In this document: piece by piece, positions 1-64,000 of the stretch
Layout: each line of letters starts with the position of its first letter
Position numbering within the stretch: position 1 is the stretch's first letter
Sequence record: NZ_CP110908.1
Strand: one strand, 5' to 3'
DNA from: a plasmid
Length of the DNA: 64,000 nt
Notes under the pieces: model-generated
The model's input: the letters and a program-made list of their open reading frames with translations, nothing else
What the model was told of the DNA's origin: nothing
Database searches by the model: none
Program-made: the position numbers and the translations under genes

Positions 1-2571
1 ATATTCACCCTGCAGGTTACCGCCCCCGTAGGAGGCCCCCACACTTCCCATCCCCTCACCGGTACGGCCTCTGTTCTCTTCAAACTCCTGCAGCAGTTGC
101 GGTTTCATGCGGTCTTCCACAAATGACTGCGCCAGTCTGTCGCGCTCGGCACGGACTTCCGGGCTGGCCGCATCAGAAAGCAGCTGGTCAGCTTCGCCCG
201 GACGCTTGCTGGTAACATAACCCACAAACTCCTGGGAGTAGTTCTGGTTAATACTGGCACTGTTATTTTCAGCATAGCTGGCCAGCTGCGAGTACTCGTG
301 ACTACGCGTAACCGCATCGTTGTACTGCGATGCTTGGCTTTTCAGACTGGAGAAGGTGGACGACAGCTGGTTAGCCAGAGAGGCCGACGCATTGTCCGTA
401 TGACTGCCGCTGTCGGTCACGCGGCTGGAAGTCACCACATCCATTGCATCGCGGAAATCCTTCATCTCCTGGGCACTGAATCCTTTGCTGGTCCCACCCT
501 GCTGAGTCAGGTCGGAACTGGTGCCATGCGAGGAGCCGCTTCTGCCCGTATACTCACCTTTCAGATGCGCTTCCCCTGAGACTTTCCCTCCGGTCACAAG
601 GCCGGCAACTTTGCCGAGAATCTGGCGGTCTGAGTCAACAGAGCCCTGCACACTGGCACCGGCACCAAAACTCATATCCTGGCTCTTGGTTGCGGCTGCC
701 CGAACCCCTTCTGCCAGGCTGACATTTTCATCCCGGGCATACCGGGAACCAATCGACTGAATGGTGTTCAGCGCTTTGGTCAGATTACTGCTGGCAGAGG
801 CGTCGCTGCCTGCCACCGTGGTGTCGCTGTTACCCCGCTGCTGGCTCCACTGGCTCATCTGCGACGTGGCGAGGCTCGAGGTCTGTGACAGGCTGTTGCT
901 GAGGCTCTGCGCTTCGCTCAGCGCATCACGCTGTTGTTGCTGCCAGCTGCTGGATGCGGTTTTCCCCAGCGCAATATCGACAGGCAGTTTTGAAATCGCC
1001 TCTGTGGTGTTGTAGACATTCTGCCCGGACGAGGTCAGGGTTTTCGTCGCCCCGCTTTCCAGTTGACTGGTCATATGCCCTTCACGATGGCTGTAGTTGG
1101 TGTCCCACTTGTTACCCTGTACGTTCCCGGTCGACATATTGTTATAGTGCCAGTTACCGTCGACAGCCTGAGATGACGACTGGGTGGAGGCCGACTGCAG
1201 CGTCTGGCCAAGGTAGTTCCCCGCCTGCGACACCACCTGACCCAGCCCTTTCACCATCCCCCAGGCAATAAACGGAATGGACAGCGCGAGCCAGCCCGCC
1301 GTGGTCCCGATATCGGAGTAGGTGTTCTGCACCTGGTCAAAGGTGGCCAGCGTCACCGCCGTCCCGTTGAGTTTGCCTTGCAGGTAAAAATTCATCGCAT
1401 GATTCAGGATGGAAAACAGCAGGGGCCACATCTGCAGGTAAGCAATAGTGTAGACATACCCTTTAATAATCATCCAGGACAGGGAACTCACCATTGCCAG
1501 CACAACCAGAATCGGGAACAGGGCAATCGTCATGCCGAGCAGCACCGAATACATCACCGGCAGCGTATTGGCGGCCACCGAGGCGCTGGTTGCCTGCGAG
1601 AGACGCATTTTGGCCATCGAGGTCTGGGTGGCCACATTCACCAGCCCTGCCGTATCACCGTTCTGGGCAGAAAAACTCTCCAGACCACTGCGCAGGCCAT
1701 TCATTATCACGTTCTTGCGAATAATTTCGGTGGAGGTCAGGGATGTGCCGTGAAAATAGCTGTAGCTGTCGCCCAGCATTTCGGTAAACAGTGCCGCCTT
1801 ATTCCCGTTTGTCGGCCCGAACACCTGGTTGGTAAACCCGTGGGTCATGTTCAGGACCTGCTGCAGAAACGGCTGCGGGTTGGCCCCGCTGATGTCGCTG
1901 GAATCGGTGTTAATTTTGGTTGTGGCCTGTTCGCAGGTCAGGAAATTTCGGTTTTTGTCGTACAGGCCGCGCAACGGACTGGGACGACTGAATATCAGCG
2001 CATACGGGTCGGAGGCATTCATCAGGTCCCCGATGGTGTACTTGTTGTTCAGCATGATATCGCCCACCACACAGTTATGGACGTAATCCGTGAACATACG
2101 CTGAATTTCCGGTTCAGAAAAACGAAAATCGGTACTGCCTGCGGCCAGTTGCGCCCCGAACAGCATCCCGGTTTTGCTGTAGGTCAGCGCATCCGGGCGG
2201 GCAAAGATAAAATCGTAAGTCTGCGCCATCCCGGCCCCGATACGGGTAATCAGGCTGGCCGGTGCGGCAAGGCCGGTCGGGACATTATCCACCTGATAAA
2301 TGGCGGCAGGCTCAGACAGGTCCACCACCTGGACATTCGTTTTGTCGCCAATCATAACGGCCAGCACAAAAACATAGAAGGCCACCCACTTCGCCAGGTC
2401 CATCAGGTTACGGGTGCGGATATAGGTTGCCGCCCCAACAATCACAGACACGGCGGTAGCCATCACAATCAGCGCATCCCCCGCCCGGCTGTTAAAGAAG
2501 GCGGCCACCCCGTTGAGCGTGTCCTGGAACCACGCCCCGCCCGCCACGGTATAAATCGTTTCCACCGACAT
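1..2571 (-). CDS. traG: TraG, N-terminal part. The gene continues beyond the window start. Mating-pair stabilisation / pilus assembly inner-membrane protein.
   Basis: Minus-strand reading from the ATG at 2571 gives MSVETIYTVAGGAWFQDTLNGVAAFF..., which aligns with the F TraG N-terminus. Start abuts the traH stop at 2573. The + strand 403-aa ORF here is antisense noise. Confidence 0.8.
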   Translation of the reverse strand, partial: MSVETIYTVAGGAWFQDTLNGVAAFFNSRAGDALIVMATAVSVIVGAATYIRTRNLMDLAKWVAFYVFVLAVMIGDKTNVQVVDLSEPAAIYQVDNVPTGLAAPASLITRIGAGMAQTYDFIFARPDALTYSKTGMLFGAQLAAGSTDFRFSEPEIQRMFTDYVHNCVVGDIMLNNKYTIGDLMNASDPYALIFSRPSPLRGLYDKNRNFLTCEQATTKINTDSSDISGANPQPFLQQVLNMTHGFTNQVFGPTNGNKAALFTEMLGDSYSYFHGTSLTSTEIIRKNVIMNGLRSGLESFSAQNGDTAGLVNVATQTSMAKMRLSQATSASVAANTLPVMYSVLLGMTIALFPILVVLAMVSSLSWMIIKGYVYTIAYLQMWPLLFSILNHAMNFYLQGKLNGTAVTLATFDQVQNTYSDIGTTAGWLALSIPFIAWGMVKGLGQVVSQAGNYLGQTLQSASTQSSSQAVDGNWHYNNMSTGNVQGNKWDTNYSHREGHMTSQLESGATKTLTSSGQNVYNTTEAISKLPVDIALGKTASSSWQQQQRDALSEAQSLSNSLSQTSSLATSQMSQWSQQRGNSDTTVAGSDASASSNLTKALNTIQSIGSRYARDENVSLAEGVRAAATKSQDMSFGAGASVQGSVDSDRQILGKVAGLVTGGKVSGEAHLKGEYTGRSGSSHGTSSDLTQQGGTSKGFSAQEMKDFRDAMDVVTSSRVTDSGSHTDNASASLANQLSSTFSSLKSQASQYNDAVTRSHEYSQLASYAENNSASINQNYSQEFVGYVTSKRPGEADQLLSDAASPEVRAERDRLAQSFVEDRMKPQLLQEFEENRGRTGEGMGSVGASYGGGNLQGEY

Positions 2572-2572
2572 A

Positions 2573-3934
2573 TTAATTCACCCTGCTGAACTGGTAGTTA
2601 CCCAGCACGCGGTCGCTCATCTTTGAGGAGACCTGCTGGCGGATAAAGCGGATTTGCTGCTGGGCAGAGATGAGGGCGTCCTCCTTAATCTGCACTTCCA
2701 TACGCAGCGAGTTGAGCGCCTGTCGGGCATCGGACAGGCCGTTTTTCAGCTCTTTCATGTTGGCCCCGGGATAATCTTTGGTGGCCAGCGAGCCGTTGAC
2801 CACCTTCATCACAGCCTCCAGGTACTGCAGGTAAATATCGACGGCGATATAATCCGTCAGCTGTGCAAACAGGGACTGCGACACGCTCAGTGACGACTGG
2901 TCCACTATCCAGGACAGGATGGGGATGGAGGTGCTGTTGATGAACTGCTTCTCTTTCTCCGTCAGGGGCGAGTCGGTGATGGCCTTGTTCTCGATGCTGG
3001 TCAGCATGTCCTGTACCATCCGGATAAGGGATTTGGATTCGGATATCGTCACGTTACTCAGGGACGGGGACAGGCACTTGTTCTGGTTGTCGCAGACATA
3101 CACCTTCGCGCTGCCCCCGCTCATCATCGCGGTCAGCAGACTGCGGTCGGAGGCCAGCGACGAGAGAATACGCATCTCCCCGTTGCTGCCGAAAATCACC
3201 GACCCGCTGATACTCATGGCAAACTGGCGCAGTTCCGCATTGCTGCTGAGCGTACTGTTACTGAGCGCATCCCACATCAGATTGATATCTTTCAGGACCT
3301 GGTCCTTTTCCGCCCCGGTAGCCTTGTCGGTAACAGCGTCGTATTTCCCGCCTGACGTACACCCCTGACGGGAAGACACCCAGTCAGAGAACACGTTTTT
3401 CTGCCCGGCGACCGACTGGCAGACGTTCTGCTGGCTCTCGCCCCACATCGACGCCACGCTGTCGACCATCGCTTTTGCCGCCTGGCAGCTCGACATATTG
3501 AAGCGGTTAAGGTCAGCGGCCATCTTCTGCAGGAAGTCTTTCGCGGCTTTCAGTTCCGGGACCGTGGTTTCCAGTGCGAGGTCAAAAAAGTATCCCGCCG
3601 CATTGGCCATTGTCTGTTTCACAAAAGCCATAATCTGGTCCGAGTTTATGAAAGAGAACGCGCCCAGATAGACGTCAATTCCGCCGCAGCCGGCGTTGAT
3701 GGACGGCAGGCTGATGGAGATCAGCTGGATATTTTTATTACCGGTCCGGGCATAGAACGAACCGCCGGAGACATAACGCGCCGCCTGCCCCTGCCAGGCT
3801 TTGGCCGAGGTGGCATTACTGGCGTAACTCATGTCATTGAAGAAAGAATTCATGTCATCCTGCAGGCCGGCATGCGCCGTGCCCGCGCTGTACAGACCCA
3901 GCACCATCGCCAGGCAGAGTGGTTTCAGTCGCAT
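2573..3934 (-). CDS. traH: TraH pilus assembly protein
   Basis: 453 aa. Strong recognisable identity to F TraH across its length (e.g. ...NIQLISISLPSINAGCGGIDVYLGAFSFIN..., ...AAGYFFDLALETTVPE...). Confidence 0.9.
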   Translation of the reverse strand: MRLKPLCLAMVLGLYSAGTAHAGLQDDMNSFFNDMSYASNATSAKAWQGQAARYVSGGSFYARTGNKNIQLISISLPSINAGCGGIDVYLGAFSFINSDQIMAFVKQTMANAAGYFFDLALETTVPELKAAKDFLQKMAADLNRFNMSSCQAAKAMVDSVASMWGESQQNVCQSVAGQKNVFSDWVSSRQGCTSGGKYDAVTDKATGAEKDQVLKDINLMWDALSNSTLSSNAELRQFAMSISGSVIFGSNGEMRILSSLASDRSLLTAMMSGGSAKVYVCDNQNKCLSPSLSNVTISESKSLIRMVQDMLTSIENKAITDSPLTEKEKQFINSTSIPILSWIVDQSSLSVSQSLFAQLTDYIAVDIYLQYLEAVMKVVNGSLATKDYPGANMKELKNGLSDARQALNSLRMEVQIKEDALISAQQQIRFIRQQVSSKMSDRVLGNYQFSRVN

Positions 3935-4545
3935 TATCGTGGTCCCTCAGAAGGTGGTGGAAGGTGTTTCCCGGCCTGACGGTCCAGCGCCATCCGGAAT
4001 ACCTCATCGAGGCGGGAGCGGAACTCACCGGCCCCTGCCGCCCCCTGCAGCAGTGGCCAGGTTTCCATCGTGTTGACGTTGGTCAGAAAGGTGGTCGGTG
4101 TCGCCACTGGCACACCGCTCTGGAAATATTCCACCATCACATCCGGCGTGGCCGGGAGCACATCGGGGAATTCGGTATCGCCTCTCCCGTCGAGACTCAC
4201 CGGGAACACGCTGAGGCCGGTCTGCTGTGACAGGGATTTCAGCACCGGCGCAAACTGGCGGCAGTACTGACAGGTCGACTGCATAAACAGCACGACCTTC
4301 CAGTCCTGCACGTTCACCTGTCGCCCGTCACTGAGCGGGAGCCAGACAGGGGCCGTATCCTGAACCGGACGATCAACTGTCGCAGTTGTCGGGGTCTTCG
4401 GCAGAGCGAGTCCGTCCAGCGCCGGGGCGGTACGCCCGGTCTTTGTGGCCTCCAGGGCGCGGATATCATCCAGGGTCCCGGCCTGCGTCAGGCCGGACAG
4501 CATCGCCGCCATCAGGATGGCGGTCTTCAGTAAAGGGATATTCAT
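3934..4545 (-). CDS. trbB: TrbB, thioredoxin-fold disulfide isomerase of the F-type T4SS
   Basis: 203 aa. Signal peptide, CxxC motif (STCQYCRQF), and position between traF and traH. Confidence 0.7.
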   Translation of the reverse strand: MNIPLLKTAILMAAMLSGLTQAGTLDDIRALEATKTGRTAPALDGLALPKTPTTATVDRPVQDTAPVWLPLSDGRQVNVQDWKVVLFMQSTCQYCRQFAPVLKSLSQQTGLSVFPVSLDGRGDTEFPDVLPATPDVMVEYFQSGVPVATPTTFLTNVNTMETWPLLQGAAGAGEFRSRLDEVFRMALDRQAGKHLPPPSEGPR

Positions 4546-4569
4546 ACGTTACCTTAGCGGTCGGAATTA

Positions 4570-5346
4570 TCAGTAAGTGGCCCTGAACTGCGTCAGGACG
4601 CTGACCATCTGGTTATCGAGGTCGTCGTGGCTCATAAATCCCCATGCAAGGGGTTGCCACTGGTGCGTTTTCGGGTCGACCAGAAAGGTGGCCGGGAAGT
4701 GAGTGACGCGCATCTGCTCCGCCTGTCCGCTGTCAGGGCGGCTCTGTGGCAGCTGGTCGCTGATTTTGCCGTCCACACTGATCGCCATGAGCGTGATGTC
4801 CCGGTCTTCGCAGAAGGCGCGGATGACTCCGGCCATCAGGTTGTCGACGGCATTATTCCCGCGATAGAAGAAGAACAGGCCGTAGCGCTGCGCCACCTGG
4901 CTTATCACCGCACTCTGAACCTTCTTCTCTTCGCTCAGACGCGCCTCCACCGAACCGTTGTAGTGGCTGCGCTTCACGTTGTAGTCGAGCTCCGGGTATT
5001 TCAGACGCGCCAGTTTCGAGGTCTGGGTGAAGTCCGTCGCCCGGTCAGTCCAGAAGTTCTGCAGGGTCATAAAGCGGCGAAAGTTCTCCGCTGACGGATA
5101 CAGAATGGCGGTATCGAGTGCTTCACGCGTCGCCTGCTGGAGCACTTTTTTTTGCTCTGACGGAGTCATACTGGCCAGACGCGCCTGCTGCGTCGGGGCT
5201 GGCGCGGGGGCAGGGTCTTCCTCAGCCGCATTCGGGTTGTACCACTGCCAGCCCTCTTCCCGGGCAAAGTTAGACGTCAGAACCTCATCCGGGGCGGCAT
5301 GCAGGGTGGTGGATAACACCATCATCAGGACAGCGAGTCGTTTCAT
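4570..5346 (-). CDS. traF: TraF pilus assembly protein (thioredoxin-like, no CxxC)
   Basis: 258 aa. GWQWYNP..., ...KYPELDYNVKRSHYNGSV..., FFFYRGN... resemble F TraF. Confidence 0.8.
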   Translation of the reverse strand: MKRLAVLMMVLSTTLHAAPDEVLTSNFAREEGWQWYNPNAAEEDPAPAPAPTQQARLASMTPSEQKKVLQQATREALDTAILYPSAENFRRFMTLQNFWTDRATDFTQTSKLARLKYPELDYNVKRSHYNGSVEARLSEEKKVQSAVISQVAQRYGLFFFYRGNNAVDNLMAGVIRAFCEDRDITLMAISVDGKISDQLPQSRPDSGQAEQMRVTHFPATFLVDPKTHQWQPLAWGFMSHDDLDNQMVSVLTQFRATY

Positions 5347-7172
5347 GGCGTCGCATCCTTCATTTTTTCCGCGATGATGTCCTGCGCTTTTTTCAGTAGT
5401 GCCTGGTCTTCGGGGATGTCGCTGCCGGCACTGAGGTCATCATAAAAATCGCTGAAGTTCATCACGCCAAAATCGAGTCGCTGGAGTTCATCCACCGTGA
5501 TGCCCCGGCAGTCCGGTGATTTTCCCCCGCCGAACCCGACGCCCAGCTGGCCACGGCGGCCCTGCTCCTGGACGATACGCGCCAGTTTGGAGTCAAACAC
5601 GCAGTAACCGCGCTTCTTCTCCAGGCACACGCCCAGCACCTTTTTGCTGCAGTACTCCCCGACATACACTGTCAGCTTTTTGTCCTTCGCCTTCCCGAGC
5701 GCCTTTTCCTCGCTGCTGCAGCTCGACAGGCCCACATCCTGGCCCCAGCCGGAGTCCTTGCAGCAGTTATTGAAGCCCACCGCCATCTTCTTGCAGTGCT
5801 GCGCTTCTCCGGTAAAGGCGCGGACGTTTTCCCCGTTCAGCAGAGCCACATCTTCCCCGGCAGCGGCCACTGCCGCCAGCGCCGAGACCGCCTGACCAAA
5901 CATATTGCTGGTTCCCGTCTGCGCCTGGGCACAACTGCCGTCTTTACAGAAGAATTCCCCGCCGCAAATCTGGCCGTTACCCTCTTTTTTACGCTCACAG
6001 GAGTAGGTCACCTGCTGACTGACGCAGAAGCCGTCCACCGTGTCGGCACACTCGCTGCGGGTCACCGTACAGGTGGAGTCCCTCATGTATTCCCCGCAGG
6101 TTCCTTCCGTCTCTGTCTGGGTCAGGTACGTGTCCTGCCATTTCCAGCAGGCCTGATACGCACTCAGCGTCTGGCCACCGACCACAATCGTGCGGGTTTC
6201 ACCCGGTTCCACGCACTGTGAACCGGTCATGGCCCCCTCGGTCTTGCTGAACGGACAGTTTTCGGACCAGGTCACGACGGGTTTGTAACTGTCCCTTTTT
6301 ACCCGCAGCACGAAGCGCAGTTTAAACGGAACGTGTTTGCGGTGCGTCAGCGAGCCGGAGCCATCCCGGACTTTACGGGGATGACGGGAGGTGAACGACA
6401 CACCGGCAGTCAGGGAGGACGGAACAGGCTTAAAGCTCACGTTGTTGTACGACCCCTTCTGGTGCCACTGCACGTTATTACCGAGAAAGGAAATCGTCAT
6501 ATGGAAACGCGGTTTGTTACCGAGGGAGTTACTCCAGGAATACATGGCTTCCGTGATTTCCCCGCTGATTTGCGGCGTCACTGCCACCACGATGTTGCCG
6601 TTTTCCTCCCACGACGGCAGTTCACTCAGCTCATATTCCACCACTCTCACGTCATATTCCGTGCTGCCCTCATACCCCAGCGTGGCTGTGCGCGTACAGT
6701 ACTGCTCGATCTTCGTATCCCGCAGACACTGATGGGTGGTGATTTCGGTAAAGCTGGCAGGCTGGTCCACGCAGCCGGCAAACCCGCCGCCGGTAATGGT
6801 CTCCGCCTTGTCTTTCATGGCCAGCCCTTCAGAAATAAACGGCGCATCCAGCGACGGTTTATTATCCGGCGGCGTGTTCAGAATGGATTCGGTGATGGTT
6901 TTCCCGGCCTCCGAGGTATTCAGCGCCGACGACCCGGGTGAGGTCATGTCCACGCCGGAGGACGTCACGCCCCCGTAATAGCCGCTTTCCGGCGGTGAGT
7001 CGGTGTAGCCGGGGATTGCCTCTGCCGGGTTAAACCCCTGTATGGCACCGGCCCCCTGCCCTTTGCTGGCGTTACCCTGCTGCATGCCCTGGTTAAACTG
7101 GTCATTCGCGACAAGTGGCTGAACAAGGCAGAAGGATGCCATCGCCATCAGTAAAGGAAGATACCGCTTCAT
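5343..7172 (-). CDS. traN: TraN mating-pair stabilisation outer-membrane protein
   Basis: 609 aa, Cys-rich C-terminal half, signal peptide, position after trbC. F TraN-like. Confidence 0.85.
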   Translation of the reverse strand: MKRYLPLLMAMASFCLVQPLVANDQFNQGMQQGNASKGQGAGAIQGFNPAEAIPGYTDSPPESGYYGGVTSSGVDMTSPGSSALNTSEAGKTITESILNTPPDNKPSLDAPFISEGLAMKDKAETITGGGFAGCVDQPASFTEITTHQCLRDTKIEQYCTRTATLGYEGSTEYDVRVVEYELSELPSWEENGNIVVAVTPQISGEITEAMYSWSNSLGNKPRFHMTISFLGNNVQWHQKGSYNNVSFKPVPSSLTAGVSFTSRHPRKVRDGSGSLTHRKHVPFKLRFVLRVKRDSYKPVVTWSENCPFSKTEGAMTGSQCVEPGETRTIVVGGQTLSAYQACWKWQDTYLTQTETEGTCGEYMRDSTCTVTRSECADTVDGFCVSQQVTYSCERKKEGNGQICGGEFFCKDGSCAQAQTGTSNMFGQAVSALAAVAAAGEDVALLNGENVRAFTGEAQHCKKMAVGFNNCCKDSGWGQDVGLSSCSSEEKALGKAKDKKLTVYVGEYCSKKVLGVCLEKKRGYCVFDSKLARIVQEQGRRGQLGVGFGGGKSPDCRGITVDELQRLDFGVMNFSDFYDDLSAGSDIPEDQALLKKAQDIIAEKMKDATP

Positions 7173-7783
7173 TTCGCCTCCTCACCCAGCAGGTTCCGGG
7201 CCGTGTCAGCACAGTCACCCTCTTCCGCCACCCGCTTCAGGGCCTGATGTAACGTCAGGTCCCCCTGAAGCCGGTCGACCGTATCGCCCTGATTGCCACA
7301 GGCCACAATCAGCACCGGCACGGCGGTAATGTTGTATTTGCGAAACGTGGTCGGATCTATCTGCACCCCGCCGGTATTGCTCTCTTTCACCAGACCGGCC
7401 ACGGCATTGGCAGTGGCCCGCATATCACCGTTGACCATCCCCCGGATAACCACCGGAATATTGAGTTGTGCCGCATCCTTCACGCGCTGTTTCAGTTCCT
7501 CCGCTGGCATCGAGAAGGACACAAACACCAGGGCCGCGTCCACCGGGCGCTCCCCGGGCTGCATGGCCTGACGGAACTGTGAGGCCTGCGCGTCCAGAAA
7601 CGCCTGGTCCTGTGGTGTCACGGTGCGCGGCTGTTGCAGAAACTCCGGCGTCTGCAGGGCACGAAAACGCTGCCTGTCCAGTTGCAACTGGTCGTGAATA
7701 AACTGGCGGTTCTCAGTATGGTCACTGGCCATCCCGGCCCCGCAGGTCAGAAGCACGGCCAGCGACATCAGTACTCGTTTCAT
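7169..7783 (-). CDS. trbC: TrbC periplasmic pilus assembly protein
   Basis: 204 aa with signal peptide. Position between traU and traN, as in F. Confidence 0.7.
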   Translation of the reverse strand: MKRVLMSLAVLLTCGAGMASDHTENRQFIHDQLQLDRQRFRALQTPEFLQQPRTVTPQDQAFLDAQASQFRQAMQPGERPVDAALVFVSFSMPAEELKQRVKDAAQLNIPVVIRGMVNGDMRATANAVAGLVKESNTGGVQIDPTTFRKYNITAVPVLIVACGNQGDTVDRLQGDLTLHQALKRVAEEGDCADTARNLLGEEAK

Positions 7784-7801
7784 TGTCTTTCTCCCTGTGA
7801 C

Positions 7802-8797
7802 TTAAAGAAATACACAGTTACGCTTGCGCCAGAAGAGATACCCGAAATTGCGCCGGTCGTTGGGCATGTTCTTGCCGGTTTCCCAGCGGGTCACACTACG
7901 GCCCAGCGGATGACACTGGCCTGCATCGGGATATTTATTAACCAGGTGATACCGCCAGCGGCTTTTAGGGATGATCGGGGACGGATATTCAAAACACACG
8001 GAGGTGTTTTCACCGATGCTGTTCATCACCATGCCCTGACGGTGCAGTTTGAACGCCATGCGTTCACTGAGCAGTAAAGAGGTCTGCAGCGGGCTGAATT
8101 CGTTAGAGACATAGCCGTTAAACGGATACATGCTGCCCTGACTGCCGGCACACCAGAACAGGGCATCAATGGGTTTACCCGTGAGGCTTGCCACCGCGTC
8201 AGCCGCACAGGCTCCCTGGGCGATGATGTTGCCAAAGAGAATGGCTTCGGGCTGGATAATCATGCTCAGCGAACTGCTGTCCCACATCGGGTCCAGTTCG
8301 GACAGATAGCCGATATCCAGGTCACCACCCTGCAGGCAGCCCATCGAGGTGATAATGTTCAGCCAGTAGGTGAGCGGGTATTTGTACCAGTGGACATGGT
8401 AGAATGCGCCGGGATTTGCGCGGTTTTCCTGCCCGCCTGTCCCGCTGCCGACGTTCCCGATATTGATATTGAACCCGCCCAGATTCACCATGCAGTACGG
8501 GGAGCGCGTCACGTCCGTCAGCGCCATCGGCTCCCAGTACCCGATGGCCAGTCCCACCCGGTACAGAATGCCCATCGGGCAGAACTGAATCGGCATCGAC
8601 GGATTCGGCGTGTCCGGCTGGCGACCTTTGGCCACCGGCACATTGCCGATGGTCACCGGGAAGATGCACTCCCAGCAGACATCGGTGATCGGGTTGACAA
8701 AATTCCCCTCGCATTCCGCAGAGGCCGCCTGTGTCGTGCCACTCATCCCTGCCAGACACAGAAATATCAGCCCCAGACCGGCCAGATAACGTTTCAT
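7802..8797 (-). CDS. traU: TraU pilus assembly / DNA transfer protein
   Basis: 331 aa (F TraU is 330 aa). Signal peptide and conserved Cys/Trp-rich sequence. Confidence 0.85.
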   Translation of the reverse strand: MKRYLAGLGLIFLCLAGMSGTTQAASAECEGNFVNPITDVCWECIFPVTIGNVPVAKGRQPDTPNPSMPIQFCPMGILYRVGLAIGYWEPMALTDVTRSPYCMVNLGGFNINIGNVGSGTGGQENRANPGAFYHVHWYKYPLTYWLNIITSMGCLQGGDLDIGYLSELDPMWDSSSLSMIIQPEAILFGNIIAQGACAADAVASLTGKPIDALFWCAGSQGSMYPFNGYVSNEFSPLQTSLLLSERMAFKLHRQGMVMNSIGENTSVCFEYPSPIIPKSRWRYHLVNKYPDAGQCHPLGRSVTRWETGKNMPNDRRNFGYLFWRKRNCVFL

Positions 8798-9429
8798 GGC
8801 TTCACCTCCGGCGCGTCCAGGGCAAACGTGTCCACCCGCAGACGGCGACGATCTTCTGCCAGCGTCACCCGGGCCGGGATGGCTTTCAGCGCAAACTTCC
8901 GGCTGAGCGAGCCATCCTGGTCAAAGTAGATACGGGTATTCAGGGCGTTCGTGGCCTCCCGGACATCGCCGTTGACCAGAATGACGCGGTACGTCAGCGT
9001 CCCGGGCTTCTGCACCTTCATCCACGCCAGCTGCTGCGGGTTATCGGCGTCGATAAAGTACAGCGTGTCGGTAAACGGCACCGTATCCAGCGGATTAATG
9101 ACCTGCCCTTTATGGGCAAACACCCGGCCCTGATGGTCTTTCAGGTCCTCACTGACCGTCAGGGAGGGGTCGATATAGTGCGTGGTGTTCTCCTGCGCCA
9201 GCGTCAGACCGTCAACCGGCTTCGGGCGCAGGGTGTTTTCAATGACGCGTTGTTTGAACGCTTCCTGCTCCCGGGCCATCTCGCCGCTGGCTTCCATCGC
9301 TTTCAGCCGGGTCTGGATGGTGGTCAGCATGTCCTGTTCGGCAATGGGGTACATCTCCCCCCATGTCCCCAGGTTTTTCGCCTGTACCATGCCGGGCAGG
9401 ACAAGCAGAATGAGCAGACGTCGGTACAT
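8794..9429 (-). CDS. traW: TraW pilus assembly protein
   Basis: 211 aa (F TraW is 210 aa). Signal peptide. Overlapping stop/start with trbI and traU. Confidence 0.8.
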   Translation of the reverse strand: MYRRLLILLVLPGMVQAKNLGTWGEMYPIAEQDMLTTIQTRLKAMEASGEMAREQEAFKQRVIENTLRPKPVDGLTLAQENTTHYIDPSLTVSEDLKDHQGRVFAHKGQVINPLDTVPFTDTLYFIDADNPQQLAWMKVQKPGTLTYRVILVNGDVREATNALNTRIYFDQDGSLSRKFALKAIPARVTLAEDRRRLRVDTFALDAPEVKP

Positions 9430-9893
9430 TACGGCGTCCCTCCTTCGGCCATCTTCGTCGCCACCGCGCTCTGGATCTCCCCGGTAATGTCAGCGGCCCC
9501 GCCGACCACTGCCGGCGTCACCAGGATAAGAGCGTCATGACGGCGCTGGTATTCCTGAAGCTCGGTGCTGAGGGCGTGCATAAACCGTTCCGTCAGGTCG
9601 GTCGTCTGTTTTTCATCCAGGGACCGGGCGCCCGCCTGGTCAGTGAACTGGTCGACCGTCCCCTTCATATCAAAGGACACGACTGTCGGGGTGCGCCAGC
9701 TAATCAGCAGCGACGTGACCGCCGCGTTGATACACACAATAGTGGCTGCAACCAGCAACAAATTGCGCAGGCAGCGGCGGCGACGTTGCTCCAGCCGGTG
9801 TCCTTTCGCTTTGGTGTTTCCCCCCTTCCTGACGTCATCTGCAGTAAGGGTGGGTTCAGGCTGAGCAGGAGTAAGGTTTTGCTCTGTGGTCAT
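9429..9893 (-). CDS. trbI: TrbI, inner-membrane protein involved in pilus retraction
   Basis: 154 aa, single TM segment. Sits between traC and traW. Confidence 0.65.
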   Translation of the reverse strand: MTTEQNLTPAQPEPTLTADDVRKGGNTKAKGHRLEQRRRRCLRNLLLVAATIVCINAAVTSLLISWRTPTVVSFDMKGTVDQFTDQAGARSLDEKQTTDLTERFMHALSTELQEYQRRHDALILVTPAVVGGAADITGEIQSAVATKMAEGGTP

Positions 9894-12484
9894 GCGGCCT
9901 CCGCGAGCGCTTCCAGTTCGCGCATCTCATCAGGAAAGTTACGGACAGCCAGCTGATACACCGCGTCATGGATATCCATGTTCTGTTCCCGGCACTGGCG
10001 GATAAATTCGAAGTCATCGCCCTTTGAACTGAACATCGCCCGACTCAGCGGATCGACAAAGAGACGATGGAAACTGCAGGTGTCGTTGATGCGCAGCATA
10101 AAGGAGGAGAACCACTGGTCTTTGGCATCCCCGAACTTACTGATTACGCTGCGCTCCAGTTCGCTGAACTGGTTGGGGCGGTTCTGGTTGTACTGCTTGA
10201 ATTCAGACGCATCCTGCTTGAGCACCACCTTGAAGGCGGAGTTACCCCAGGCCGCTTTGGCCGCGCCGGAGGCATCATCGGCGTCAAAGTCCTTGATATT
10301 CTGGCTGATGGTGATGAACGCCCCACGGTGACGGCGCACGGTGCGGTAGCCGGTTTCAATAAACTGCCCGACCTTGTCATTTTTGAAGTTGAGCAGTTTC
10401 CAGCCCTCATCAATGGTGCAGCATTTCTTCAGGCTGCGCGGCGTGCGGTACATCTTGTCCTCGATGTAGATAATGAGGGAGAACATCACCGCAACCAGCA
10501 GGTCGGGTTTATCCTGCAGGCCACCCAGCTCCAGGACGATAAAGCGGGCATCATCGGTCAGGGAAGGCTCGTCGCTGTTGAAGTACTCGCCGTAAATTCC
10601 CCAGGAGCAGTACTTCCCGAGCAGTTCGACAATCTCATCCAGACGGTTGGTGATGCCGGGCGAGTTACGGTATTTCTCATCTTCGCGGATGGTCGTCAGC
10701 TTATGGACAACATGGTCGATACGCGCTTTTTCCCTGTGTTCTTCCCAGGCTTCCTGAACCCCGCGCAACAGCAGACTGTGGTGAACCTCATCCAGTGTGC
10801 CGTTGGGGCTTGCCAGCACGGCCAGCTGGTCACGGATACGCTCGCCGGATTCGTTGATGCTGGTGATGTTGGCAAACGGGTTAAACTTGAGTGAATTGCC
10901 GTCCAGGTAAGTGCCGCCGACGTTCTCACAGAACGACTTGTAGCCGTCGCCCATATCAAACACCCAGGCGATGCCGCCGGAGTCCAGCACGCTGCGCAGA
11001 ATAGGCTGCACCAGACCGGTTTTACCGGCCCCGGACGTGCCGGTCACCGCCATGTTGTAGTTGGTGTTGCCCAGTCCGTCGCCGTAGATATCGAGGAACG
11101 CCAGCTGATTGCGGTAGGACGGCGTCAGCAGTCCCCCCTGACAGAGGCGGTTGTCGGCCACCACCGGCAGCAGGTTCACCGCCTGGATACTCTCTGCCCG
11201 GCAGGTGGCCCCGCCCATTTTGATATCGTCCCACAGCCCTTCGGCGTGGATGAAGGGGATCATCGCTATCCAGTTCCGGAACTGCATATAGGTCGGGGAA
11301 AACAGGTCGATGCCGTTCTTTTTAAAGGTGTTGATGACCTGCTGCTCGCAGACCAGGGCTGCTTCATCCGAATCCGGGCAGAACGTGGTGATGTTGTAGT
11401 AATAGCGGACGATGCAGGTCTGGTTGCTGTTGAGGTGCTCGCGGATCTCCTTCCACTCTTTAGCCTGTCTGGCCACACCGGGAAACAGGGTGGCATAAGG
11501 CGAGTTGGCCTTTTTCTCCCGGTCGAGGTACTTGCGCGTCGCTTCCCCCTGGGTGGCCACCTGGTCCTCGGCCTCCATCACCATCGTGATGACAAACGGG
11601 CTGGCAATGGTCAGGTCCGGGCTGAGGAGGTTGGACAGGTTATCGCCTCCCATCCACAGCATGAATATGTCCGGGTTGTTCTCCAGCATAAAGTTCATGG
11701 CCCGGGTGGTGGTCACCGTCCCCTGCCGGTCCGCCAGGCTGACACGGACATCGTCAGGACGCACATCGATACCGATGCGCTGGTCGACGCAACGCTGATG
11801 CAGCTCATCAAACTTCCCGACACGAACATCATCCGGATACAGCTGGTCATGACGGGCATTGAGCATCCCGTGCACCAGTGAGGCCAGCTCCTGGTCGTCT
11901 GCTGCCCGGGTGAATATCTTCGCCGCATCGAGCGAGGAGCGCAGGACCTTCATGGTGTGTGAGACTTCGGTCATCACCGCCGCCGTGCGTTTCTTTGCTT
12001 TCACACAGTAAGAGATATACAGACGGTAATCCCGCAGGGTCAGCGGCAGGCCGGTCGGGCTATTGAACTGCAGCTGGGTAGCCCGCTGGTAATAGGCCCG
12101 GGTAATACGGTTGAACTTATCCGCCTGCTTTCCCTGCCAGCGGAAGTCAGCCAGACCACGGTCCAGCTGGCTGCCAATCAGTTTGCTGGACACCAGGTGA
12201 AAGGATATCGGCGTTTTGCGGGGCAGCTTGCTCTTGATGAGGTCTTCCAGCACATAGACTATCTGCTCATTGGCCCCGATAAGCGGTTCGGCGTGCAGCA
12301 GAAAGCCCACGGTATTGCGGTTCACGAACAGGCCGCTGTCGCGGTCATAGTCGCGGTACGGCAGGATACTGGTCAGCTGCGGAAAATCCAGGCTGGCCAG
12401 GTTACGGGTCATCTCTGCCGCACCATCCGGCATCCGGAAGGCGCTCTGCAGGTTTTCCAGTACATTGAGAAACTTTTTCACCAC
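9890..12484 (-). CDS. traC: TraC, VirB4-family T4SS ATPase
   Basis: 864 aa. Walker A (GTSGAGKTGL). Size and order as F TraC. Confidence 0.9.
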   Translation of the reverse strand: MVKKFLNVLENLQSAFRMPDGAAEMTRNLASLDFPQLTSILPYRDYDRDSGLFVNRNTVGFLLHAEPLIGANEQIVYVLEDLIKSKLPRKTPISFHLVSSKLIGSQLDRGLADFRWQGKQADKFNRITRAYYQRATQLQFNSPTGLPLTLRDYRLYISYCVKAKKRTAAVMTEVSHTMKVLRSSLDAAKIFTRAADDQELASLVHGMLNARHDQLYPDDVRVGKFDELHQRCVDQRIGIDVRPDDVRVSLADRQGTVTTTRAMNFMLENNPDIFMLWMGGDNLSNLLSPDLTIASPFVITMVMEAEDQVATQGEATRKYLDREKKANSPYATLFPGVARQAKEWKEIREHLNSNQTCIVRYYYNITTFCPDSDEAALVCEQQVINTFKKNGIDLFSPTYMQFRNWIAMIPFIHAEGLWDDIKMGGATCRAESIQAVNLLPVVADNRLCQGGLLTPSYRNQLAFLDIYGDGLGNTNYNMAVTGTSGAGKTGLVQPILRSVLDSGGIAWVFDMGDGYKSFCENVGGTYLDGNSLKFNPFANITSINESGERIRDQLAVLASPNGTLDEVHHSLLLRGVQEAWEEHREKARIDHVVHKLTTIREDEKYRNSPGITNRLDEIVELLGKYCSWGIYGEYFNSDEPSLTDDARFIVLELGGLQDKPDLLVAVMFSLIIYIEDKMYRTPRSLKKCCTIDEGWKLLNFKNDKVGQFIETGYRTVRRHRGAFITISQNIKDFDADDASGAAKAAWGNSAFKVVLKQDASEFKQYNQNRPNQFSELERSVISKFGDAKDQWFSSFMLRINDTCSFHRLFVDPLSRAMFSSKGDDFEFIRQCREQNMDIHDAVYQLAVRNFPDEMRELEALAEAA

Positions 12485-12491
12485 AGGCTCC

Positions 12492-13133
12492 TTAATTCAC
12501 GCGGGACGGGAGAACCCAGTCCGCCGGTTCGGCGACAAAGGACACGCGTCCGGGCTGATGAAAGGCGTTATCGCTGTCCACCCAGGGCGCAATCCAGACG
12601 GTGGCAATCCGGTCCTGGCTGCGCTGCGGATGCACCGAACCGGGGCTGTCACAGCGCACGGTCTGGCACGAGGGCGCAGTGACCGGTGTGACGGAACGCA
12701 CTGGCGGCATGGTCAGTACCGGACGCGAAGCCGTGGTGCTCACCGGCGCGCCTGCCACCGGGCGCGGAGACAACAGGCCACTGGTGCGAACGGGGGCCGG
12801 AGCAGAGGGTCGGGCCGCTGACGTCACCGTGGTGGAAGCCCCCACGGACGGGGCGGACACAACGGGGGCAAGTGTTGATGCCGGGCGGATAACAGACCGT
12901 ACCGGTACCGGCTGAGAAGCCGCCTGCGCCGGAAGGTTAACCAGGGAAGGCAGTCCGCCCGCAGCCTGCTTTCCCGTCTGTTTTGCTGCCTTGTCCCGGG
13001 CCAGCTGGTTGGCCTTCGTCATGGTCATACAGGTATCAGAGGTGGTGGCATCGCAGTCAAAGCTGCTTTTGACGCCGGCACAGCCGGATAACAGCAGGAC
13101 GCTGCCTGCCAGTAACAGGGTGATTTTTTTCAT
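12492..13133 (-). CDS. traV: TraV outer-membrane lipoprotein (core complex)
   Basis: MKKITLLLAGSVLLLSGCAG lipobox followed by SSFDCDATTSDTCMTM, which matches the F TraV N-terminus. 213 aa, with a longer Pro/Ala/Ser-rich linker than F. Confidence 0.85.
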   Translation of the reverse strand: MKKITLLLAGSVLLLSGCAGVKSSFDCDATTSDTCMTMTKANQLARDKAAKQTGKQAAGGLPSLVNLPAQAASQPVPVRSVIRPASTLAPVVSAPSVGASTTVTSAARPSAPAPVRTSGLLSPRPVAGAPVSTTASRPVLTMPPVRSVTPVTAPSCQTVRCDSPGSVHPQRSQDRIATVWIAPWVDSDNAFHQPGRVSFVAEPADWVLPSRVN

Positions 13134-13150
13134 ATAACAGTCCTTATCAG

Positions 13151-13597
13151 TCAGGCATCAAAAGGGGCTGGCGCAGAACCCAGCGAGAGATGGATCAGGG
13201 TGATTTCTTTATCCAGGCAGTACTGCGCGTATTCCCAGGAAGAATCAGAGGTGCAGCCCCACTGGCGAAGCGGAGATTGTCGCAGTGGCTCCAGTTTTTG
13301 TATTTCGCCAGCCAGCTGCATGTGCCAGTTCAGCGGCAGAGTGGAATAACGCAGGACGATAATTTGTGCGCCCAGCGCAGCCACGCCGGTGAGGAGCAGA
13401 AAGTGCGTTAAGGCGTAGCCCACTATCAGCACCACAATGGCAATCACGAAAGACTGCTGTTTTCGGGGAGAAATATGTTCGTGGGTATGCAATATTCTGG
13501 CCCGCAAAATCTCCACCTTTTTACGTCTGGCAATCAGTTCCGGTCGGGTCAGATCACTGAAATCGCGCAGAAGTAATGAAGACATATCCATCATCAT
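13151..13597 (-). CDS. Hypothetical inner-membrane protein occupying the traP position
   Basis: 148 aa with a central hydrophobic hairpin. No recognisable family. Location between traB and traV. Confidence 0.3.
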   Translation of the reverse strand: MMMDMSSLLLRDFSDLTRPELIARRKKVEILRARILHTHEHISPRKQQSFVIAIVVLIVGYALTHFLLLTGVAALGAQIIVLRYSTLPLNWHMQLAGEIQKLEPLRQSPLRQWGCTSDSSWEYAQYCLDKEITLIHLSLGSAPAPFDA

Positions 13598-14019
13598 TTA
13601 CCGTTTTCTTTTACCCACGCAGAAGAAACGACGTGGCCCTTGATATATCCCCTGCAGTTCTGACGGATGGCCTCAGCCAGTTCCTCTCCGTCATCGCCGG
13701 AATACAGTTCCCTGAGCCGGCTGACGTCAGATCGGGCCACAAATACCCGGGCAACCTGCTGTCTGGTTACGCCCCTGCCTGAACCCGGTTTTCCCATGAA
13801 CAGGCAGTGCCGATACTCCCCCGACAGTTCGCACCTGAAAATCCTGACATTGTCGCCAGGGGAGTCAGAACACGGCAGAAATGCCGAAAACCTGAACGCG
13901 GTATCTGCGGCATGAACACAGATGACGCGCATCCCCTTATTCCCGCAGCGGGTTGCGGTATCTTTCAGATGACGGGTCTTACCCGGACCGCCATTACTGT
14001 TGGTTTTCATGATGTTCAT
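13594..14019 (-). CDS. Hypothetical protein (trbD/trbG position), real start probably MNIMKTNSNGGPGKT
   Basis: ORF-track 172-aa frame. GC-rich region, so the ORF call is weak. Confidence 0.2.
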   Translation of the reverse strand: MNIMKTNSNGGPGKTRHLKDTATRCGNKGMRVICVHAADTAFRFSAFLPCSDSPGDNVRIFRCELSGEYRHCLFMGKPGSGRGVTRQQVARVFVARSDVSRLRELYSGDDGEELAEAIRQNCRGYIKGHVVSSAWVKENGK

Positions 14020-14179
14020 CCCCTGAGTTTTTTTCGTTTTTCTGAATACCAGCGCGTAATTCCCGCCAGTCGTCGCGTTGCCGTTCTGATAAAAAGGTCT
14101 GCACAACCTCAACGCTGATAGTGGTCTTACCCATGCCGGATCTCCCCGGGACCATCACATTGCCTGTTCTGTCTTCCAT
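13994..14179 (-). CDS. Small 61-aa ORF with a perfect Walker A motif (GRSGMGKTT); possibly trbD-like
   Basis: Overlaps the following ORF in a different frame. F TrbD is of similar size. Assignment is tentative. Confidence 0.25.
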   Translation of the reverse strand: MEDRTGNVMVPGRSGMGKTTISVEVVQTFLSERQRDDWRELRAGIQKNEKNSGDEHHENQQ

Positions 14180-14182
14180 CGC

Positions 14183-14407
14183 TCACCTCTGGTAGTGTTT
14201 GCTCCGGTGCTCCAGTACCCGCTGACATTCCGTGCAGGTCCGTACCCCGGGTATCGTTTGCTGGCGTCTGAGGGGAATGTCGTTGCCACAGCATTCACAT
14301 TCGCTGAGACTTTCCCCGCCCCTGATGAGCTGCTGCCGGGCGGCCTGTATGTGCAGCCGGGTCAGCAGGTCTTCCTGCACCTGCAGATGGTCCAGTTCGT
14401 CGGCCAT
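14183..14407 (-). CDS. traR: TraR, DksA-like C4 zinc-finger protein
   Basis: ...LSECECCGNDIPLRRQQTIPGVRTCTECQ... resembles F TraR. ATG at 14407 gives about 74 aa. Unusually placed upstream of traV. Confidence 0.7.
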   Translation of the reverse strand: MADELDHLQVQEDLLTRLHIQAARQQLIRGGESLSECECCGNDIPLRRQQTIPGVRTCTECQRVLEHRSKHYQR

Positions 14408-14518
14408 CGGCTCTCCTTGTTTACGCTGTCCGGACACGCTACCGCCCATCCCTTTCACGTCTTCCAGGGCACTGACTGTTCCGGATTGTGGTGTTCTGAC
14501 CGGATAACCGGTCCCTGC

Positions 14519-15880
14519 TTACTGTGTGACGGTCTGCCCGGTTTCCGGGTCAACGGTGTCCCCCACCCTGAAGTCCTGCAGCTGCTTCAGCATGTCCGGC
14601 GTGTTCGCCGGCATGACAGCAGGGGCTGACGGGGCAGCGGGTTGCGTTTGTTTTTTACGTGCGGCCGCTTTCGCGCGGGCTTCCTCCAGGGTTTCCAGCT
14701 GGAAGCCGTCCTGGAAAACCAGCGTGACTTCGTTGCCTGCACCAATCGGAATAACCGGGTGGTACTGTTCGGCACGTTTGATGTAGTAATCAGAGAGGGT
14801 TTTGGCGGCAGAGCTGACACCGCCGCCGAGTCCGGCCTGGCCAATATCAGCGGCACTCATACTGGCGGTGGCCCCGACACCCACGGTGGTACTGGAGGCT
14901 TTCTCGATACCCTTGCCGATACCATCCAGGAAGCCGGCACCGCCTGCATACAGCAGGATCTGGCCGTTACGCATGACCACTTCGCCCTTGATGCCGTTCT
15001 TGCCCATGAAAGACACATGCCCGGCAATCTTCTGGTCGATGTTGTCCTCCCCCAGCTTGCAGCTGATGGAGCGGGAACGGACGATGGCCCGCTCACTGGA
15101 GACATCCCCCCAGGCCTCCAGCGTCACAAAGCAGCCGGTCAGGTCGAATTCCTGGTCGTTGGGCATCTGGACCTTGCCGGTGAGACGCAGCTGCATCGGC
15201 GCGGTATTCTTGTCCCCCGTGACGGACGCATTCGCATCAGCCCCTTCCACCACGATGGCTTCGGCAAAGCTGCCGGAGGATATCCACGGGAAACGGGGCT
15301 TTTTCGGGCCGGTATCCGGGAGACTGAATTCCTGGCTGTCCATCATGCCCGGGCGGTTGAGTGGCTCCATCACGGGTGCGACCGGGGCCTGTCCGCCGCC
15401 TGCGGGCCAGAAACTGGTCGGCGGCGGCACGGCCCCGGCGGGTGCCGGTTTGCCCTGAGAAGCCAGCGCCCCCGGCAGCGGCTCGGCATTCAGGGAGTCA
15501 AAGTTTTTCCCGGCCTCAAGCTGGGTCTGCAGCAGCTTGTTCTCGTCTTCCAGCTCCCGGATACGGTCCTGCGAACCTTTCAGATCCCGCCCGATAAGGC
15601 CCATTTCGGTACGCAGCTTTTTAATTTCCGTCTGCGTTTCTTTATTCAGACGCTGGGCCTCGGCAATCGCGGAACGCTGGACCTTATTGTCAAAGGACTG
15701 GTTCACCACGCCGGTCATGTCCGGCGCGGGTTCCCCTTTCGGGGCTTTGGCTGGCGGGGCTTTTTTCAGGTTCATCTCTGAGACCATCCAGGTCCCGACA
15801 CCGCCTGCGCCAATCCCGAGAACCAGCGCAATCAGCAGGGCAACCTGGCGGCGGCGGATGATTTTGTTAACGTTGGCCAT
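14519..15880 (-). CDS. traB: TraB, VirB10-like core complex protein
   Basis: Start MANVNKIIRRRQ with GGAGGG RBS. Coiled-coil N-terminus and Pro-rich linker. C-terminal ...SGSFAEAIVVEGADANASVTGD...HVSFMGKNGIKGEVVMRNG... is nearly identical to F TraB. Confidence 0.85.
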   Translation of the reverse strand: MANVNKIIRRRQVALLIALVLGIGAGGVGTWMVSEMNLKKAPPAKAPKGEPAPDMTGVVNQSFDNKVQRSAIAEAQRLNKETQTEIKKLRTEMGLIGRDLKGSQDRIRELEDENKLLQTQLEAGKNFDSLNAEPLPGALASQGKPAPAGAVPPPTSFWPAGGGQAPVAPVMEPLNRPGMMDSQEFSLPDTGPKKPRFPWISSGSFAEAIVVEGADANASVTGDKNTAPMQLRLTGKVQMPNDQEFDLTGCFVTLEAWGDVSSERAIVRSRSISCKLGEDNIDQKIAGHVSFMGKNGIKGEVVMRNGQILLYAGGAGFLDGIGKGIEKASSTTVGVGATASMSAADIGQAGLGGGVSSAAKTLSDYYIKRAEQYHPVIPIGAGNEVTLVFQDGFQLETLEEARAKAAARKKQTQPAAPSAPAVMPANTPDMLKQLQDFRVGDTVDPETGQTVTQ

Positions 15881-16607
15881 CGCTGCCCTCCCCGCTCTCA
15901 CGGATAACGGTGAGGGTCATGCTTCCGCCACCCAGAAGGGTCTGCGCATTGTTATCAAACATCACTGCCCGGATACCGGGCTTCCAGAAGTCCTGCTCCT
16001 GAAGCGCCACGCCCCAGGTATTGTTATTACGCAGGGTATAGCGGTCAGCACGCAGCCGGTCGCCGGCCCAGGCTTTCAGTGGCGTCACGGAAAAACCGCC
16101 CGGCACACGAACGCCGTCTGCCAGCGGCTTCACTTCACCATAGCCATCCGGCATCGTGCCGGACAGAACTGAACGGCTGAGGCTGATGAGCAGTGTTTCG
16201 TAAGCCTGCGCGGTTTCCCATTTGCGGGTTTCCGGACGCGCCGGCGGTTCAGCACTCATCAGACGGTATACGCGGCCTTCCCCTTTCACCGGCGTGGCCA
16301 CCACAGAGAACGTCTGGCCCAGCGCGGTCTCCACATAGAGCGTGAACGCGCGGGTGGCCACCGAGGTGAACAACACACCGCCGGCAGAGGTCAGCTTTTT
16401 GTCGGCCAGCATGCCGCCCTGGGCGGTAATGGCCGTGACTTTATCACCGGGAATAAATATCAGGTTGGGGTCGGTATTGCTGATACTGAGCCGGAACTGT
16501 CCCCCCTGCGGGAAACTGATGGTCGCGGGAGACTGGGCCTGTGCTGCAAAGGGCACGGCGGTCATCATGGCGGTGCCCAGCCATAATGCCGGAAGGTTAT
16601 TTTTCAT
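15867..16607 (-). CDS. traK: TraK, secretin-like core complex protein
   Basis: 246 aa with signal peptide. Position between traE and traB. Confidence 0.8.
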   Translation of the reverse strand: MKNNLPALWLGTAMMTAVPFAAQAQSPATISFPQGGQFRLSISNTDPNLIFIPGDKVTAITAQGGMLADKKLTSAGGVLFTSVATRAFTLYVETALGQTFSVVATPVKGEGRVYRLMSAEPPARPETRKWETAQAYETLLISLSRSVLSGTMPDGYGEVKPLADGVRVPGGFSVTPLKAWAGDRLRADRYTLRNNNTWGVALQEQDFWKPGIRAVMFDNNAQTLLGGGSMTLTVIRESGEGSDGQR

Positions 16608-17160
16608 TGGTCACCTCATAGAACCGGCCAATACGGGTAAAGCCGCCAGCGTATTTCAGGCGGAGACGGTAGGTTTTTAACTCTGTGGAGGGTTTTGCAT
16701 TGCCAATCCACATCTTCTGTACCCCGCGAACATCGACGCGGCCGTCAACGGGATAGACATTGATTTCAGAGGCGTAAAAAACGGAGTTCACTTCACTGGC
16801 TTTGATTTGCGCCGCTTCTTCTTCAAGGACAGGCTTAAACTCTTCCCGGGCCTCCGGCTCCACAAACGAGAGCAGAAAGGCGTGGTTCGAATCGACGGTT
16901 TCGGGCGAGACATTAAGACGCAGGGCCAGGAAGGACAGCGTCATCATCCGGTAGTTTTCCGTATCAGATTTGGTTTCCGACACGGCAAACGGCGCGTTAT
17001 AGGTCATCGGGGTGACAACCGTTCGCTGTTCGTGGATGAGTGCTCTGTTGGTCACGGCCAGCCATGCCACAGCAAAAGCCAGAATAAAGACCAGTGTCGT
17101 GAGTGACAGAATAAAAATGGCAATAATTTTGGTGGATGAATTACGAGCGCTGATTTCCAT
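16597..17160 (-). CDS. traE: TraE pilus assembly protein (VirB5/8-like)
   Basis: 187 aa (F TraE is 188 aa). N-terminal TM segment. Confidence 0.85.
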   Translation of the reverse strand: MEISARNSSTKIIAIFILSLTTLVFILAFAVAWLAVTNRALIHEQRTVVTPMTYNAPFAVSETKSDTENYRMMTLSFLALRLNVSPETVDSNHAFLLSFVEPEAREEFKPVLEEEAAQIKASEVNSVFYASEINVYPVDGRVDVRGVQKMWIGNAKPSTELKTYRLRLKYAGGFTRIGRFYEVTNEK

Positions 17161-17179
17161 AATATGGCCCTGCGGTAAT

Positions 17180-17488
17180 TTACTTGATCCATTTCCTTAA
17201 ACTGGAATCGGGAATAACGCGGTAGACCACCCGGAATAATTCAGTGGGTAAATACCAGTAACACCAGTTGTATAACCAGCGGGAACTTTTTCCGCGTTTC
17301 GCCGCCCTGATCAGTTGCCAGATAATTGCCGCAATAATCAGACTGAATAAATATTTCTTGGTGAAAAATCCCCACACTAATACAACCGATGCGGGGATGG
17401 CTTCATCAAGGGGCAGTCCGATAATACGGTTCTGCTCTGACAGGGTTTTCGGGAAACGGTATTTATCTAAATCGTTTCCCTCCATCAT
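17180..17488 (-). CDS. traL: TraL pilus assembly protein (VirB3-like)
   Basis: Internal start MMEGNDLDKYRFPKTLSEQNRIIGLPLDE...SSRWLYNWCYWYLP...IPDSSLRKWIK aligns with F TraL. The N-terminal extension in the track ORF is spurious. Confidence 0.75.
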   Translation of the reverse strand: MMEGNDLDKYRFPKTLSEQNRIIGLPLDEAIPASVVLVWGFFTKKYLFSLIIAAIIWQLIRAAKRGKSSRWLYNWCYWYLPTELFRVVYRVIPDSSLRKWIK

Positions 17489-17847
17489 CAGACAATAAAC
17501 GTCAGACCAACCGTGGTGAAGACGATGACCACGACCAGACCCAGCAGGATAAGCAGGTTCTTGGTGCGGATATACATCGCCACACCGACAATCAGTTCGG
17601 CAATGATGATACACATCATGACGAAGGAGTCGGCCCCGAAGGTGGCTTTCACATCATCTTTACCCCCGGCCAGCAGGTCAGTGGCGTGGGCCATCTGTCC
17701 CACACCGAGTAACAGCAGCGGAGACAGCGCAGCCAGACGGGACAGCGCTTTTTTACTGGTCACACCACGCCATGCCATCTGGCAAAACTGCCATGCACGG
17801 TTTTTTACAGACGCGGGGAGGCCGCCTTTTGCAAAGGATAAATTCAT
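17488..17847 (-). CDS. traA: TraA propilin
   Basis: GGAG RBS before the ATG at 17847. Long leader peptide then ...VKATFGADSFVMMCIIIAELIVGVAMYIRTKN..., the F-pilin signature. Confidence 0.85.
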   Translation of the reverse strand: MNLSFAKGGLPASVKNRAWQFCQMAWRGVTSKKALSRLAALSPLLLLGVGQMAHATDLLAGGKDDVKATFGADSFVMMCIIIAELIVGVAMYIRTKNLLILLGLVVVIVFTTVGLTFIV

Positions 17848-17952
17848 AAAAAACTCCATTTATGTAATTTTAATAAAACACCCAGCGGTATTGACCGGTA
17901 AAGTCAATCCGGCACAGAACCATCAGATAAGGCTAATGACTCTGTAACAGAA

Positions 17953-18120
17953 TCACTCCTTTAACCCTAAAGCCTCTTCAATTTTAAGTGCTGCTGTCTG
18001 TTGAATTGATTTTGAGTTTTTTTTTGCATTCTTTTTTAACTCTGCATACACAACACCATCCAGATATAGTTTTATAAACTTCCCTGCAGGACGGGGTTTA
18101 AGTGGTAAACCTTGAATCAT
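17953..18120 (-). CDS. traY: TraY ribbon-helix-helix oriT-binding protein (short, R100-like)
   Basis: MIQGLPLKPRPAGKFIKLYLDGVVYAELKK... RHH-like. GAGG RBS. Position between traJ and traA. Confidence 0.55.
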   Translation of the reverse strand: MIQGLPLKPRPAGKFIKLYLDGVVYAELKKNAKKNSKSIQQTAALKIEEALGLKE

Positions 18121-18336
18121 TTTCAGCCTCACAAAAAGAAAAAGGGAACAGACATATGATGACGTAAAAAAAATAGGGTTGTCCAATTGAAGATTGTATT
18201 ATTTTTAACCTCAATAAATGCATGAATAAAAAGAAGAAAAACGAAACACTGGAAAAGTCTGACAACCACAAATTGATCTAAATCAACGATAAAACGTGAT
18301 GCGCGTCACATCACGTTTTTCATCAAATTCGATTAA

Positions 18337-18618
18337 TCACAGTTCCGGCAGCAGTTCAATCCTTAAGTCGAGGAAGGAATGTAAAGCCAGTCGAGTGATG
18401 TACAAAGTCTTAAGTGCCTCATTAGAAGGTGCACCATACTGTGTGCATAGTTCCTTGAGAGTTTTATACACTGCTTGTGGCTTTGTATTTCTGTAATCAG
18501 AAATCTCCCTGACAGTCATTCCGAAAGCAAAAAGAGTAAAAACCTCGACTTGCGCATCATTAACCTCAGGAAAAACCTTGTGTAAAATTTCCATACGAAT
18601 AGGATCGATGATAACCAT
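18337..18618 (-). CDS. traJ: Small TraJ-position activator with LuxR/GerE-type HTH
   Basis: 93 aa. ...FGMTVREISDYRNTKPQAVYKTLKEL... is a helix-turn-helix. Positional analog of traJ, with a hairpin in its 5' UTR. Confidence 0.4.
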   Translation of the reverse strand: MVIIDPIRMEILHKVFPEVNDAQVEVFTLFAFGMTVREISDYRNTKPQAVYKTLKELCTQYGAPSNEALKTLYITRLALHSFLDLRIELLPEL

Positions 18619-18700
18619 CGTAACCTCCTGTTAAATGTGTTCAGGTTATTGGTGGCCAGCGATAACAGGGGTGGCCGCCCCTGTTATCGCGTTAAAGGCA
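18619..18700 (+). ncRNA. finP: Candidate FinP-like antisense RNA region (13-bp perfect stem gcgataacagggg/cccctgttatcgc) opposite the traJ leader
   Basis: Perfect inverted repeat immediately upstream of the traJ RBS. No clear U-tract, so this is weak. Confidence 0.2.
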
Positions 18701-19124
18701 AATCAATTTAAAATTTGATAATTGCCTCCCTTCTGACTGATTTGCCTTAAGTGAAATATATCGCAGCAGGTATATCCACTCAATCAATAACGGAATTACG
18801 GTTTGTTTTTTGACTGTAGTCACATAAAAAATGCGAAATTTTGAACGTATTTCAGTAATCCACCCAGAAGAAATAAAAAACCATCCGGTATCCTGGGCGC
18901 AAGAGAATTAAAGGTAAAGAAGGGGGTTTAATCTGATGTGAAAAATAAGAGCTTTCCTTTACACGCAAAACTACTATATATTCTAAAAACATTAATAGGG
19001 ACATTAAGTATGAATACTTAATAATTAGAAATCAATATAATCACTAACGTTACCGCACCTGAATGATAAATATACTCTGCCGCCATGAAAGGCGGCATGA
19101 AGTCGGAGAGCAATATATCAGGAG

Positions 19125-19508
19125 TTAGTCTTTTTCTTCTTCAGCAAAAAAAATGCCCACCTGCTCATCCGCAAAACGCTCGATAGCTTTGCGCATATTA
19201 TCCAGTTTGAACCCTCCATCACTTAATGATTCCTGAGATAATGTCCCCATTTTCATTATCTCCGTACACATCATCCTGACGCGAGCCATACTGTCCAGCA
19301 TAACTTTGTTATATTCCATCTGGTTAAAGCCACTTTCTTTTTTCTCACGCTGTATCCGGTATACACGCAGACCAAGCTCTATTAACATTGAAGTGACCGA
19401 AGATACTGTTGCATCAACTTCCGTCGCACCTTCCTGTCTGCGCTCTGTAACCACAGACTCTATTTCTTCACGAACCTGATTACTGACAAAAGTTTGTATA
19501 CGTGGCAT
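19125..19508 (-). CDS. traM: TraM relaxosome accessory protein
   Basis: 127 aa from MPRIQTF. ...RRQEGATEVDATVSSVTSMLIELGLRVYRIQREKKESGFNQMEYNK... aligns with F TraM. Hairpin terminator at about 19075-19097. Confidence 0.85.
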   Translation of the reverse strand: MPRIQTFVSNQVREEIESVVTERRQEGATEVDATVSSVTSMLIELGLRVYRIQREKKESGFNQMEYNKVMLDSMARVRMMCTEIMKMGTLSQESLSDGGFKLDNMRKAIERFADEQVGIFFAEEEKD

Positions 19509-19559
19509 AGAAGATCCTTTTTTAGAACAAAACAAAAAATTATTAAAAGGCAATTTTTA

Positions 19560-19760
19560 ACATACATATCCATAGTATGTGGCGAGTATACCATTAAAAA
19601 AATCAGAGTATAGTCGCGAGTATGTAGCCCATAAAAAGCAGAGTATACTCGCGAGTACACTCTATATAACAACCTGAAAATGCTTAAATACTCTAATCAG
19701 AGTGTGATGAACACTCTGATTAGAGTATAGATAGAGTGTACTTATACTCTATTTTAAATC
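19560..19760. promoter_or_regulatory. TraM-binding (sbm-like) palindromic repeats and the traM promoter region
   Basis: Repeated motifs: GAGTATAGTCGCGAGTATG, AGAGTATACTCGCGAGTACACTCT, and a long palindrome ctctaatcagagtgtgatgaacactctgattagag. Confidence 0.6.
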
Positions 19761-19820
19761 GCTCTGTTTAAAATACATCGTTAAAAAAATCATAACCAAC
19801 TGTTTTAAAAGACAAATCAT

Positions 19821-19860
19821 GCAAGATTAAATCTTGCGACGGGTGTGGGACTTTGATGTT
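19821..19860 (+). other. oriT: oriT core: inverted repeat gcaagat-taa-atcttgc followed by the nick-like sequence GCGACGGGTGT/GGGACTTTG. Predicted nic is about 19846/19847 on the + strand.
   Basis: Same architecture as F oriT (GCAAAAACTTGTTTTTGCGTGGGGTGT^GGTGCTTTT). Strand polarity is consistent with leading-region genes being transcribed toward oriT. Confidence 0.55.
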
Positions 19861-19976
19861 AAGGAGCAGGCATACAGAAATATACCTGCCGGGAAGAATT
19901 CAGTATTTCCGGGCATTGCCGTTTTTTATCAAAAATGGCACTCTGGCTAAAGAAAAGATAATGAGGAATAGCTGAC

Positions 19977-20432
19977 GTGAGGAAAACTCTGATTACAGGA
20001 CTACTGGCGATGACATTTTCTGTTAATGCGCAGGACTGTTTTGAAATGGCGGGAAGAGATTATCGGATCGAGCCGGATCTGTTACGGGCGATTTCGTTCC
20101 GTGAGTCGTCCTGGCGTGATAATGCGCTCAACGTTGTATCACAGAGCGAATATGCTGTCGGTAAGATGCAAATACACTCACAAAACTTTTCGCATCTGGC
20201 TCAGTTCGGGATCACTCCCCGACAACTTTATACTGACAATTGCCTTAACATTTACACTGGCGCTTACTACCTTGCCATTGCTTTTAAACGCTGGGGATAC
20301 TCATGGCGGGCTGTAGGGGCTTATAATGCAGGATTTCGTGAAACGGAAGTACAGGAGAAAAAGCGCCAGCAATATGCAAAAGAAATTCAGGCAATTTATG
20401 TTGCCATCAAAAAAAATGCGCCACCAGAGTGA
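19977..20432 (+). CDS. Lytic transglycosylase (F orf169 / gene X, R1 gene 19 homolog)
   Basis: Signal peptide. SLT-domain motifs ...AISFRESSW..., ...AYNAGF.... Confidence 0.8.
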   Translation: MRKTLITGLLAMTFSVNAQDCFEMAGRDYRIEPDLLRAISFRESSWRDNALNVVSQSEYAVGKMQIHSQNFSHLAQFGITPRQLYTDNCLNIYTGAYYLAIAFKRWGYSWRAVGAYNAGFRETEVQEKKRQQYAKEIQAIYVAIKKNAPPE

Positions 20433-20442
20433 CGCACCTGTT

Positions 20443-20973
20443 TTAATCGATAGCCCGCCATATCAATCCACGTTCCGGATGTTGAATAAGACTGACATAA
20501 TCCTTCAGCGCATCCTGACGGGCGACAAGCTGTTTACAGACTTTCGCATATTTATCTCCCATATCCGCCGCCTGCCAGGACAGCCAGTTCATTATCATCA
20601 ACGTTGCAATAATTCCTGCAGCATCAGCACTGACCTCTGACTCAAAATAATTACCGGGGACACACATGTTATAATGTTGTTCTCCTGCTGGTGCGATATA
20701 CCCGGTTTGTGTTGTGGTGAAGATAATTCTGTTCGGGGCCACATTGCCACCAACACCCTGCGGAATGATCCAGTAATTCCAGAAGCCGCCATCATAATCT
20801 GAATGCTGGCGTAACCAGCTGGCGATCATATTGTCAGCGGATGGTGTAAAAAAAAGAGCAGGGATAAAATCAAGTCGTTCATCACCATCGGTTACACAAT
20901 AGCGCTGAAATTTATCTGTTTTAAATTGTTCGGCTGATTCACGAGTGGCGGTTTTGACGTTAATGGTGTGCAT
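20443..20973 (-). CDS. KlcA/ArdB-family antirestriction-like protein (long paralog)
   Basis: 176 aa. Shares the ...[20 protein letters not shown]... motif region with the KlcA-like gene at 32286-32714. Confidence 0.55.
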   Translation of the reverse strand: MHTINVKTATRESAEQFKTDKFQRYCVTDGDERLDFIPALFFTPSADNMIASWLRQHSDYDGGFWNYWIIPQGVGGNVAPNRIIFTTTQTGYIAPAGEQHYNMCVPGNYFESEVSADAAGIIATLMIMNWLSWQAADMGDKYAKVCKQLVARQDALKDYVSLIQHPERGLIWRAID

Positions 20974-21365
20974 TCAGGTTTTCTCCTTATGGATTTATTA
21001 AATCGTTCGACTTCATCACTGAGCGGCAAAGGGCAATGAATAAAAAGGCGTGCAGCGCTTATATACCCTTTTATTTATTCCTGGCTGATGCTAAAAGCAG
21101 CCCTCTGCGAATTGATGAAAGAGACAAACAGAAGAATGCCGGATGAGAGGTGACAGGCAGGAATAAATAATAATATGACAATTATGCGTCTGAGTAATAT
21201 GTGCGGCGTGTAGCGCAGCAGGTATTACCCTGCGCCGCAGGCGCGCGGCCTTTGACAGCAGTCGGGCAGGTTAACGTCGAACGCGTTACGGGAATAGATA
21301 TTGCGAACAAAACCATCAGTACGCAGGGTCATATTTTTACGTGTCATCCTCGTTTCCCCTCTCAC

Positions 21366-21575
21366 TCAGGATTTGTTAAAAATTTCAGACAGTGCGCCAC
21401 GGATGAAATACAGACAGGCATCTGTGCGAGTGAACTTATCGCCGTAATGCGCATGAGCTTCCTGCACACAAGCCACGTTGTAGTGCCCACGGTCGATAAT
21501 CCGTGCCATTTTTTTCACCCATCTTTTGGTAGATTCTTTGGTGGCGGTTTTGACCTTGACGTTCTGTGTGTTCAT
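21366..21575 (-). CDS. Small ORF (69 aa) whose N-terminus and 5' leader duplicate those of the adjacent ardB-like gene
   Basis: MNTQNVKVKTATKES vs MHTINVKTATRES. The upstream leaders share gggtatataa...gccctttgccgc. Confidence 0.3.
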   Translation of the reverse strand: MNTQNVKVKTATKESTKRWVKKMARIIDRGHYNVACVQEAHAHYGDKFTRTDACLYFIRGALSEIFNKS

Positions 21576-21920
21576 CCTGCGTTTCCTCTTGTCTGGTGAT
21601 TAATCCATCTTTCGGTGAGTTCCCTGGCGGCAAAGGGCAAAGTAGCGACGACGTACGGAGGAAGGAAAGGGGCGGAGACAAAAGTTTTTGCGGCCCCAGG
21701 CAAAAAGTTTTGGCGGAGTTTATATACCCCTTGGATGACGACACGGCGGTGCTACGACCAGCCCTCCGCCCGGGGAACTCACCGAAAGATGGATTACCAG
21801 AGGCAGGGAAAGAGGATGAACACACCCGACACGGCGGAACGGCGTGGCGACATCAGAGTGACGGCAGTCTTATCGCCGGCACGGTGAAAAGCGGCGCATC
21901 CGTTTACGGATGCAGCAAGC

Positions 21921-22045
21921 GAGGGGTTGGTGTTGCGACAGCCTGGGATGGACACCCGCTGCCCCAAAGGAGCCGGGCAGAGACAGCATTGCTGGCTCTG
22001 TGCGAAGCATGACAGCCCCGGTTCCCGTCAGGGAAGTCGCCCGGG
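21921..22045. repeat. Leading-region repeat family 1, short copy (putative ssDNA promoter, Frpo/ssi-like)
   Basis: About 125 bp, near-identical to 30975-31098. Confidence 0.5.
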
Positions 22046-22483
22046 AATGGCTGTGATACCCGCCAGTTCAGTAGCCAGACCTGCCAGCGTATAGTTTTTT
22101 TTATCCAGCACATCAGCCCGCAGCAGCAGACTGTTAATCAGAAAGGTATCCAGCACCGGCATTCTGTGCAGACATGTCATTCGTAGCCCGCTGGCAGACT
22201 GCAGCAATATCATCCAGTGGCCACAGGCTTCTCCGGGGCTGGTCAGCATGAAGAAGTGCCGACAATGCGGTGGTATATACCGCAGACAAACTGGCCATAC
22301 TCCACCATACTCACAGAAAATTTCAGGTGAAGCCACCCAGCCCTCCGGCAAAAGCAACTCCCCCGCTACGGCCTGCGTCAGCACCTGACGTGACGACCAG
22401 CCATCAGCGCGAAATTGTTCAAAATCCCCGGGAGTCATGGAAACCAGCGCCGGTAATGTCAGTCCTGTATTCAAATTCGGCAT
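22028..22483 (-). CDS. Hypothetical leading-region protein (151 aa)
   Basis: ORF downstream of psiA. No family recognised. Confidence 0.35.
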   Translation of the reverse strand: MPNLNTGLTLPALVSMTPGDFEQFRADGWSSRQVLTQAVAGELLLPEGWVASPEIFCEYGGVWPVCLRYIPPHCRHFFMLTSPGEACGHWMILLQSASGLRMTCLHRMPVLDTFLINSLLLRADVLDKKNYTLAGLATELAGITAIPGRLP

Positions 22484-22593
22484 CCCTCTATTACCTCTGT
22501 TATTACTGAATTCTGCATGCGCAGCATACCCGGTATCGTACCTGACTTCGCTCCCCTGCTCACTTTTGGGTCAGCAGGGGATAATAACCTGAC

Positions 22594-22920
22594 TCAGCGG
22601 GGAGACTTTTCGCGGAAATACGCCGGGCGAGCTTCCAGTTCACGCCTGATAAATTCATCAGCAAACAACGGCGCGATACGGTTTACACGGCGTTCCAGAT
22701 TCCGCCGACGGGCAGCCGCTTTCCGCTCATCACTCCAGCGCCGGACCTGCCTTTCATCCAGAAAATCGACACACACCGCATACCCTGCGCCCGCCACCCA
22801 ACGGGACATCACCGACTCAGGTGCGGGCTGCCCTGCCTCCACCAATTCTGACACCAGTTCCTGCGGTCCGGGACACGGTGTCCGGGGCAGTCTCCAGCGC
22901 AACGAGTAACGCCACTTCAT
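22594..22920 (-). CDS. Hypothetical leading-region protein (108 aa), Arg-rich
   Basis: Overlaps the psiA stop (ATGA). Confidence 0.35.
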   Translation of the reverse strand: MKWRYSLRWRLPRTPCPGPQELVSELVEAGQPAPESVMSRWVAGAGYAVCVDFLDERQVRRWSDERKAAARRRNLERRVNRIAPLFADEFIRRELEARPAYFREKSPR

Positions 22921-23645
22921 GCCTGACTCCGGTGCATCAGCTTGTTGGGGACCATCCAGCGCTCCAGTTGTCTGACCGGTTCCGGGCTTTCTTTAGCGAG
23001 GGCATCAGATTCAACCATCACACTCCAGAAGGGCTGATTCACCATCATCCAGCGTTCCATTGGTGCCAGCGACGGAAAACGCTCGCTCCAGCGCCAGAAC
23101 ATTTCCTCCAGGTCGTACTGGTGCAGTTCAGTACCCGACCAGCGGGCGCTCCAGCTGCTGACCGTTTCCGGGGTATGAAAAGCCAGCTCAATTTCCGCCT
23201 GCCCCGCCAGCGCCTGATACGCCGTTTCGCGCTGGCACGCCTCCTTCCGGCGCTGGCGGGTGTATTTTTCAGCCCCCAGTTCACTGTGCCGGCGGGTACG
23301 CTCCTGCATCTGAAACTTCGTTTCCGGGAACAGTCGCCAGCCATCCGACAGCGACAGGGGCAACCAGCAACACGCGCCCCGGCTTTCAATCAGCCGGTCG
23401 ATAGCCGCCAGCCAGTCCTGTTTATTTCCCCGCAGAGACTGTCCTGTCAGCCCCGGAGAGAACCAGCCGATATCCTTTACGGTGACACGCTTACTGCCGT
23501 TCAGGATGCGGAAAAAGGCATGGGCATACGCAAACTCCACAACATGAGCATCCCTTTCATACTTGTGCTCCACCTCTGCGATGGCCTGCATTGCAGCACG
23601 ACGCTCATGACTCAGGGGGACCAGTGACAAACTCGCCGGGATCAT
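22917..23645 (-). CDS. psiA: PsiA
   Basis: ...LVPLSHERRAAMQAIAEVE...FAYAHAFFRILNGSKRVTV... aligns with F PsiA. Confidence 0.8.
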   Translation of the reverse strand: MIPASLSLVPLSHERRAAMQAIAEVEHKYERDAHVVEFAYAHAFFRILNGSKRVTVKDIGWFSPGLTGQSLRGNKQDWLAAIDRLIESRGACCWLPLSLSDGWRLFPETKFQMQERTRRHSELGAEKYTRQRRKEACQRETAYQALAGQAEIELAFHTPETVSSWSARWSGTELHQYDLEEMFWRWSERFPSLAPMERWMMVNQPFWSVMVESDALAKESPEPVRQLERWMVPNKLMHRSQA

Positions 23646-24073
23646 TGTGCACCCTCCATCGCCAGAACACTGATAATGCTGGCCTGACTGTAGCCATCGG
23701 CATCGAGGCGGGCGACGAGACTCAACGTGTGGCTGATAACCTCCGGCGACCAGGCTGGCAGCGTGCGCATAACAGAGAACGGGCGACCACTGGCAGGAAT
23801 AAACACCACCATCCAGGACGGGCTGATATCACCGGGGCTGCACACTGCCAGGCTGAAATTGCCGTGGGAGGGTGTGAAACGGATCTGCACCGGGAAAAAA
23901 CCGCCGAACTCGCTGCGGTACTCGCCGTTCAGGTCCCAGTGAACCGGGCAGTCAAGGTCACGCATCACGGCATGGGTCAGTTCGCGGCGTAAATCTTCGC
24001 CACCGTCGCGCCAGTCTTCAAACTCCTGGGGGATCATGGTGTTCAGTACATCGGGGGTAATAATGTTACGCAT
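23642..24073 (-). CDS. psiB: PsiB, plasmid SOS inhibitor
   Basis: ...RRELTHAVMRDLDCPVHWDLNGEYRSEFGGFFPVQIRFTPSHGNFSLAVCSPGD... is near-identical to F PsiB. Confidence 0.85.
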   Translation of the reverse strand: MRNIITPDVLNTMIPQEFEDWRDGGEDLRRELTHAVMRDLDCPVHWDLNGEYRSEFGGFFPVQIRFTPSHGNFSLAVCSPGDISPSWMVVFIPASGRPFSVMRTLPAWSPEVISHTLSLVARLDADGYSQASIISVLAMEGAQ

Positions 24074-24118
24074 AATGTTCTCCTTAAATACCGCCCCGTA
24101 ACGGGGCGGCCTCCGTTA

Positions 24119-26170
24119 TCAGGCTGCGTCGTGCAGGGTGTGGGGGCTGTCTGCATCAAAAGCCGCATCGGGTGCATCAGTACTGCCGTTTTCAGTATCA
24201 GATACGTCGTTTTCTGCATCAGACGGGGATTTTTCTGCATCAGGGGCGCGCATCCAGACAGGCACCCATCGTGTACCGGAAAGACACTGTTCAGCATGGC
24301 TGGCGGCATCTCCTTTCTTCATACTCCCGATATCTGACGCGGCCCCTGACAGTCCGGCCTCTTTCAGCGCCTCCACAATCTGGTTCTTACTCAGCAGACT
24401 GAGGAAGTTTGCCGCCGTTGGCTGCCACCAGTCGCGCAGGTTGAACCCGATTGCCGTTTCAACGCCATCGAGGTCGCTCTGTGTCGTATGCCCCATTGTT
24501 CTGGTCTGCACGCCATCGACAGAACAGGCTGTACAGAAGACCATCAGGGACATCAGCATCTTTCCGTCAAGGGTAAAAAAGGTGGTGAAATCCTTTTTCC
24601 AGCCTTCCGGCAGCAGCGCCTCCAGACGGGCTTTTTCCTGCATCAGACACAGCCATGCCTGACCACTCTTTCCGGTCGGAGCCTCACTCGTGAGTCCGCT
24701 GTGGTGTACCTCCAGACGCATAACAAATGGATCACGGGTGGTGTTGCAATAGTCGAAAACGCAGGTACACAGCCGCCATACCATCAGGGCCACAGCTTTT
24801 TCGGGCTGCTGTACCAGGGCGGCCTGCACTGCCAGCGTTCTTTCTGAAGACATCTTTTTGAGCAGCGGGGCGCTGATCCCCTCCGTCACATCCGGCTTGC
24901 TGCTGACCACATGGAGGGAGCCGCCACTGCCATTATCTTCCTGCCCTTCTTTCGCCTCGTTCTGAGGCTTCTTCTGCACCCCACGCTGGACACAAAGCTC
25001 ACCGTCATACAGGCTGACCACCACGCCACAGGCTGATTTCTGCTCCGGCGTCCACGCCCGGATCGATGCCGCATTTTCAATTTCGTCAATCAGCACCTGA
25101 ATCGCGGCTTCATCCTCAAACGTTTCTGTGGCCTCCTGAGTGACGTACAGTTCATCAAGACGCTGCTGTTCGTCAGCGGTGTACTGTGCTTCCGGCTCTG
25201 GTAACAGCAGATAATGTTCGCGGTCATCACCGTAGTTTCTGACCGCGCCCTCCCGGGCCAGTGACCATGACCATCCTTCATGCAGTTCGATTGCCAGTGC
25301 GGCGGACTCAAGCTTCTCCTGCACCAGTCGTTCGACCAGCACACCGTCTGCCGTACCATCACCCTCCTGGGCGCTGAACAAATCCTCACGCACCACGCCC
25401 CCTGCAGACTCATACATTTCACGCCCGATAAACACGAAGCGGGAGTGGTTCACACCGATTTCGGTGTCCGTGATGGCGCGTTTAAGCATGTGCGCGGGGG
25501 CATAGCTGTGCTGCGCCTTCACACGCTCGTAAATCTCCACCTGACGCACCGGATCATTCTCCAGACTCAGTGCCTGACACTGCTCCACATCGAGCCTGTT
25601 CTCTGCCAGCAGGACGAGAAGTTCCGGGGCAAGGTTCGCCAGCTTCAGCATTCGCTGGACGTGGCGCGAGCTGTACCCCAGCTGGTCACCAATCTGCGCC
25701 GGCGTCTTACCCTGCTCAGACAACGTGCGAAACCCGCTGATTTGTTCTGCCGGATGCATCGCCGCCCTCTGGTTGTTCTCCACCATTGAGGCGACCACCG
25801 CCAGGTCGTCGCTGACGCGCTTGACGACAACGAGATACCCGGCATCGATGCGCTGTTCGCTGAGTAACAGTTGCAGGGCAGCAAGACGACGACCGCCCGC
25901 AGCAACGCCTGACAGGCCATCAGGCAGCGAGTGAACCACCAGATTCTGGATCAGGCCGACCGCGAGAATGGAGTCAGCCATTTCCCTGACACTCTCATCC
26001 GGGTACGGAATAATACGGACGTTCAGCGGGGATTTGACGAGCGCCGACAGCGGCACCATTTCAATCTGAGCGGCCTCAAGCGCCGCCTTAAGGGCTGCGG
26101 CTTCGGCAGGTTTAACCGTTTTTTTGCTGGTTTTCGCGGGGGTTTTTGCTTTAGACTCGGTTACTGACAT
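24119..26170 (-). CDS. ParB/Srx-like nuclease-domain protein of the leading region (683 aa)
   Basis: N-terminal ParB-like domain (...VREMADSILAVGLIQNLVVH...GGRRLAALQLL...). Typical large leading-region ParB-like protein. Confidence 0.75.
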   Translation of the reverse strand: MSVTESKAKTPAKTSKKTVKPAEAAALKAALEAAQIEMVPLSALVKSPLNVRIIPYPDESVREMADSILAVGLIQNLVVHSLPDGLSGVAAGGRRLAALQLLLSEQRIDAGYLVVVKRVSDDLAVVASMVENNQRAAMHPAEQISGFRTLSEQGKTPAQIGDQLGYSSRHVQRMLKLANLAPELLVLLAENRLDVEQCQALSLENDPVRQVEIYERVKAQHSYAPAHMLKRAITDTEIGVNHSRFVFIGREMYESAGGVVREDLFSAQEGDGTADGVLVERLVQEKLESAALAIELHEGWSWSLAREGAVRNYGDDREHYLLLPEPEAQYTADEQQRLDELYVTQEATETFEDEAAIQVLIDEIENAASIRAWTPEQKSACGVVVSLYDGELCVQRGVQKKPQNEAKEGQEDNGSGGSLHVVSSKPDVTEGISAPLLKKMSSERTLAVQAALVQQPEKAVALMVWRLCTCVFDYCNTTRDPFVMRLEVHHSGLTSEAPTGKSGQAWLCLMQEKARLEALLPEGWKKDFTTFFTLDGKMLMSLMVFCTACSVDGVQTRTMGHTTQSDLDGVETAIGFNLRDWWQPTAANFLSLLSKNQIVEALKEAGLSGAASDIGSMKKGDAASHAEQCLSGTRWVPVWMRAPDAEKSPSDAENDVSDTENGSTDAPDAAFDADSPHTLHDAA

Positions 26171-26238
26171 AGTTGATACCTCACTGGATATTGATGACTG
26201 TCCGGCCCTGCGGAGTTAGCGCTCCGGCAGGGCACCTC

Positions 26239-26472
26239 TTACTGCTGTTTACGAATGCCGTAACGTTCGATGTAACGGTTAAGCCAGATCCCGGCATCCG
26301 CTTCAAAATTCCATGCCTGCCACACCATTTCGCCGTTCTGACGAACGACCAGGCGAAAATGCGAACCCTGATCGTCTTCGATGGCGACATTTTCAAACTG
26401 TGCCACCACTGCTTCCGCCTGTGCTCTGGTGAAGGTGTCATCTGGTAACGGTCCGGCGTTATAAATGCTCAT
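26239..26472 (-). CDS. Hypothetical small protein (77 aa)
   Basis: ORF between ssb and the ParB-like gene. Confidence 0.4.
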
Positions 26473-26523
26473 ATTTTCTCCTTTTACTGCCCCGCTGGTT
26501 GCGGGGCGTATTCATCATGCTGG

Positions 26524-27084
26524 TCAAAACGGGGCATCATCATCCATCGGTGGATAATCGTCCGGTAACGGCTGCGGCACCTGCTGAGACGGTGCGGCGC
26601 TCTGACGGCCTTTTCTGCCGCCCTTCGCTTTCGGGGATTTTTCAGGAGTGCCAGCTGGTTGTGACGGAGTGGCTGGCGTCTGCGGTTGTGCGGACTGCTG
26701 CTGCGGAGCCGTGCTCTGAGACTGACCGCCGTCACGACGACCACCCAGCATCTGCATAGTGCCGTTCTGTCCGACAACGATTTCAGTGACATAACGTGTC
26801 ACGCCGCTGTCGTCCTGCCAGTTTCGGGTGCGCAGTTGCCCCTCGACGTACACCTGAGCGCCTTTGCGCAGATACTCGCAGGCCACTTCCGCGAGCTTGC
26901 CAAACAGCACCACGCGATGCCATTCGGTGTTTTCGCGCATCTCTCCGGTCTGTTTATCGCACCAGGACTCCGAAGTGGCGAGGCTGAGGTTAGCGACCGC
27001 GCCGCCATTGGGCATGTAACGGACTTCTGGGTCCTGGCCCAGATTACCCACGATGATGACTTTGTTGATGCCGCGTACGGTCAT
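26524..27084 (-). CDS. ssb: Plasmid single-stranded DNA-binding protein
   Basis: [41 protein letters not shown]...[14 protein letters not shown]... Gly/Gln-rich tail ending DDDAPF. GGAG RBS. Confidence 0.9.
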
Positions 27085-27100
27085 GATGAATCTCCTTCCG

Positions 27101-27575
27101 TTTGTTTTGCTTTTAAAAACCATCACCCGTTGAGTTGCCGGGGCCGCGGTTTTGACGTTTTGCGGGGACCTGCTGAACACTCCCGCTGGTTATTACCTTC
27201 ACCCGTTTGAGAGCCGTTCGCCGCAAGGGCGTAAACGACCACGGCCCGGTGCAGGTGTCCGGGGTGAGCGGTCAATTTTTTACGGTCTAATGAAGCCTGC
27301 GGAATGGCCGGAAAAAATTTATCGCGAAAGGCTTCGCCGTCCCTGGACAGCCAGGCGGGTTGTGGTTGTCTCAGCCCCGGCGAAAGGACTCAAAAGGGTG
27401 AAAAAACCAGGCAAGGAATGAGCAGGCCCCCGCCGCAACGACGGAAAGCGCGGGCGCGAAACGGCGTTGCGCCTTACAGCCCGGCGGCAGTTTGCCGGGG
27501 TGCGAAAAGCGCAGGAAACGGCGCGCCAGGGGCGGCGTGACCGGAACGGTCGCAGCAAGCCTGCTTTTGACTTTC
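27101..27575. repeat. Leading-region repeat family 1, long copy A (putative Frpo-like ssDNA promoter) immediately upstream of ssb
   Basis: About 450 bp homologous to 30585-30985. Contains a TTGACG -35-like box and extensive dyad symmetry. Confidence 0.5.
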
Positions 27576-27966
27576 GCCATCAGACCCTAGCCGTATGGCC
27601 CGAAACCCGCAGGGATTCGGCGGAGACTGGCAGGTGCGCAGCAACTGCCCTGGCGGAGTGGGGCTCGACGACTGGACAGCGCCAGCTGGCCAGGAGCCGA
27701 AGGGGGCCAGTACCCTGATATTTCAGATTTCAAAAACACAGGGAAGCAGCAGCATGAAAAGGAACCGGAACAGGAACAGAAAACATCACCCTGTGAAACA
27801 GCAGAGAAAGCTCTCACCCGACAGACAGTCCAGCCAAAGAGACCATGAACAGACGCGGATGGAGGGCGGCGGCGCGAAGCGCGGCCCCCTTCAGCGCCGC
27901 AGGCGCGCGGCTTTTTCCGGCGCGGACAGACGGGGGCGTCCTCCCCCGCCCGGCTCACAGTGCCCG

Positions 27967-28530
27967 TCAGTTCTGAATTCTGAGAAGGACGGTTGATACA
28001 TCGGTATACGTGAATGTGCCACGCGGCAGCGGCTCCCAGACATCAGACAGGGGTTTCAGGATCTTCTGCTGGCGTGGCCCGTTCAGACAAACCGCCGTCA
28101 GTATTCCGCCTGATTCGAGCAGCGTTAAGGCGTGCTGTATGTGGCGGATATCCTGCGCATGCTGAAACGGCGGATTCATCAGGATTTTGTTCCAGAGGCT
28201 TCCCGGCTTGTATTCCAGAAAATCCCCGCACCGGACGTTAACGCCCGGAAACGCCGCTTGCAGATGTGCGGCTAACGCGGCGTTAAGCTCCACGGCGTCA
28301 CACCGTGCCAGCGGGGCCACCTCCCGGATGGCCCGTAAAATGGCCCCCGTTCCGGCCTCCGGCTCCAGAATACGATCAGAATCGTTAAGCTCTGCCAGGT
28401 CAGCCATCTGACGACAGACCGGATCGGGAGTGACGAAAAGCTGCGAGCTGGCCCGGATTTCGGCCACGGGGGTGCGTCCGTCAAGTCTGGCCCGCATCGC
28501 CTGAATACGGTCCCTGAGTTCACTATGCAT
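27967..28530 (-). CDS. Orphan N6-adenine DNA methyltransferase
   Basis: Motif I EPEAGTGA and motif IV NPPF. Confidence 0.75.
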   Translation of the reverse strand: MHSELRDRIQAMRARLDGRTPVAEIRASSQLFVTPDPVCRQMADLAELNDSDRILEPEAGTGAILRAIREVAPLARCDAVELNAALAAHLQAAFPGVNVRCGDFLEYKPGSLWNKILMNPPFQHAQDIRHIQHALTLLESGGILTAVCLNGPRQQKILKPLSDVWEPLPRGTFTYTDVSTVLLRIQN

Positions 28531-28576
28531 ATGAATGGCCCTTACCTCCCCGGCGTAATGCCGGGGAGTCTGTCGG

Positions 28577-29959
28577 TTATTTTTGCGGGATTTCCACGGT
28601 TTTCATGTCGGTGATGTACACATTATCGAGCGTGTAACCGCTGGTCATGATGCGGCGGAAGCGGTACGCGCCATGCTCATCATTTTCAGCGACACCCCGG
28701 ACCGACTTATAATCAGCCGGGGTTTTCGACCATTCGGCTTTTGTCATTTCGCGGAAACCCTCCCCCGGATAGTTAACGATCGGCGGGCGTTTCGCGGCCT
28801 GTTTTGCGGCGCGGGCTTCTTCCGCAGACGGGGCTTTATAGTCCGTGATACGGTCGGGGGTCAGTGTCATGGTCCCGTTGCAGCGCATAAAGCTGTAATA
28901 CGGGGTGACAACCGAACTGACCGCGCCGTTACTTTTATTGATGCGGATGATGGTCAGCCACTCGCCCCGGCTCTGAACCTGCCCGCCCGGCTCAAAATCC
29001 TGGGTACGGGTGACCACGCCGCCGCTTTCGTCCAGCATGGCGTGTTCATAGGCCAGGCGGTTCTGGTAATGATTCAGCCAGCGCTGCTGATGGCGGATCG
29101 TGCGTTCATGATATGGGGCGGCAATGTCGCGGGCCTGTTCAAAAGTAATAATCTCATTCTCAAGCGCCGAATGCAGGGACATCTGGCCTTCGTACTGGCT
29201 TTTCTCCGGCGGGCGCGGGTATTTTTCCAGCGTGAAACAGGTGTAAATATGATCGTAATTGCTGATAAGCCGCGCCATTTTCAGATCCAGCGTCTGCGCC
29301 CGCCACATCGTCAGATATTTCTGCGCCTGTGCAATATTCCGCTCCGCCTTGCGCTTGTCCGCCTCGATTTTTCTGATACGACGGTAACGCACATCCGGGC
29401 GTTCTTTGTATTTCGCCAGACGCAGGGAGGCATGCGCCCGATCCTCCCAGTATTCCGCACGTTCAAAGAGCATCACGGCGCGTTTCATACCGTTCTCAAT
29501 ACGCTGCGCATCCCGTCGCGCGCGGCGTTCGCTGTGATGGCCTACCAGGATCGGCTGTCCGAACGGGATAACCGACGCCAGCGCATCCACCTGCGCGAGC
29601 GTCTGCTCTGACTCCCCGGCGCGTTTTTCGCTGTAGCCGCTGAAACGGTCGGCGCGTTGCTCCTGACGGTCAAACAGGGTGTTGTCATCGTCTTCAATAT
29701 CTCCGGCAAGAGACAGAAGCACGTCCTCACGGGCTGGCGTCCAGGCTGGCGCGACAAACAGTTTCTGTTTCGGCGCCCAGCGAAAACCCACGGCGTGGAT
29801 CTTCTGATACGTTTCATCATCCAGACGCAGCGCGGCATACAGGCGCAATTTGTTGTCATCCGGGGAGTATGTCGCCCGGTACGACTGCACGGGGCTGTCT
29901 TCAGACGCGGGCGGCGGGGTGATGCTGGCAGTCAGTGCCAGTGCGGTAGTCTGTGTCAT
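28577..29959 (-). CDS. Hypothetical 460-aa leading-region protein, co-oriented with and directly upstream of the methyltransferase
   Basis: Long ORF with a basic/coiled-coil central region. No family recognised. Confidence 0.55.
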   Translation of the reverse strand: MTQTTALALTASITPPPASEDSPVQSYRATYSPDDNKLRLYAALRLDDETYQKIHAVGFRWAPKQKLFVAPAWTPAREDVLLSLAGDIEDDDNTLFDRQEQRADRFSGYSEKRAGESEQTLAQVDALASVIPFGQPILVGHHSERRARRDAQRIENGMKRAVMLFERAEYWEDRAHASLRLAKYKERPDVRYRRIRKIEADKRKAERNIAQAQKYLTMWRAQTLDLKMARLISNYDHIYTCFTLEKYPRPPEKSQYEGQMSLHSALENEIITFEQARDIAAPYHERTIRHQQRWLNHYQNRLAYEHAMLDESGGVVTRTQDFEPGGQVQSRGEWLTIIRINKSNGAVSSVVTPYYSFMRCNGTMTLTPDRITDYKAPSAEEARAAKQAAKRPPIVNYPGEGFREMTKAEWSKTPADYKSVRGVAENDEHGAYRFRRIMTSGYTLDNVYITDMKTVEIPQK

Positions 29960-30010
29960 GTGAGTTTCTCCTTCCTGTGGTTGCCGCCCCTCGCGGGGCG
30001 GCTCACCTCA

Positions 30011-30241
30011 TCAGTTAAATGCGCGTTTCAGTTCAAGCGTGCGGAGTACCTGCCCGTAGGCGGTATTTGTCATCGCGGGGATATGTACCCCGCGCCCCTT
30101 GCGGATACGTCTGGCGATGTGTCGCCCGAATGCCTTTAACGCGGGATTAATTTCTGATGCCGAAATATCGGCCCGAATGATGCGCGTATGACGGCGGGGC
30201 TTTACAGCCTCTGCGGAAGGTGAAACAATAGTTACTGTCAC
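30011..30241 (-). CDS. Hypothetical small basic protein (76 aa)
   Basis: ORF only. Confidence 0.3.
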   Translation of the reverse strand: MTVTIVSPSAEAVKPRRHTRIIRADISASEINPALKAFGRHIARRIRKGRGVHIPAMTNTAYGQVLRTLELKRAFN

Positions 30242-30333
30242 TTTAGTTAACTCCTTATGGTAGTTAATGAAGCCGTAAAAACCGTTACAGCGATTTTTAC
30301 GGCGTGGGAAAAGCAGGGTTTACCCTGCTTTTT

Positions 30334-30561
30334 TCATGTCTGCGGGTTGCTGCCCGTTCCTTCTGCCTCCTTCTGTACTTTGTCCGTAATGTCTTCGGGG
30401 TCGCCTAAAAACCAGCCGCTGACGGGTTGATAACGTTCGATAAATGCCCTGACAGCCCGCTTTCCGGTCACGGCGCGGATACGGGTAAACATCGGTATAA
30501 CGCCCTGTGCATCGCGTCCGCTGAACGCAATCTGATAAACACGCATCGCCTGAGCCTGCAT
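30334..30561 (-). CDS. Hypothetical small protein (75 aa), first gene downstream of repeat copy B
   Basis: ORF with upstream GGAGG. Confidence 0.35.
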   Translation of the reverse strand: MQAQAMRVYQIAFSGRDAQGVIPMFTRIRAVTGKRAVRAFIERYQPVSGWFLGDPEDITDKVQKEAEGTGSNPQT

Positions 30562-30584
30562 TTTTCTTCCTCCTGGTTTTTAAA

Positions 30585-31098
30585 GAACATCACCCGTTGA
30601 GTTTCGGGAGCCGCGGTGTTGACGTTTGCGGGAACCTGCTGCGCTGCTCCCTCTGGTATTTAACTTCACCCGTTTGAGAACCTTCGCCGCAGGGGCGTAA
30701 ACGAGCACGGGCGATGGCAGCCGTCCTGGGCGCGGTTTACCGCGTGCCATTTACCCTGGACGGCTGACAGCGTTTGTGCTTGTCTCAGCCCGGGCGAAAG
30801 GGGCTTAAACGGTGAAAAGGCACCAGAAGTGGATGAGAGCAGGGGCCCGCCGCAACGTCGGGGCGCGGCACGCGAAACGGCGTTGCGCCTTACAGCCCGG
30901 CAGCCTTACCGCCGGGGTGCGAAAAGCGCAGGAAACGGCGCGCCAGGGGCGGCGTGACCGGAACGGTCGCAGCAAGCCTGCCGTTGACGTTGCGACAGCC
31001 TGGGATGGAAACCCGCTGCCCGAAGGGCCGGGCAGAGACAGCGTAGCTGGCTCAGTGCGAAGCATGACAGCCCCGGTTCCCGTCAGGGAAGTCGCCCG
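30585..31098. repeat. Leading-region repeat family 1, long copy B (about 400 bp similar to copy A plus the 125-bp module seen at 21921-22045)
   Basis: Direct sequence comparison. Confidence 0.5.
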
Positions 31099-31138
31099 TC
31101 GTCAGCGAAATCCGTCAGGAAATATCGGCAGCAGGATG

Positions 31139-31190
31139 AAAGGAAACAGGAACAGGAACAGGAACAGGAACAGGAACAGGAACAGGCAAC
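31139..31190. repeat. Hexanucleotide microsatellite (AACAGG)x~8
   Basis: Perfect tandem hexamers. The homologous position at about 27760-27785 has only 2-3 units. Confidence 0.9.
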
Positions 31191-31295
31191 GTATTATCAC
31201 CGGCAGAAAAAAACCTCACACACTGGCCAGAAAAAACTATCACCCGGCATGAGAAAAATCCGGCCAGCGACAGGCAGAATGCTTCAGGACTGAAG

Positions 31296-31553
31296 CTACT
31301 TTTTAACCTCATCCTCTTTTCTGGCATATTCCGGGGCATTTTTGTCAGGCAGCTGCTCACTGAACTGACGGTAATAGTGCAACCGCCCCCAAAAATACGC
31401 TCTGAGATGTTCAGGCAGTTCTCTGACCACCAGTTCAGCGACCACCGGCATAGCCAGCCTTTCTTTATACGCCACGCCTGAAGCGACCAGGTCAATGGCC
31501 ACCTTATCCTGCTCTTCTTTCGATGTTGCGGCGAGATTAAATCCGGACATCAT
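31296..31553 (-). CDS. Hypothetical protein (~85 aa from [14 protein letters not shown])
   Basis: ORF. The N-terminal extension in the track is probably spurious. Confidence 0.35.
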
Positions 31554-31785
31554 ATACTCCGACAGAAAGGGAAACCGGCGGTAAGTGTACGCAATCTGAG
31601 TCAGGGGGGGAAAAGGACGGGGAGCGGCGCGAAGCGCGGCACGAGTCCTTCCTCCCGCAGGCGCCAGCCTGCATGGTTTTTCGCGCGGGCTGACAGGCGG
31701 CATAACCACCTGCAATCATGCTTACCTGCCCTGTCCTCCCTGTAAGATAAAGTGACCGCCGATGTACACGGCGCACTAATATCTG

Positions 31786-32220
31786 TCAGTAGTTCCCTTC
31801 GGTCTGGTTATGGTGAGGAATATTTGCGGAAAGCAGGTATCGCAACGTATCCAGTGCGGCTTCTTCTTCGGCGGCCCTGTCCTGCGTCTGGTAACGCGGA
31901 AGGTTCATTCCGGCTTCCATCAGGGGCAAAAGCGTGCGCAGCATATCTTCAGGGATGGCAATCTGGCGCGGGGGACGCTGTGCGACTAACTCGCGCAATA
32001 CGCCCTCAACAAAGTTCTGGCCAATACCATCACGCCAGAGCGAATCACTGTCCGACTCGCCAATGGCGCGCAGTACGGCCTGTGTGTCATCAGCGGTCGG
32101 GTTAAACTCCGCCCCCACTTCGCGCACATCGTCTTCACACCAGACGATGACGGCTATCTTTTCGTTGTTCTCGTACACTTTCAGTAAGTCGCAGCAGATG
32201 GTGCTGACGGTTCCGTACAT
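31786..32220 (-). CDS. MYGT-family leading-region protein, paralog 1 (144 aa)
   Basis: Shares the MYGT N-terminus and a VPADLL/IPEDML core with 33967-34371 and 34427-34846. Confidence 0.5.
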   Translation of the reverse strand: MYGTVSTICCDLLKVYENNEKIAVIVWCEDDVREVGAEFNPTADDTQAVLRAIGESDSDSLWRDGIGQNFVEGVLRELVAQRPPRQIAIPEDMLRTLLPLMEAGMNLPRYQTQDRAAEEEAALDTLRYLLSANIPHHNQTEGNY

Positions 32221-32285
32221 AACAGTCTCCCTTAAATAAATGAATGTCGCTTACAGCGGGGCGGCATCGCCGCCCCGTCGGTTAA

Positions 32286-32714
32286 TCAGTCGAGCGCGGC
32301 ATAAATGGCGGTGCATTCAGGGTGAAACGTAATGTGATTCCAGAGCTGGGTATCACGCAGCATGTACAGGCGTGTGAGCGCGGCATTGCCGCAGTCGTGA
32401 TGTGTCCAGCAACGGCGGTTAATGGCAAGCGAGGTCAGAATAATCCCGGCGGCGTCGGCGCTGACGGTACGATCAAACCAGTTTTCACCGTTGATCATGT
32501 GTACCCGATCGCAGTCGGGCATCATGTACCCGCCGCCTTCCGGCAGACGGATGAAATGCCAGGTAACGCCGCTGTATTCGGGCATCCATTTTTTCGCCAG
32601 GGCATACACCTGTAATTCAGCCAGCATAAAATCGGTGCCGAACATGTACGGCAGGAAAGACAGGCGGTCGGATTCTTCGACGTTAAGGGTGTGCTGACGT
32701 GTAGCTAACTGCAT
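32286..32714 (-). CDS. klcA: KlcA/ArdB-family antirestriction protein
   Basis: 142 aa. ...[25 protein letters not shown]... Typical KlcA size and motifs. Confidence 0.75.
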
Positions 32715-33131
32715 GGTAAACCTCCGTAATCACATGGTCTGCGACACCGGGCGGTGCCGTGCATCCAGACCAGTCGGGCGATCGGGCGTGGATACAAGGG
32801 CGCAAGGGAAGCCGCAGCCTGACGCGCACGGCAGACTGGAGCTGAAGGGTGAGACCGTGAAACCTGAGCGGTCGAACGACCGGAAGATAACGGCTGACGT
32901 GAAGGAAGGACCGGGTGACCGCCGCGTGCACTTTACCCTTGTATCCACGACAGCCCGACTACGATGGATGCACGGCACAGCCCGCACACGGCTCCGGACT
33001 GACAGAGCGGAAAACCACCAGGCCACGTCACACCGGGACGGGGCCGCCATAAAAGCGGAGCCGGCGACATCCTTTTCAGCTTCTGAGTCACCGGCGGATA
33101 AAAGAAGGGGTTTCCCCCTTCCCTCCCTGAC

Positions 33132-33899
33132 TTAATCCCCGATGGGGTCTGTGTTGCGGACCTCGTTCAGCACATCCCGCAACACGCGACGGTCAAACCA
33201 GCGGCGGACCGGTTCCCCCGGGAAACGCAGAAGATCGGTCATCACTCCGGCCGCTTCGATTTCCTCCCGGGACTCATTCACCAGGGTGAGCAGGACCGGA
33301 CAAAACCGCGCACCCCGGACCAGTATGCCGTCCAGCACCTGATCCAGCCGTTCCCCGTCCTCACTGTCCAGCCAGTTGTCGTGCTCGTATTCGTCCGCAA
33401 CCAGTCGCCAGTCTCCGAAACGTTTTTCCATCAGCCGCGGCGCGGCAGACGGCACCAGAGCCGCCGCGATGCGCTTCGCGTCCTGACGAACAATGTCACA
33501 GATCCGGTCAATGAAATCTTTCAGGAAGGCCAGCAGGTCCCCGCATTCGGCTTTTGTCAGCCATTCCTGCGCATACGGCAGACTGATACAGGTAAAATCA
33601 GTCAGGGCTTCGGGCCGGGGATAAGACTGAGCCGGATACAGATGCAGCCGGGCGGGCGTACCTGCCAGCCGTTGCGCGCTGGCGGTCAGCAGTTTCGCCC
33701 GTCCGTCATTCAGGGCCTGGCACAACCGGGTTGTCAGCGCCAGGATCTCGTCTGCATCGAGCACGCCACTGGCGAACAGCCAGCCGGGTACGGTTTCGGG
33801 CGCGACGGGCGTCATACCAACTGAGTCGGGCCAGCCGGACCGGCGCAGCAGATTGTCACCGTGGCGCAGAATGAGGGCGTTCAGGGTATCGTTATTCAT
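33132..33899 (-). CDS. Hypothetical protein (~255 aa from MNNDTLNALILRHG)
   Basis: ORF with ATG at 33899. No family recognised. Confidence 0.4.
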   Translation of the reverse strand: MNNDTLNALILRHGDNLLRRSGWPDSVGMTPVAPETVPGWLFASGVLDADEILALTTRLCQALNDGRAKLLTASAQRLAGTPARLHLYPAQSYPRPEALTDFTCISLPYAQEWLTKAECGDLLAFLKDFIDRICDIVRQDAKRIAAALVPSAAPRLMEKRFGDWRLVADEYEHDNWLDSEDGERLDQVLDGILVRGARFCPVLLTLVNESREEIEAAGVMTDLLRFPGEPVRRWFDRRVLRDVLNEVRNTDPIGD

Positions 33900-33966
33900 G
33901 GTTATTCTCTCTGTATACTGTACGGGAAGTGTCGCCCCGTCAGAACGGGCGGGGCGGTCGGTCACA

Positions 33967-34371
33967 TCAGGCGGCCAGGAGCTGCCTGAGCCACGTAATA
34001 TCGGCCTGGGCATCAGCCACGGACGGGTAATGCTGGCTAACAAGCGGCCAGGCCCGGGCGTCCTCTGCGTCCAGCGCCAGCCCCGCGACGTCAGTCAGGC
34101 GGGCCAGCAGATCAGCGGGAACGATGACGGTCGGGATGTCGGCCCGTAATCCGGCATACATCTCCTGGACCGTGCGAAATGTAATACCCTCTTCGGTATG
34201 GCCGGTCACGCTGCCGATTTCCTGCAAAATCGCAGCGGCCTCGCTTTCCGTCATGTTTTCCACCTGGGCCATTACGTCCTGCTTCGTCCAGACCAGCAGG
34301 GCAAAGTGATCATTGTTGCCAAACATACGTTTCAGCTTTTTATTCAGTTCCTTACGGGTGCCGTACATCAT
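33967..34371 (-). CDS. MYGT-family paralog 2 (134 aa)
   Basis: MMYGTRKEL...TVIVPADLLARL... Confidence 0.5.
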   Translation of the reverse strand: MMYGTRKELNKKLKRMFGNNDHFALLVWTKQDVMAQVENMTESEAAAILQEIGSVTGHTEEGITFRTVQEMYAGLRADIPTVIVPADLLARLTDVAGLALDAEDARAWPLVSQHYPSVADAQADITWLRQLLAA

Positions 34372-34426
34372 GATCTTATGTTCCTCTGAGCAGATTCAGT
34401 CCACGCCGCCGGGGCGGCGTGGGTAT

Positions 34427-34846
34427 TCAGTTTTTCAGTAAGGCGCGCACTTTCGCCGTATCAGCCAGGCGGCGGGTCACGCTGTCCGGGACCGGGTGGT
34501 TGCCGTCGCGGGCGGTCCATTCCCTGTGCCATAACGCCTGTTCGGCGGTCGTCAGCAGGGTTTCAAGCAGGTCAGCCGGCACCATCACCGCCGGAACGGC
34601 CTGTTTCACCTGATCAATCAAATCCATGACCGCACTGGCAGACACGCCCGACTCAAGCCGCTGTTCTTCCGGTATGGCGTCCAGACGCGCCAGAACGTCC
34701 TTTATGTCCTGTTCAGACACGGCACATTCCATGCCGTCGGCCAGCGCTTCGATATCCGCCGGGGACCAGACAACCAGGTTCAGCGGGGTTTCTGCGGGAT
34801 ACTGCTCACTCAGCAACCGGCAGAGGGTTTCACAGGTTCCGTACAT
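34427..34846 (-). CDS. MYGT-family paralog 3 (~139 aa)
   Basis: AAGGAG RBS. MYGTCETL...VMVPADLLETL... Confidence 0.5.
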   Translation of the reverse strand: MYGTCETLCRLLSEQYPAETPLNLVVWSPADIEALADGMECAVSEQDIKDVLARLDAIPEEQRLESGVSASAVMDLIDQVKQAVPAVMVPADLLETLLTTAEQALWHREWTARDGNHPVPDSVTRRLADTAKVRALLKN

Positions 34847-34856
34847 GTTTTTCTCC

Positions 34857-35078
34857 TTAGTCCTTAAAGCAGGTATCCAGCTCAAGCATTTCGTTGTACG
34901 CCGCCATAAACAGGGCATTGATGCGGAAGAGCGTCTGACGAGCCAGGCGTTCGGTCAGCACTTCGGAATCAAAGCGATAGCGGTGCTGCATGTCGTTCAG
35001 CGCGTCCCGCAGGTCACTCATGTTGTTGGCCAGTTCCGCCACGTCTGCGCGGAGTTTTTCGTGTCCGGCATAGTTCAT
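34857..35078 (-). CDS. Hypothetical small protein (73 aa)
   Basis: ORF overlapping the methyltransferase start. Confidence 0.3.
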   Translation of the reverse strand: MNYAGHEKLRADVAELANNMSDLRDALNDMQHRYRFDSEVLTERLARQTLFRINALFMAAYNEMLELDTCFKD

Positions 35079-35758
35079 TACGCGGCCTCCGGATAAAAGA
35101 CGTCGTTGGCTGCCGGGCGCTGCATGGCGCGCTGCACGGATGACAGGCGCTCAATTCCGGCTTTGTGGTACTGCTCCATCAGCTCAATCCCGATATAACG
35201 GCGCCCTGCCTGGACGGCGGCCACACAGGTGGAGCCGGAACCGGCAAACGGATCGAGAACAATGGCGTTCGGGTGTGTGAAGCTCTCGATCAACGGTTGC
35301 AGACTGGTCACGGGTTTTTCGGTCGGATGGTGACGGTTGCCGCTGTATTTCCAGCCCAGAACATCCGGTAACGGGTCCGGCGGCAGCGCCGGACGGCCTT
35401 TCGCCAGGATATAGGCGCATTCATGGCGGTAGCCGACATAGGCCGATTTCGACGAGTAGGTTTTGGTGAAAACCAGATGCCCGACCACGCTGAACCCGGC
35501 GCTTTTCCATGCGGCCATGAAGCGATCGACGCGGTTCCAGCCGTAGAAGCTCACCATCAGCGCGTCTTTTTTGAGGACGCGATACATCTCATTGCAGGCT
35601 GGTTGGAGCCATTCATCGGTTTTGTCACCGGCAATACTGCGGCCGGAACGGTCACGGAACCCGACCAGATACGGGGGATCGGTGAGAATGAAATCAACGG
35701 CACGCTCCGGAAAGCCGGACATAATATCGACGCAGTTACCCAGGATAAAACGGGACAT
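35078..35758 (-). CDS. Orphan DNA methyltransferase (beta-class: DPPY then FAGSGST)
   Basis: Motif IV DPPY is N-terminal to motif I FAGSGS. Typical leading-region orphan N6A/N4C methyltransferase. Confidence 0.8.
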   Translation of the reverse strand: MSRFILGNCVDIMSGFPERAVDFILTDPPYLVGFRDRSGRSIAGDKTDEWLQPACNEMYRVLKKDALMVSFYGWNRVDRFMAAWKSAGFSVVGHLVFTKTYSSKSAYVGYRHECAYILAKGRPALPPDPLPDVLGWKYSGNRHHPTEKPVTSLQPLIESFTHPNAIVLDPFAGSGSTCVAAVQAGRRYIGIELMEQYHKAGIERLSSVQRAMQRPAANDVFYPEAA

Positions 35759-35760
35759 AG

Positions 35761-36045
35761 GGACACCTCGTGGTTACAGGGGGCACCCAGGAGGACGTCG
35801 GTACGACGTCCGTTCCCTGCTGCCCGGAGCCTGTACGCCGCGACCGGTAACGGGTCAAGCTGACCGTGGAATAACGAGCCGACAGTCCCCATCATCGGCG
35901 AGCTTATGCCGCGAAAGCAGCTTGAAGGGCGCTCCTTAAAGTGCGAGTGGATGGCGTAAAATCACAGCGACGCCGGACAGGAGCGGAAACGCCGCCCGTC
36001 CCGTGTCCGTCCGGGCGCGGCACACTGGCTCCGGGCAGTGGATAT
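35761..36045. repeat. Leading-region repeat family 2, copy 1 (structured leader immediately upstream of the methyltransferase gene)
   Basis: About 285 bp, ~85% identical to 37451-37740. Contains hairpins gccgaca...tcggc. Confidence 0.5.
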
Positions 36046-36134
36046 CCCCGCGCCCCGCGCGGCATGGATGCGGAGCAGCGCGACATCATTATTCCGGCCT
36101 GAAGTACCGGGCAGTCGGCCTGCCCGGTCTTCCG

Positions 36135-36551
36135 TCAGCGGGTAATATCCCGCCAGTCGTTCCCCCACTCATCGTGCAGTCGCGGCATATCCGTTGAGCC
36201 GGTCACTGTCCACGCATCGAGGAACTTCAGCCCGCGCAGGATACTGTTTTCCACGTCATCGAGCAGAATAATGCTGTTAAACCAGACCACGCCTTCGGGG
36301 AACTCCCAGCGATGCCGGTCATCCTCGCGTCTCAGCGATGGCCACCAGGTGCGCCCCATTTCCAGAATGCCCGCTTCAGCCTGCGCCAGGTCACTCGCGG
36401 AAACCAGGTAATACACCATCATTTCAGTGCCACCGATGTCGACGCTCAGGCCAACAAGCCAGGTATTCAGATTTAATTCCATGTTATTCCGGGCGGTTTC
36501 CCGCCCGCCTCCGGTCAGCCGCCAAAATGCGCCACGTTGTTGATAATCCAC
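36135..36551 (-). CDS. Hypothetical protein (~115 aa from MELNLNTW)
   Basis: ORF track. Overlaps the following gene. Confidence 0.35.
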   Translation of the reverse strand: MDYQQRGAFWRLTGGGRETARNNMELNLNTWLVGLSVDIGGTEMMVYYLVSASDLAQAEAGILEMGRTWWPSLRREDDRHRWEFPEGVVWFNSIILLDDVENSILRGLKFLDAWTVTGSTDMPRLHDEWGNDWRDITR

Positions 36552-37450
36552 TCCGGGCCGATCACATCAGGGAAGCTGTCCTCATCGTCCGGGTCAGCCT
36601 CGCCCCATTCCAGCTCGTCAGTGATGTACACGTCCGTTTCGCCGCTGACGTACCGGGCATAACCGCAGTAATTGCAGCCCTGCTCCGCAAACCAATGCTC
36701 CACTTCACCGCCATATCGCTGACTGAGTTCAGCCACAACGACCTCGCCAACCGGACTCCAGGGGGTGTCAAAATCCACCGTCAGCGTGTTCTCTCCGGCG
36801 AAACAGATATTTGACTCATAACCGACCGGCCACTTGCAACCGTACCGGGTCAGATAGTGGTCATATGACGACGGGACACCCGTCAGCAGGCCACCGTTGA
36901 AGCCGTTCACTTCAATATCCAGGCGCGTCGGCAGGACATCACGCAAATCCACTGGCTCTGCGGCAAACAAATCATCACCAGCATCGCACAGGCTGTTCCA
37001 CCATTCCTCCACCGGCGCAGGCCGGAAACTGTTTCCCCAGTCAAAAGATTTTTGCTGGTACAGCTGCCGGATGACTACCTGTTCCGGTTCACTGAGGGTA
37101 GCCCAGCGGGCATGCCCGATATGGCTGTCCAGCCAGCACTGATGCAGCGTCTGGCAGGTTTCCACATCCAGCACAGCTCCGGCCATAAACATCGCCAGCC
37201 AGTCGCTGTATGCCTGGGCTGAAGCCCGGTTGTCTGCGGCCATCCCGTGAGCAACCAGTTGCGGGTATGGCGTGTAACACAGTTCTGTCAGGGGGCGCAG
37301 TATCCCCGCACAGCCTGCCAGGAAAAGCTGAATACCGTCTTTTCTGGCGCGGCGATGCAGGGACAGCCCGCCTCCGGCAATCCACGTTTTGAGGGCATCA
37401 CTGTTTTGAATACCACTGAACATCAGTCGGTTGGCACACCAGTTCGGCAT
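36515..37450 (-). CDS. Hypothetical 311-aa protein with acidic C-terminus
   Basis: Long ORF directly downstream of repeat family 2 copy 2. Confidence 0.5.
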   Translation of the reverse strand: MPNWCANRLMFSGIQNSDALKTWIAGGGLSLHRRARKDGIQLFLAGCAGILRPLTELCYTPYPQLVAHGMAADNRASAQAYSDWLAMFMAGAVLDVETCQTLHQCWLDSHIGHARWATLSEPEQVVIRQLYQQKSFDWGNSFRPAPVEEWWNSLCDAGDDLFAAEPVDLRDVLPTRLDIEVNGFNGGLLTGVPSSYDHYLTRYGCKWPVGYESNICFAGENTLTVDFDTPWSPVGEVVVAELSQRYGGEVEHWFAEQGCNYCGYARYVSGETDVYITDELEWGEADPDDEDSFPDVIGPEWIINNVAHFGG

Positions 37451-37740
37451 GGGAAGCTCCTTACACAGTCAGGGTGGGCAGGAGGCATCACCGCGATACC
37501 GTTCCCTGCCGCACGCTGCCTGTTCGTCGCGTCCGGTAACGGGTCAACGCCGACCGTGGAATAACGAGCCGACAATTCTCATCGTCGGCGAGCTTATGCC
37601 GCGAAAGCGGCTTGAAGGGCGCGCCTTAAACTGGCGAGGGTATGGCGTAAAATCACAACGACGCCGGGCCTGAGCGATAAAGACGCCCGTCCCGTGACAG
37701 GCCGGACGCGGCACACTGGCAGCGGGTGGCAGTCAGCAAC
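37451..37740. repeat. Leading-region repeat family 2, copy 2
   Basis: Homologous to 35761-36045. Confidence 0.5.
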
Positions 37741-37955
37741 AGGCGGGCAGGAATGGCCGTGGTGATCAGAGGATTTATGGGAAGGGAAAACACCAGAGAG
37801 GGAGCAGATGACATACCAACAGTTCTGCGCCGGTCCTCCACAGGGTTATTAACCGATTCTGTGGATAACCTGACATCTGTTTTTCCAGGCAGAACAGTTA
37901 CCTGACGGGAAACAGCAAAATTTCACTTGCAGGACAGGAAATATCTTAAATAATA

Positions 37956-37971
37956 CTGTATATGCAAACAG
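37956..37971 (+). promoter_or_regulatory. LexA (SOS) box CTGTATATGCAAACAG upstream of umuD
   Basis: Matches the CTGT-N8-ACAG consensus, 20 nt upstream of the umuD ATG. Confidence 0.6.
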
Positions 37972-37990
37972 GTGTTTTAAGAGGTATGCC

Positions 37991-38413
37991 ATGTTACTTT
38001 TTGTCGCCCCCGAACAGGAGCCGGTGCAGTCCACTGCCCCGCTGTTCACCGAACGTTGCCCGGCGGGTTTTCCGTCGCCGGCCGCCGATTACACCGAAGA
38101 AGAGCTGGACCTGAACACTTACTGTATCCGGCGTCCGGCTGCAACGTTCTTCGTCAGGGCTATCGGGGATTCGATGCGGGATATGGGTCTGCATTCCGGC
38201 GATTTAATGGTGGTCGACAAAGCAGAGAAACCCATGCAGGGGGATATCGTTATCGCGGAAACAAACGGCGAATTCACGGTTAAACGCCTGCAGCTGAAGC
38301 CCCGCATTGCCCTGCTGCCGATGAACCCGGCCTACCCCACGCTCTATCCGGAAGAACTGCAGATTTTTGGGGTGGTGACGGCTTTTATACACAAAACCCG
38401 GAGCACAGACTGA
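37991..38413 (+). CDS. umuD: UmuD/MucA-like Pol V accessory subunit (S24 peptidase)
   Basis: ...[46 protein letters not shown]... LexA-like self-cleaving fold. Confidence 0.85.
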
Positions 38414-39687
38414 TGTTTGCGCTCGCGGACGTGAATTCGTTCTATGCCAGCTGCGAAAAGGTCTTTCGCCCTGATCTGCGGAATAAACCCGTTGTCGTTC
38501 TCTCAAATAATGATGGCTGCGTCATTGCGAGAAGCCCTGAAGCGAAGCGGCTGGGCATAAAAATGGGGGTACCGTGGTTTCAGCTGAAGTTGGTGAAATT
38601 TCCGGAGCCGGTCATCGCGTTCTCCAGTAATTACGCGTTGTATGCGAGTCTCAGCAACAGAGTGATGATCCATTTAGAGGAAATGGCGCCACGGGTGGAG
38701 CAGTATTCCATTGATGAGATGTTTCTGGACATTCGCGGCATAGACCGCTGCATTAATTTTGAGGACTTCGGCCGGCAGCTGCGTGAGCACGTCCGGAACG
38801 GAACCGGCCTGACTATCGGCGTGGGTATGGGGCCAACTAAAACGCTGGCGAAGTCAGCTCAATGGGCCTCCAAAGAATGGTCGCAGTTTGGTGGCGTTCT
38901 GGCGTTAACGCCGGGAAATCCCCGCCGCACGGAAAAACTGCTCTCACTGCAGCCGGTGGAGGAAATCTGGGGGGTTGGCCGGAGAATTTCGAAAAAGCTG
39001 AACACAATGGGAGTCACCACGGCACTGCAGCTGGCGCGCGCGAACCCTGTATTTATCAGGAAGAATTTCAGCGTTGTGCTGGAGAGAACCGTCCGGGAAC
39101 TCAACGGAGAAAGCTGTATTTCGCTGGAAGAAGCGCCTCCGCCGAAACAGCAGATTGTCTGCAGCCGATCCTTTGGGGAGCGTGTTACGACGTATGAAGC
39201 CATGCGCCAGGCAGTTTGTCAGTACGCTGAGCGTGCAGCTGAAAAGCTGCGCGGCGAGCGTCAGTTCTGCAGGCATATTGCCGTGTTTGTGAAAACATCG
39301 CCATTCGCCGTAAATGAGCCCTACTACGGTAATCTGGCCAGTGAAAAACTGCTCATCCCCACGCAGGATACACGGGACATCATTGCCGCTGCCGTCAGAG
39401 CTCTGGACAGGATCTGGGTGGATGGTCACCGTTACGCAAAGGCAGGCTGTATGCTGAACGATTTCATGCCAACTGGGGTATCGCAGCTGAATTTGTTTGA
39501 TGAAGTACAGCCGTGGGAACGGAGCGAGCAGTTGATGCAAGTTCTGGATAGTATTAACCATTCCGGTCTGGGGAAAGTGTGGTTTGCGGGACGGGGCATT
39601 GCTCCTGAGTGGCAAATGAAACGAGAAATGCTTTCCCCTGCGTACACAACGCGCTGGAATGATCTCCCGGTGGCAATGATAAGATGA
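38413..39687 (+). CDS. umuC: UmuC/MucB-like Y-family DNA polymerase V catalytic subunit
   Basis: [22 protein letters not shown]...[10 protein letters not shown]... Typical UmuC N-terminus. 424 aa. Confidence 0.9.
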
Positions 39688-39700
39688 TCTGCCACCGAAA

Positions 39701-39718
39701 GATTTCGCATGCGAAATC
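39701..39718. promoter_or_regulatory. 18-bp perfect palindrome GATTTCGCATGCGAAATC (copy 1)
   Basis: Seen directly in the sequence. Intergenic, between umuC and the RES gene. Confidence 0.8.
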
Positions 39719-39735
39719 TAGGTTGTATCAACCCG

Positions 39736-41118
39736 TCAGAAATCGTCATCTGAATAGCCAGATTTCGCATGCGAAATCTCTGCTTCAGCGGCAGACAAAC
39801 TTATCTCTTTATGGCCTACCGGGGTTACTAACGATGTATACTTAACGCCCCTGATTTCATGGATCTCAATACTGCCCAACTTCAGTTCAAGTACGTCTTG
39901 CTGAGGTTTGTTTCGGGAGAGAACGGTAAACTCTCGTCTGAAATCACGATTGGTCGTTGTCATCTGAGGGTCAAACTCAGCGTAGTCATCGTCTTCTCTA
40001 TACATTGAAACTTGCGCTTCCAGTCGTCTGAGTTTGGCGTTTTTAACTGCCGATGACTTATGAAACAAGATCACATTACACGCGTTTTCCTCCCCTTGGC
40101 CAGAAGGCATTTGAGCAGACGAAAACTTGATTCCATCCAGTGAATATTTGTCCGTGATAGACAGATAATCAGCAATAGCTTGCGTAAGCAGATAGTTCGA
40201 TTCAGCGAGCTCAGGCACAACCGGCATAACTAGTTTGCGTGATAGTGTTGCTATGAAACGGCTACGCTCATATCTGACCAGATATTCAGGATCAAAACGG
40301 CTTACACCGTTTACAGCCACTCTGCCGAGTACCGTCAAATCGAGGAGACGTACAGGACGCAGTACCCGAAATTCAGAAACTACTACGAAACTACCGACCG
40401 GAGGACGGACTTCCGAAACGGCATTAGTTTTGGATGTTGCTCCATAAAATACAGATATTCCTTTCGCGTTCATCCGACCATAAGGTGCTAAATCGGAAGG
40501 AGGGGGGCCAAGCCTTGATTCTGGCATGTGCAACGCAGACTTAATGTCATCCTCGGACTTAAAAATCCGTCCACGATAAAGAGGCGTATCTGGAGTGAAA
40601 TCGGTAAAGGCTGAAGGGTGATTATCAAAGAGATAACCGAACACTTCATCAAACGTTTCAAGGGCATCATGATTGAAAAAACGATTACTTTCACGAAGCT
40701 TCTTTTCCATTAAAGCCCATTTGTTGGAAAGCTTAGAAGAAATTGATATTGCTGAGATGAAGAGTGGATCTTCACCATATTTATGTTCTTCAGTTCCCCG
40801 TTCGAACCAGCAATCCAACAGTATTTTTGAAAGGTCTTTAATCACATCGATGTTGGATGAAACCTCTTGTTCAAGAATCTCGATAAGAGGAGAACCTTCC
40901 TGAACACCATACTCATGGTCTACTTCGCCAGGAGAATAATATTTTTCTATCAGCCAGTCAGTTTTATTTCCCAATGCATGCATAGACATGGTTCGGTCTT
41001 CATTACCACAGTAGTCGCATGGTCTGTAAGAATCCGGGTCATTAATGATCATGTGAAAGAGAACCGGGTCATTCTTCAAACAGTGACTGCAAACTCTCTT
41101 GTAATTCTCGTCAAGCAT
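39736..41118 (-). CDS. Large RES-domain protein (~460 aa) with an N-terminal Cys-rich (2x CxxC) domain
   Basis: Central ...LYRGRIF...YGRMNAKGISVFYGATSKTNAVSEVRP... matches the RES toxin-domain signature. N-terminal CSHC...CDYC zinc-ribbon-like. AGGAG RBS, ATG at 41118. Confidence 0.5.
   Translation of the reverse strand: MLDENYKRVCSHCLKNDPVLFHMIINDPDSYRPCDYCGNEDRTMSMHALGNKTDWLIEKYYSPGEVDHEYGVQEGSPLIEILEQEVSSNIDVIKDLSKILLDCWFERGTEEHKYGEDPLFISAISISSKLSNKWALMEKKLRESNRFFNHDALETFDEVFGYLFDNHPSAFTDFTPDTPLYRGRIFKSEDDIKSALHMPESRLGPPPSDLAPYGRMNAKGISVFYGATSKTNAVSEVRPPVGSFVVVSEFRVLRPVRLLDLTVLGRVAVNGVSRFDPEYLVRYERSRFIATLSRKLVMPVVPELAESNYLLTQAIADYLSITDKYSLDGIKFSSAQMPSGQGEENACNVILFHKSSAVKNAKLRRLEAQVSMYREDDDYAEFDPQMTTTNRDFRREFTVLSRNKPQQDVLELKLGSIEIHEIRGVKYTSLVTPVGHKEISLSAAEAEISHAKSGYSDDDF
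39761..39778. promoter_or_regulatory. 18-bp palindrome copy 2 (inside the 3' end of the RES-domain gene, encoding EISHAKS)
   Basis: Seen directly in the sequence. Confidence 0.8.
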
Positions 41119-41135
41119 CGTGATGCTCCTGTAAA

Positions 41136-41153
41136 AATTTCGCATGCGAAATC
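41136..41153. promoter_or_regulatory. Palindrome copy 3 (aATTTCGCATGCGAAATC) overlapping the promoter/RBS region of the RES gene
   Basis: Seen directly in the sequence, 18-35 bp upstream of the RES-gene ATG. Confidence 0.75.
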
Positions 41154-41160
41154 TCAATAT

Positions 41161-41484
41161 CTAATTTCGCCGATAGAGTTCTTTAACGCTTGCAGATAGC
41201 TGGTAGTGCTGTTTTGCCCACCGCCCGTAGTTATTAACGGACTCATACTGACGCTCGGCAGCACCATCACGGTAATACTGTATATGGATAATCCCATGTA
41301 GCTGCAGATAGCTGGCTACCGTTGTTACATTATTGCGAATGAAGCGCGTGTGGCTCTGGAACACATCAAGATCAACTCCGTCCTGTCCTTCATCAAGCGC
41401 ATCAAGAATAAAAGCGATTAATGCAGAAGCGATAGAACGTCTGCCAGAGCCTGCGATACAAGCATCAAGCTCTTGAAAGGTCAT
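41161..41484 (-). CDS. Hypothetical protein (107 aa), translationally coupled within the par operon
   Basis: ATGA overlap with the upstream ORF. Confidence 0.4.
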   Translation of the reverse strand: MTFQELDACIAGSGRRSIASALIAFILDALDEGQDGVDLDVFQSHTRFIRNNVTTVASYLQLHGIIHIQYYRDGAAERQYESVNNYGRWAKQHYQLSASVKELYRRN

Positions 41485-41921
41485 GTGGATTTCCTGTTGT
41501 AACGGTAGCTGGCATCCTCTTCAATTGCCGCCACGAACCATCCGGTAGCCGTTTGCCTGTCTATGCTATCAGGCAAGGAAGCGACTAACTGCTCAAGTGG
41601 AAGTGTACGATTAGCTCTGAATATCAGCGCCGACATACCACACCAGTCCTGGTTACTTTCTGGCTTCCAGCCGATGCTGAGCATCAATGTTAACGCTGTC
41701 TGAGCTGCCCACAACGGAGTTTCAGCCGGGTTAGAGGACCATGAAAGTAACGCCGCGCCGGGTACGGGCCTGCTTCTTGTAACATATCCCAGATTGATAG
41801 CCGCTTCTGTTAATGCGGCAGCTGCTTCGGATTGAGTTCCGGGATATCGAAGCGCCCAGAGGCGGACAATTTGGCCACGGAATGCCATGGCCATTTCGGT
41901 GAACGGGGTTGATTTCATCAC
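41481..41921 (-). CDS. Hypothetical protein (146 aa), translationally coupled to parB
   Basis: ATGA overlap with the parB stop. Confidence 0.4.
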   Translation of the reverse strand: MMKSTPFTEMAMAFRGQIVRLWALRYPGTQSEAAAALTEAAINLGYVTRSRPVPGAALLSWSSNPAETPLWAAQTALTLMLSIGWKPESNQDWCGMSALIFRANRTLPLEQLVASLPDSIDRQTATGWFVAAIEEDASYRYNRKST

Positions 41922-42949
41922 TGAGAGCGCATCCCTTTGACGCGTAGTTCAGAAGCCTCAACTGAAATCTCACCAATTTCCATTTTCACCCACACATACC
42001 CAGCTTTATCTGGCGCACGGTCAGTCATTATTACCCCTTGCTGACCGTCTATCTCGACAACAACCTGCCATGTTTTTACATCTGAATTACAGTCTAAAAG
42101 CTTGGTTGATTTTTTGTTCTGAGACTTAGATTTCGCATGCGAAATCTCACCTTTGCTTTTGTTCTTAACTGCATCAAGAACAGCTTTAACCTGCGAACGT
42201 GAAATACCAGACTCTCGCGCAGCTGCGACAAGCTTCTCGGCCTCTTCGGGAGACTTTTCATTTACCTGTATCAGTGTGTATGCCAGATCGACATCGGATG
42301 TGATTTTATCCCGGAGAAGGGCGGTAACATTTTCTGGTGCATCAATGAGACGAAGGTGTTTACTGACAAATGAGGTAGGCTTACCCATTGTTTTTGCGAT
42401 CTGCTCACCCGTCATATTGAACTCATGCTTGAGCTCATAGAACGATTTTGCAGTCGCTAATGGTTTCAAACCAGACTGCTGCAGATTTTCAATGAGCTGA
42501 CCGATGATGCGTTCTTTTCTTTCCCGTGGTGGTTTACCGACATAAATATCAATGTGGGTATCACCACGCTTGCGGGCAGTGCGAACACGCGTTTCGCCTA
42601 ACCATATCTGGTAGCCACGTCTGTCACGAGGATAACAACGAGGCGGGGTAAGCATCCCTATCGTTTCGAAGGTATCAGCCATACCATCGATAATATCTTC
42701 CTCGAAGTCTTCTTCAGGTCGCACTTGTTCTTCAGCATAAACCAGATTTATATCGACACGGATTATCTGTCCATCAGGTTCGATATCCGGTCGGGCAATA
42801 TCCGCCATAATCTGGTGCGCAGCTATATCATGGTTCTGCTCATCTGGTTGTTTATTTGCAATGACCTGTTCAATATCAGAAACAACAGATGCATTTTTTT
42901 TCATTTCCTGCTGCGCCTGGAGTCGTCTCATAAACGGTTTCTTGGCCAT
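41918..42949 (-). CDS. parB: ParB partition protein (ParB/Srx N-terminal domain, GxxRxxA box)
   Basis: ...YQIWLGETRVRTARKRG... ParB box II. HTH. 343 aa. Stop overlaps parA. Confidence 0.8.
   Translation of the reverse strand: MAKKPFMRRLQAQQEMKKNASVVSDIEQVIANKQPDEQNHDIAAHQIMADIARPDIEPDGQIIRVDINLVYAEEQVRPEEDFEEDIIDGMADTFETIGMLTPPRCYPRDRRGYQIWLGETRVRTARKRGDTHIDIYVGKPPRERKERIIGQLIENLQQSGLKPLATAKSFYELKHEFNMTGEQIAKTMGKPTSFVSKHLRLIDAPENVTALLRDKITSDVDLAYTLIQVNEKSPEEAEKLVAAARESGISRSQVKAVLDAVKNKSKGEISHAKSKSQNKKSTKLLDCNSDVKTWQVVVEIDGQQGVIMTDRAPDKAGYVWVKMEIGEISVEASELRVKGMRSQ
42129..42146. promoter_or_regulatory. Palindrome copy 4 (inside the parB 3' coding region, encoding EISHAKS)
   Basis: Seen directly in the sequence. 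Confidence 0.8.
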
Positions 42950-43815
42950 TACTTACCTCCTGCGAGCAGAATAATTTTCTTAGTAAGTTCTTTATACTGA
43001 ATTGCAGGAAGACATTTGGGGTCATATTCATCAAATGAGAGACCAAGTTCGATCGCTTCCTTTGCAGCAGCAGGTACAAATGATATATAGGCGAGAATGT
43101 ATTCTTCAGAGTAGCCTTTTCCCTGAAGGATCTCGATGAGGAGATTCAGGTTCAGTGTATCAATAGGCCCCAGATATCCTTCTTTAAGTGGCTTTTTATA
43201 ATTTTTGACCTGCGTCTGCGTCACATAAGTCCCCATGAACTGCAGCGAAGGATTGTAGTTCCGCTTAATTTTCTGCATATAAGTAAGCTGTTTACCAACT
43301 GCATTACGGGCCTGCTTCTCCAGCAGGGTAGGGATCAGAAGGTAATCAGCTGACATATGCGCTGCGATCATGACATTTGAATAAGATGGCGCTGAATCAG
43401 CAATAATAAAATCAAACTGTTTCTTCAGTTCTTCAATACGGTCCCTGAAGTCGAACATGCAGTCGCTGTTTCGGTAGTTAATTTCATTAAGTTCACTGGT
43501 AGCACCGATAAAAAAGCGCCCGCCAGGAAGCTCAATCGGTCGAATCTCTGTTTCAGAAAAGAAAAGCTGATATGTATTCGCTTCACCGGGTGTAAAACTG
43601 TTACTTAAAGGTTCGCGTTCTATCTCATAAGGTAAGCCGTCAGGGAATGCCCTCTCCGTCAGACCAGTTGTCCAGTCCATATCAATTTCAAGCACACGGA
43701 AACCAGCTTCACGAAGGTCATGTGCGATTTCACTGGATGACTGCGATTTAACGATTCCGCCCTTCTGACTACATACAACGATCAGTTTTCCGATAGGTCC
43801 AATTTTCAGTGTCAT
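42949..43815 (-). CDS. parA: ParA partition ATPase (deviant Walker A KGGxxKS, no N-terminal HTH)
   Basis: MTLKIGPIGKLIVVCSQKGGIVKSQSS... AAGGA RBS before the ATG at 43815. Confidence 0.8.
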   Translation of the reverse strand: MTLKIGPIGKLIVVCSQKGGIVKSQSSSEIAHDLREAGFRVLEIDMDWTTGLTERAFPDGLPYEIEREPLSNSFTPGEANTYQLFFSETEIRPIELPGGRFFIGATSELNEINYRNSDCMFDFRDRIEELKKQFDFIIADSAPSYSNVMIAAHMSADYLLIPTLLEKQARNAVGKQLTYMQKIKRNYNPSLQFMGTYVTQTQVKNYKKPLKEGYLGPIDTLNLNLLIEILQGKGYSEEYILAYISFVPAAAKEAIELGLSFDEYDPKCLPAIQYKELTKKIILLAGGK

Positions 43816-43829
43816 GTAACAATCCTTAA

Positions 43830-43847
43830 GATTTCGCATGCGAAATG
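43830..43847. promoter_or_regulatory. Palindrome copy 5 (GATTTCGCATGCGAAATg) overlapping the parA RBS-proximal region
   Basis: Seen directly in the sequence. Confidence 0.75.
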
Positions 43848-44047
43848 TTTGAGAAGGGGCGGCACGGCTTGAAAGAGTATTTCAATAATGAAATGAATTC
43901 ATTGCGGGATTTCATACACACTCCTGTGAGTCAGGCGTTTCGCCAGGTGCAGAAGCAGCTATCTGCCACTGCGTTTGTTGTCGCGCTTTCATGACAACAC
44001 AAACAGTATACAGAGAAAATATAAGATATCAATAATGATACGCAATA

Positions 44048-44065
44048 GATTTCGCATGCGAAATC
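44048..44065. promoter_or_regulatory. Palindrome copy 6, about 230 bp upstream of parA
   Basis: Seen directly in the sequence. Confidence 0.8.
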
Positions 44066-44221
44066 ACATTTTATGTCCGTTAGTAAAAGCCGAACCAGCG
44101 GCTTTTTTACGTCACTGGTTTAATACCCTCGCCATCTGGACACTCCGATAATTCTGTCCAGTTCTGCTGGCAGCGCAGGATCTGGCCTGATAGTCTTGGG
44201 TAATAACTACAGGAGGTAGAG

Positions 44222-44440
44222 ATGACATTTTTCCTTATTATTGCGTTTGCTCTGATAGTCGTCGGTAGGCTTCTGCTGCGAAAGAGCCTAAATAAACTCC
44301 ACAATGAGTATTACCGCCGCGCTGACGAGCGGGGATGCGCGGAACGTTATGAATCGTTCGTTCGCCTTTACAATTCCAGAGATCCCCGCATTTTAGAAAT
44401 TGCTTATCTGGAAGCCATTTCCTGCACTAAGGCCGCTTGA
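44222..44440 (+). CDS. Small membrane protein (72 aa)
   Basis: Hydrophobic N-terminus. Followed by a hairpin plus T-run terminator. Confidence 0.35.
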   Translation: MTFFLIIAFALIVVGRLLLRKSLNKLHNEYYRRADERGCAERYESFVRLYNSRDPRILEIAYLEAISCTKAA

Positions 44441-44450
44441 GCGGCCTTTT
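44420..44450 (+). terminator. Rho-independent terminator (ggccgcttgagcggcc + TTTTTTAT)
   Basis: GC stem followed by a T tract. Confidence 0.5.
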
Positions 44451-44515
44451 TTATATCCCTCGTTTAATTCTCCGCTCGGTTAGACATTCAGGTATTTCTG
44501 TCCACGTCAGTTAGC

Positions 44516-44914
44516 TCAGGTCCATAACGAAAGAATCCAGCCAGCTATCACATCGTTTGAAATTGATGCGAAAACTCCACACGCGCCTCCAAGCCACCAT
44601 TTATGCTTTCCCACAAAACGCTTTAGCTTTTCCCCTCTGGTAAGTGATGCCTCATGCAATTCGATAAGCGTTATCCATTCCTGTATCTTCTGTTTATAAT
44701 AATTCCAGCTATTCTTATCTACCTGTTCCTGAGATAGCGGTTTTATTCTTCTGGAGATCCAGCCGCAGAATTCGGGAGGCATAATTTCCGATAACTCTTT
44801 TACACCAAAATCAAACCGGTGCTGGTTAAGAAGAGATATAATTTCTCTCTGTTCAGCGGTGTTAAGCCCAGCGCGGTCGCGGACTTCAATTAGTTGGTCC
44901 AGTGTCATAAGCAA
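44516..44914 (-). CDS. Hypothetical protein (~130 aa) with C-terminal TM segment
   Basis: ORF. AT-richer than the flanking sequence. Confidence 0.35.
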   Translation of the reverse strand: MLMTLDQLIEVRDRAGLNTAEQREIISLLNQHRFDFGVKELSEIMPPEFCGWISRRIKPLSQEQVDKNSWNYYKQKIQEWITLIELHEASLTRGEKLKRFVGKHKWWLGGACGVFASISNDVIAGWILSLWT

Positions 44915-45044
44915 GCCCTCTTATGGTTGAAGACCCCTATTTTATCACCTCCGGAACATGGCCGTAGAAGTCGCCCTGTTATGTCCATTTATAATAAATT
45001 TGCGTTCGCCTGGACGTTCAGTTGTTTCAGTTCACTTACTTACC

Positions 45045-45548
45045 TTACCTCCGCCAGAACGCCCACCATGCATGTTGTTTGCCCTGAAGTGCAGCTTTAT
45101 CCTGAAGTAATTCAGCACTAACTACCCCCTGAAGCATAGAAACGGAGTCTCTCGCGGCATTACGGTAGGAATCAATAAGATCACTGGGCTTTCTGAGCAA
45201 AATAAATTGCGATACTTTTGCCTGAGTATCAAACGCATAAACTCGTAATTCAGACGAAGAAGTGAGACTCACAATATTATGCAACCGCATATAATCGGTG
45301 TAGTCCTCGCCACCTGGATCACATGATTCATAAAGATATTTCTGCATTAGCAATTGCGATGAAGAAAGGAAATCTATATAGCGGTCAGTTTTTTTATCTA
45401 TATCACGCAGTCGCTGAGCTACTGCTTCTTTCCTAATTTCATGGAGGTGTGTTAATTTCAGTGTAATCCAGCCGCCAACAATGGTGATTAACGCGCCCAG
45501 ACCGATTTTAACGGCACTGTCAGCCACATCCACCCACTCAAGCGCCAT
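45045..45548 (-). CDS. Hypothetical protein (167 aa) with N-terminal TM segment
   Basis: ORF upstream of and co-oriented with 44516-44914. Confidence 0.4.
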   Translation of the reverse strand: MALEWVDVADSAVKIGLGALITIVGGWITLKLTHLHEIRKEAVAQRLRDIDKKTDRYIDFLSSSQLLMQKYLYESCDPGGEDYTDYMRLHNIVSLTSSSELRVYAFDTQAKVSQFILLRKPSDLIDSYRNAARDSVSMLQGVVSAELLQDKAALQGKQHAWWAFWRR

Positions 45549-45784
45549 CTGCTATCCCTTCTATTTCTGTGATGATCATGACTGTCAGTATAAATCCCCG
45601 GCGGATTGGACATACAGCGCTTTCTGTCCAGTTCAATCCATGCCTCGCTCTATCACCTTCAATCATGCACCAAGAATGTACAAAAAATGTTTTCTAACTT
45701 GGACATTTCGGCACTATCGGAAAAAGTGTCCAGAAAATATTTCTGGTGATCGTATTTAATTTTGTTGACCCGCTGCGCAAACCG

Positions 45785-45850
45785 TGAGTCTGTTCAGAAC
45801 TTGCTTCTGAACAGGGGAGGGGTTGGACAAGCCCGCCGGGCGCGTCAGCA
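45785..45850 (+). repeat. 65-bp element, copy 1: hairpin tgttcagaacttgcttctgaaca + GGGGTTGGACAAGCCCGCCGGGCGCGTCAG
   Basis: Directly repeated (~80% identical) at 55885-55943. Confidence 0.8.
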
Positions 45851-45970
45851 AGTCACATTGGGGTATGCTCTATATATACCATCCGAAAAAATACCGGCTA
45901 ATATTATTGTTACCACATAAGTGATACCATCATAAGCAAGACCACTTAAAAGTTACCAGAAGGACAAAAT

Positions 45971-46612
45971 ATGTTCGTTTTTGGTTACCTCCGGGCATCC
46001 ACTTCAGAGCAGGATGCCAGCCGGGCAAAAAATGCACTGAAGGCATTTGCAAACCAACATGGCCACCGTATTGCTGGCTGGTATATCGACAATGTCTCCG
46101 GTGCGACAATGAACCGTCCTGAACTGATCAGGCTTCTTGGTGATGCGGAACCTGGTGATGTGATTCTCATTGAACAGGTCGACAGGCTTACTCGACTGGA
46201 TGATGCAGGCTGGGAGACACTCAGAAAGCAAATCACCGACAAGCAGTTGGCCATCGTCAGTCTTGATTTACCAACCAGCCATCTGGCGCTATCCAGCACA
46301 GTAAGTGATGACTTCACCCGAAGCATGCTGAAGGCCGTAAATGGCATGATGCTGGATATGCTCGCCGCTATTGCCAGAAAAGACTACGAAGACCGTCGAC
46401 GTCGCCAGGCAGAGGGAATCTGTAAAGCGAAAACTGAAGGAAAATACCGGGGCAGGGTGGCCGATGCACAGAAACATGAACTGATACGTACTCTGCGCCT
46501 GGTCAACGGAAAATCGCTGCGAGAAACAGCCCGCCTGGCTGGCGTTTCCAAAATGACTGTCATCAGAGTCTGCAATGCTCAGAATGTAGAGCCAGAGACG
46601 GCTAATACCTAA
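45971..46612 (+). CDS. Serine recombinase (resolvase/invertase family)
   Basis: N-terminal FGYLRASTSEQD catalytic-Ser motif and C-terminal HTH. Confidence 0.8.
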   Translation: MFVFGYLRASTSEQDASRAKNALKAFANQHGHRIAGWYIDNVSGATMNRPELIRLLGDAEPGDVILIEQVDRLTRLDDAGWETLRKQITDKQLAIVSLDLPTSHLALSSTVSDDFTRSMLKAVNGMMLDMLAAIARKDYEDRRRRQAEGICKAKTEGKYRGRVADAQKHELIRTLRLVNGKSLRETARLAGVSKMTVIRVCNAQNVEPETANT

Positions 46613-46778
46613 GATGAATAACGTAACCCACACTCTGAAAGGACATAGCATGAATGATATACCATTTGTTACGTTCACCTCTGATCCTAGACTGGCCCCC
46701 TGAATCTCCAGACAACCAATATCACTTAAATAAGTGATAGTCTTAATACTAGTTTTTAGACTAGTCATTGGAGAGCAG

Positions 46779-47144
46779 ATGATTGATGTCTTAGGACCGG
46801 AGAAACGCAGACGGCGTACTACACAGGAAAAGATCGCTATTGTTCAGCAGAGTTTTGAACCGGGAATGACGGTCTCCCTTGTTGCCCGGCAACACGGTGT
46901 GGCAGCCAGCCAGTTATTTCTCTGGCGCAAGCAATACCAGGAGGGAAGTCTTACTGCTGTGGCCGCAGGAGAGCAGGTCGTTCCTGCCTCTGAACTTGCT
47001 GCTGCCATGAAGCAGATTAAAGAACTCCAGCGCCTGCTCGGCAAAAAAACGATGGAAAATGAACTCCTTAAAGAAGCCGTTGAATACGGGCGTGCAAAAA
47101 AGTGGATAGCGCACGCGCCCTTATTGCCCGGGGATGGGGAGTAA
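46779..47144 (+). CDS. insC: IS2 OrfA (InsC)
   Basis: [56 protein letters not shown]... matches InsC. Confidence 0.85.
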
Positions 47145-48007
47145 GCTTAGTCAGCCGTTGTCTCCGGGTGTCGCGTGCGCAGTTGCACGTAATTCTCAGA
47201 CGAACCGATGACTGGAAAGATGGTCGCCGCAGCCGTCACTCAGATGATACGGATGTGCTTCTCCGTATACACCATGTTATCGGAGAGCTGCCCACGTATG
47301 GTTATCGTCGGGTATGGGCGCTGCTTCGCAGACAGGCCGAACTTGATGGTATGCCTGCGATCAATGCCAAACGTGTTTACCGGATCATGCGCCAGAATGC
47401 GCTGTTGCTTGAGCGAAAAACCGCTGTACCGCCATCGAAACGGGCACATACTGGCAAAGTGGCCGTGAAAGAAAGCAATCAACGATGGTGCTCTGACGGG
47501 TTCGAGTTCCGCTGTGATAACGGAGAAAAACTGCGAGTCACGTTCGCGCTGGACTGCTGTGACCGTGAGGCACTGCACTGGGCAGTCACTACGGGCGGCT
47601 TCGACAGTGAAACAGTACAGGACGTAATGCTGGGAGCGGTGGAACGCCGCTTCGGCAACGAGCTTCCGGCGTCTCCAGTAGAGTGGCTGACGGATAATGG
47701 TTCATGCTACCGGGCTAATGAAACACGGCAGTTTGCCCGGATGTTGGGGCTTGAACCGAAGAACACGGCGGTGCGGAGTCCGGAGAGTAACGGCATAGCA
47801 GAGAGCTTCGTGAAAACGATAAAGCGTGACTACATCAGTATCATGCCTAAACCAGACGGGTTAACGGCAGCAAAGAACCTTGCAGAGGCGTTCGAGCATT
47901 ATAACGAATGGCATCCGCATAGTGCACTGGGTTATCGCTCGCCACGGGAATATCTGCGGCAGCGGGCCAGTAATGGGTTAAGTGATAACAGGTGTCTGGA
48001 ACTATAG
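47102..48007 (+). CDS. insD: IS2 OrfB (InsD, expressed as an OrfAB fusion by -1 frameshift)
   Basis: DDE transposase (...WCSDGFEF...[11 protein letters not shown]...). Matches InsD. Confidence 0.85.
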
Positions 48008-48322
48008 GGGCAAATCCAGATCCTATTGAAGGTGAAGTGAGTCAGGCTCTTTCTCTTTATAAAATTGCATTGATAAAAACCAATTACCGCAATTTTTGGC
48101 ATCGTCTGTTATGTAAATTAAGGGATAAAGAAGCACTTGAAAACGAATGTATTCTTGTCAAACAGGAAATACGATGTAGAGATGTCATCAATCAGTCCGA
48201 TGCACACAGAGAAATGCTAAAAATTCTTATAAGTCAACAACCCTCGGATATCCGTCAACGAGATCAGTTTAGCCGATTACTTGAACCTTCATCAACCAAT
48301 GCACTCTATAGAGAACATAGTG

Positions 48323-48676
48323 ATGACAAATAAATCAGGGGCCAACGGGCATTACGGCTATCTTTTTGAAGAGCCGGTAGATGAAATATCTGGTGATATC
48401 CTTATCGATTTAGAAAATCTACCGCCAGAGATGAAGCAGACTATTCTCTTGCTCGTGAAAAATGCAGCTGACCGTGATGCGGCGCAGAAAGCGCTGTCCG
48501 ACATAATGAAGCAAATTGAGTTTGATGTAACCGCTGCTGATTTGCAGCATATCTTTTTAAACCAGGTAACGCTTAAAGATCAGCATGGGAAAAAGGGGAC
48601 CGAACCACCCCGGAACGATCCCCTGAAGGAATGGCAATTCCGTTCACCGCCAATATTAGCTTTTTCCGGGCTGTGA
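48323..48676 (+). CDS. Hypothetical protein (117 aa), translationally coupled (ATGACAAATAA overlap) to the IS2-disrupted gene
   Basis: ORF in an AT-rich islet. No family recognised. Confidence 0.4.
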   Translation: MTNKSGANGHYGYLFEEPVDEISGDILIDLENLPPEMKQTILLLVKNAADRDAAQKALSDIMKQIEFDVTAADLQHIFLNQVTLKDQHGKKGTEPPRNDPLKEWQFRSPPILAFSGL

Positions 48677-48712
48677 TAACATATCCGGGTGATTTTTCAG
48701 AGCTCAGGACTG

Positions 48713-49651
48713 ATGAAGAAGAAATCCGGTACACCCACACCCCATGACGCGACATTTCGCCAGTTCCTGGCGAATCCCGATGTCGCCCGTGACTTCATGA
48801 TGTTACATCTCCCGGCTGAATTACGCGCGCTGTGCGATTTGACCACGCTGAAGCTGGAGTCCGGTACCTTCGTTGAGGACGACTTACGTCAGTACGCCAG
48901 CGACATTCTCTGGAGCATGAAAACCACCACCGGCGATGACGGGTACATCCATCTGCTTCTGGAACACCAGAGTTCGGCGGATAAAAATATGGCCTTTCGT
49001 CAGCTCAGATATGCTGTCGCCGCCATGCAACGTCATCTTGAAGCGGGTCATAAAAAACTGCCGCTGGTCATCCCGGTTCTGTTTTACCACGGCAGCCGGA
49101 GTCCGTACCCGTTCTCCACGAACTGGCTGGATTGTTTCAGTAACCCGGAACAGGCCGGAAAAGTATACACGACAGGATTCCCGCTGGTTGATGTCACCGT
49201 CATCGATGATGATGAGATAATGAACCACAGACGGATGGCCGCACTGACCCTGCTGATGAAACATATCCGCCAGCGGGACATGATGGAACTGCTGGACAGG
49301 CTACCCCGGGTGATGGTGGAATGGATTTCCCCCGAACAGGTCCGCGTTCTGATAAACTACATGTTAAATGCAGGCGAAGCGCCTGCACCGGAATTTATGC
49401 GGGCGCTGGCAGAGCGTCTGCCGCAACACGAGGATGAACTGATGACCATCGCACAACAGCTTGAACAGATTGGCATCGAGAAGGGCCTGCAGCAGGGCCT
49501 GCAGTTAGGTGAGCAACGCGGTATTGAAAAAGGCCGCAATGAAGGCAAACTCGAAGTTGCCCGCACCATGCTCCAGAACGGTATCGACCGCAGTACCGTC
49601 ATGAAAATGACCGGTCTGACTGAAGACGATCTGGCGCAGATCCGCCACTAA
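48713..49651 (+). CDS. rpn: Rpn-family recombination-promoting nuclease (YhgA-like, PD-(D/E)xK)
   Basis: ...PHDATFRQFLANPDVARDF...LLEHQSSADKNMAFRQLRYAVAAM... and C-terminal EKGxxxG repeats, as in E. coli RpnA. Confidence 0.75.
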   Translation: MKKKSGTPTPHDATFRQFLANPDVARDFMMLHLPAELRALCDLTTLKLESGTFVEDDLRQYASDILWSMKTTTGDDGYIHLLLEHQSSADKNMAFRQLRYAVAAMQRHLEAGHKKLPLVIPVLFYHGSRSPYPFSTNWLDCFSNPEQAGKVYTTGFPLVDVTVIDDDEIMNHRRMAALTLLMKHIRQRDMMELLDRLPRVMVEWISPEQVRVLINYMLNAGEAPAPEFMRALAERLPQHEDELMTIAQQLEQIGIEKGLQQGLQLGEQRGIEKGRNEGKLEVARTMLQNGIDRSTVMKMTGLTEDDLAQIRH

Positions 49652-49737
49652 TCCCCCTTTCCCGGCACTCCCTGTCCGGCCATCAGCGAATACTGGTGGG
49701 GCAGGGAGGCACCAGACTCAGGCTCTGCCTGCCAGCC

Positions 49738-50532
49738 TCACGCTGTCCGCAGTGATGTCGGGGGATAATGTGTGCTTACCATCAGAAGCGAAGCCTCCTG
49801 CTTTTCAAGTTCGGCTCTGGCGTTTTCCGACAAACCATCATCTGTAATTATTGTATCAAAGGCGTCCAGCGACAATGCCAGCCAGGTCGCCACCTGGCCA
49901 TATTTTGTGGCGTCACAGACCAGTATCCGTTGCCTGCTGGCGTCGGCTATCGCCCGTTTTACCGTCACCTTATCTTCTGCCGGGGTGGAAATGCCCCGGA
50001 CACTCCACGACGAGGCAGAGATAAATGCCTGATCAATCATCAGCCCACGCAACATGGTTGCCGTGGCTTCCCCCACACATGAACGGTTTTCCCGGCAAAC
50101 AGCCCCCCCGGTGTGAATAATTGTGCAACTGCTGTTATCAAGCAGAAAATCTGCGATGACAAAATCATTGGTGACCACGGTAAGAGGTTCTGTTTTAACC
50201 AGATGCTGAGCGATGGCAAGAGTGGTCGTTCCTGCATCCAGATAGATGCAACTGCCGGGCTGAATGAGACTGGCTGCAAGCTTTCCGATCGCTGTTTTTT
50301 GCTTCATTGCCAGTGCTGTTTTCATCTGATGGGAAGGCTCATGCGCCACTCTCCCGGATAACTGAACACCACCAGACACCAGCGTCACGGCCCCCTGCTG
50401 CTCCAGTTTTTGCAAATCCCGGCGAATGGTCATATGCGACACATTTAACCTGTCTATCAGCTCAGCAATACTGACAACGCTTTTTTCAGCAATCATCCCC
50501 AGGATAATTTGTCGACGTTCTGCGGGTATCAA
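49738..50532 (-). CDS. ygbI: DeoR-family transcriptional regulator
   Basis: N-terminal HTH (SIAELIDRLNVSHMTIRRDL) plus DeoR C-terminal sugar-binding domain. Divergent from ygbJ, as in E. coli K-12. Confidence 0.8.
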   Translation of the reverse strand: MIPAERRQIILGMIAEKSVVSIAELIDRLNVSHMTIRRDLQKLEQQGAVTLVSGGVQLSGRVAHEPSHQMKTALAMKQKTAIGKLAASLIQPGSCIYLDAGTTTLAIAQHLVKTEPLTVVTNDFVIADFLLDNSSCTIIHTGGAVCRENRSCVGEATATMLRGLMIDQAFISASSWSVRGISTPAEDKVTVKRAIADASRQRILVCDATKYGQVATWLALSLDAFDTIITDDGLSENARAELEKQEASLLMVSTHYPPTSLRTA

Positions 50533-50725
50533 CTTCAGCTCCTTCCTTTTGACCTGCGGTCATTCTACGTTATTTGTTCGTTATACGTGTATGACCCGTA
50601 TTCTGGATTCACATAAATTAACAGCATATGTTAATTTATGTGACGCGATTCACTAACCAGCTTTCGTTAACTGTATATATTAACAATATAGAACAAAATA
50701 ACACTTAAATTAACAAGGAAAGAAG

Positions 50726-51634
50726 ATGAAAACGGGCTCAGAGTATCATGTCGGTGTTGTTGGTTTAGGTTCAATGGGGATGGGAGCGGCACTGTCATGC
50801 GTGCGCGCCGGTCTGTCCACCTGGGGGGCTGATCTGAACGTCAGAGCATGCGAAACCCTCAAAAAATCAGGGGCATGCGGCGTTTCTGATAACGCAGCAG
50901 TGTTTGCAGAAAAACTGGATGCGCTGCTGTTACTGGTGGTCAACGCGGCTCAGGTGAAGCAGATACTGTTTGGCGATAACGGTGTTGCCCGGCATCTGAA
51001 ACCCGGAACCGTTGTGATGGTTTCCTCCACAATTGCCAGTGCTGATGCACAGGAAATTGCTACAGCCCTGGCGGCATTCGATCTGGATATGCTGGATGCA
51101 CCTGTTTCCGGTGGCGCGATCAAAGCGGCTGACGGGGAAATGACCGTCATGGCTTCCGGCAGTGATAACGCTTTCGCCCGTCTCGAACCAGTCCTGGATG
51201 CTATTGCAGGCAAAGTTTACCGCATTGGTAAAGAACCGGGCCTGGGTGCCACGGTGAAAATAATTCACCAGCTTTTAGCGGGTGTACATATTGCCGCAGG
51301 GGCAGAAGCAATGGCACTGGCCGCACGCGCGGGCATTCCACTGGATGTGATGTATGACGTGGTCACCCACGCTGCCGGCAACTCCTGGATGTTCGAAAAC
51401 CGGATGCGCCACGTTGTTGATGGTGATTACACAGCTAAATCTGCCGTTGATATATTCGTAAAAGATTTAGGGTTAGTGGCCGATACCGCTAAATCACTCC
51501 ACTTCCCGCTGCCCCTGGCATCAACCGCATTCAATATGTTCACTGCAGCCAGTAACGCCGGTTACGGCAAAGAAGATGACAGTGCGGTCATCAAAATTTT
51601 CTCCGGTATCACTCTTCCTGGGAGAAAATCATGA
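50726..51634 (+). CDS. ygbJ: L-threonate dehydrogenase (HIBADH/6PGDH family)
   Basis: GVVGLGSMG Rossmann motif. Operon context (ltnD). Confidence 0.85.
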   Translation: MKTGSEYHVGVVGLGSMGMGAALSCVRAGLSTWGADLNVRACETLKKSGACGVSDNAAVFAEKLDALLLLVVNAAQVKQILFGDNGVARHLKPGTVVMVSSTIASADAQEIATALAAFDLDMLDAPVSGGAIKAADGEMTVMASGSDNAFARLEPVLDAIAGKVYRIGKEPGLGATVKIIHQLLAGVHIAAGAEAMALAARAGIPLDVMYDVVTHAAGNSWMFENRMRHVVDGDYTAKSAVDIFVKDLGLVADTAKSLHFPLPLASTAFNMFTAASNAGYGKEDDSAVIKIFSGITLPGRKS

Positions 51635-52893
51635 TCAAGATTGGTGTTATCGCCGATGACTTTACCGGCGCGACAGACATCGCCAGTTTTCTGGTGGAAA
51701 ACGGGTTATCTGCCGTGCAAATGAACGGGGTGCCAACGGGTGAACTGCCGGAAGACACCGACACGGTGGTTATCAGCCTGAAAACACGTTCCTGTCCAGT
51801 AACCGAAGCCATACAGCAATCGCTTAAGGCTCTTGAGTGGTTACAGCGGCATGGCTGTCGCCAGATCTACTTTAAATACTGCTCCACCTTTGACAGCACA
51901 GCACAGGGTAATATCGGACCGGTTACCGATGCCCTGATGGACGCACTCGAAACACCGTTTACCGTCTTCTCTCCCTCGCTGCCTGTGAATGGTCGCACAG
52001 TGTATCAGGGCTACCTGTTTGTAATGAGTCAGCTGCTGGCTGAATCCGGAATGCGCCACCACCCGGTAAATCCCATGACCGACAGCTATCTTCCCCGGCT
52101 GGCCGAAGCACAGTCAAAAGGGCGCTGTGGCGTGGTTCCGGTCAGCATTCTTGAACAGGGTGCTGACGCCATTCGTCAGGAACTGGCTCGCTTACAGCAG
52201 GCAGGCTGTCGCTATGCCGTTCTTGATGCCCTGACAGAACACCATCTGGAGATCCAGGGCGAAGCCCTGCGTGACGCCCCGCTGGTGACCGGCGGTTCCG
52301 GTCTGGCGATTGGCCTGGCACGACAATGGGCCATACCTGGTCATTCCTCTGTACACGAAACGGTCCGGCCATTCACCGGGCGCGGTGTTGTGCTCTCCGG
52401 CTCCTGCTCGCAGATGACGAACCTGCAGGTGGCTCATTATTGCCGGATAGCCCCATCCCGTGAAGTGGATATTTCCCGTTGTCTCTCCGCAGAAACACTG
52501 GCGCCATACGTTTGTGAACTGGCTGCATGGGTATTACATCAGGAAAGCGATCTTGCCCCACTGGTGTTTGCCACCGCCAGTACCACCGCTCTGGCTGCCA
52601 TCCAACAACAATATGGAGCCCGGAAAGCCAGCCAGGCGGTGGAAGCCCTGTTTTCTCAGCTGGCTGCCCAACTGGCTGCAGACGGTGTCACACGTTTTAT
52701 TGTCGCCGGTGGGGAAACCTCGGGCGTGGTCACGCAGAGCCTCTCAGTCACAGGTTTTCACATCGGCCCGACAATTTCCGCCGGTGTGCCCTGGGTCAAT
52801 GCCCTTGATAAACCGGTTTCACTCGCCCTTAAATCCGGGAATTTCGGGGATGAAGCCTTTTTTTCGCGTGCCCAGAGAGAGTTTCAGCCATGA
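51631..52893 (+). CDS. ygbK: Four-carbon acid sugar kinase (DUF1537; 3-oxo-tetronate kinase)
   Basis: MIKIGVIADDFTGATD N-terminus typical of OtnK/DUF1537. Confidence 0.85.
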   Translation: MIKIGVIADDFTGATDIASFLVENGLSAVQMNGVPTGELPEDTDTVVISLKTRSCPVTEAIQQSLKALEWLQRHGCRQIYFKYCSTFDSTAQGNIGPVTDALMDALETPFTVFSPSLPVNGRTVYQGYLFVMSQLLAESGMRHHPVNPMTDSYLPRLAEAQSKGRCGVVPVSILEQGADAIRQELARLQQAGCRYAVLDALTEHHLEIQGEALRDAPLVTGGSGLAIGLARQWAIPGHSSVHETVRPFTGRGVVLSGSCSQMTNLQVAHYCRIAPSREVDISRCLSAETLAPYVCELAAWVLHQESDLAPLVFATASTTALAAIQQQYGARKASQAVEALFSQLAAQLAADGVTRFIVAGGETSGVVTQSLSVTGFHIGPTISAGVPWVNALDKPVSLALKSGNFGDEAFFSRAQREFQP

Positions 52894-53528
52894 ATGATGC
52901 CGCAAAAAAAGAACAATTCCTGCGGGAGGAAATGATTCGGATCGCCGGCTCTTTCTTTCAGCGCGGCTATGCCACAGGTTCGGCCGGCAATCTGTCCCTG
53001 CTTTTACCCGACGGCAACTTACTGGCAACGCCAACAGGGTCGAGTCTGGGTAATCTTGACCCACAACGGCTTTCCAAAGTGACGCCCGGGGGGGAATGGC
53101 TGAGTGGTGACAAACCGTCCAAAGAGGTGCGCTTCCATCTGGCGCTGTATCAAAACAATCCGGGTTGCAAAGCGGTGGTGCATTTGCACAGCACCTGGTC
53201 AACGGCACTTTCCTGCCTACAGGGGCTGAACAGCAGCAATGTCATCCGCCCTTTTACGCCTTATGTCGTCATGCGGATGGGAAATATCCCACTGATACCC
53301 TATTACCGTCCCGGAGATAAACGCATCGCTCAGGATCTGGCTAAACTGGCCGCCGATCATCAGGCTTTTTTACTGGCAAATCATGGACCGGTTGTCTGTG
53401 GGGAAAGTCTGCAGGAGGCCGCTAACAATATGGAAGAACTGGAGGAAACGGCAAAGTTGATCTTCATCCTCAATGACCGTCCGATCCGGTATCTGACCAC
53501 CGATGAAATTGCTGAGTTAAGGAGCTGA
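52890..53528 (+). CDS. ygbL: Class II aldolase/adducin family (3-oxo-tetronate 4-phosphate decarboxylase)
   Basis: 212 aa. ...HLHSTW... metal-binding His motif. Confidence 0.85.
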
Positions 53529-53532
53529 TACC

Positions 53533-54309
53533 ATGCCACGTTTTGCCGCTAATTTGTCCATGATGTTCACTGAGATCCCCTTTATTGAACGTTTTGCTGC
53601 CGCGCGAAATGCAGGATTTAATGCTGTGGAGTTTCTGTTTCCTTATGATCACTCCCCGCATGAAATCCGGCAGCAACTGACACAAAACAATCTGACGCTT
53701 GTCCTGTTTAATACTGCAGCAGGAAATATCCATGCAGGAGAATGGGGATTATCCGCCCTGCCAGGGCGGGAGAAGGAGGCCCGTACGGATATCGATCGGG
53801 CACTGGAATATGCGCTGGCTCTCAATTGCGAGCAGGTCCACGTCATGGCAGGGGTCGTCCCCACCGGTGAAGATGCAGGCCTGTGTCGTGAGGTCTTTAT
53901 CGACAACCTTCGCTATGCTGCCGAACGCTTTGCACCACACGGTAAACGCGTCCTGATCGAAGCGCTCAGCCCTGGTGTGAAACCTGACTATCTTTTCTCC
54001 AGCCAGTATCAGGCACTGGCGATTGTTAAAGAGGTCTCGCGTCCGAACGTCTTTATCCAGCTGGATACTTTCCATGCTCAAAAAGTGGATGGCAATCTGA
54101 CCCGGTTAATCCGCGATTACGCCGGAAAATATGCCCACGTTCAAATTGCCGGACTTCCTGACCGGCATGAACCGGACGACGGAGAAATTAACTATTCATG
54201 GCTTTTCCGCCTGTTCGATGAGGTGGAATACCCGGGCTGGATTGGGTGTGAGTACACCCCCCGAACCCATACCGAAGCTGGGCTTGGCTGGTTTAACGCC
54301 TGGCGATAA
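53533..54309 (+). CDS. ygbM: Hydroxypyruvate-isomerase-like TIM-barrel (2-oxo-tetronate isomerase)
   Basis: [14 protein letters not shown]... Hyi-family N-terminus. Confidence 0.85.
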
Positions 54310-54394
54310 CGCTTAATTCATTATCACAACGACTCTACATTCCCCCCATCTCCGGATGGGGCAGGTTAACTATAACTTTCAGACAGGGTTTCTC

Positions 54395-55762
54395 ATGTCC
54401 ACTATCACATTGTTATGCATTGCGTTAGCCGGCGTAATCATGCTGTTACTGCTGGTCATTAAGGCAAAAGTTCAGCCTTTCATTGCACTGTTGCTCGTCA
54501 GTCTGGTCGTTGCACTAGCCGCGGGGATCCCGGCGGGTGACGTCAGCAAAGTCATGATCGCCGGAATGGGAGGTGTTCTCGGCTCCGTCACGATTATTAT
54601 CGGCCTTGGCGCAATGTTAGGGCGGATGATAGAGCATTCTGGCGGTGCTGAATCTCTGGCCAACTATTTCAGCCAAAAACTGGGAAGTAAACGCACCATT
54701 GCTGCACTCACCCTGGCCGCATTTTTCCTGGGTATTCCCGTGTTCTTTGATGTCGGGTTTATTATTCTGGCACCGATTATTTACGGTTTTGCCAAAGTAG
54801 CCAGGCTGTCCCCACTTAAATTTGGTTTGCCGGTCGCCGGGATTATGCTGACCGTTCACGTGGCGGTACCTCCTCATCCAGGCCCGGTAGCCGCCGCAGG
54901 GTTACTCCATGCAGATATTGGCTGGCTGACCATTCTCGGTATCGCCATTTCCATTCCGGTCGGTATTGTCGGCTACATTGCAGCCAGAATGATCAATAAA
55001 CGTCAGTACGCGCTGTCCGTTGACGTGCTGGAACAGATGCAACTGACTCCCGCGGCCAGTTCCGGGGAAACCACGAAAATCAGTGACAAAATGAGCCCCC
55101 CAGGTGTGGCGCTGGTTACCGCTCTGATTGTCATTCCAATTGCCATTATTATGGCCGGAACCGTGTCTGCCACGTTAATGCCGGCATCGCATCCGCTGTT
55201 AGGCACGCTACAACTGCTTGGCTCCCCGATGGTGGCGCTGATGATTGCGCTGATACTGGCATTCTGGTTGCTGGCTTTACGTCGGGGCTGGGGTTTACAA
55301 CATACCAGCGACATTATGGGGTCGGCGCTACCCACTGCAGCAGTTGTCATCCTGGTGACGGGGGCGGGGGGCGTATTTGGTAAGGTTCTGGTGGAGTCCG
55401 GCGTGGGTAAGGCCCTTGCCAGTATGCTCCATATGATGGACCTGCCTCTGTTGCCTGCCGCCTTTATCATTTCACTGGCTCTCAGGGCATCACAGGGCTC
55501 AGCGACAGTGGCTATTCTTACTACCGGTGGGCTACTTTCTGAAGCTGTTGTGGGGCTAAATCCGATCCAGTGCGTGCTGGTTACACTGGCTGCCTGCTTT
55601 GGCGGACTTGGGGCATCACATATCAACGACTCTGGTTTCTGGATCGTGACCCGATACCTGGGATTAAGTGTGGCAGATGGACTGAAAACCTGGACCGTAT
55701 TAACCACGATCCTCGGCTTCACAGGCTTCCTGATTACCTGGGGCATATGGGCAGTGGTTTAG
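54395..55762 (+). CDS. ygbN: GntP-family permease
   Basis: MSTITLLCIALAGVIMLLLLVIKAKVQPF... GntP N-terminus. Polytopic membrane protein. Confidence 0.85.
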   Translation: MSTITLLCIALAGVIMLLLLVIKAKVQPFIALLLVSLVVALAAGIPAGDVSKVMIAGMGGVLGSVTIIIGLGAMLGRMIEHSGGAESLANYFSQKLGSKRTIAALTLAAFFLGIPVFFDVGFIILAPIIYGFAKVARLSPLKFGLPVAGIMLTVHVAVPPHPGPVAAAGLLHADIGWLTILGIAISIPVGIVGYIAARMINKRQYALSVDVLEQMQLTPAASSGETTKISDKMSPPGVALVTALIVIPIAIIMAGTVSATLMPASHPLLGTLQLLGSPMVALMIALILAFWLLALRRGWGLQHTSDIMGSALPTAAVVILVTGAGGVFGKVLVESGVGKALASMLHMMDLPLLPAAFIISLALRASQGSATVAILTTGGLLSEAVVGLNPIQCVLVTLAACFGGLGASHINDSGFWIVTRYLGLSVADGLKTWTVLTTILGFTGFLITWGIWAVV

Positions 55763-55884
55763 CGTCAGTAAAAATCAGACACCAGTCAGAATTTTCACGC
55801 CCTGACCAGGAATGGTGAGGGGATGGGCATTCCGGTCACAGTCACCGCTGGTGAGCCACATCGCTTTACCTTTGCAACCTGATG

Positions 55885-55943
55885 TCTGCTCAAAACTTGT
55901 TTTTGAGCAGACGACGGGTTGGGCAAGCCCGCCGGGCGCGTCA
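55885..55943 (+). repeat. 65-bp element, copy 2: hairpin ctgctcaaaacttgtttttgagcag + CGACGGGTTGGGCAAGCCCGCCGGGCGCGTCAG
   Basis: Direct repeat of 45785-45850. Abuts the stop of the resD-like gene. Confidence 0.8.
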
Positions 55944-55960
55944 GGCCGTTATCAAAGGAC

Positions 55961-56752
55961 TCACACTGACCCTTTCAGCATGGCCACCGCATCCGTCTCC
56001 GGCATCTGAAACTGCACCCGGTGCCGCGCCGCCACGTCCAGTGCAAACACCTTCGTGTACACCTCTGTCGAACTGACTGACTTGTGGCCCATCAGGCTCT
56101 GCAGCACCTTCAGCGGGATACCGGCGTACAGCATATGCATGGCGTAGCTGTGACGGAACGTATGCGGTGTCACCGGCACGGAGAACATCACGCCGTCGAC
56201 CGCAGCGATTTCAACCGCTTCATTCAGCCAGGTCCGGACCGTCCGGTCGGTGATCTCCCAGATGCGGGCCTTCTCCGTTCTGCCGGTGCGTTTATTCTTC
56301 CGCTCAAGCGGGATCTTCAGCGTGGCAACCATCATCTCCAGCTGGCTGACATACTGCTGATCAGAAAGCGGTACCAGGCGATGCGCCTGACTGCCTGCAG
56401 GGGCACGGCCTGCCGTTCTGGCTGCTTTCTCCGTGCGCTGTTTCAGGGTGGCCAGTTGCACAAACGGATAAGGCGGCGCGAGCGAAAAATCCCCCCTTGT
56501 CAGGGCCAGGGCTTCGTTGATGCGTGCCCCGGTGTTCCACAACGTCGCCAGCAGCATTTTACGGTGCAGGTCCGGCACATAGTGGAGCAGGGCACTCACT
56601 TCCGGGGCCAGCAGGTATTTCGGCAGTTCATCCTGCACCAGCGCCATCTGACGCAGGACCAGCGCGGCCGGATAATCAATGGCCACCGGCAGATGAACGG
56701 GCTGAACCGGCGAATGCAATGCCGGTCGCTGTACCGGCAGGTTACTGTTCAT
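55961..56752 (-). CDS. resD: Tyrosine site-specific recombinase (F ResD-like multimer-resolution protein)
   Basis: C-terminal ...HTFRHSYAMHML...LMGHKSVSSTEVYTKV... (R-H-R-Y family). Immediately downstream of ccdB, as in F. ATG at 56752. Confidence 0.6.
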   Translation of the reverse strand: MNSNLPVQRPALHSPVQPVHLPVAIDYPAALVLRQMALVQDELPKYLLAPEVSALLHYVPDLHRKMLLATLWNTGARINEALALTRGDFSLAPPYPFVQLATLKQRTEKAARTAGRAPAGSQAHRLVPLSDQQYVSQLEMMVATLKIPLERKNKRTGRTEKARIWEITDRTVRTWLNEAVEIAAVDGVMFSVPVTPHTFRHSYAMHMLYAGIPLKVLQSLMGHKSVSSTEVYTKVFALDVAARHRVQFQMPETDAVAMLKGSV

Positions 56753-57057
56753 CCCGTTCTCCGTTGCCCTGCACCGGGCCATCAGTATCCGGAGCCATCC
56801 GCCAGACGGCCCCGCCGAACTCGGTTCCCCCGACCACCTGCGACCATTCGTCACTGCAGGCCAGGCTTTTCGCCACCACCGCAAAATCCACATGGCTGAG
56901 CGGGGTGTCGCCACGCTCGCCAGGCGTTTCCAGGACCAGACCATCCGGTACCACCGGGCCGGGCGTGCCGGCCAGTCTGGCAGAGCGGCGCCAGAAACTG
57001 CGGATACAGCCCCCCTGTCTCAGGACACTGAGCAGCACCTGTTCGCTGATCCGCATG

Positions 57058-57363
57058 TCAGATCCCCCGGAACATCAGGTTGATGGCGTTCTGGATGTCA
57101 TTCTCCAGGTGGCTGAGATCGGCCACTTCTTCCCCGATGACAGTGGCCGGCACACTGGCCATATCCGTGGTCATCAGACGATAAGGGTCACCTCCGACTG
57201 ACACCACCGGATAAAGCTCACGCGAGACTTTGTCGGACAGCAGGCGGGCGCTGACCAGCGGGATCACCATCCGGCGTCCCGGGGTGTCAATAATGTCACT
57301 CTGCACGTCGACGAACAGACGGTAGCGGCTTTCTCTTTTATAGGCGTAAACCTTAAACTGCAT
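57058..57363 (-). CDS. ccdB: CcdB gyrase poison
   Basis: [54 protein letters not shown]... is near-identical to F CcdB. Confidence 0.9.
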
Positions 57364-57364
57364 A

Positions 57365-57583
57365 TCACCAGTCCCTGTTTTCGTCAGCAAACGATCCGTT
57401 AGCCTCGATAAAGCTGGCCACCTCAGCCATACCTTCCCGGTTTTCTTCCTGCCAGCGTTCGGCGCGCAGACGGCGGGCTTCGTTCTGCATGGTCGTACTG
57501 ACCAGACCGGAGATATTTACGTCGTATGCCTTGAGCAACTGATAGCTGTCGCTGTCCACTGTCACTGTAATACGCTGCTTCAC
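57365..57583 (-). CDS. ccdA: CcdA antitoxin (GTG start)
   Basis: [44 protein letters not shown]... AGAGG RBS. Confidence 0.85.
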
Positions 57584-58299
57584 AATGCACCTCTTTTTTA
57601 CATACTTCAGGTATGCCATAAAGTATACATTCTGCTGAAGCAAAAATCTGCTCCGCTCTGTGAATACTGTAAACCGGCTTACAGTGACTGAGTTAACTGT
57701 ACACTGCTGTTATAGACATACCTCGCATATGCATTTTGATGCGCATCTTATTGATGCCGGATTTCGCCTCTTAAAACGCATACTGTTAGCCAGCCACTAG
57801 TAACCTAATCATATTTTACACATAGCAACTTTCACCAGATGCAATTACAACTCAACTTATAAAAACACCCCTGAATTACCGGATGGCAGTTTTCTGGTGA
57901 TCCGATTTCTGGAGTATTTAAGACTTTCCGGAAGTGTACCACGGGCAGGGAATAAGCAAAGCGGTCTTTTCCGGCCCTGTGCGACAGGTCAGGAAAAGAG
58001 AGAGTAACACAACATATAGTAGATAATCCGTCTTACGGAGTAGTGCATTTTGTGTTTCCGGGCCGAAGATCGCCGGAGTGGTACAGGAAGATCCGGGACT
58101 GCCTTTTTTCGGATCTGAGCGGGAAAAGTGAGAAACCAACATAGGTGTAACATATCCATATGCCGGGCATCTGCATAGGCAAAGCATACGCATATACCTA
58201 CCATCTGCATATGTAACACCTATACAAGCCGGGCTTGCAGGCATATACTTCACCTATGCGGGAATACTCCCTGGCACACTCAGCATATGAGGAAAAACC

Positions 58300-58530
58300 A
58301 TGCGCACAGTTTCGATATTTAAAAACGGCAATAACCGCGCCATCCGTCTGCCCCGGGACCTGGATTTTGATGGCGTCAGCGAGCTGGAGATCGTCCGGGA
58401 AGGGGACAGCATCATTCTGCGTCCCGTCCGGCCGACCTGGGGCTCGTTCGCGCAGCTGGACAGGGCCGATCCGGACTTTATGGCGGAGCGGGAAACTGTC
58501 TTCAGTGACCAGGGCCGGGGTGAGCAGTGA
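58300..58530 (+). CDS. vagC: VapB/VagC SpoVT-AbrB antitoxin
   Basis: MRTVSIFKNGNNRAIRLPRDLDF... AbrB fold. Overlaps vagD. Confidence 0.8.
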   Translation: MRTVSIFKNGNNRAIRLPRDLDFDGVSELEIVREGDSIILRPVRPTWGSFAQLDRADPDFMAERETVFSDQGRGEQ

Positions 58531-58937
58531 ACAGGACATATATGCTCGACACCCGTCTCTGCGCGTACATCATGCGCGAGCAGCCGGAAGCGGTACTGAC
58601 ACGCCTGGAGCAGGCGGTGCTGCGCGGCGACCGTATCGTGGTCTCTGCCGTCACCTGGGCCGAACTGTCACAGGCGGCACGGGCGTCCGGTCCCGCCACG
58701 CAGGCACTGGCCGACGCGTTCTGCGCCAGTCTCGATGCCGTGCTGGCCTGGGATCGCGCCGCGGTGGATGCCACCACCGTCATTAAGGCAGCACTGGCCG
58801 CAGACGGCACGCCGATCGGCCCGAATGACACGGCGATCGCTGGGCATGCCATCGCCGCCGGCGCCGTGCTGGTGACGAACAATGTGAGAGAGTTTGCGCG
58901 GGTCCCGGGCCTGGTGCTGGAAGACTGGGTTAAATAG
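58527..58937 (+). CDS. vagD: VapC/VagD PIN-domain toxin
   Basis: MLDTRLCAYIMRE...VTNNVREFARVPGL... PIN acidic residues. Confidence 0.8.
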   Translation: MNRTYMLDTRLCAYIMREQPEAVLTRLEQAVLRGDRIVVSAVTWAELSQAARASGPATQALADAFCASLDAVLAWDRAAVDATTVIKAALAADGTPIGPNDTAIAGHAIAAGAVLVTNNVREFARVPGLVLEDWVK

Positions 58938-59154
58938 TACGGCAGAAACACCGTATTAATGGAGGTCCGCTTTGTGCCAAAAGCAGACTTTAAGTTGTCC
59001 AAGAACAGCTCTCATATCTTGGCCTCTTTATGTCGACCACCACTTCAGTGCCTGCAGGATTTAAGGGGACAACGAGCCTGCATGTGGACACAGGTATATC
59101 GGTGAGTTAATGTCTTTAAGGGGTATCATTTGACTGTATCTTGAGGGACTTAGA

Positions 59155-60811
59155 GTGCGGGTTAAATCGATTAAGCTTACCAATTTCAAGAAATTCAAAG
59201 ATGAACATTTTGAATTCAACGATGACGTAAATATCTTTGTAGGTGATAACAACGCCGGTAAAAGTACTATTCTGGAAGCCCTGGAAATCGTACTGAATTA
59301 CAGCTATCGAGGCCGCCCCTTCAACAGCGAGTTTACGCCAGACATTTTTAATAAGGATGCAGTGCAGCTTTTTTTGGCTTCTGATAAATCGGCCTCTATT
59401 GCCTGTCTTGGCAATAGAGGCATTCATTGAGGGGGTGCCTGAATACCGGGGTACAAATAATTTCCTTAAAGCCGATGCTCAAGGGATCACGGTGCTGGTG
59501 CGCTTTGATGACACGCTCAAGGACGTTTACGCCGACCACTTACTGACAAACCCACACATTACGAGTATCCCGATCGAATTCTACAAGCTGGAATGGCTGG
59601 ATTTCGGATGGAATCCTGTTAAAGCCGTAGCGAAGAAATTCAGGGCGTTATACATCGACCCAACTCGTATCCACCCCACTCTGGGTAAGAATCAGTACAT
59701 CTCTACCATACTTAATACCGCTTTAAAGAAAGAGGAACTGGTTAAGCTGACCCTCAATTATCGTGAGAATCAGCAGGTTTTTAACAACTCAGGTGAGGTC
59801 AGGACAGTCAACACCGGTCTGGATACGGACCACTTGATCACAGAAAAAAAGCTGTCCATTGCCGCAAGCACTTTACCAGCGGGATCTATTCATACCAGCC
59901 TTCAACTTGAAGTAGATGATGTCCCTTTCCAGTTCATTGGCAAGGGTGAGCAGAGTAATGTGCAGATCAAGCTCGCGATTCAGAACAAGTCGAAGGATAT
60001 CGATTTGGTGATGATGGAGGAGCCCGAAAATCACCTTTCTCACACTAACCTCAATAAGCTGGTTCACTACATTGAAAATCAGCGGGGCGACAAACAACTC
60101 TTCCTTACCACTCACAGCTCGTATGTGCTCAACAAGCTGAGCATTGATAAAATCTGCCTGGTTCAGTCGGGATACAAACGTCTGCATAAGCTTGCCCCTG
60201 CAGTGGTCAAAACCTTAAAGCGCTTACCGGGCTATGACACATTGCGCGTGGCACTGTCGCACAAAGTCATCCTTGTCGAGGGACCGTCAGACGAGTTAGT
60301 ACTCAAGAAGATTTACCACCGCAAGCACAACCGCCTGCCCGAGCAGGATGGTATTGATATCATCGTCGTGCGCGGAGTCGGGTTTGATACGTTCATCTCT
60401 GTAGGTATGGAAATTGGTACCCGGATAAACGTCCTCAGAGATAACGATGGCGACTATGAAGAAAACGTCGTGAAAGCGCGTGCCGATTATGCGGCCTATC
60501 CCAATATCAAACTTATCTCCTCTGCCAAAAATGAGGAGTTTTCGCTTGAACTCGCGATGATATATGCCAATGCAACCGACTTGGTTACGCTGGACGCTTT
60601 CGCCAAAGTGGTGTTATCGACACAAACGTTTAACCTCTACGATAAAGTAGTCGACTTAGATAAGCGACGCGACTTTCTGATCGACTGGTTTCGAAGCGTC
60701 CAGGGAAACGGTAAGGGCGCTCGCAAGGTCGATTCAGCTATCAAGCTGTTTGATGGCACTCTGAATTTCAGGTATCCACCTTTCCTCGATGAGGTGTTCG
60801 ACTTTGCCTAA
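59155..60811 (+). pseudogene. gajA: GajA-like OLD-family ATPase/TOPRIM nuclease (Gabija A), split into two frames at a T7 homopolymer (~59369-59375)
   Basis: N-terminus IKLTNFKKFKD...FVGDNNAGKSTILEAL (ABC-type Walker A). MMEEPENHLS Walker B. C-terminal TOPRIM VILVEGPSDE. Removing one T fuses ORFs 59155-59430 and 59357-60811. Confidence 0.65.
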
Positions 60812-60964
60812 TGAATTCTGGATTGCCGGTGCAGGATCAGGAAAAACCCAAAAAGTCATTGAGGATGCCATTGAAGTCATAAAGGCGGGCGGACGCGTAT
60901 TGGTCGTCACCTACACCATGAACAACCAGGCAGAGCTCCGTTCTCGCTTTGTGGAATTGTACGG
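60789..60964 (+). pseudogene. gajB: GajB-like UvrD-family helicase, N-terminal 58 codons only; truncated by IS903
   Basis: ...FWIAGAGSGKTQKVIE... UvrD-type Walker A. ORF runs into the IS903 IRL. Confidence 0.5.
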
Positions 60965-62019
60965 GGCTTTGTTGAATAAATCGAACTTTTGCTGAGTTGA
61001 AGGATCAGATCACGCATCCTCCCGACAACACAGACCATTCCGTGGCAAAGCAAAAGTTCATAATCACCAACTGGTCCACCTACAACAAAGCTCTCATCAA
61101 CCGTGGCTCCCTCACTTTCTGGCTGGATGATGAGGCGATTCAGGCCTGGTATGAGTCGGCAACGCCTTCATCACGAGGAAGGCCCCAGCGCTATTCTGAT
61201 CTCGCCATCACCACCGTTCTGGTGATTAAACGCGTATTCCGGCTGACCCAGCGGGCTGCGCAGGGTTTTATTGATCCCATTTTTGCCCTGATGAACGTTC
61301 CGTTGCGCTGCCCGGATTACACCAGTGTCAGTAAGCGGGCAAAGTCGGTTAATGTCAGTTTCAAAACGTCCACCCGGGGTGAAATCGCACACCTGGTGAT
61401 TGATTCCACCGGGCTGAAGGTCTTTGGTGAAGGCGAATGGAAAGTCAGAAAGCACGGCAAAGAGCGCCGTCGTATCTGGCGAAAGTTGCATCTTGCTGTT
61501 GACAGCAACACACATGAAGTTGTCTGTGCAGACCTGTCGCTGAATAACGTCACGGACTCAGAAGCCTTCCCGGGCCTTATCCGGCAGACTCACAGAAAAA
61601 TCAGGGCAGCCGCGGCAGACGGGGCTTACGATACCCGGCTCTGTCACGATGAACTGCGCCGCAAAAAATCAGCGCGCTGATTCCTCCCCGAAAAGGAGCA
61701 GGTTACTGGCCCGGTGAGTACGCAGACCGCAACCGTGCCGTTGCTAATCAGCGGCTGAGCGGAAGCAATGCACGGTGGAAATGGACAACGGAATATAACC
61801 GTCGCTCGATAGCGGAAACGGCAATGTACAGAATGAAGCAGTTGTTGGGAGATTCACTGACGCTGCGTGACTACGATGGTCAGGTAGCGGAAGCTATGGC
61901 CATGGTGCGTGCGTTGAACAGGATGACAAAGGCTGGGATGCCAGAAAGCGTGCGTATTGCCTGAAAATCCAGCCAGCTACAGGGTCGTTCGCACGAAATC
62001 TTATTTATTCAACAAAGCC
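60965..62019 (+). mobile_element. IS903: IS903-like (IS5 family) element
   Basis: IRL GGCTTTGTTGAATAAATC at 60965-60982. IRR ATTTATTCAACAAAGCC at about 62003-62019. No matching 9-bp flanking duplication. Confidence 0.85.
60997..61964 (+). pseudogene. tnp: IS903 transposase with a -1 frameshift in an A-run near 61667 (RRKKSAR* instead of RRKKISALIPP...)
   Basis: The C-terminal part (...GAGYWPGEYADRNRAVANQRLSGSNARWKW...MPESVRIA) continues in another frame. Confidence 0.7.
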
Positions 62020-62630
62020 CATCGGCACCCATCTGGTTTACCTGGTGGCGATCAAAAATATCATCCTGAGCCAAGAGGGACACGGCCTGATTTACTTTAA
62101 GCGCAGATTTCATCCGGTGTTAATTGAACAAGAAATAACCGTTTAATACCCCTTCGCCAGTCGAATTTCGGCTGGCGCTTATTTGTTTTCCACTCTCTGA
62201 AATTGAAACAATCACTATCAGAAACTAATGTCCAATATACGCTTTTGCCCCCCCCCACCAGAGTTAATAGTCTTTCGGACTTTTCCCCTTTTTCAGAGCT
62301 GATTTCTGAAATTTGAAATGACACAATCTGCAAATTAATGTAATCTTCGCCACACAAAAACACTTTCATGAATAATAAAAAACGATTTAGTTGTTTACTG
62401 AATAGTTTTTTATGGCAGCATCCTAAAGCAAATTGAACACTTTCTAACCGGAATCGTCATTTTCCGTGCGGTAGCCTACCTTTTTTTTGCCCTTTATTGC
62501 TTCATTTCCTCAGCTATGCGCCTCTGCTCCCTGGCCTTCGGGTCAACTTTTTGGGCAATATAAACAGTCGGGTACCTACGAATTTTTATATTCACACGCC
62601 AGGTTCCGAATACATGGAAAATATTTACAA

Positions 62631-63005
62631 ATGAAGAACGCAACTCGCCTTCTGGTGATTTCGCTCGCCCTCATCCTGAGTGGCTGTGCATATTCCCCGA
62701 AGCAGGTTGAAGCCTCAAGACCGCTTGTAAATCAAGCCGCTTCGACCGATCTCCACGCTATGGCAGCTAACCTGCAACAACCTCTGAACACCCTGCCGCA
62801 GGGCGCTACTCTTAGCGCCAATGGCACCACCTTTACCCTGGGTCAGCGCTATGTCTCTGCCCTGGGGCTGGAATGCATTGAACTGCTGCGTAACCGTAAC
62901 TACAACCAGTCGCAGTGCGGCGTGACCTGCAAGAACGGTGATACCTGGTATCTGATACCGCAACTGGAACAGGCATCTGCCAGCAACTTGCTTGCCGTTC
63001 AATAA
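62631..63005 (+). CDS. Lipoprotein (MKNATRLLVISLALILSGC lipobox), probable polysaccharide-locus accessory protein
   Basis: Lipobox. Immediately upstream of a Wza-like gene. Confidence 0.4.
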   Translation: MKNATRLLVISLALILSGCAYSPKQVEASRPLVNQAASTDLHAMAANLQQPLNTLPQGATLSANGTTFTLGQRYVSALGLECIELLRNRNYNQSQCGVTCKNGDTWYLIPQLEQASASNLLAVQ

Positions 63006-63019
63006 TTTTGAAGAGAAAT

Positions 63020-64000
63020 GTTGTGAAGATAACGAAATTTCGGCAATTGAGTGCCATTCTGCTGCTGGCCTGCGCCTCTTGCGCTGCCATTGCCGCCCCT
63101 TCTAAGGAAGATGCTCAGGCCTTTGGAATGAACACTCCGGCAGATACCGGCGACGGCCGACTGCAACTCGGCGGTGATCAGGCGATGAGCGGTCAGGCGA
63201 ACACCTCCTCTACCACCGGGACTTTTACGCAGCAAAACCGCCAGGGCATGTTACTGCCGGGCGAGTCCGACGTGCGTAAATTACTCCCGCAGTCCGAGTC
63301 CGGTCTGCCCCCTCCTTACGGTGCCAACCTGTTTGCCGGTGGCTATGAAACCGAGCGCAGCGACGGTCTGACTGATAATTACCTGATCGCTCCCGGCGAT
63401 AAGCTGAATATCTGGATCTGGGGCGCAGTCAATTTCTCCAACGTCGTCACCGTTGATAATCAGGGTAATATTTTCATCCCTGATGTCGGGCCGATTAATG
63501 TAAAAAACGTAGCAGCAAGTAAAGTCAATAACTTAGTCACCAGCCACATCAGTGAAGTATTTACCAATAACGTTAATGTTTACGTAAATTTACTTACGGC
63601 AACGCCGGTCAGCGTATTTGTGACCGGCCCGGTGATCCGTCCGGGGCAATATGCCGGCCAGTCTTCCGACAGCGTGCTCTATTTCCTGAAACGCGCAGGC
63701 GGTATCGACTCCGATCGCGGCAGCTACCGTCATATTAAGGTGTTGCGTCAGAACCGGGTCATTCAACAGATCGACCTGTACGAGTTTATGCAGCAGGGCA
63801 AAATGCCGAAGCTGGCGCTGAAGGATCAGGACGTGATCCTGGTTGAACCGCAGGGGCCGATGATCAACGTGGCCGGTAAAGTGCGTAACCCGTTCCGCTT
63901 CGAGTTAAAGAACAGCAGCGCGCTGGGCTCCGAGCTTATCGATTACGCTCTGCCGCTCGCGAAGGTGAGCCACGTGGGCGTGATTGGCGATCGCGCCAGC
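63020..64000 (+). CDS. Outer-membrane polysaccharide export protein (Wza/GfcE-like OPX), GTG start. Partial; continues past the window end.
   Basis: Signal/lipobox LLLACASC. Poly_export motif ...LIAPGDKLNIWIWGAVNFS...VDNQGNIFIPDVGPINV... followed by SLBB-like repeats. Confidence 0.6.

Follow-up and report, generated by a model that had tools for sequence, protein, structure and literature searches.

Gene organization of the leading region

We analyzed a window of 64,000 nucleotides from the plasmid record NZ_CP110908.1, which was typed as an IncF-like Citrobacter plasmid and is 99.9% identical to NZ_CP056911.1. The oriT core was located at positions 19821-19848 of the + strand, where the inverted repeat GCAAGATTAAATCTTGC is followed by an F-like nic motif, GGGTGT|GG. 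In plasmid F, GGGGTGTGGTGC lies on the strand opposite to the coding strand of the leading genes, and the layout of the window is the same. The inverted repeat and the nic motif, compared with those of F, thus identified the + strand as the T-strand. The gene traM was found at 19125-19508 (- strand) and gene X/SLT at 19977-20432 (+ strand), and the stretch 20443-37740 forms the leading region of this conjugative, IncF-like plasmid.

According to the annotation of the 99.9%-identical plasmid, all CDS between 20443 and 37450 except one are on the - strand, i.e., the leading-region genes point to oriT, as a preliminary description of this DNA had stated. The sole exception, a + strand "hypothetical" gene at 21710-22012, is probably spurious; it overlies a hairpin and its tail (see below). 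The - strand genes are arranged in cassettes A to F. Cassette A (20443-21575) contains orf69, orf40 and the gene of a 176-aa ArdB/KlcA-family protein (PF03230), and a strong intrinsic terminator (20414-20439, - strand) lies directly past it. Cassette B (22028-27084) comprises ssb, a DUF905 gene, the gene of a 683-aa ParB-like protein, psiB, psiA, orf108 and a PsiB-family paralogue, and cassette C (27967-30561) comprises orf75, orf76, a DUF3560 gene (460 aa) and a class I SAM methyltransferase gene. Cassette D (31786-32714) encodes a 142-aa ArdB/KlcA protein (gene at 32286-32714) and a DUF1380 protein. The first gene of cassette E (33132-35758) encodes an N6_N4 DNA methylase of the M.EcoGIX type (Pfam PF01555), accompanied by orf73, two DUF1380 genes and the gene of a 255-aa hypothetical protein; the cassette is closed by a terminator at 33105-33119 (- strand). 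Cassette F (36135-37450) encodes a DUF1281/Api92-like protein (311 aa) and a 115-aa hypothetical protein. A search for sigma70 consensus promoters between 20000 and 38500 gave seven hits, all on the + strand and none on the - strand.

The same families (ArdB/KlcA, methylases, SSB, PsiB, DUF905, DUF1380, DUF1281 and DUF3560) make up the anti-defence islands described by Samuel et al. (2024), which likewise follow the T-strand and have umuDC as a boundary; nothing substantive differs here. The suggestion that the uncharacterized ORFs of the region are candidate anti-defence genes is reasonable and already in print: DUF905, DUF1380, DUF1281 and DUF3560 rank among the top uncharacterized leading-region families (Samuel et al. 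2024, Supplementary Table 1).

Predicted T-strand hairpins of three classes

Six long T-strand hairpins, each heading one of the cassettes, belong to three known classes, 1, 2 and 3 (= ssp1-3). The predicted class 1 hairpins are F1a (27134-27462, 329 nt), heading cassette B, F1b (30601-30878), heading cassette C, and the divergent, class-1-like E1 (21581-21821, 241 nt), heading cassette A. The predicted class 2 hairpin C2 (32748-32984) heads cassette D and precedes its ArdB/KlcA gene, and the predicted class 3 hairpins F2a (35814-36042) and F2b (37506-37732) head cassettes E and F, respectively. Each of them is accompanied by a strong Shine-Dalgarno sequence and an ATG at most about 60 nt from the helix base, and 27-56 nt from the stable stems.

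The preliminary description had listed five noncoding repeats in two families. The repeats are real and lie at the positions given there, and both families were recovered as blocks: 27111-27574 against 30578-30991 (79-97% identity), 21906-22043 against 30963-31098 (83-96%) and 35810-36035 against 37499-37726 (83-91%). The count had to be corrected to six hairpins in three classes, since the hairpins at 21581-21821 and 32748-32984 had been missed. Of the three copies assigned to family 1, those at 27101-27575 and 30585-31098 stood, and the one at 21921-22045 shares only the tail. Both copies of family 2 were confirmed, but the wording "hairpin-rich leader" fell short of what appears to be a Y-shaped promoter hairpin.

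Folding of the + strand, which had been proposed as a check, gave ssDNA z values from -3.6 to -9.9 for the six hairpins, and no dinucleotide shuffle was as stable. In a GC-corrected scan of the 64 kb with 300-nt windows, the strongest outliers were oriT and the three class-1-type hairpins, and the class 3 and class 2 hairpins were likewise beyond -2 sd. All six were more stable as + than as - strand, by 2.3 to 19.6 kcal/mol; their strand-asymmetry ranks in the 300-nt scan were 2, 4, 11, 24, 99 and 168 of 1275 windows.

F1a and F1b align end to end with Frpo/ssiD of F (Frpo1/Frpo2 = ssp1a/ssp1b), which is an imperfect T-strand hairpin too, published as 328 nt. BLAST identity between Frpo of F and the hairpins of the window was about 68-69% over the full length and 72-83% in blocks. 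One class 1 copy precedes ssb, as does Frpo2 in F, and the class 1 hairpins share the core GTCCGGGG ... CCCTGGAC with the ssi sites (ssi1-3) of ColIb-P9. F1a (z -5.2, + strand favored by 19.6 kcal/mol, 8 G·T pairs) is 88% identical to Frpo' 1 of Samuel et al. (2024), and F1b (z -5.2, + strand favored by 17.1 kcal/mol) is 86% identical to their Frpo' 5, so that family 1 lies at 86-88% identity to the Frpo' sequences (their Supplementary Table 2). Unlike Frpo of F, F1b is devoid of the AT-rich apical stem. Plasmid F lacks cassette C (DUF3560 and SAM methyltransferase) together with one Frpo copy, and the breakpoints fall inside the Frpo repeats. E1 (z -9.9, + strand favored by 10 kcal/mol) has only its apical part and tail in common with class 1 Frpo; its apical AT-rich stem is 82% identical to ColIb ssi1 over 44 nt, and E1 matches at 86% "Frpo* 5" of Samuel et al., itself only a "low-certainty" candidate. 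Together with the class 2 match (see below), the Frpo', Frpo* and candidate sequences of those authors thus match four of the six elements at 83-88%.

Family 1 is composite: a hairpin of about 280-330 nt plus a separately conserved tail. F1a and F1b are 76% identical in the hairpin and 92.5% in the tail, and E1 and F1b only 59% in the hairpin and 88.5% in the tail. The F1a tail (27463-27707), weakly structured overall (z -2.0) and 79-80% identical to two ColIb-P9 sites, has a core at 27507-27560 that is near-invariant between IncF and IncI1 plasmids: a GCGACCG-GAA-CGGTCGC hairpin followed by AGCAAGCC. The same core occurs at 30924-30977 in the F1b tail (30879-31098), with a 125-nt distal module at 30963-31098. 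The distal E1 tail (21822-22045) includes the 125-bp module 21921-22045, preceded at 21896-21920 by a 7-bp hairpin, GCATCCG-TTTA-CGGATGC, and AGCAAGC. The published minimal promoter does not extend to these conserved tails, and the ssDNA-promoter model leaves them unexplained.

No conserved canonical -35/-10 pair was found on either arm of the class 1 hairpins. The box TTGACG, which had been read as a -35 element, lies on the basal 5' arm; it is unlikely to be the -35, because it is missing in ColIb ssi and in E1, and because the Frpo2 fragment of F that works in vivo (Samuel et al. 2024) lacks the 3'-arm partner of the TTGACG segment.

C2 (z -5.0) showed a small strand asymmetry (-2.3 kcal/mol, + versus -). 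It forms the same long hairpin, in the same place 5' of an ArdB/KlcA gene, as the class 2 (ssp2) elements of pESBL, ColIb-P9 and F: both class 2 sites of ColIb-P9 (5' of klcA and 5' of ardA) match it at 84% identity, the F region upstream of yfgB/ArdB at 85% column identity, and Frpo' 4 of Samuel et al. at 83%. There is one copy here versus two in IncI1 plasmids. Compensatory changes were seen in 21 of 71 class 2 pairs. The 3' arm of class 2 carries TTGnnn-N15-TAnnnT, with T, A and T of the second hexamer invariant; in C2 this is TTGTAT (32939), 15 nt and TACGAT (32960), whose central ACGA sits in a 4x4 bubble.

The class 3 elements (family 2) align with the sequence upstream of the M.EcoGIX-type methylase gene in F and ColIb-P9 (76-78% identity; 77% between F2a and ColIb-P9 28460-28685, directly 5' of the methylase gene), i.e., with ssp3 of pESBL and its F homologue. 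F2a is also directly 5' of the orthologous N6_N4 methylase gene, and the Y-shaped fold is kept. In F2a, a mismatched bubble contains an invariant xACACT (36021), 12-16 nt up from the base of the helix, and the second arm has TAAAAT (35957) in its loop. F2a and F2b are 84% identical inside the hairpin and about 60-67% in the flanks; F2b had a z of -3.6 and favored the + strand by 9.6 kcal/mol. Across 19 class 3 sequences, 98.1% of the cells were paired and 14 pairs had changed on both sides, compared with 7.4±1.4 in shuffles and 1-4 with the partners slid. Compensatory changes were also seen in a small conserved hairpin (35793-35811) situated between the RBS and the base of the class 3 helix.

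Class 3 elements are likewise paired in loci of Citrobacter, Klebsiella and Raoultella (L004, L007, L008, L010 and L014). ColIb-P9 differs: it has a single class 3 site, 5' of the methylase gene, its DUF1281 gene is upstream of that element, and none was detected before the DUF1281 gene. The context of F2b, before a DUF1281 cassette, was thus not seen in ColIb-P9, a point against the ssDNA-promoter model.

Proposed expression of the cassettes during plasmid entry

Homologues of these hairpins have been characterized experimentally. Deletions of Frpo1/2 in F abolish early expression (Couturier 2023), Samuel et al. (2024) reported 13,089 homologues of Frpo together with a functional test of Frpo-acrIIA4, classes 1-3 of ssDNA promoters were described with RNA-seq and 5' RACE, the latter mapping the class 3 start site in pESBL (Wen et al. 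2025), and ssp1-3 and an ssp2 roadblock were described by Fraikin (2026). This direct homology sustains the Frpo/ssi reading of the preliminary description, namely T-strand promoters heading co-oriented cassettes, and the region is very probably a leading region with six ssDNA hairpin promoters that drive the adjoining cassettes on the entering T-strand. The + strand would be nicked at oriT (about 19841) and its 5' end would enter the recipient first. During entry, the six GC-rich stretches of 230-330 nt would snap into long imperfect hairpins and so restore the double-stranded features of a promoter that the host sigma70 RNA polymerase can use on ssDNA, its -10 region being partly unpaired. 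The polymerase would then read the T-strand 3'->5', from each hairpin into the cassette on its immediate 5' side and in the direction of oriT, until complementary-strand synthesis flattens the hairpins and turns the promoters off. As a result, SSB, PsiB/PsiA, ArdB/KlcA, methylases and DUF proteins would be made in a short burst. Promoter activity, start sites and shut-off upon conversion are expected here by analogy with F Frpo1/2, pESBL classes 1-3 and F ssp2, as are the priming role of class 1 transcripts and the replication roadblock of class 2; activity in this plasmid is extrapolated from homologues that are 68-85% identical.

Frpo was originally isolated as ssiD, and its transcripts serve as primers for DNA synthesis in vitro and, according to Fraikin (2026), also in vivo. 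The hairpins could then be mainly ssi signals for priming complementary-strand synthesis, with gene expression secondary or from other promoters, and the near-invariant tail core could belong to such a signal. Priming and promoter functions are, however, compatible rather than exclusive; the loss of early downstream expression in the F deletions, the start sites mapped for classes 2 and 3 in pESBL, the strong RBS and ATG by every hairpin and the lack of a - strand sigma70 promoter as a replacement make this reading improbable. Even less credit can be given to a role of the hairpins as RNA, in which mRNAs from ordinary double-strand promoters would carry them as long structured 5' leaders and be regulated by attenuation or at translation. 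Each hairpin is transcribed at least partly into the 5' UTR and the small hairpin before the class 3 RBS would fit a leader, but in all six cases the + (template) strand gives a more stable fold than the mRNA-sense strand, the 8 G·T pairs of the class 1 copies turn into C·A mismatches in the mRNA sense, the stretch 20000-38500 contained no promoter consensus on the - strand, no Rfam family matched, and the literature describes the homologues as inactive in dsDNA form.

The mosaic identity of the repeats, with tails conserved beside dissimilar or even unrelated hairpins, and the cassette C indel relative to F, which breaks inside them, would also be expected of passive recombination scars or miniature mobile repeats without a function of their own. 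This is the least probable explanation, and a very unlikely one: the position and orientation are fixed, always directly 5' of a T-strand cassette, covariation keeps the structure across species, the elements are found in at least 5000 plasmid records, and neither terminal inverted repeats nor target duplications were noted. The preferred reading remains that of ssDNA promoters active on the entering T-strand. Publications from 1997-2026 already cover the mechanism, the hairpin classes and the DUF families encoded downstream, and the window is a clear but ordinary example of them, offering as minor leads the duplicated class 3 copy before the DUF1281 gene and the near-invariant tail core next to the class 1 hairpins.

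Gene orientation and hairpins of the leading region

Seven Citrobacter plasmids matched the entire 17.3-kb interval with 99.8-99.9% identity; one of them, NZ_CP056911.1, was typed as IncFIC / MOBF / MPF_F and conjugative. According to the annotation of a near-identical plasmid, traM lies in the negative strand (19125-19508), and both the SLT-domain 'gene X' (19977-20432) and umuDC (37991-39687) lie in the positive strand. An inverted repeat, GCAAGATTAAATCTTGC, followed by GGGTGTGG, was found between traM and gene X (19821-19848, positive strand); the repeat and its adjoining motif resemble the nic region of F. All the annotated CDSs at 20443-37450 are in the negative strand, with the single exception of a 'hypothetical' CDS at 21710-22012, which lies on a hairpin. 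In F the nic motif, GGGGTGTGGTGC, is on the strand opposite to the coding strand of the leading genes and the arrangement in the window is the same, indicating that the positive strand is the transferred one (T-strand) and the template for all the leading genes. The preliminary description had assumed this, and the comparison of the oriT inverted repeat and nic motif with F bears it out.

Drawing of the main helices delimited six hairpins in the positive strand, each heading one co-oriented block of genes (cassettes A to F). E1 (21581-21821, 241 nt) heads cassette A, with orf69, orf40 and a 176-aa ArdB/KlcA-like gene; F1a (27134-27462, 329 nt) heads cassette B, with ssb, DUF905, ParB-like, psiB, psiA, orf108 and a PsiB paralogue; and F1b (30601-30878, 278 nt) heads cassette C, with orf75, orf76, DUF3560 and a SAM methyltransferase. 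C2 (32748-32984, 237 nt) precedes cassette D (ArdB/KlcA and DUF1380), F2a (35814-36042, 229 nt) precedes cassette E (N6_N4 methylase, orf73, two DUF1380 and orf255), and F2b (37506-37732, 227 nt) precedes cassette F (DUF1281 and orf115). From each helix base it is 5-56 nt (27-56 nt if counted from the stable stems) to a strong Shine-Dalgarno sequence and the ATG that starts the first gene of the cassette. Strong terminators in the negative strand follow cassette A, the last of the leading genes, facing oriT (20414-20439), and close cassette E (33105-33119). A consensus scan of 20000-38500 gave no sigma70 promoter in the negative strand, all seven hits (7/7) being in the positive one, a result consistent with silence of the genes in the double-stranded plasmid. 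A LexA-box-like sequence, CTGTATATGCAAACAG, was observed at 37956-37971, just upstream of umuD; the hairpin-driven region ends here, at an ordinary double-strand promoter under SOS regulation.

Two PsiB-family genes (22028-22483 and 23642-24073) are present, one being the canonical psiB and the other, at the distal end of the ssb-psi cassette, a paralogue of 151 aa (PF06290, E 2e-22), as well as two of the ArdB/KlcA family (20443-20973, with an N-terminal extension, and 32286-32714). Paralogy of the 'MYGT' proteins was unconvincing: orf69 and the 176-aa ArdB-like protein are similar over 13 N-terminal residues only (E 0.006). A perfect (AACAGG)7 microsatellite (31145-31186) occupies part of the 690 nt of non-coding sequence that separate the F1b tail from the DUF1380 gene, and NZ_CP056911.1 differs there by one 6-nt unit (coordinate offset 8442 vs 8436). 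CDSs annotated as 'hypothetical protein' were seen atop E1 and its tail (21710-22012, positive strand) and atop the class 3 hairpins (see below) of F (L002 3785-4090) and ColIb-P9 (L019 28481-28792); these ORFs are probably spurious, created by GC-rich palindromic sequence.

All six elements, with the positive strand folded as ssDNA, were far more stable than their dinucleotide shuffles: folding z-scores were -5.2 for F1a and F1b, -4.0 for F2a, -3.6 for F2b, -9.9 for E1 and -5.0 for C2, with no shuffle as stable as the original. When all 64 kb were scanned in 300-nt windows with GC correction, oriT ranked top together with the three class-1-type hairpins (E1, F1a and F1b), and the class 3 (F2a, F2b) and class 2 (C2) hairpins exceeded -2 sd. 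The fold of the positive strand surpassed that of the negative strand in all six, by 2.3-19.6 kcal/mol, and by 10-20 kcal/mol in the class-1-type hairpins; F1a and F1b have eight G·T pairs each, and in the negative strand C·A mismatches would take their place. By strand asymmetry the six hairpins ranked 2, 4, 11, 24, 99 and 168 among 1275 windows (300-nt scan), and oriT had none. Covariation was examined in class 3 with 19 copies, including 16 further loci from species-representative genomes. They share a Y-shaped consensus hairpin with 71 pairs, in which 98.1% of cells are paired and 14 pairs have changed on both sides; this number was 7.4±1.4 after shuffling of the columns and 1-4 after sliding of the partners. 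In class 2 (11 sequences), 21 of the 71 pairs presented compensatory changes. These results are evidence that the hairpin structure is under selection, on the T-strand. Another strongly structured stretch, 39501-39950, scored -3 to -3.6 sd with GC correction and covers the convergent ends of umuC and a RES-family gene; it folds without strand asymmetry and probably represents two shared terminators.

Relation to known single-strand promoters

Comparison of repeats within the window confirmed the direct repeats reported in the preliminary description, as well as their positions. In family 1, the stretches around F1a and F1b matched in six blocks with 79-97% identity (27111-27574 vs 30578-30991), and 21906-22043, in the E1 tail, matched 30963-31098 with 83-96%. 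The repeats of family 2, which comprise F2a and F2b, were 83-91% identical (35810-36035 vs 37499-37726). The inventory of five copies was incomplete, as the hairpins E1 and C2 had been overlooked, and the supposed 125-bp copy of family 1 (21921-22045) is merely the distal tail of E1. Family 1 is in fact composite: the identity between F1a and F1b is 76% for the hairpin and 92.5% for the tail, and the tail of E1 is 88.5% identical to that of F1b, with unrelated hairpins (59%). The similarity within family 2 ends at the hairpin ends (84% inside, 60-67% outside). No Rfam family reached the gathering threshold in the whole window.

Full-length alignments related F1a and F1b to Frpo1 (upstream of ygeA) and Frpo2 (upstream of ssb) of F, and BLAST matched them to ssiD (E 1e-26 to 1e-23); family 1 was also 86-88% identical to the 'Frpo'' sequences in Supplementary Table 2 of Samuel et al. 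2024. E1 was 86% identical to the low-certainty 'Frpo* 5' of the same study and has in common with the ssi sites of ColIb-P9 an AT-rich apical stem and a CCCTGGAC-type core. Its homology to ColIb ssi1 is limited to a 44-nt apical match plus the tail, making its class 1 membership weaker, by sequence, than that of F1a and F1b. All three are long imperfect stem-loops of the ~330 nt type on the transferred strand (helices of 329, 278 and 241 nt), located in the leading region with the T-strand as template for the genes downstream.

The remaining elements have counterparts in pESBL, an IncI1 plasmid like ColIb-P9, in which Wen et al. 2025 placed class 1 at ssi1-3/Frpo, class 2 in 5' of klcA and ardA, and class 3 in 5' of M.EcoGIX, backed by recipient-specific RNA-seq and 5' RACE; classes 2 and 3 were stated to be conserved in F. 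Over its 237 nt, C2 showed 85% column identity with the F region upstream of yfgB/ArdB and 84% identity with two ColIb-P9 sites directly 5' of klcA and ardA. Family 2 aligned with the F region 5' of the M.EcoGIX-type methylase and matched ColIb-P9 28460-28685, directly 5' of the methylase of that plasmid. The positions of these C2 and family 2 homologues in ColIb-P9 are those given for pESBL by Wen et al. 2025. F2a directly precedes a gene for an ssDNA-specific N6_N4 methylase (PF01555), and F2b, preceding DUF1281 and not a methylase, is a second class 3 copy in a different context. Fraikin et al. 2026 use the names ssp1a/b, ssp2 and ssp3.

The putative promoter boxes differ among classes. In C2, a conserved hairpin with the boxes on one arm, the 3' arm contains TTGTAT (32939), 15 nt and TACGAT (32960), the spacer on the other arm being 19 nt. 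The class 2 homologues are (nearly) invariant at TTG and, in the second hexamer, at T, A and the last T, with variation at its inner positions; the center of this hexamer is unpaired, in a 4x4 bubble. Judged by these features, the 3' arm looks as a pre-melted sigma70 promoter should, facing the helix base and hence the genes. In the class 3 hairpins both xACACT (36021; 37712) and GCTTGAAGGGCG are invariant; the former lies in a bubble of mismatches, 12-16 nt above the base of the helix, and the latter at the three-way junction. The loop of the second arm contains TA[AC]A[AC]T (35957; 37648). Either xACACT or TA[AC]A[AC]T is a candidate -10, and as a speculation the -35 may be split across the junction (TTGA|CC).

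For class 1, no canonical -35/-10 pair conserved across copies emerged when both arms were scanned for the consensus in sequences of the window, F, ColIb and Samuel et al. The TTGACG boxes taken as -35 in the preliminary description are on the basal 5' arm and are kept only among F-type copies, the ColIb ssi sites and E1 being devoid of them; as for a TTGACG-N17/18 promoter there, the bubble that follows is not conserved. TTGAGA-N17-CATACT was discarded too, since D90178, an old sequence, is the only one that has it. Samuel et al. obtained anti-CRISPR expression from a fragment of Frpo2 that corresponds exactly to F 58355-58645 (L002 8356-8646), from which the entire tail and 75 nt of the 3' arm are missing. 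Consequently only the apical hairpin of ~160 nt can form in it, with the TTGACG segment unpartnered, so that the functional class 1 promoter is most likely apical, the 3' arm being indicated. The apical region of F Frpo2 consists of an AT-rich stem followed by TTGTGG, 17 nt and GACAGT, which the class 1 copies of the window match weakly; CCCTGGAC is found in them at 27341 and 30754.

Tail core and duplicated elements

After the class 1 hairpins on the T-strand there is a tail core of ~55 nt, GAGCGCAGG..ACGGCGCG.CAG.GGCGGCGYGACCGGAACGGTCGCWGCAAGCC, at 27507-27560 and 30924-30977 (positive strand). It is almost invariant across the window plasmid, Frpo1/2 of F and two ColIb-P9 sites, unlike the class 1 hairpins, which have diverged past BLAST detection between IncF and IncI1. 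It forms a perfect 7-bp hairpin with a GAA loop, followed by WGCAAGCC, and E1, in its tail (21896-21920), carries a compensatory stem variant, GCATCCG-TTTA-CGGATGC. The core lies outside the Frpo2 fragment sufficient for expression in Samuel et al., and this location, together with the near-invariance and the compensatory change, suggests that it could be a separate module.

Paired class 3 copies, 0.4-1.7 kb apart, were also found in contigs of Citrobacter, Klebsiella and Raoultella (L004, L007, L008, L010 and L014), whereas E. coli/F-type loci and ColIb-P9 have a single one, in the latter 5' of the methylase. The window also differs from F in an extra Frpo copy plus cassette C (orf75, orf76, DUF3560 and SAM methyltransferase; 27562-30587), and the breakpoints of homology fall inside the Frpo repeats. 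This arrangement fits the gain or loss of cassettes through recombination between copies of the promoter, which Couturier et al. had already raised as a possibility. The class 3 element was observed as well, with enterobacterial plasmid flanks, on short contigs labelled Oscillospiraceae, Oscillibacter, Streptomyces morookaense and Acinetobacter idrijaensis (L006, L011, L015 and L018), most likely a contamination by E. coli-type plasmids.

These features invite a double proposal that we consider unlikely to hold as a whole: that the tail core is a separate module acting on single strands (e.g., a primase/primosome loading site) or an exchange junction of promoter-plus-cassette units, and that the second class 3 copy may put a DUF1281/Api92-like cassette under zygotic induction in plasmids of Citrobacter, Klebsiella and Raoultella.

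Proposed mechanism and significance

Upon entry of the positive strand into the recipient the six hairpins would form, host RNA polymerase would initiate in them and read the T-strand toward oriT through the adjoining cassette, and synthesis of the complementary strand would then remove the hairpins and end the expression. We infer this mechanism for the present plasmid from its homologues, i.e., from data on F Frpo1/2, anti-CRISPR rescue, pESBL and ssp1/ssp2. In F, deletions of Frpo1/2 abolished early expression (Couturier et al.); anti-CRISPR rescue needs placement on the T-strand within the leading region (Samuel et al.); and in pESBL transconjugants classes 1-3 were induced up to ~500-fold (Wen et al. 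2025). The class 3 start site within the hairpin in recipients was mapped only for pESBL, in the latter study. Transcripts of ssp1 prime DNA synthesis, and ssp2 of F stalls complementary-strand synthesis until UvrD acts (Fraikin et al. 2026). Readings of the elements as RNA leaders, as mobile repeats or as purely priming sites were rejected or absorbed into the model of hairpin promoters.

The organization found here has been described for thousands of plasmids, F and ColIb-P9/pESBL among them. Samuel et al. reported 13,089 Frpo homologues in 6,006 elements, a 2026 study found Frpo in 74% of PsiB plasmids, and the class 3 element alone matched at least 5000 PLSDB records. The finding of hairpin promoters is thus correct but already known, given that the principle, the same organization, the three classes, their distribution over thousands of plasmids and the uncharacterized downstream families have been published. 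The families of the unknown ORFs singled out in the preliminary description (DUF905, DUF1380, DUF1281 and DUF3560) are already among the top uncharacterized leading-region families of Samuel et al. Less covered by published work appear to be the second class 3 copy, the extra Frpo-plus-cassette unit and the tail core; the core and the duplicated copy are small leads rather than discoveries. What the window adds is a well-resolved map of six promoters in one Citrobacter IncF-like plasmid, usable as an annotation template because public annotations still put spurious 'hypothetical proteins' on the hairpins. Single-strand promoters explain how anti-restriction, anti-SOS and methylase genes are expressed within minutes of entry, before the plasmid becomes double-stranded, and for this reason these promoters are relevant to the spread of antibiotic resistance.

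Follow-up and report, generated by a model that had tools for sequence, protein, structure and literature searches.

The plasmid DNA analysed here, a stretch of 64,000 nucleotides called the window below, carries a parA-parB-orf146-orf107 operon that is followed by a gene for a large RES-domain protein, and copies of one 18-bp palindrome are spread over the locus. This raises the question of whether the RES gene is an integral part of partition, as a preliminary description had proposed, or a later addition. The explanation that we favour, with moderate confidence as a whole, is that the locus is a ParABS partition and autoregulation operon common to a large group of IncF/IncR-type enterobacterial plasmids, and that RES is a cargo gene expressed by read-through and probably used in defence. 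No characterised counterpart of the arrangement was found in annotations or in the searchable literature, in agreement with the preliminary description.

The par operon

The genes and predicted control elements are as follows.

44027..44040, no strand: small inverted repeat TATCA-tta-TGATA, overlapping the -35 box
44005..44032, minus strand: predicted sigma-70 promoter of the par operon, TTGATA-16-TATACT, 10/12 consensus match
42949..43815, minus strand: parA, 288-aa Walker-type partition ATPase (Pfam AAA_31 2e-21, CbiA, MipZ)
41918..42949, minus strand: parB, 343-aa KorB-class ParB (Pfam KorB 4e-17, HTH_ParB 3e-10)
41481..41918, minus strand: orf146, operon-specific protein of 145 aa (start ATG 41918), all-alpha and weakly resembling an XRE-type HTH
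41161..41484, minus strand: orf107, small operon-specific protein, winged-helix look by eye only
39736..41118, minus strand: RES effector gene, 460 aa, with Zn-ribbon, helical NTD1, RES/ART-fold and C-terminal beta domains

The gene order proposed earlier holds, and the Pfam matches support a KorB-like ParB. ParA additionally matches NCBIfam ParA_partition and PHROG ParA-like; its start had been placed at 43839, however, the likelier start is the ATG at 43815, which has the SD sequence TAAGGA and is used by PGAP in identical plasmids. The ParB_N and KorB_C Pfam matches of ParB are weak, ParB_N being just under the cutoff, and its PDB matches include Spo0J (3e-15) and RK2 KorB (8qa8, 1e-7). The GERR box is degenerate (GETRVRTA here, GATRVRSM in relatives), and this together with the sub-cutoff ParB_N match makes CTP-clamp behaviour of ParB an assumption. 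The orf107 family comprises 36 clusters, with only 18 representatives among 1.84 billion proteins, and searches of Pfam and the PDB gave no match for orf107. ATGA overlaps had been described throughout the operon; this is correct for the orf146/orf107 junction, but parA/parB is TAATG and parB/orf146 is TGATG. All three junctions are start/stop overlaps, so translational coupling stays plausible.

A scan for consensus sigma-70 matches only gave four promoter-like matches in 39500-44400, all at ~43990-44060, of which the par promoter is the best. The inverted repeat at its -35 box is a candidate operator of another regulator, and diverged Erwinia/Pantoea loci have a longer repeat, GAATCATCATTGATTC, within a ~30-bp palindrome at the equivalent place.

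The palindromes as putative ParB sites

Six copies of the palindrome GATTTCGCATGCGAAATC are numbered here from the promoter end.

44048..44065: putative parS/operator copy 1, perfect, just upstream of the predicted parA promoter
43830..43847: putative parS/operator copy 2, one outer mismatch, in the parA 5' leader, ending 2 nt before the SD TAAGGA
42129..42146: putative parS/operator copy 3, perfect, within parB, where the gene encodes the variable linker ahead of the C-terminal domain
41136..41153: putative parS/operator copy 4, one outer mismatch, in the 42 bp that separate orf107 from RES
39761..39778: putative parS/operator copy 5, perfect, within the 3' end of RES, encoding ISHAKS
39701..39718: putative parS/operator copy 6, perfect, between the stop codons of RES and umuC, which converge here

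These are the only matches in the window with up to 3 mismatches allowed, and all lie within 39701-44065; shuffles give an expectation of 0.08, and none of 100 shuffles attains six. The reported number of copies is right, but only four of the six are perfect, those starting at 41136 and 43830 being mismatched at one outermost base. For three copies the true extent is a 20-bp palindrome, AGATTTCGCATGCGAAATCT. A dispersed KorB-like network had been proposed; the six sites are instead confined to 4.4 kb, both in the 64-kb window and in a complete 47.8-kb plasmid.

The palindrome is very probably the parS/operator of the KorB-class ParB, as comparison of related loci suggests. The same palindrome occupies the same four positions in operons whose ParB is 70-95% identical and in Pantoea/Erwinia operons at 42-44%. 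Copy 1, whose centre lies ~58 bp before the inferred transcription start, keeps its position in operons with 42-95% ParB identity, and the core of copy 2 is invariant in all seven aligned loci. Copy 3 also encodes ISHAKS, and in comparison with the 42-44%-identity homologues no other 18-nt stretch of parB is as conserved as its windows (0.94 at alignment columns 832-836, with a peak of 0.98 one base along, against a parB mean of 0.47), while the linker around it is indel-rich. In the Pantoea App145 plasmid, parAB and five sites occur without orf146 and orf107, therefore ParB is the likely binder. On Pseudomonas and Halomonas contigs, too, the exact 18-mer is found several times, beside homologues of ParA and ParB (24-33% identity); a Vreelandella contig has several copies with only a ParA homologue nearby. 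On a Rep_3 plasmid without this ParB, by contrast, a 54% RES allele retains no more than the degenerate copy described below. The central TCGCATGCGA of the palindrome is identical to that of the NAH7 parS TTTCTCGCATGCGAGAAA, which is present in six copies and is bound by ParB in EMSA (PMC12421886).

Four copies (promoter, leader, parB interior and operon end) would be the ancestral core, and they would jointly build one local partition complex and probably serve autoregulation as well. The parAB genes are the sole partition system of the 47.8-kb plasmid pEh23_3, and parAB and the palindromes can thus be expected to act in partition. Three palindromes adjoin ribosome-binding sites (those of parA, of RES and, in other plasmids, of an SRAP gene), an adjacency that is not accounted for by a pure centromere role.

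The palindromes could alternatively work in the RNA, as hairpins that terminate, stabilise or affect translation, or be recombination sites of the neighbouring serine recombinase. Every copy can fold into a hairpin with 7-9 bp and -5 to -12 kcal/mol, three copies lie 14-18 nt upstream of start codons, and deletion ends (see below) coincide exactly with palindromes. However, one copy is upstream of the promoter and others are intragenic or separate two convergent genes; the hairpins have little stability (z-scores -0.9 to -2.9), lack U-tracts and have no Rfam match; and the arrangement is unlike a res site. From genus to genus, the sequence also co-varies with the presence of the ParB family, even at loci where no recombinase is nearby, and it is homologous to an EMSA-validated parS, and we consider this alternative very unlikely.

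The RES protein and its slot

The RES domain reported in the preliminary description is present (Pfam PF08808, E=2e-11, by profile search), as is the double CxxC, with C10, C34 and C37 invariant and C13 at least 90% conserved in 35 homologues. For the HEPN/RES N-terminal domain, 27 of the 35 family members match HEPN_RES_NTD1, but the protein itself is below threshold (E=0.052). R215, E236 and S334 are invariant across the aligned homologues, the effector core is better conserved than the NTD or CTD, and the AF2 model has a pLDDT of 86. The fold and motifs are thus clear, and the intact RES domain would target NAD+, in a single-chain sensor-effector whose Zn-ribbon/NTD1 and C-terminal beta domain would be the variable sensors.

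The 42-bp spacer between orf107 and RES consists of the palindrome and an SD, and features no match to a terminator or to a consensus sigma-70 promoter. Copy 4 had been placed over the RES promoter and RBS; it is directly 5' of the RES SD (AGGAG), but no promoter-like site is found there. RES is most likely transcribed fifth, by read-through from the ParB-controlled par promoter, although a weak internal promoter is possible. Co-regulation of RES by ParB is plausible because of the missing promoter, the distal operon position and the flanking sites.

The RES slot is highly variable. It holds at least five alleles (100, 89, 66, about 59 and 53% identity) in otherwise ~95%-identical flanks, and copy 5 is the right-hand homology break between them, the 66% and 59% alleles likewise terminating in ISHAKS. 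The claim that RES is integral to partition fails on three counts: in 54 PLSDB plasmids with the same operon the slot is empty, in ~516 PLSDB plasmids, mostly Klebsiella, RES is a pseudogene, and relatives of RES occur without this ParB. The decayed copies fit dispensable cargo, yet they show no strong selection in Klebsiella. Empty-slot plasmids have a single palindrome between orf107 and umuC. On its left the sequence is that found left of copy 6, and on its right that found right of copy 4, which is the counterpart of the terminal site in RES-less operons. The empty slot thus has exactly the appearance that a deletion from one palindrome to another would give. The flanking palindromes double as direct repeats, hence RES would be easily lost or exchanged, and the junctions suggest that its turnover proceeds via the palindromes. 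We infer that RES is an optional cargo gene, which arrived at the terminal site and today has palindromes on either side.

A closer tie between ParB and RES is conceivable, in which ParB clamps at the flanking sites silence RES and the loss or displacement of ParB (by plasmid loss, failed partition or phage attack) frees the toxin, making one addiction/abortive module. Palindromes flank every RES allele in the slot, one right before the SD, RES has no promoter of its own, and on RK2 KorB-type clamps are able to silence at a distance (PMC11790492). The palindrome is also lost in a RES copy outside a ParB plasmid: the 54% allele on a Rep_3 plasmid without this ParB has only a degenerate version, GATTTCATACGCGAAATC, at equal distance from the ATG. 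However, complete operons without RES are common, the gene is free to decay in those Klebsiella plasmids that retain parAB, and insertion or deletion accounts equally well for the flanking copies. RES would vanish along with the plasmid, no labile antitoxin is identifiable, and no KorA-like clamp-locking partner was detected, which leaves this reading unlikely.

A three-gene toxin-antitoxin unit added to parAB, with orf107 and/or orf146 as RES antitoxins, is hardly credible. It would fit the position of orf107 immediately upstream of RES, like Xre antitoxins, the faint XRE-type HTH resemblance of orf146, and the last ~17 orf107 codons in the window, which differ from those of other plasmids, so that the tail was apparently swapped in with this RES allele. 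Neither gene has a DUF2384/Xre-antitoxin or other Pfam match, though, and RES homologues elsewhere are solitary. Both genes are kept and coupled to parB in RES-less operons and at 42-44% divergence, and a role as dedicated antitoxins was therefore rejected.

For the cargo itself, homologue locations point to abortive phage defence of the plasmid's host as the probable role, and make the addiction module of the preliminary description unlikely. RES homologues are present in the P2 gpA-gpQ hotspot (defined in PMC9122126) and between P2 G and FI, and also in islands with SIR2/UvrD or PLD/REase genes. A Pantoea plasmid has a full-length DSR1 (PADLOC E=0) at the position equivalent to RES; no model in PADLOC 2023 matches RES. 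RES might also be an establishment or anti-defence gene of a conjugative leading region, expressed in an entry burst before ParB builds up and directed against host NAD-dependent immunity rather than phage. Its neighbours, ardA-type antirestriction, DNA methylase and DUF1380 genes, are transcribed co-directionally, and a ParB-repressed promoter would yield zygotic induction. We regard this as decidedly unlikely, as the homologues occur in prophage defence hotspots and chromosomal islands and not on conjugative plasmids alone, variable sensors with a conserved toxin core are typical of defence effectors, and no supporting link was found in the literature.

Comparison with known systems

The RK2 operator OB is TTTAGCSGCTAAA. 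The locus resembles the RK2 KorB-OB system (IncP; KorA, IncC) in a Pfam KorB domain and KorB_C-like C-terminus, in a parB gene placed after a short ParA, in palindromic operators both at promoters and away from them, in the small genes after korB (korF/korG there, orf146/orf107 here) and in an expected dual role in partition and repression. It differs in operator sequence and spacing (TTTAGCSGCTAAA vs TTTCGCATGCGAAA here) and in having its sites within 4.4 kb, whereas those of RK2 are spread over the whole plasmid. RK2 has KorA, and no KorA-like partner was detected at the locus. The sequence similarity is modest, the match to 8qa8 being weaker than that to Spo0J.

The canonical chromosomal parS is TGTTNCACGTGAAACA. 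Chromosomal ParABS systems likewise have several palindromic sites around parAB, one within spo0J/parB, and the best PDB matches of ParB are Spo0J, ParB and Noc; the site sequence, the plasmid context and the KorB-type HTH and C-terminal domains are different here. NAH7 ParB-parS (IncP-9) shares six copies of a perfect 18-bp inverted repeat whose central 10 bp are identical, a parA-parB pair with two small genes, and nearby resolvase and Y-family polymerase genes, and NAH7 ParB functions in both partition and transcription regulation (PMC12421886). However, the ParBs are only ~23% identical, the outer half-site bases differ, the sites of NAH7 lie between genes across its backbone, its ParB is an activator of conjugation genes, and NAH7 ParR is KorA-like, whereas no KorA likeness is detectable in orf146/orf107.

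The RES protein shares the RES/ART fold and the R, E and S positions with the Xre-RES toxin-antitoxin systems (MbcTA, ParST, NatRT and P. putida Res-Xre), and its chemistry is expected, by homology, to be NAD+ phosphorolysis or ADP-ribosylation. It is longer (460 aa vs about 150-250), has extra Zn-ribbon/NTD1 and C-terminal beta domains, lacks an adjacent Xre/DUF2384 antitoxin and is solitary in most contexts. The NTD1-RES fusions of the HEPN/RES-NTD1 family, some bearing an extra N-terminal Zn ribbon, match it in architecture (Anantharaman et al. 2013, PMC3710099; Pfam PF18870, the model that the 27 homologues match), although the protein here is under the Pfam threshold and the family is defined by computation alone. 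With single-gene NADase defence cargo of mobile-element hotspots (such as DSR1; the P2 old/tin and Z/fun loci), the locus shares the occurrence of homologues in both P2 hotspots, DSR1 at the equivalent par-flank position in Pantoea, and presence/absence and allele polymorphism within conserved flanks. The RES family is absent from the defence catalogues searched, and, unlike such cargo, the gene here is co-oriented and promoterless in the par operon and is bracketed by putative ParB sites.

Composition and distribution of the partition operon

The locus features a Walker-type parA beside a parB, two small open reading frames and a gene for a RES-domain protein.

Features of the partition locus (window coordinates)
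Predicted par promoter, 44032-44005: TTGATA-16-TATACT
parA, 42949-43815, minus strand: ATG start with the Shine-Dalgarno (SD) sequence TAAGGA, a start also chosen by PGAP
parB, 41918-42949, minus strand: KorB-class
orf146, 41481-41918, minus strand
orf107, 41161-41484, minus strand
RES gene, 39736-41118, minus strand: 460 aa

The preliminary description had the operon genes overlapping by ATGA. Start and stop codons do overlap at all three junctions, however, the sequences are TAATG (parA/parB), TGATG and ATGA, and only one is ATGA itself. ParA matches Pfam AAA_31 (2e-21), CbiA, MipZ and the PHROG ParA-like family (2e-23), while its match to NCBIfam ParA_partition (4e-11) lies far under the curated cutoff (43 vs 180 bits). 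ParB matches Pfam KorB (PF08535, 4e-17), HTH_ParB (3e-10) and TIGR00180 (3e-21), as well as the KorB structures 8qa8 (1e-7) and 1r71 (4e-7) in the PDB. Its matches to ParB_N (25.5 bits, cutoff 26.3) and KorB_C (PF06613, 19.5 bits, cutoff 25) are weak, and the GERRxRA box is degenerate, reading GETRVRTA here and GATRVRSM in relatives. On the complete 47.8-kb plasmid pEh23_3, this parAB is the sole partition system.

The small proteins orf146 and orf107 belong to narrow, operon-specific families of 37 and 36 clusters, respectively, and neither has a Pfam match. A profile search with orf107 among 1.84 billion proteins returned only 18 representatives, all from its own narrow family; no relatives were detected outside this family and a PDB profile search was empty. 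The predicted fold of orf146 consists of seven helices (pLDDT 92.5) and weakly resembles XRE-type HTH proteins. RES-less operons and diverged ones also contain both genes, again coupled to parB, which identifies them as par-operon components and not as RES antitoxins.

A very large set of clinically important plasmids carries this par operon as its predicted partition system. The operon was found in 666 PLSDB records, 467 of them from Klebsiella, including the Klebsiella virulence plasmid pSGH10 and the resistance plasmid p1_NDM-4. A 4.6-kb locus is 100% identical in at least 15 Citrobacter and Enterobacter plasmids of IncFIB/FIC/FII type. The locus adjoins umuDC, with antirestriction, methylase and DUF1380 genes alongside. 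In p1_NDM-4 (L004 7620-10471), genes for an Abi-family and an FRG-domain protein lie upstream of parA, so both flanks of the par operon can hold defence-like cargo; their counterparts in the window, the open reading frames at 44222-45548, have no Pfam or PADLOC match. Enterobacterial-type umuDC and par operons with at most 90% protein identity to the window were also observed on contigs filed under Vagococcus sp. WN89Y (L045) and Streptomyces morookaense (L060), and their occurrence among Gram-positive genomes is most likely assembly contamination.

The palindromic site and its link to ParB

The locus had been described as carrying six copies of one perfect palindrome. Exactly six matches to GATTTCGCATGCGAAATC occur in the window, at 39701, 39761, 41136, 42129, 43830 and 44048, compared with an expected 0.08 in shuffles, but only four are perfect and the other two have one mismatch at an outermost base. 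Three of the copies extend to the 20-bp palindrome AGATTTCGCATGCGAAATCT. The site is found at the same four positions in operons whose ParB is 70-95% identical, and also in those of Pantoea brenneri, Erwinia sp. S63 and Pantoea sp. App145, whose ParB is only 42-44% identical.

Conserved positions of the site
Position 1: just upstream of the promoter
Position 2: in the leader, abutting the parA SD
Position 3: inside parB
Position 4: after the last operon gene

A codon alignment revealed that no other 18-nt stretch of parB is as conserved as the intragenic copy (identity 0.94-0.98, gene mean 0.47). The surrounding linker is indel-rich, therefore selection appears to act on the DNA and not on the protein. 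The App145 plasmid features parAB and five sites and lacks orf146 and orf107, so that ParB, rather than the two small proteins, is the likely binder of the palindrome. A 54%-identical RES allele was found on a Rep_3 plasmid without this ParB, and there the copy, located 19 nt before the ATG, has decayed to GATTTCATACGCGAAATC. In their number, their positions and their decay without ParB, the palindromes have the properties of parS sites co-inherited with ParB.

A scan of one genome per species detected the exact 18-mer in 51 stretches, where about nine are expected by chance (596 Gb / 4^18, by our own arithmetic), and tblastn showed that many of them adjoin homologous operons. On contigs from Pseudomonas (L034, L044 and L049) and Halomonas (L015 and L061), several exact copies each were found, with ParA/ParB homologues of 24-33% identity close by. 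A Vreelandella contig (the group L018, L043 and L047) has several copies, and the one homologue detected in their vicinity is a ParA; a Variovorax contig (L062) has several with neither homologue detected. These loci suggest a much wider ParB specificity group that extends beyond enterobacteria. The non-enterobacterial loci are probably located on integrative elements; no known PLSDB plasmid matches the Pseudomonas locus.

The palindrome could instead act as an RNA hairpin or as a res site. The hairpins it can form are weak, however, one copy is located upstream of the promoter, and the palindrome tracks the ParB family across genera. Taken together, these comparisons indicate that the palindrome is under selection and associated with this family of ParB proteins.

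A dispersed layout like that of the KorB operators of IncP plasmids had been proposed, together with a likeness to chromosomal parS. With four mismatches allowed, palindrome matches in the window and in complete pEh23_3 are confined to the 4.4-kb locus. The whole-plasmid census thus ruled out a plasmid-wide network, while the likeness to a chromosomal-style parS cluster around parAB was retained. The copies at the par promoter resemble operators in their placement. RES-less relatives have one extra copy, which precedes the start of the SRAP (yedK-like)-umuDC genes by 18 nt.

Additional features were observed around the promoter and leader. A second inverted repeat, TATCA-tta-TGATA at 44027-44040, overlaps the -35 box of the par promoter, and alignment of the 42-44%-diverged Erwinia and Pantoea operons (L039 and L028) places a longer palindrome, CAGATAGAGAATCATCATTGATTCTCTATCTG, at the -35 position. 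This repeat may serve as an operator for a different regulator, for which orf146 and orf107 are possible candidates. The palindrome inside RES is read in frame as ...ISHAKS... in several RES alleles and in another frame, as ...FRMRNLQ, in one. The palindrome sequence is read as ISHAKS for a third time in a 29-codon open reading frame of the parA leader, MKSRNEFISLLKYSFKPCRPFSNISHAKS (43826-43915, minus strand), which has a good SD, is directly preceded by a conserved GGCGAAACGCC hairpin and SD, and ends inside the palindrome copy at 43830. This leader frame is kept in close relatives and is not found in the Erwinia and Pantoea loci. Rfam returned no RNA family match for 37000-46000.

Three palindromes adjoin the 5' side of an SD and end 14-18 nt short of the start codon, namely those at parA (43830-43847), RES (41136-41153) and the SRAP/yedK-like gene of a RES-less relative (L006 505-522). 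This geometry is not explained by a pure centromere role or by any other model considered. The palindromes adjacent to an SD could be a roadblock or operator, or an mRNA 5' hairpin.

The RES gene, its slot and its protein family

The interval between orf107 and the convergent umuC is occupied by different RES alleles, which are compared here by amino-acid identity to the RES protein of the window. The window's own allele is present in 26 records at 99% identity or more, and the other alleles have identities of 89, 66, about 59 and 53%. The allele of about 59% identity is decayed in about 516 records, mostly large Klebsiella plasmids. The pseudogene in pSGH10 (L005 3400-4915) features two frameshifts, an internal deletion that removes the E motif region and an IS-truncated 3' end, and annotations split pseudogenes of this type into two or three CDS. 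An empty slot was observed in 54 records.

The allele boundaries coincide with the palindromes on one side. Between the window and a plasmid with the allele of about 59% identity, DNA identity is about 95% up to the inner palindrome and drops to about 55-60% precisely there, at 39778, and the opposite break of the window allele lies in the last ~17 codons of orf107. The empty-slot junction consists of the left flank of the palindrome between RES and umuC, one palindrome, and the right flank of the copy in the orf107-RES spacer. Because the palindromes are also direct repeats, this is the junction that a deletion between two of them would leave. A Salmonella plasmid has a smaller deletion, between the RES/umuC copy and the copy inside RES. 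RES is, by these junctions, an optional and swappable cargo bounded by palindromes. A general cargo hotspot is only partly supported, as the interval from the terminal site to umuC holds RES alleles or nothing. The sole other cargo is DSR1, in a Pantoea plasmid without orf146 and orf107. In base composition, RES does not stand out from the par genes as foreign.

An addiction toxin gated by ParB, in line with the addiction module suggested at first, would lack an antitoxin and is hard to reconcile with the frequent loss or decay of RES in plasmids that keep parAB.

The assignment of a RES domain was borne out by a Pfam match (PF08808, 2e-11), and the protein conforms to the ART-like RES fold. 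Across Proteobacteria, 709 homologues of about 450 aa were found at E<=1e-5. R215 (GRMN), E236 (EVRPPVG) and S334 are invariant in 35 aligned homologues, and among the closer alleles the toxin core is 61-77% conserved, compared with 32-64% for the N- and C-terminal parts. An N-terminal double-CxxC domain of HEPN/RES type had also been proposed. The cysteines are upheld, with C10, C34 and C37 invariant and C13 conserved in at least 90% of the 35 homologues, and they form a putative Zn ribbon. HEPN_RES_NTD1 (PF18870) is sub-threshold in this protein (E=0.052, 14.3 bits, cutoff 27.4), while it is matched by 27 of the 35 homologues at E<=0.01 (best 8e-8); the AF2 model of the N-terminal region is helical. 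The fusion of NTD1 to RES, 'some with a further N-terminal Zn ribbon', was described computationally in 2013 (PMC3710099). PGAP assigns different RES starts to identical plasmids, 417 aa (L001 12137-13390) and 460 aa (L072 17637-19019). The 460-aa start has an SD and the conserved first CxxC, so the 417-aa call loses the Zn ribbon.

A 34%-identical E. coli homologue with 132 members is located between P2 G and FI, which is the Z/fun position, and other relatives adjoin SIR2/UvrD genes or PLD/REase and H-NS genes. The defence sirtuin DSR1, a validated protein that depletes NAD+, is encoded at full length beside the terminal palindrome in Pantoea sp. App145 pAPP145_3 (L041 2645-6475; PADLOC Dsr1, E=0, 1947 bits), convergent to parB, and would be a second NAD+-depleting effector at the same flank of the par operon. 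A P2-like prophage carries a 40%-identical RES homologue in the interval from gpA to the portal gene, which is the old/tin hotspot as defined in PMC9122126. These gene contexts point to phage defence. The alternative that RES is an establishment or anti-defence gene of the leading region is disfavoured, because the prophage-hotspot contexts of its homologues speak against it.

PADLOC-DB 2.0 and PHROGs gave no match for RES, orf146 or orf107, and NCBIfam gave only one spurious sub-threshold match, of RES to ornithine carbamoyltransferase (E 0.095). The sequence search of RES against the PDB returned noise only. In three contexts, a RES-family gene faces an error-prone polymerase operon in convergent orientation, namely umuDC in the window (38413-41118), umuDC on the Rep_3 plasmid (L067 7001-9797) and imuA-imuB-dnaE2 on a Cupriavidus plasmid (L011 6103-12481), where the RES-family gene has 26% identity. 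The first two may reflect shared ancestry and the Cupriavidus case may be coincidence.

Proposed coupling of RES to ParB and comparison with known systems

A mechanism can be proposed on the observed sequence, conservation, fold and polymorphism of the locus. ParB would load at the palindromes and form one partition complex over the operon, and would repress the par promoter via the two upstream copies. The 42-bp orf107-RES spacer holds only the palindrome and an SD, with no promoter-like or terminator-like match, so RES is probably transcribed as the distal gene of the par operon. The RES dose would then be tied to ParB autoregulation, and a burst would be expected on entry into a ParB-free cell. 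The RES protein itself would be an auto-inhibited sensor-effector that, on phage infection, consumes NAD+ or ADP-ribosylates a target; both activities and the toxicity are predicted from homology.

A stronger form of this coupling is that ParB-CTP clamps at the palindromes that bracket RES keep the promoterless, NAD+-targeting effector silent or tightly dosed, that RES output reports the integrity of the partition complex, and that the toxin fires when ParB is displaced or diluted. Triggers could include infection by a phage, titration of ParB by a competing plasmid, or arrival in a naive cell. This reading is considered improbable. If true, it would be a new wiring of an abortive-defence or exclusion effector into the segregation machine, and a centromere-guarded toxin would be carried, in intact or decayed form, by hundreds of clinical plasmids from Klebsiella, Citrobacter and Enterobacter. 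The functional coupling of RES to ParB is the point worth testing.

A defined 18-20-bp site is of use for curing plasmids by incompatibility, for plasmid typing and for ChIP studies. As the putative ParB sites double as direct repeats, the cargo is excisable, which suggests that centromere repeats can serve as landing or exchange pads for accessory genes. The RES family, with more than 700 members, an intact toxin core and recurrence in phage-defence hotspots, is absent from the defence catalogues searched and is a promising candidate for a previously unrecognised defence system made up of a single gene.

The earlier statement that the arrangement is not a described system held, as annotations are generic everywhere ('ParB/RepB/Spo0J', 'AAA family ATPase', 'hypothetical', 'RES family NAD+ phosphorylase'). 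In the searchable literature, nothing relevant was found for the palindrome sequence, and nothing for IncR/pLVPK partition sites or RES in leading regions; no description of the centromere site of this partition system was found either. Two aspects appear undescribed. One is which sequence serves as centromere/operator in this clinically dominant group of plasmids, together with its conserved arrangement; the other is the recurrent promoterless RES effector, in many alleles, between putative ParB sites at the end of the par operon.

The components themselves appear to be of known kinds. RES would be a member of the HEPN/RES-NTD1-RES effector family. Xre-RES type II toxin-antitoxin systems have a toxin paired with an adjacent, dedicated DUF2384-type Xre antitoxin, whereas orf107 and orf146 have no such Pfam match and RES homologues elsewhere are solitary. 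The par locus is best classed, from its protein matches, as a KorB/ParB-type ParABS. The regulon of RK2 KorB is plasmid-wide, in contrast to this locus, where operators at many promoters over the whole backbone were not found. The IncP KorB system also includes a KorA-like clamp-locking co-repressor in the operon; no such partner was recognized here, and hhalign of orf146 and orf107 with NAH7 ParR gave a probability below 1%. The closest characterised site is the parS of the IncP-9 plasmid NAH7, TTTCTCGCATGCGAGAAA, which is present in six copies and bound by ParB in EMSA, and NAH7 ParB also regulates transcription (PMC12421886). The central TCGCATGCGA is common to NAH7 parS and this palindrome (PMC12421886), although the two ParB proteins are only ~23% identical. 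This core match, together with the same sequence beside distant Pseudomonas and Halomonas ParBs, points to a broad, unrecognised KorB-like ParB specificity group.

Follow-up and report, generated by a model that had tools for sequence, protein, structure and literature searches.

A short palindrome of probable ParB-site type clusters in a KorB-like partition module and is read as the same peptide in unrelated proteins

Introduction

Among the systems closest to the locus studied here is that of the IncP-1 plasmid RK2, which consists of KorB, IncC, KorA and 12 OB operators, the OB operator being the 13-bp sequence TTTAGCSGCTAAA. RK2 KorB acts as a clamp that depends on CTP and slides as far as 1.5 kb away from OB (PMC11790492), and KorB of the IncU plasmid RA3 binds parS and operators alike (PMC7414963). 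Sites of this kind may also be located within their own or neighbouring genes, as in B. subtilis spo0J, the repABC replicons and Borrelia ParZ. Lin and Grossman are said to have described, in 1998, a B. subtilis parS site inside spo0J. A survey of repABC replicons, which points to sites at the 5' end of repB, proposed positive selection of parS in coding sequences (PMC9040568).

In this study, a 64-kb stretch of the plasmid record NZ_CP110908.1 (hereafter the window) was analysed, and its par locus was compared with these systems. It resembles RK2 in encoding a ParB-family protein with a KorB HTH domain, a predicted C-terminal barrel and a ParA partner, in having multiple short perfect palindromes with TTT...AAA arms at promoters and at promoter-distal places, and in the dual role, partition and repression, that would be expected of it. 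However, the site differs from OB (TTTCGCATGCGAAA, even and 14 bp, versus the 13-bp TTTAGCSGCTAAA), the similarity of ParB to KorB is only about 30% or weaker, and the sites of the window plasmid are confined to the par neighbourhood rather than plasmid-wide. No KorA-family match was found among the neighbouring ORFs, and the predicted winged-helix protein Orf107 is the sole candidate partner. Neither the different operator nor the missing KorA bears on the view that the protein works in the manner of KorB. The placement of the sites resembles that of the RK2 KorB operators (PMC11790492) and that of the RA3 korA-incC-korB-orf11-parS locus (PMC7414963), where ParA, a KorB-like ParB and small accessory gene(s) are likewise followed by a centromere-like site immediately after the last gene. 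Unlike RA3, there are two accessory genes here (orf146 and orf107), a possible uORF in place of an upstream korA, and an extra site within parB itself. The canonical 16-bp consensus of chromosomal parS, TGTTNCACGTGAAACA, is not matched by the palindrome; the Serratia and L028 variants of the site (GTTTCGCATGCGAAAC) have its outer GTTTC/GAAAC arms, but the centre (GCATGC) and the spacing differ. Compared with known intragenic parS sites, the protein consequence is readable here as a peptide island that stays invariant while the linker around it is hypervariable, and the same peptide recurs in unrelated proteins with a strong preference for one frame. The system is regarded as an uncharacterised member of the known ParB/KorB-parS/OB kind, a clear case and not an unprecedented one, intragenic centromere sites being already documented.

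Results

Six copies of the 18-mer GATTTCGCATGCGAAATC are present in the 64-kb window, and all of them fall within 4.4 kb (39701-44065). The exact 18-mer occupies 39761-39778 and 42129-42146, and the remaining four copies start at 39701, 41136 (one mismatch), 43830 (one mismatch) and 44048. The 14-mer TTTCGCATGCGAAA is exact in all six and forms the core of the full palindrome of the NZ_CP110908.1 plasmid, the 20-mer AGATTTCGCATGCGAAATCT. From shuffled sequence, 0.08 matches to the 18-mer with three or fewer mismatches would be expected, and none of 100 shuffles produced six. The complete 47.8-kb sister plasmid pEh23_3 carries the identical six copies and none besides; a plasmid-wide KorB-like regulon was rejected on finding zero sites beyond the par region in the window and in pEh23_3. 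A literature search for the 14-mer returned no paper with the sequence. The features of the locus are as follows, in the direction of transcription of the par operon.

44048..44065, no strand: site A, palindrome in the parA promoter region, position kept across relatives
44005..44032, minus strand: sigma-70 promoter predicted for the par operon, by consensus match only (TTGATA, 16 nt, TATACT; 10 of 12 matches)
43826..43915, minus strand: candidate leader uORF of 29 codons, MKSRNEFISLLKYSFKPCRPFSNISHAKS and stop, with SD AGGAG at 43921-43925
43830..43847, no strand: site B, palindrome with one outer-base mismatch, 15 nt upstream of the parA ATG
42949..43815, minus strand: parA, 288 aa, Walker-type ParA/MinD-like ATPase (Pfam AAA_31, CbiA, MipZ; PGAP start)
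41918..42949, minus strand: parB, 343 aa, KorB-like ParB (Pfam, TIGR00180 and PDB matches, AF2 model)
42129..42146, no strand: site C, palindrome within parB, (E)ISHAKS at residues 268-274, the first linker residues
41481..41918, minus strand: orf145/146, conserved third module gene, syntenic in relatives
41161..41484, minus strand: orf107, conserved fourth gene, predicted winged-helix protein (AF2 pLDDT 93)
41136..41153, no strand: site D, palindrome with one mismatch in the gap between orf107 and RES, 8 nt from the orf107 stop and 18 nt from the RES ATG
39736..41118, minus strand: RES-domain protein, 460 aa (Pfam RES; 460 aa also in the pEh23_3 annotation)
39761..39778, no strand: site E, palindrome in the RES 3' end, EISHAKS at residues 447-453 (sequence and translation)
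39701..39718, no strand: site F, palindrome in the interval that separates the stop of RES (39736) from that of the convergent umuC (39687)

The initial annotation had placed the 18-mer within the RES and parB genes, with EISHAKS encoded in both, and coordinates and minus-strand translation agree with it: the RES ORF ends ...SAAEAEISHAKSGYSDDDF, and the ParB ORF contains ...KNKSKGEISHAKSKSQNKK..., with the motif 69 residues from the C-terminus. Both of these embedded sites, the only two that it named, are real, but they belong to a set of six. Its description of the peptide as lying near the C-terminus holds for RES (447-453 of 460 aa) and fails for ParB, where the motif opens the linker joining the DNA-binding domain to the predicted C-terminal dimerisation barrel; similarly, the disorder that it ascribed to C-terminal tails is predicted for ParB in a flexible inter-domain region and not in the tail. 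The palindrome is free of stop codons in all frames, and one frame reads the polar I-S-H-A-K-S.

Sequence analyses assigned ParB to the ParB CTPase family and, within it, to the KorB-like branch. Its layout comprises an N-terminal ParB domain, a KorB HTH domain, a linker (268-291) predicted to be disordered with AF2 pLDDT below 50, and a predicted C-terminal beta barrel (294-342 modelled as all-beta, pLDDT 80-90). Pfam gave KorB PF08535 at 62.4 bits (cut-off 22.3, residues 178-262) as well as HTH_ParB and ParB_N, and TIGR00180 matched at 75.9 bits (cut-off 58.45). PF02195 reached 25.5 bits, slightly under its cut-off of 26.3, and KorB_C PF06613 reached 19.5 bits, under its cut-off of 25; PF06613 is recorded for many homologues. 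The best PDB sequence matches were structures of Spo0J, Noc and ParB, and a KorB structure was matched as well. The N-terminal domain has the GxxRxxA arginine patch and ENLQR-type box that define the ParB/Spo0J family, and G118, T120, R121 and R123 (GETRVR) and E154 and N155 (IENLQQ) are invariant in 22 ParB homologues.

Around these genes, 15 nt separate the end of site A from the predicted -35 downstream of it, and homologous leaders retain both the -35 and the -10. The candidate uORF translates site B in the ISHAK frame and ends in a stop codon that overlaps the SD of parA. Enterobacterial, Mixta and Providencia relatives retain its SD, its ATG and an open frame, with varying peptide and length, and the uORF is held to be tentative because it is missing in the Pantoea/Erwinia clade. 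No family match above threshold was obtained for orf145/146. The top Foldseek matches of the Orf107 model were all MarR, ArsR or TFE winged helices, with a weak E of about 0.04; Orf107 is a candidate second DNA-binding regulator. Site D marks the end of the conserved four-gene module, and in relatives a site is found 1-10 nt past the stop of the orf107 homologue regardless of which gene comes next.

The 14-mer TTTCGCATGCGAAA was present in every fetched locus of useful length with a KorB-like ParB homologue (42-100% identity), at 1-11 copies per locus, with an expectation by chance of about 6e-5 per 17 kb (arithmetic). The hosts were Citrobacter, Klebsiella, Kluyvera, Mixta, Providencia, Morganella, Moellerella, Pantoea, Erwinia, Yersinia and Serratia, together with a metagenomic contig. 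A common architecture was found, with a promoter site about 210 bp upstream of parA beside the conserved -35 and -10, a second site about 15 nt before the parA ATG (the position of site B, reused in nearly all relatives), a parB linker site, and an operon-end site 1-10 nt after the final module gene. The DNA sequence of site C is conserved even in parB genes whose products are only about 42% identical, and the parB-internal site is not essential, because some clades are without it. In the Moellerella and Morganella relatives, sites also lie before several other operons. Regular spacing, with a site every 1.5 kb or less, was considered and rejected on account of the B-D gaps of 2.8-2.9 kb in Serratia-type loci.

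These comparisons bear on whether DNA or peptide is under selection. Across 18 distinct parB genes (pairwise identity 44-99.7%), S-H-A-K is always written TCG CAT GCG AAA. Only six of 95 columns with an invariant residue and degenerate codons use a single codon; four of these are the consecutive S, H, A and K, and the mean at other invariant ParB residues is 2.97 codons. Every SHAK of a fetched ParB homologue coincides with the palindrome. The Serratia and Yersinia clades have the same palindrome outside parB and no peptide in ParB, whose linkers there are long and P/T/Q-rich, and RES homologues at about 30-34% identity have unrelated C-termini and no peptide. The alignment of homologues thus came out in favour of the DNA-level constraint that the initial annotation had suspected to be accommodated in coding sequence: SHAK codons do not vary, the peptide co-occurs with the palindrome, and site-less ParB clades and RES homologues lack it. 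By our own count, in which some members may share ancestry, about eight independent coding contexts host the palindrome, and all but one of the eight read it in the ISHAK frame. Within ParB these are the linker, a further linker copy in Pantoea and the disordered N-terminal region; outside it they are the tail of RES, a C-terminal extension of Orf107, the leader uORF, a loop of UmuC, and orf164. Excluded from this count as spurious calls were short antisense ORFs and cases in which the longest-ORF start overran site B or D. Insertion, the route originally supposed, is not necessarily how the peptide arose, as the UmuC and orf164 sites of a relative came about by substitution of existing residues. 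That two sites share one of three frames has by itself a chance of 1/3, and the case rests on the comparative data, not on the coincidence of frame between RES and ParB.

The RES protein has an N-terminal CxxC...CxxC region and a RES domain (PF08808, 44.5 bits). In relatives, the slot after site D holds RES alleles at 60% and 46% identity or no RES, so that the gene is a present/absent, allele-variable cassette between palindromes. Site E is the exact switch point between two RES alleles, where DNA identity changes from about 60% to above 95%, and sites F and E are 60 bp apart. RES-less relatives have a single palindrome at the D/F position. Homology to several plasmids stops 7-8 bp beyond site A. 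In comparison with the Klebsiella and L002 lineages, the left boundary falls within the 3' end of orf107, about 70-80 nt in. The proposal that all mosaic breakpoints fall exactly on palindromes is thus only partly true, being exact for the right RES-allele boundary at site E and 7-8 bp off at A. RES-Xre toxin-antitoxin loci pair a RES toxin with a neighbouring Xre/DUF2384 antitoxin; no Xre-type gene was found next to RES among the neighbouring ORFs. Orf146 and Orf107 are not dedicated antitoxins, because they are present in RES-less loci too. PADLOC gave no match for RES, Orf107, Orf146 or ParB, nor did NCBIfam for RES, Orf107 or Orf146.

Discussion

The palindrome is best explained as the cognate site of ParB, a parS centromere and/or a KorB-type operator, with EISHAKS as a by-product of selection on DNA, and a probability of about 0.8 is assigned to this reading. 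The ParB-type assignment is based on the association of the site with KorB-like parB genes and on analogy within the family, and it is by this analogy that we infer ParB binding, clamp loading and spreading, repression, a role in partition and control of RES. The six sites would be loading points from which ParB dimers, as clamps, spread or slide along the 4.4-kb parA-parB-orf146-orf107-RES unit, and the loaded ParB would form the partition complex for ParA. Moreover, ParB at site A, beside the -35, and at site B, in the leader, would repress its own operon promoter. The RES cargo gene, bracketed by sites D, E and F, is probably kept under ParB control as well. The unit is compact, and extra sites would therefore have become fixed inside coding DNA where the protein tolerates them; the ISHAKS frame suits loops and disordered regions and is the one found nearly every time. 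The presence of EISHAKS in both RES and ParB would therefore follow from selection on DNA combined with a tolerated frame. Autoregulation and roadblocking by ParB at the embedded sites, as suggested in the initial annotation, are a conjecture.

The alternatives differ in what they take the invariant sequence to be. If ISHAKS had a function in the protein itself, such as that of a Lys-containing linker element touching DNA or ParA, the palindrome would result from codon conservation, and the persistence of the peptide in ParB linkers across a wide identity range, always at the linker start, would be accounted for. It is nevertheless highly improbable and close to refuted, since synonymous variation is zero against about three codons at other invariant residues, the identical DNA also stands in non-coding positions, unrelated proteins show the peptide only where the palindrome is, and whole ParB clades and RES homologues do without it; these sequence comparisons indicate a dispensable peptide rather than a motif of the family. 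An inter-cistron RNA hairpin serving mRNA processing, stability or translational coupling, rather than protein-binding DNA, would fit sites B and D, which lie exactly between cistrons on the transcribed strand and in many loci 1-10 nt past a stop and 15-35 nt before the next start; given read-through, all six window sites could be co-transcribed with the operon. However, it is only a minor rival and very improbable, because folding yields weak stems (about -5 to -8 kcal/mol, several with unremarkable z-scores). Furthermore, no Rfam match with E up to 1 was found across positions 39000-45000, and the sequence stays invariant instead of covarying, in contrast to small nearby leader hairpins, which do have compensatory changes. 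Site A lies upstream of the predicted promoter, and the Moellerella and Morganella sites are in divergent promoter regions. A preprint on 5' RNA structure of Caulobacter parB proved unrelated to the palindrome.

The mosaic boundaries raise a different possibility, that the palindromes are chiefly recombination sites and the ParB link is secondary. In the pdif modules of Acinetobacter plasmids, which XerC/D sites flank, a cargo gene, often for a toxin or resistance, is bounded by short symmetric sites and may be present, absent or exchanged. The likeness is one of analogy only, in the site-bounded exchangeable cargo gene, and it draws on the RES gene being present, absent or allelic between palindromes, the single palindrome at the junction in RES-less plasmids, the allele switch at site E, and the end of homology shortly beyond site A. 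Against it, the parB-internal and promoter-adjacent sites are positionally conserved without rearrangement, no dedicated recombinase accompanies the sites, one breakpoint is about 70-80 nt off site D inside orf107, and ordinary homologous recombination also predicts boundaries at strongly conserved islands. Moreover, the palindrome is to our knowledge unlike Xer or dif sites and, unlike pdif, co-evolves with a ParB, and no evidence of site-specific recombination at palindromes was found in the compared loci. A primarily recombinational role is therefore regarded as very improbable, and the ParB-site reading is preferred.

Under the ParB-site reading, it is possible, though doubtful, that the palindromes act beyond centromere and operator, in RES silencing and as crossover points for cargo. 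In established plasmids, ParB loaded at D and E/F may keep a RES NAD+ phosphorylase that is potentially toxic silent; if so, a burst of RES on entering a new host, before ParB accumulates, would amount to zygotic induction in the neighbourhood of a plasmid leading region. The 20-bp sites may likewise serve as crossover points for swapping or deleting cargo alleles between plasmids with nothing in common but the ParB system, and the result would be a cassette system bounded by ParB sites, with recurrent site writing in one tolerated frame as its evolutionary signature. A paper on pED208 ParA/ParB1 translocation, considered as a source, gives no site information.

A probable cis-site, TTTCGCATGCGAAA, and its site architecture are thereby defined for an uncharacterised KorB-like partition and regulation module. 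The locus offers an unusually clean natural case of a putative DNA-binding site dictating protein sequence, recurring in unrelated proteins, and it cautions against taking short conserved peptides for protein motifs. The site-bounded RES cassette also suggests how ParB-controlled cargo may be exchanged. Among clinical plasmids of Enterobacterales the module is very common, and 677 PLSDB records match the locus, mostly from Klebsiella and including IncFIB/IncHI1B plasmids.

Palindromic sites around the par operon

The 18-mer GATTTCGCATGCGAAATC had been placed by the initial annotation at 39761-39778 and 42129-42146, and both positions were confirmed, each copy encoding EISHAKS on the minus strand. 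The claim that this peptide lies near a C-terminus held for the RES-domain protein (residues 447-453 of 460) but not for ParB, in which it occupies residues 268-274 of 343, in the inter-domain linker and not in a C-terminal tail. The two 18-mers belong to a set of six copies around the par operon, designated sites A to F. The exact 14-mer TTTCGCATGCGAAA was common to all six, and the extended 20-bp palindrome AGATTTCGCATGCGAAATCT was present in most of them.

Genes and putative ParB sites of the par region
37991-39687, plus strand: umuDC, convergent with the parA-RES row
39701-39718: site F, flanked by the stop codons of RES and umuC
39736-41118, minus strand: RES-domain gene, encoding 460 aa
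39761-39778: site E, in the RES tail
41136-41153: site D, 8 nt past the orf107 stop and 18 nt ahead of the RES ATG
41161-41484, minus strand: orf107, conserved last gene of the par module
41481-41918/21, minus strand: orf146, member of the gene row
41918-42949, minus strand: parB, encoding the 343-aa ParB
42129-42146: site C, in the parB linker
42949-43815, minus strand: parA, member of the gene row
43826-43915, minus strand: candidate leader ORF of 29 codons, MKSRNEFISLLKYSFKPCRPFSNISHAKS and stop, with a strong Shine-Dalgarno sequence (AGGAG, 43921-43925), ending in site B
43830-43847: site B, 15 nt ahead of the parA ATG
44048-44065: site A, in the promoter region

Shuffled sequences gave an expectation of 0.08 copies, and no further copy with up to two mismatches was found in the 64-kb window. 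The complete sister plasmid pEh23_3 (47.8 kb) carries the same six copies, and none beyond these was found in it. The centres of the downstream site and the RES tail site (39701/39761) are separated by exactly 60 bp, and the same distance recurs between two linker copies of a Pantoea parB (8821/8881 in L018), a pair independent of that in the window; the shared gap may be a coincidence or a preferred spacing. The par locus lies in an IncF plasmid, neighboured by genes for antirestriction, DUF1380 and methylase proteins. Many Citrobacter and Enterobacter plasmids carry an identical locus, and in several hundred plasmids from Klebsiella the identity is approximately 95%.

By sequence, the 343-aa product of parB belongs to the KorB type within the ParB family. 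Pfam detected a KorB domain (62.4 bits), HTH_ParB, ParB_N and, weakly, KorB_C; the TIGR00180 score exceeded its cut-off, and solved Spo0J, ParB, Noc and KorB structures were among the sequence matches. An AlphaFold2 model built on a 22-sequence alignment contained a confident DNA-binding domain with a terminal helix at 251-266, a coil at residues 268-291 (pLDDT <50) and a confident all-beta C-terminal domain at 294-342. From these domain limits and pLDDT values, EISHAKS is predicted to start a disordered inter-domain linker.

Conservation in related loci

Homologue loci with ParB identities of 42-100% were collected from PLSDB, from one genome per species and from one metagenomic contig. The exact 14-mer core was present in every fetched locus of useful length, in 1-11 copies (mostly 4-9), with single copies in short Yersinia contigs; by our own arithmetic, chance would give approximately 6e-5 per 17 kb. 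Only the outermost bases varied among loci, as in GTTTCGCATGCGAAAC of the Serratia clade and the distant relative L028. Four placements were conserved: approximately 210 bp 5' of parA, where the site ends 15 nt ahead of a conserved promoter (TTGATA-16/17-TATAcT/TATAAT); about 15 nt ahead of the parA start; within the parB linker; and 1-10 nt past the stop of the orf107 homologue, whichever gene follows. In L028, nine sites occur in 8.5 kb and reach beyond umuDC to a SRAP-domain gene. A related but distinct palindrome, TTGCGCATGCGCAA, occurs three times (3690, 7386 and 11178) in C. freundii pSTW0522-19-2, in the vicinity of a small gene annotated as ParB and a distant homologue of RES; a further ParB-like regulator may bind there.

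The peptide as a by-product of the DNA site

Four results favour the view that the ISHAKS peptide is a by-product of the DNA site. First among these is its insular character: xSHAKx was found in approximately 75 of the best 120 ParB homologues (38-97% identity), in some of them twice, within a linker that is otherwise hypervariable and with flanking residues unrelated from lineage to lineage. Moreover, SHAK was palindrome-encoded in 20/20 occurrences at the 18 loci with SHAK in ParB, always by the codons xTT TCG CAT GCG AAA; homologues with the peptide and without the palindrome, a counter-case raised by the initial annotation, were thus not encountered. As a control, 95 invariant-residue columns with degenerate codons were examined in 18 distinct parB genes (pairwise identity 44-99.7%). 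These columns used 2.97 codons on average, and only 6/95 used a single codon, four of which were the consecutive S, H, A and K. Finally, the peptide is dispensable: it is missing from the long P/T/Q-rich linkers of Serratia and Yersinia ParBs, whose loci carry the same palindrome, but outside parB. RES homologues at approximately 30-34% identity likewise had different C-terminal ends. The single-codon columns and the peptide-free ParBs speak against the conserved functional motif that the initial annotation had also considered, and the codon data essentially exclude SHAK as a protein-level motif.

All frames of the palindrome are free of stop codons and give (I)SHAK(S), FRMR(N) or (D)FACE(I). 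In Pantoea ParB a second linker copy lies 20 residues downstream, and another ParB clade has PVSHAKL in an N-terminal disordered region. Homologues of orf107 carry a C-terminal extension, ...SSDIISHAK, directly before the stop, and the candidate leader ORF ends in NISHAKS and a stop. In L028, a copy inside umuC (5545-5558) yields a loop VSHAKP in place of LTPGNP of the window's UmuC, and a copy in orf164, the orf146 homologue (2838-2851), yields FRMRK in place of FRANR. This last is the only context using another frame, and the earlier sequence was already near FRMRK. The ISHAK frame was therefore used in 7/8 coding contexts (binomial P ~0.003 if the contexts are independent), a preference that is likely due to the tolerance of loops and disordered segments for a polar, flexible peptide.

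Proposed function and alternatives

The association of the palindrome with ParB suggests that the protein binds there. RK2 KorB is a CTP-dependent sliding clamp whose promoter-proximal and distal OB operators are laid out like the sites of this module (PMC11790492), and the korA-incC-korB-orf11-parS region of RA3 has a similar arrangement (PMC7414963). The module is not a strict member of the RK2 KorB-OB-KorA system, since it has a different operator and no KorA homologue was found among the neighbouring ORFs. We put the probability at about 0.8 that a KorB-like ParB loads and binds at the palindromes. The ParB-bound sites would form a partition complex, the par operon would be autoregulated via sites A and B, and downstream cargo would probably be held under ParB control; the intragenic copies would be additional sites, fixed where the protein tolerates them.

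The palindromes could possibly act as RNA hairpins at sites B and D, but their stems are weak, their sequence is invariant without covariation, and site A lies upstream of the promoter. A role primarily as recombination sites would be without a recombinase, and it would not account for the conserved positions of the sites at the promoter and in the linker.

Dual partition/repressor systems of the KorB type have been well studied, and centromere or operator sites in genes are documented. In B. subtilis, a parS site lies inside spo0J. ParZ binds in its own gene (10.1101/2022.07.05.498848). New here are the codon-level demonstration of a site-imposed peptide island, with its frame preference across unrelated genes, the RES cargo slot between sites and, for a module that is clinically widespread, the definition of its site.

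The RES cargo slot

Palindromes delimit the slot between the par module and umuC, and RES is its variable cargo: the gene was present, absent or allelic (60%, 46% or more distant) in the comparisons with L008-L011, L002, L003 and L028. Against C. freundii p2075-2, the par module was approximately 97% identical and the RES body approximately 60%, whereas the final 25 nt of RES, site F and the umuC end were 92-100% identical. Identity changes precisely at the left edge of site E, which implies that the RES tail SGYSDD(D/E)F is part of the conserved flank and not of the allele. In four relatives that lack RES (L008-L011), a single palindrome lies at the junction of orf107 with the umuC end. Another RES allele, with no site in its tail, is again found between D-type and F-type sites in a distant relative (ParB P0111, 43% identity). 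Insertion sequences disrupt a third allele (46%) in Klebsiella plasmids, and in Serratia an unrelated gene occupies the slot. The left boundary of the window's allele does not coincide with site D but lies approximately 70-80 nt within the 3' end of orf107. In several plasmids homology ends 7-8 bp past site A, although a number of these comparisons may reflect one single event. The palindromes themselves may act as crossover points.

No Xre-type antitoxin was recognisable beside RES, and PADLOC returned 0 matches for it. The identical gene is annotated as 417 aa in NZ_OW849083.1, from an internal ATG, versus 460 aa in NZ_CP126770.1 (window 39736-41118 versus L001 8137-9390). The 460-aa form has an AGGAG Shine-Dalgarno sequence 7 nt upstream and includes an N-terminal CxxC...CxxC region.

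The par leader and a candidate second regulator

The stop of the candidate leader ORF overlaps the parA Shine-Dalgarno sequence (TAAGGA), which suggests possible translational coupling to parA. Its own Shine-Dalgarno sequence, ATG and open frame are kept in enterobacterial, Mixta and Providencia relatives, with varying peptide and length (24-31 codons), and are not conserved in Pantoea or Erwinia relatives. Small hairpins also occur in the par leader (43934-43997, minus strand): GCAGATAGCTGC at 43955-43966 and GGCGAAACGCC at 43934-43944. Compensatory changes in relatives, such as CCGGAGAGCCGG in L017, hint at a structured 5' UTR; no Rfam match was found for this leader.

Overlapping the -35 element of the par promoter is a second palindrome, which is clade-specific and, in the window (~44021-44046), imperfect. 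At the equivalent place in L015/L016 and L017/L021, it reads ATTGCATATCAATATTGATATGCAAT in Providencia loci and CAGATAGAGAATCAnnATTGATTCTCTATCTG in Erwinia and Pantoea loci. By analogy with KorA beside KorB in RK2, it suggests a second repressor beside site A. The AlphaFold2 model of orf107 was very confident (pLDDT 93), and its best structural matches, at a weak E of ~0.04, were all winged-helix DNA-binding proteins (MarR, ArsR/HlyU and TFE-alpha), making orf107 a candidate, on this predicted fold, for the second par regulator.
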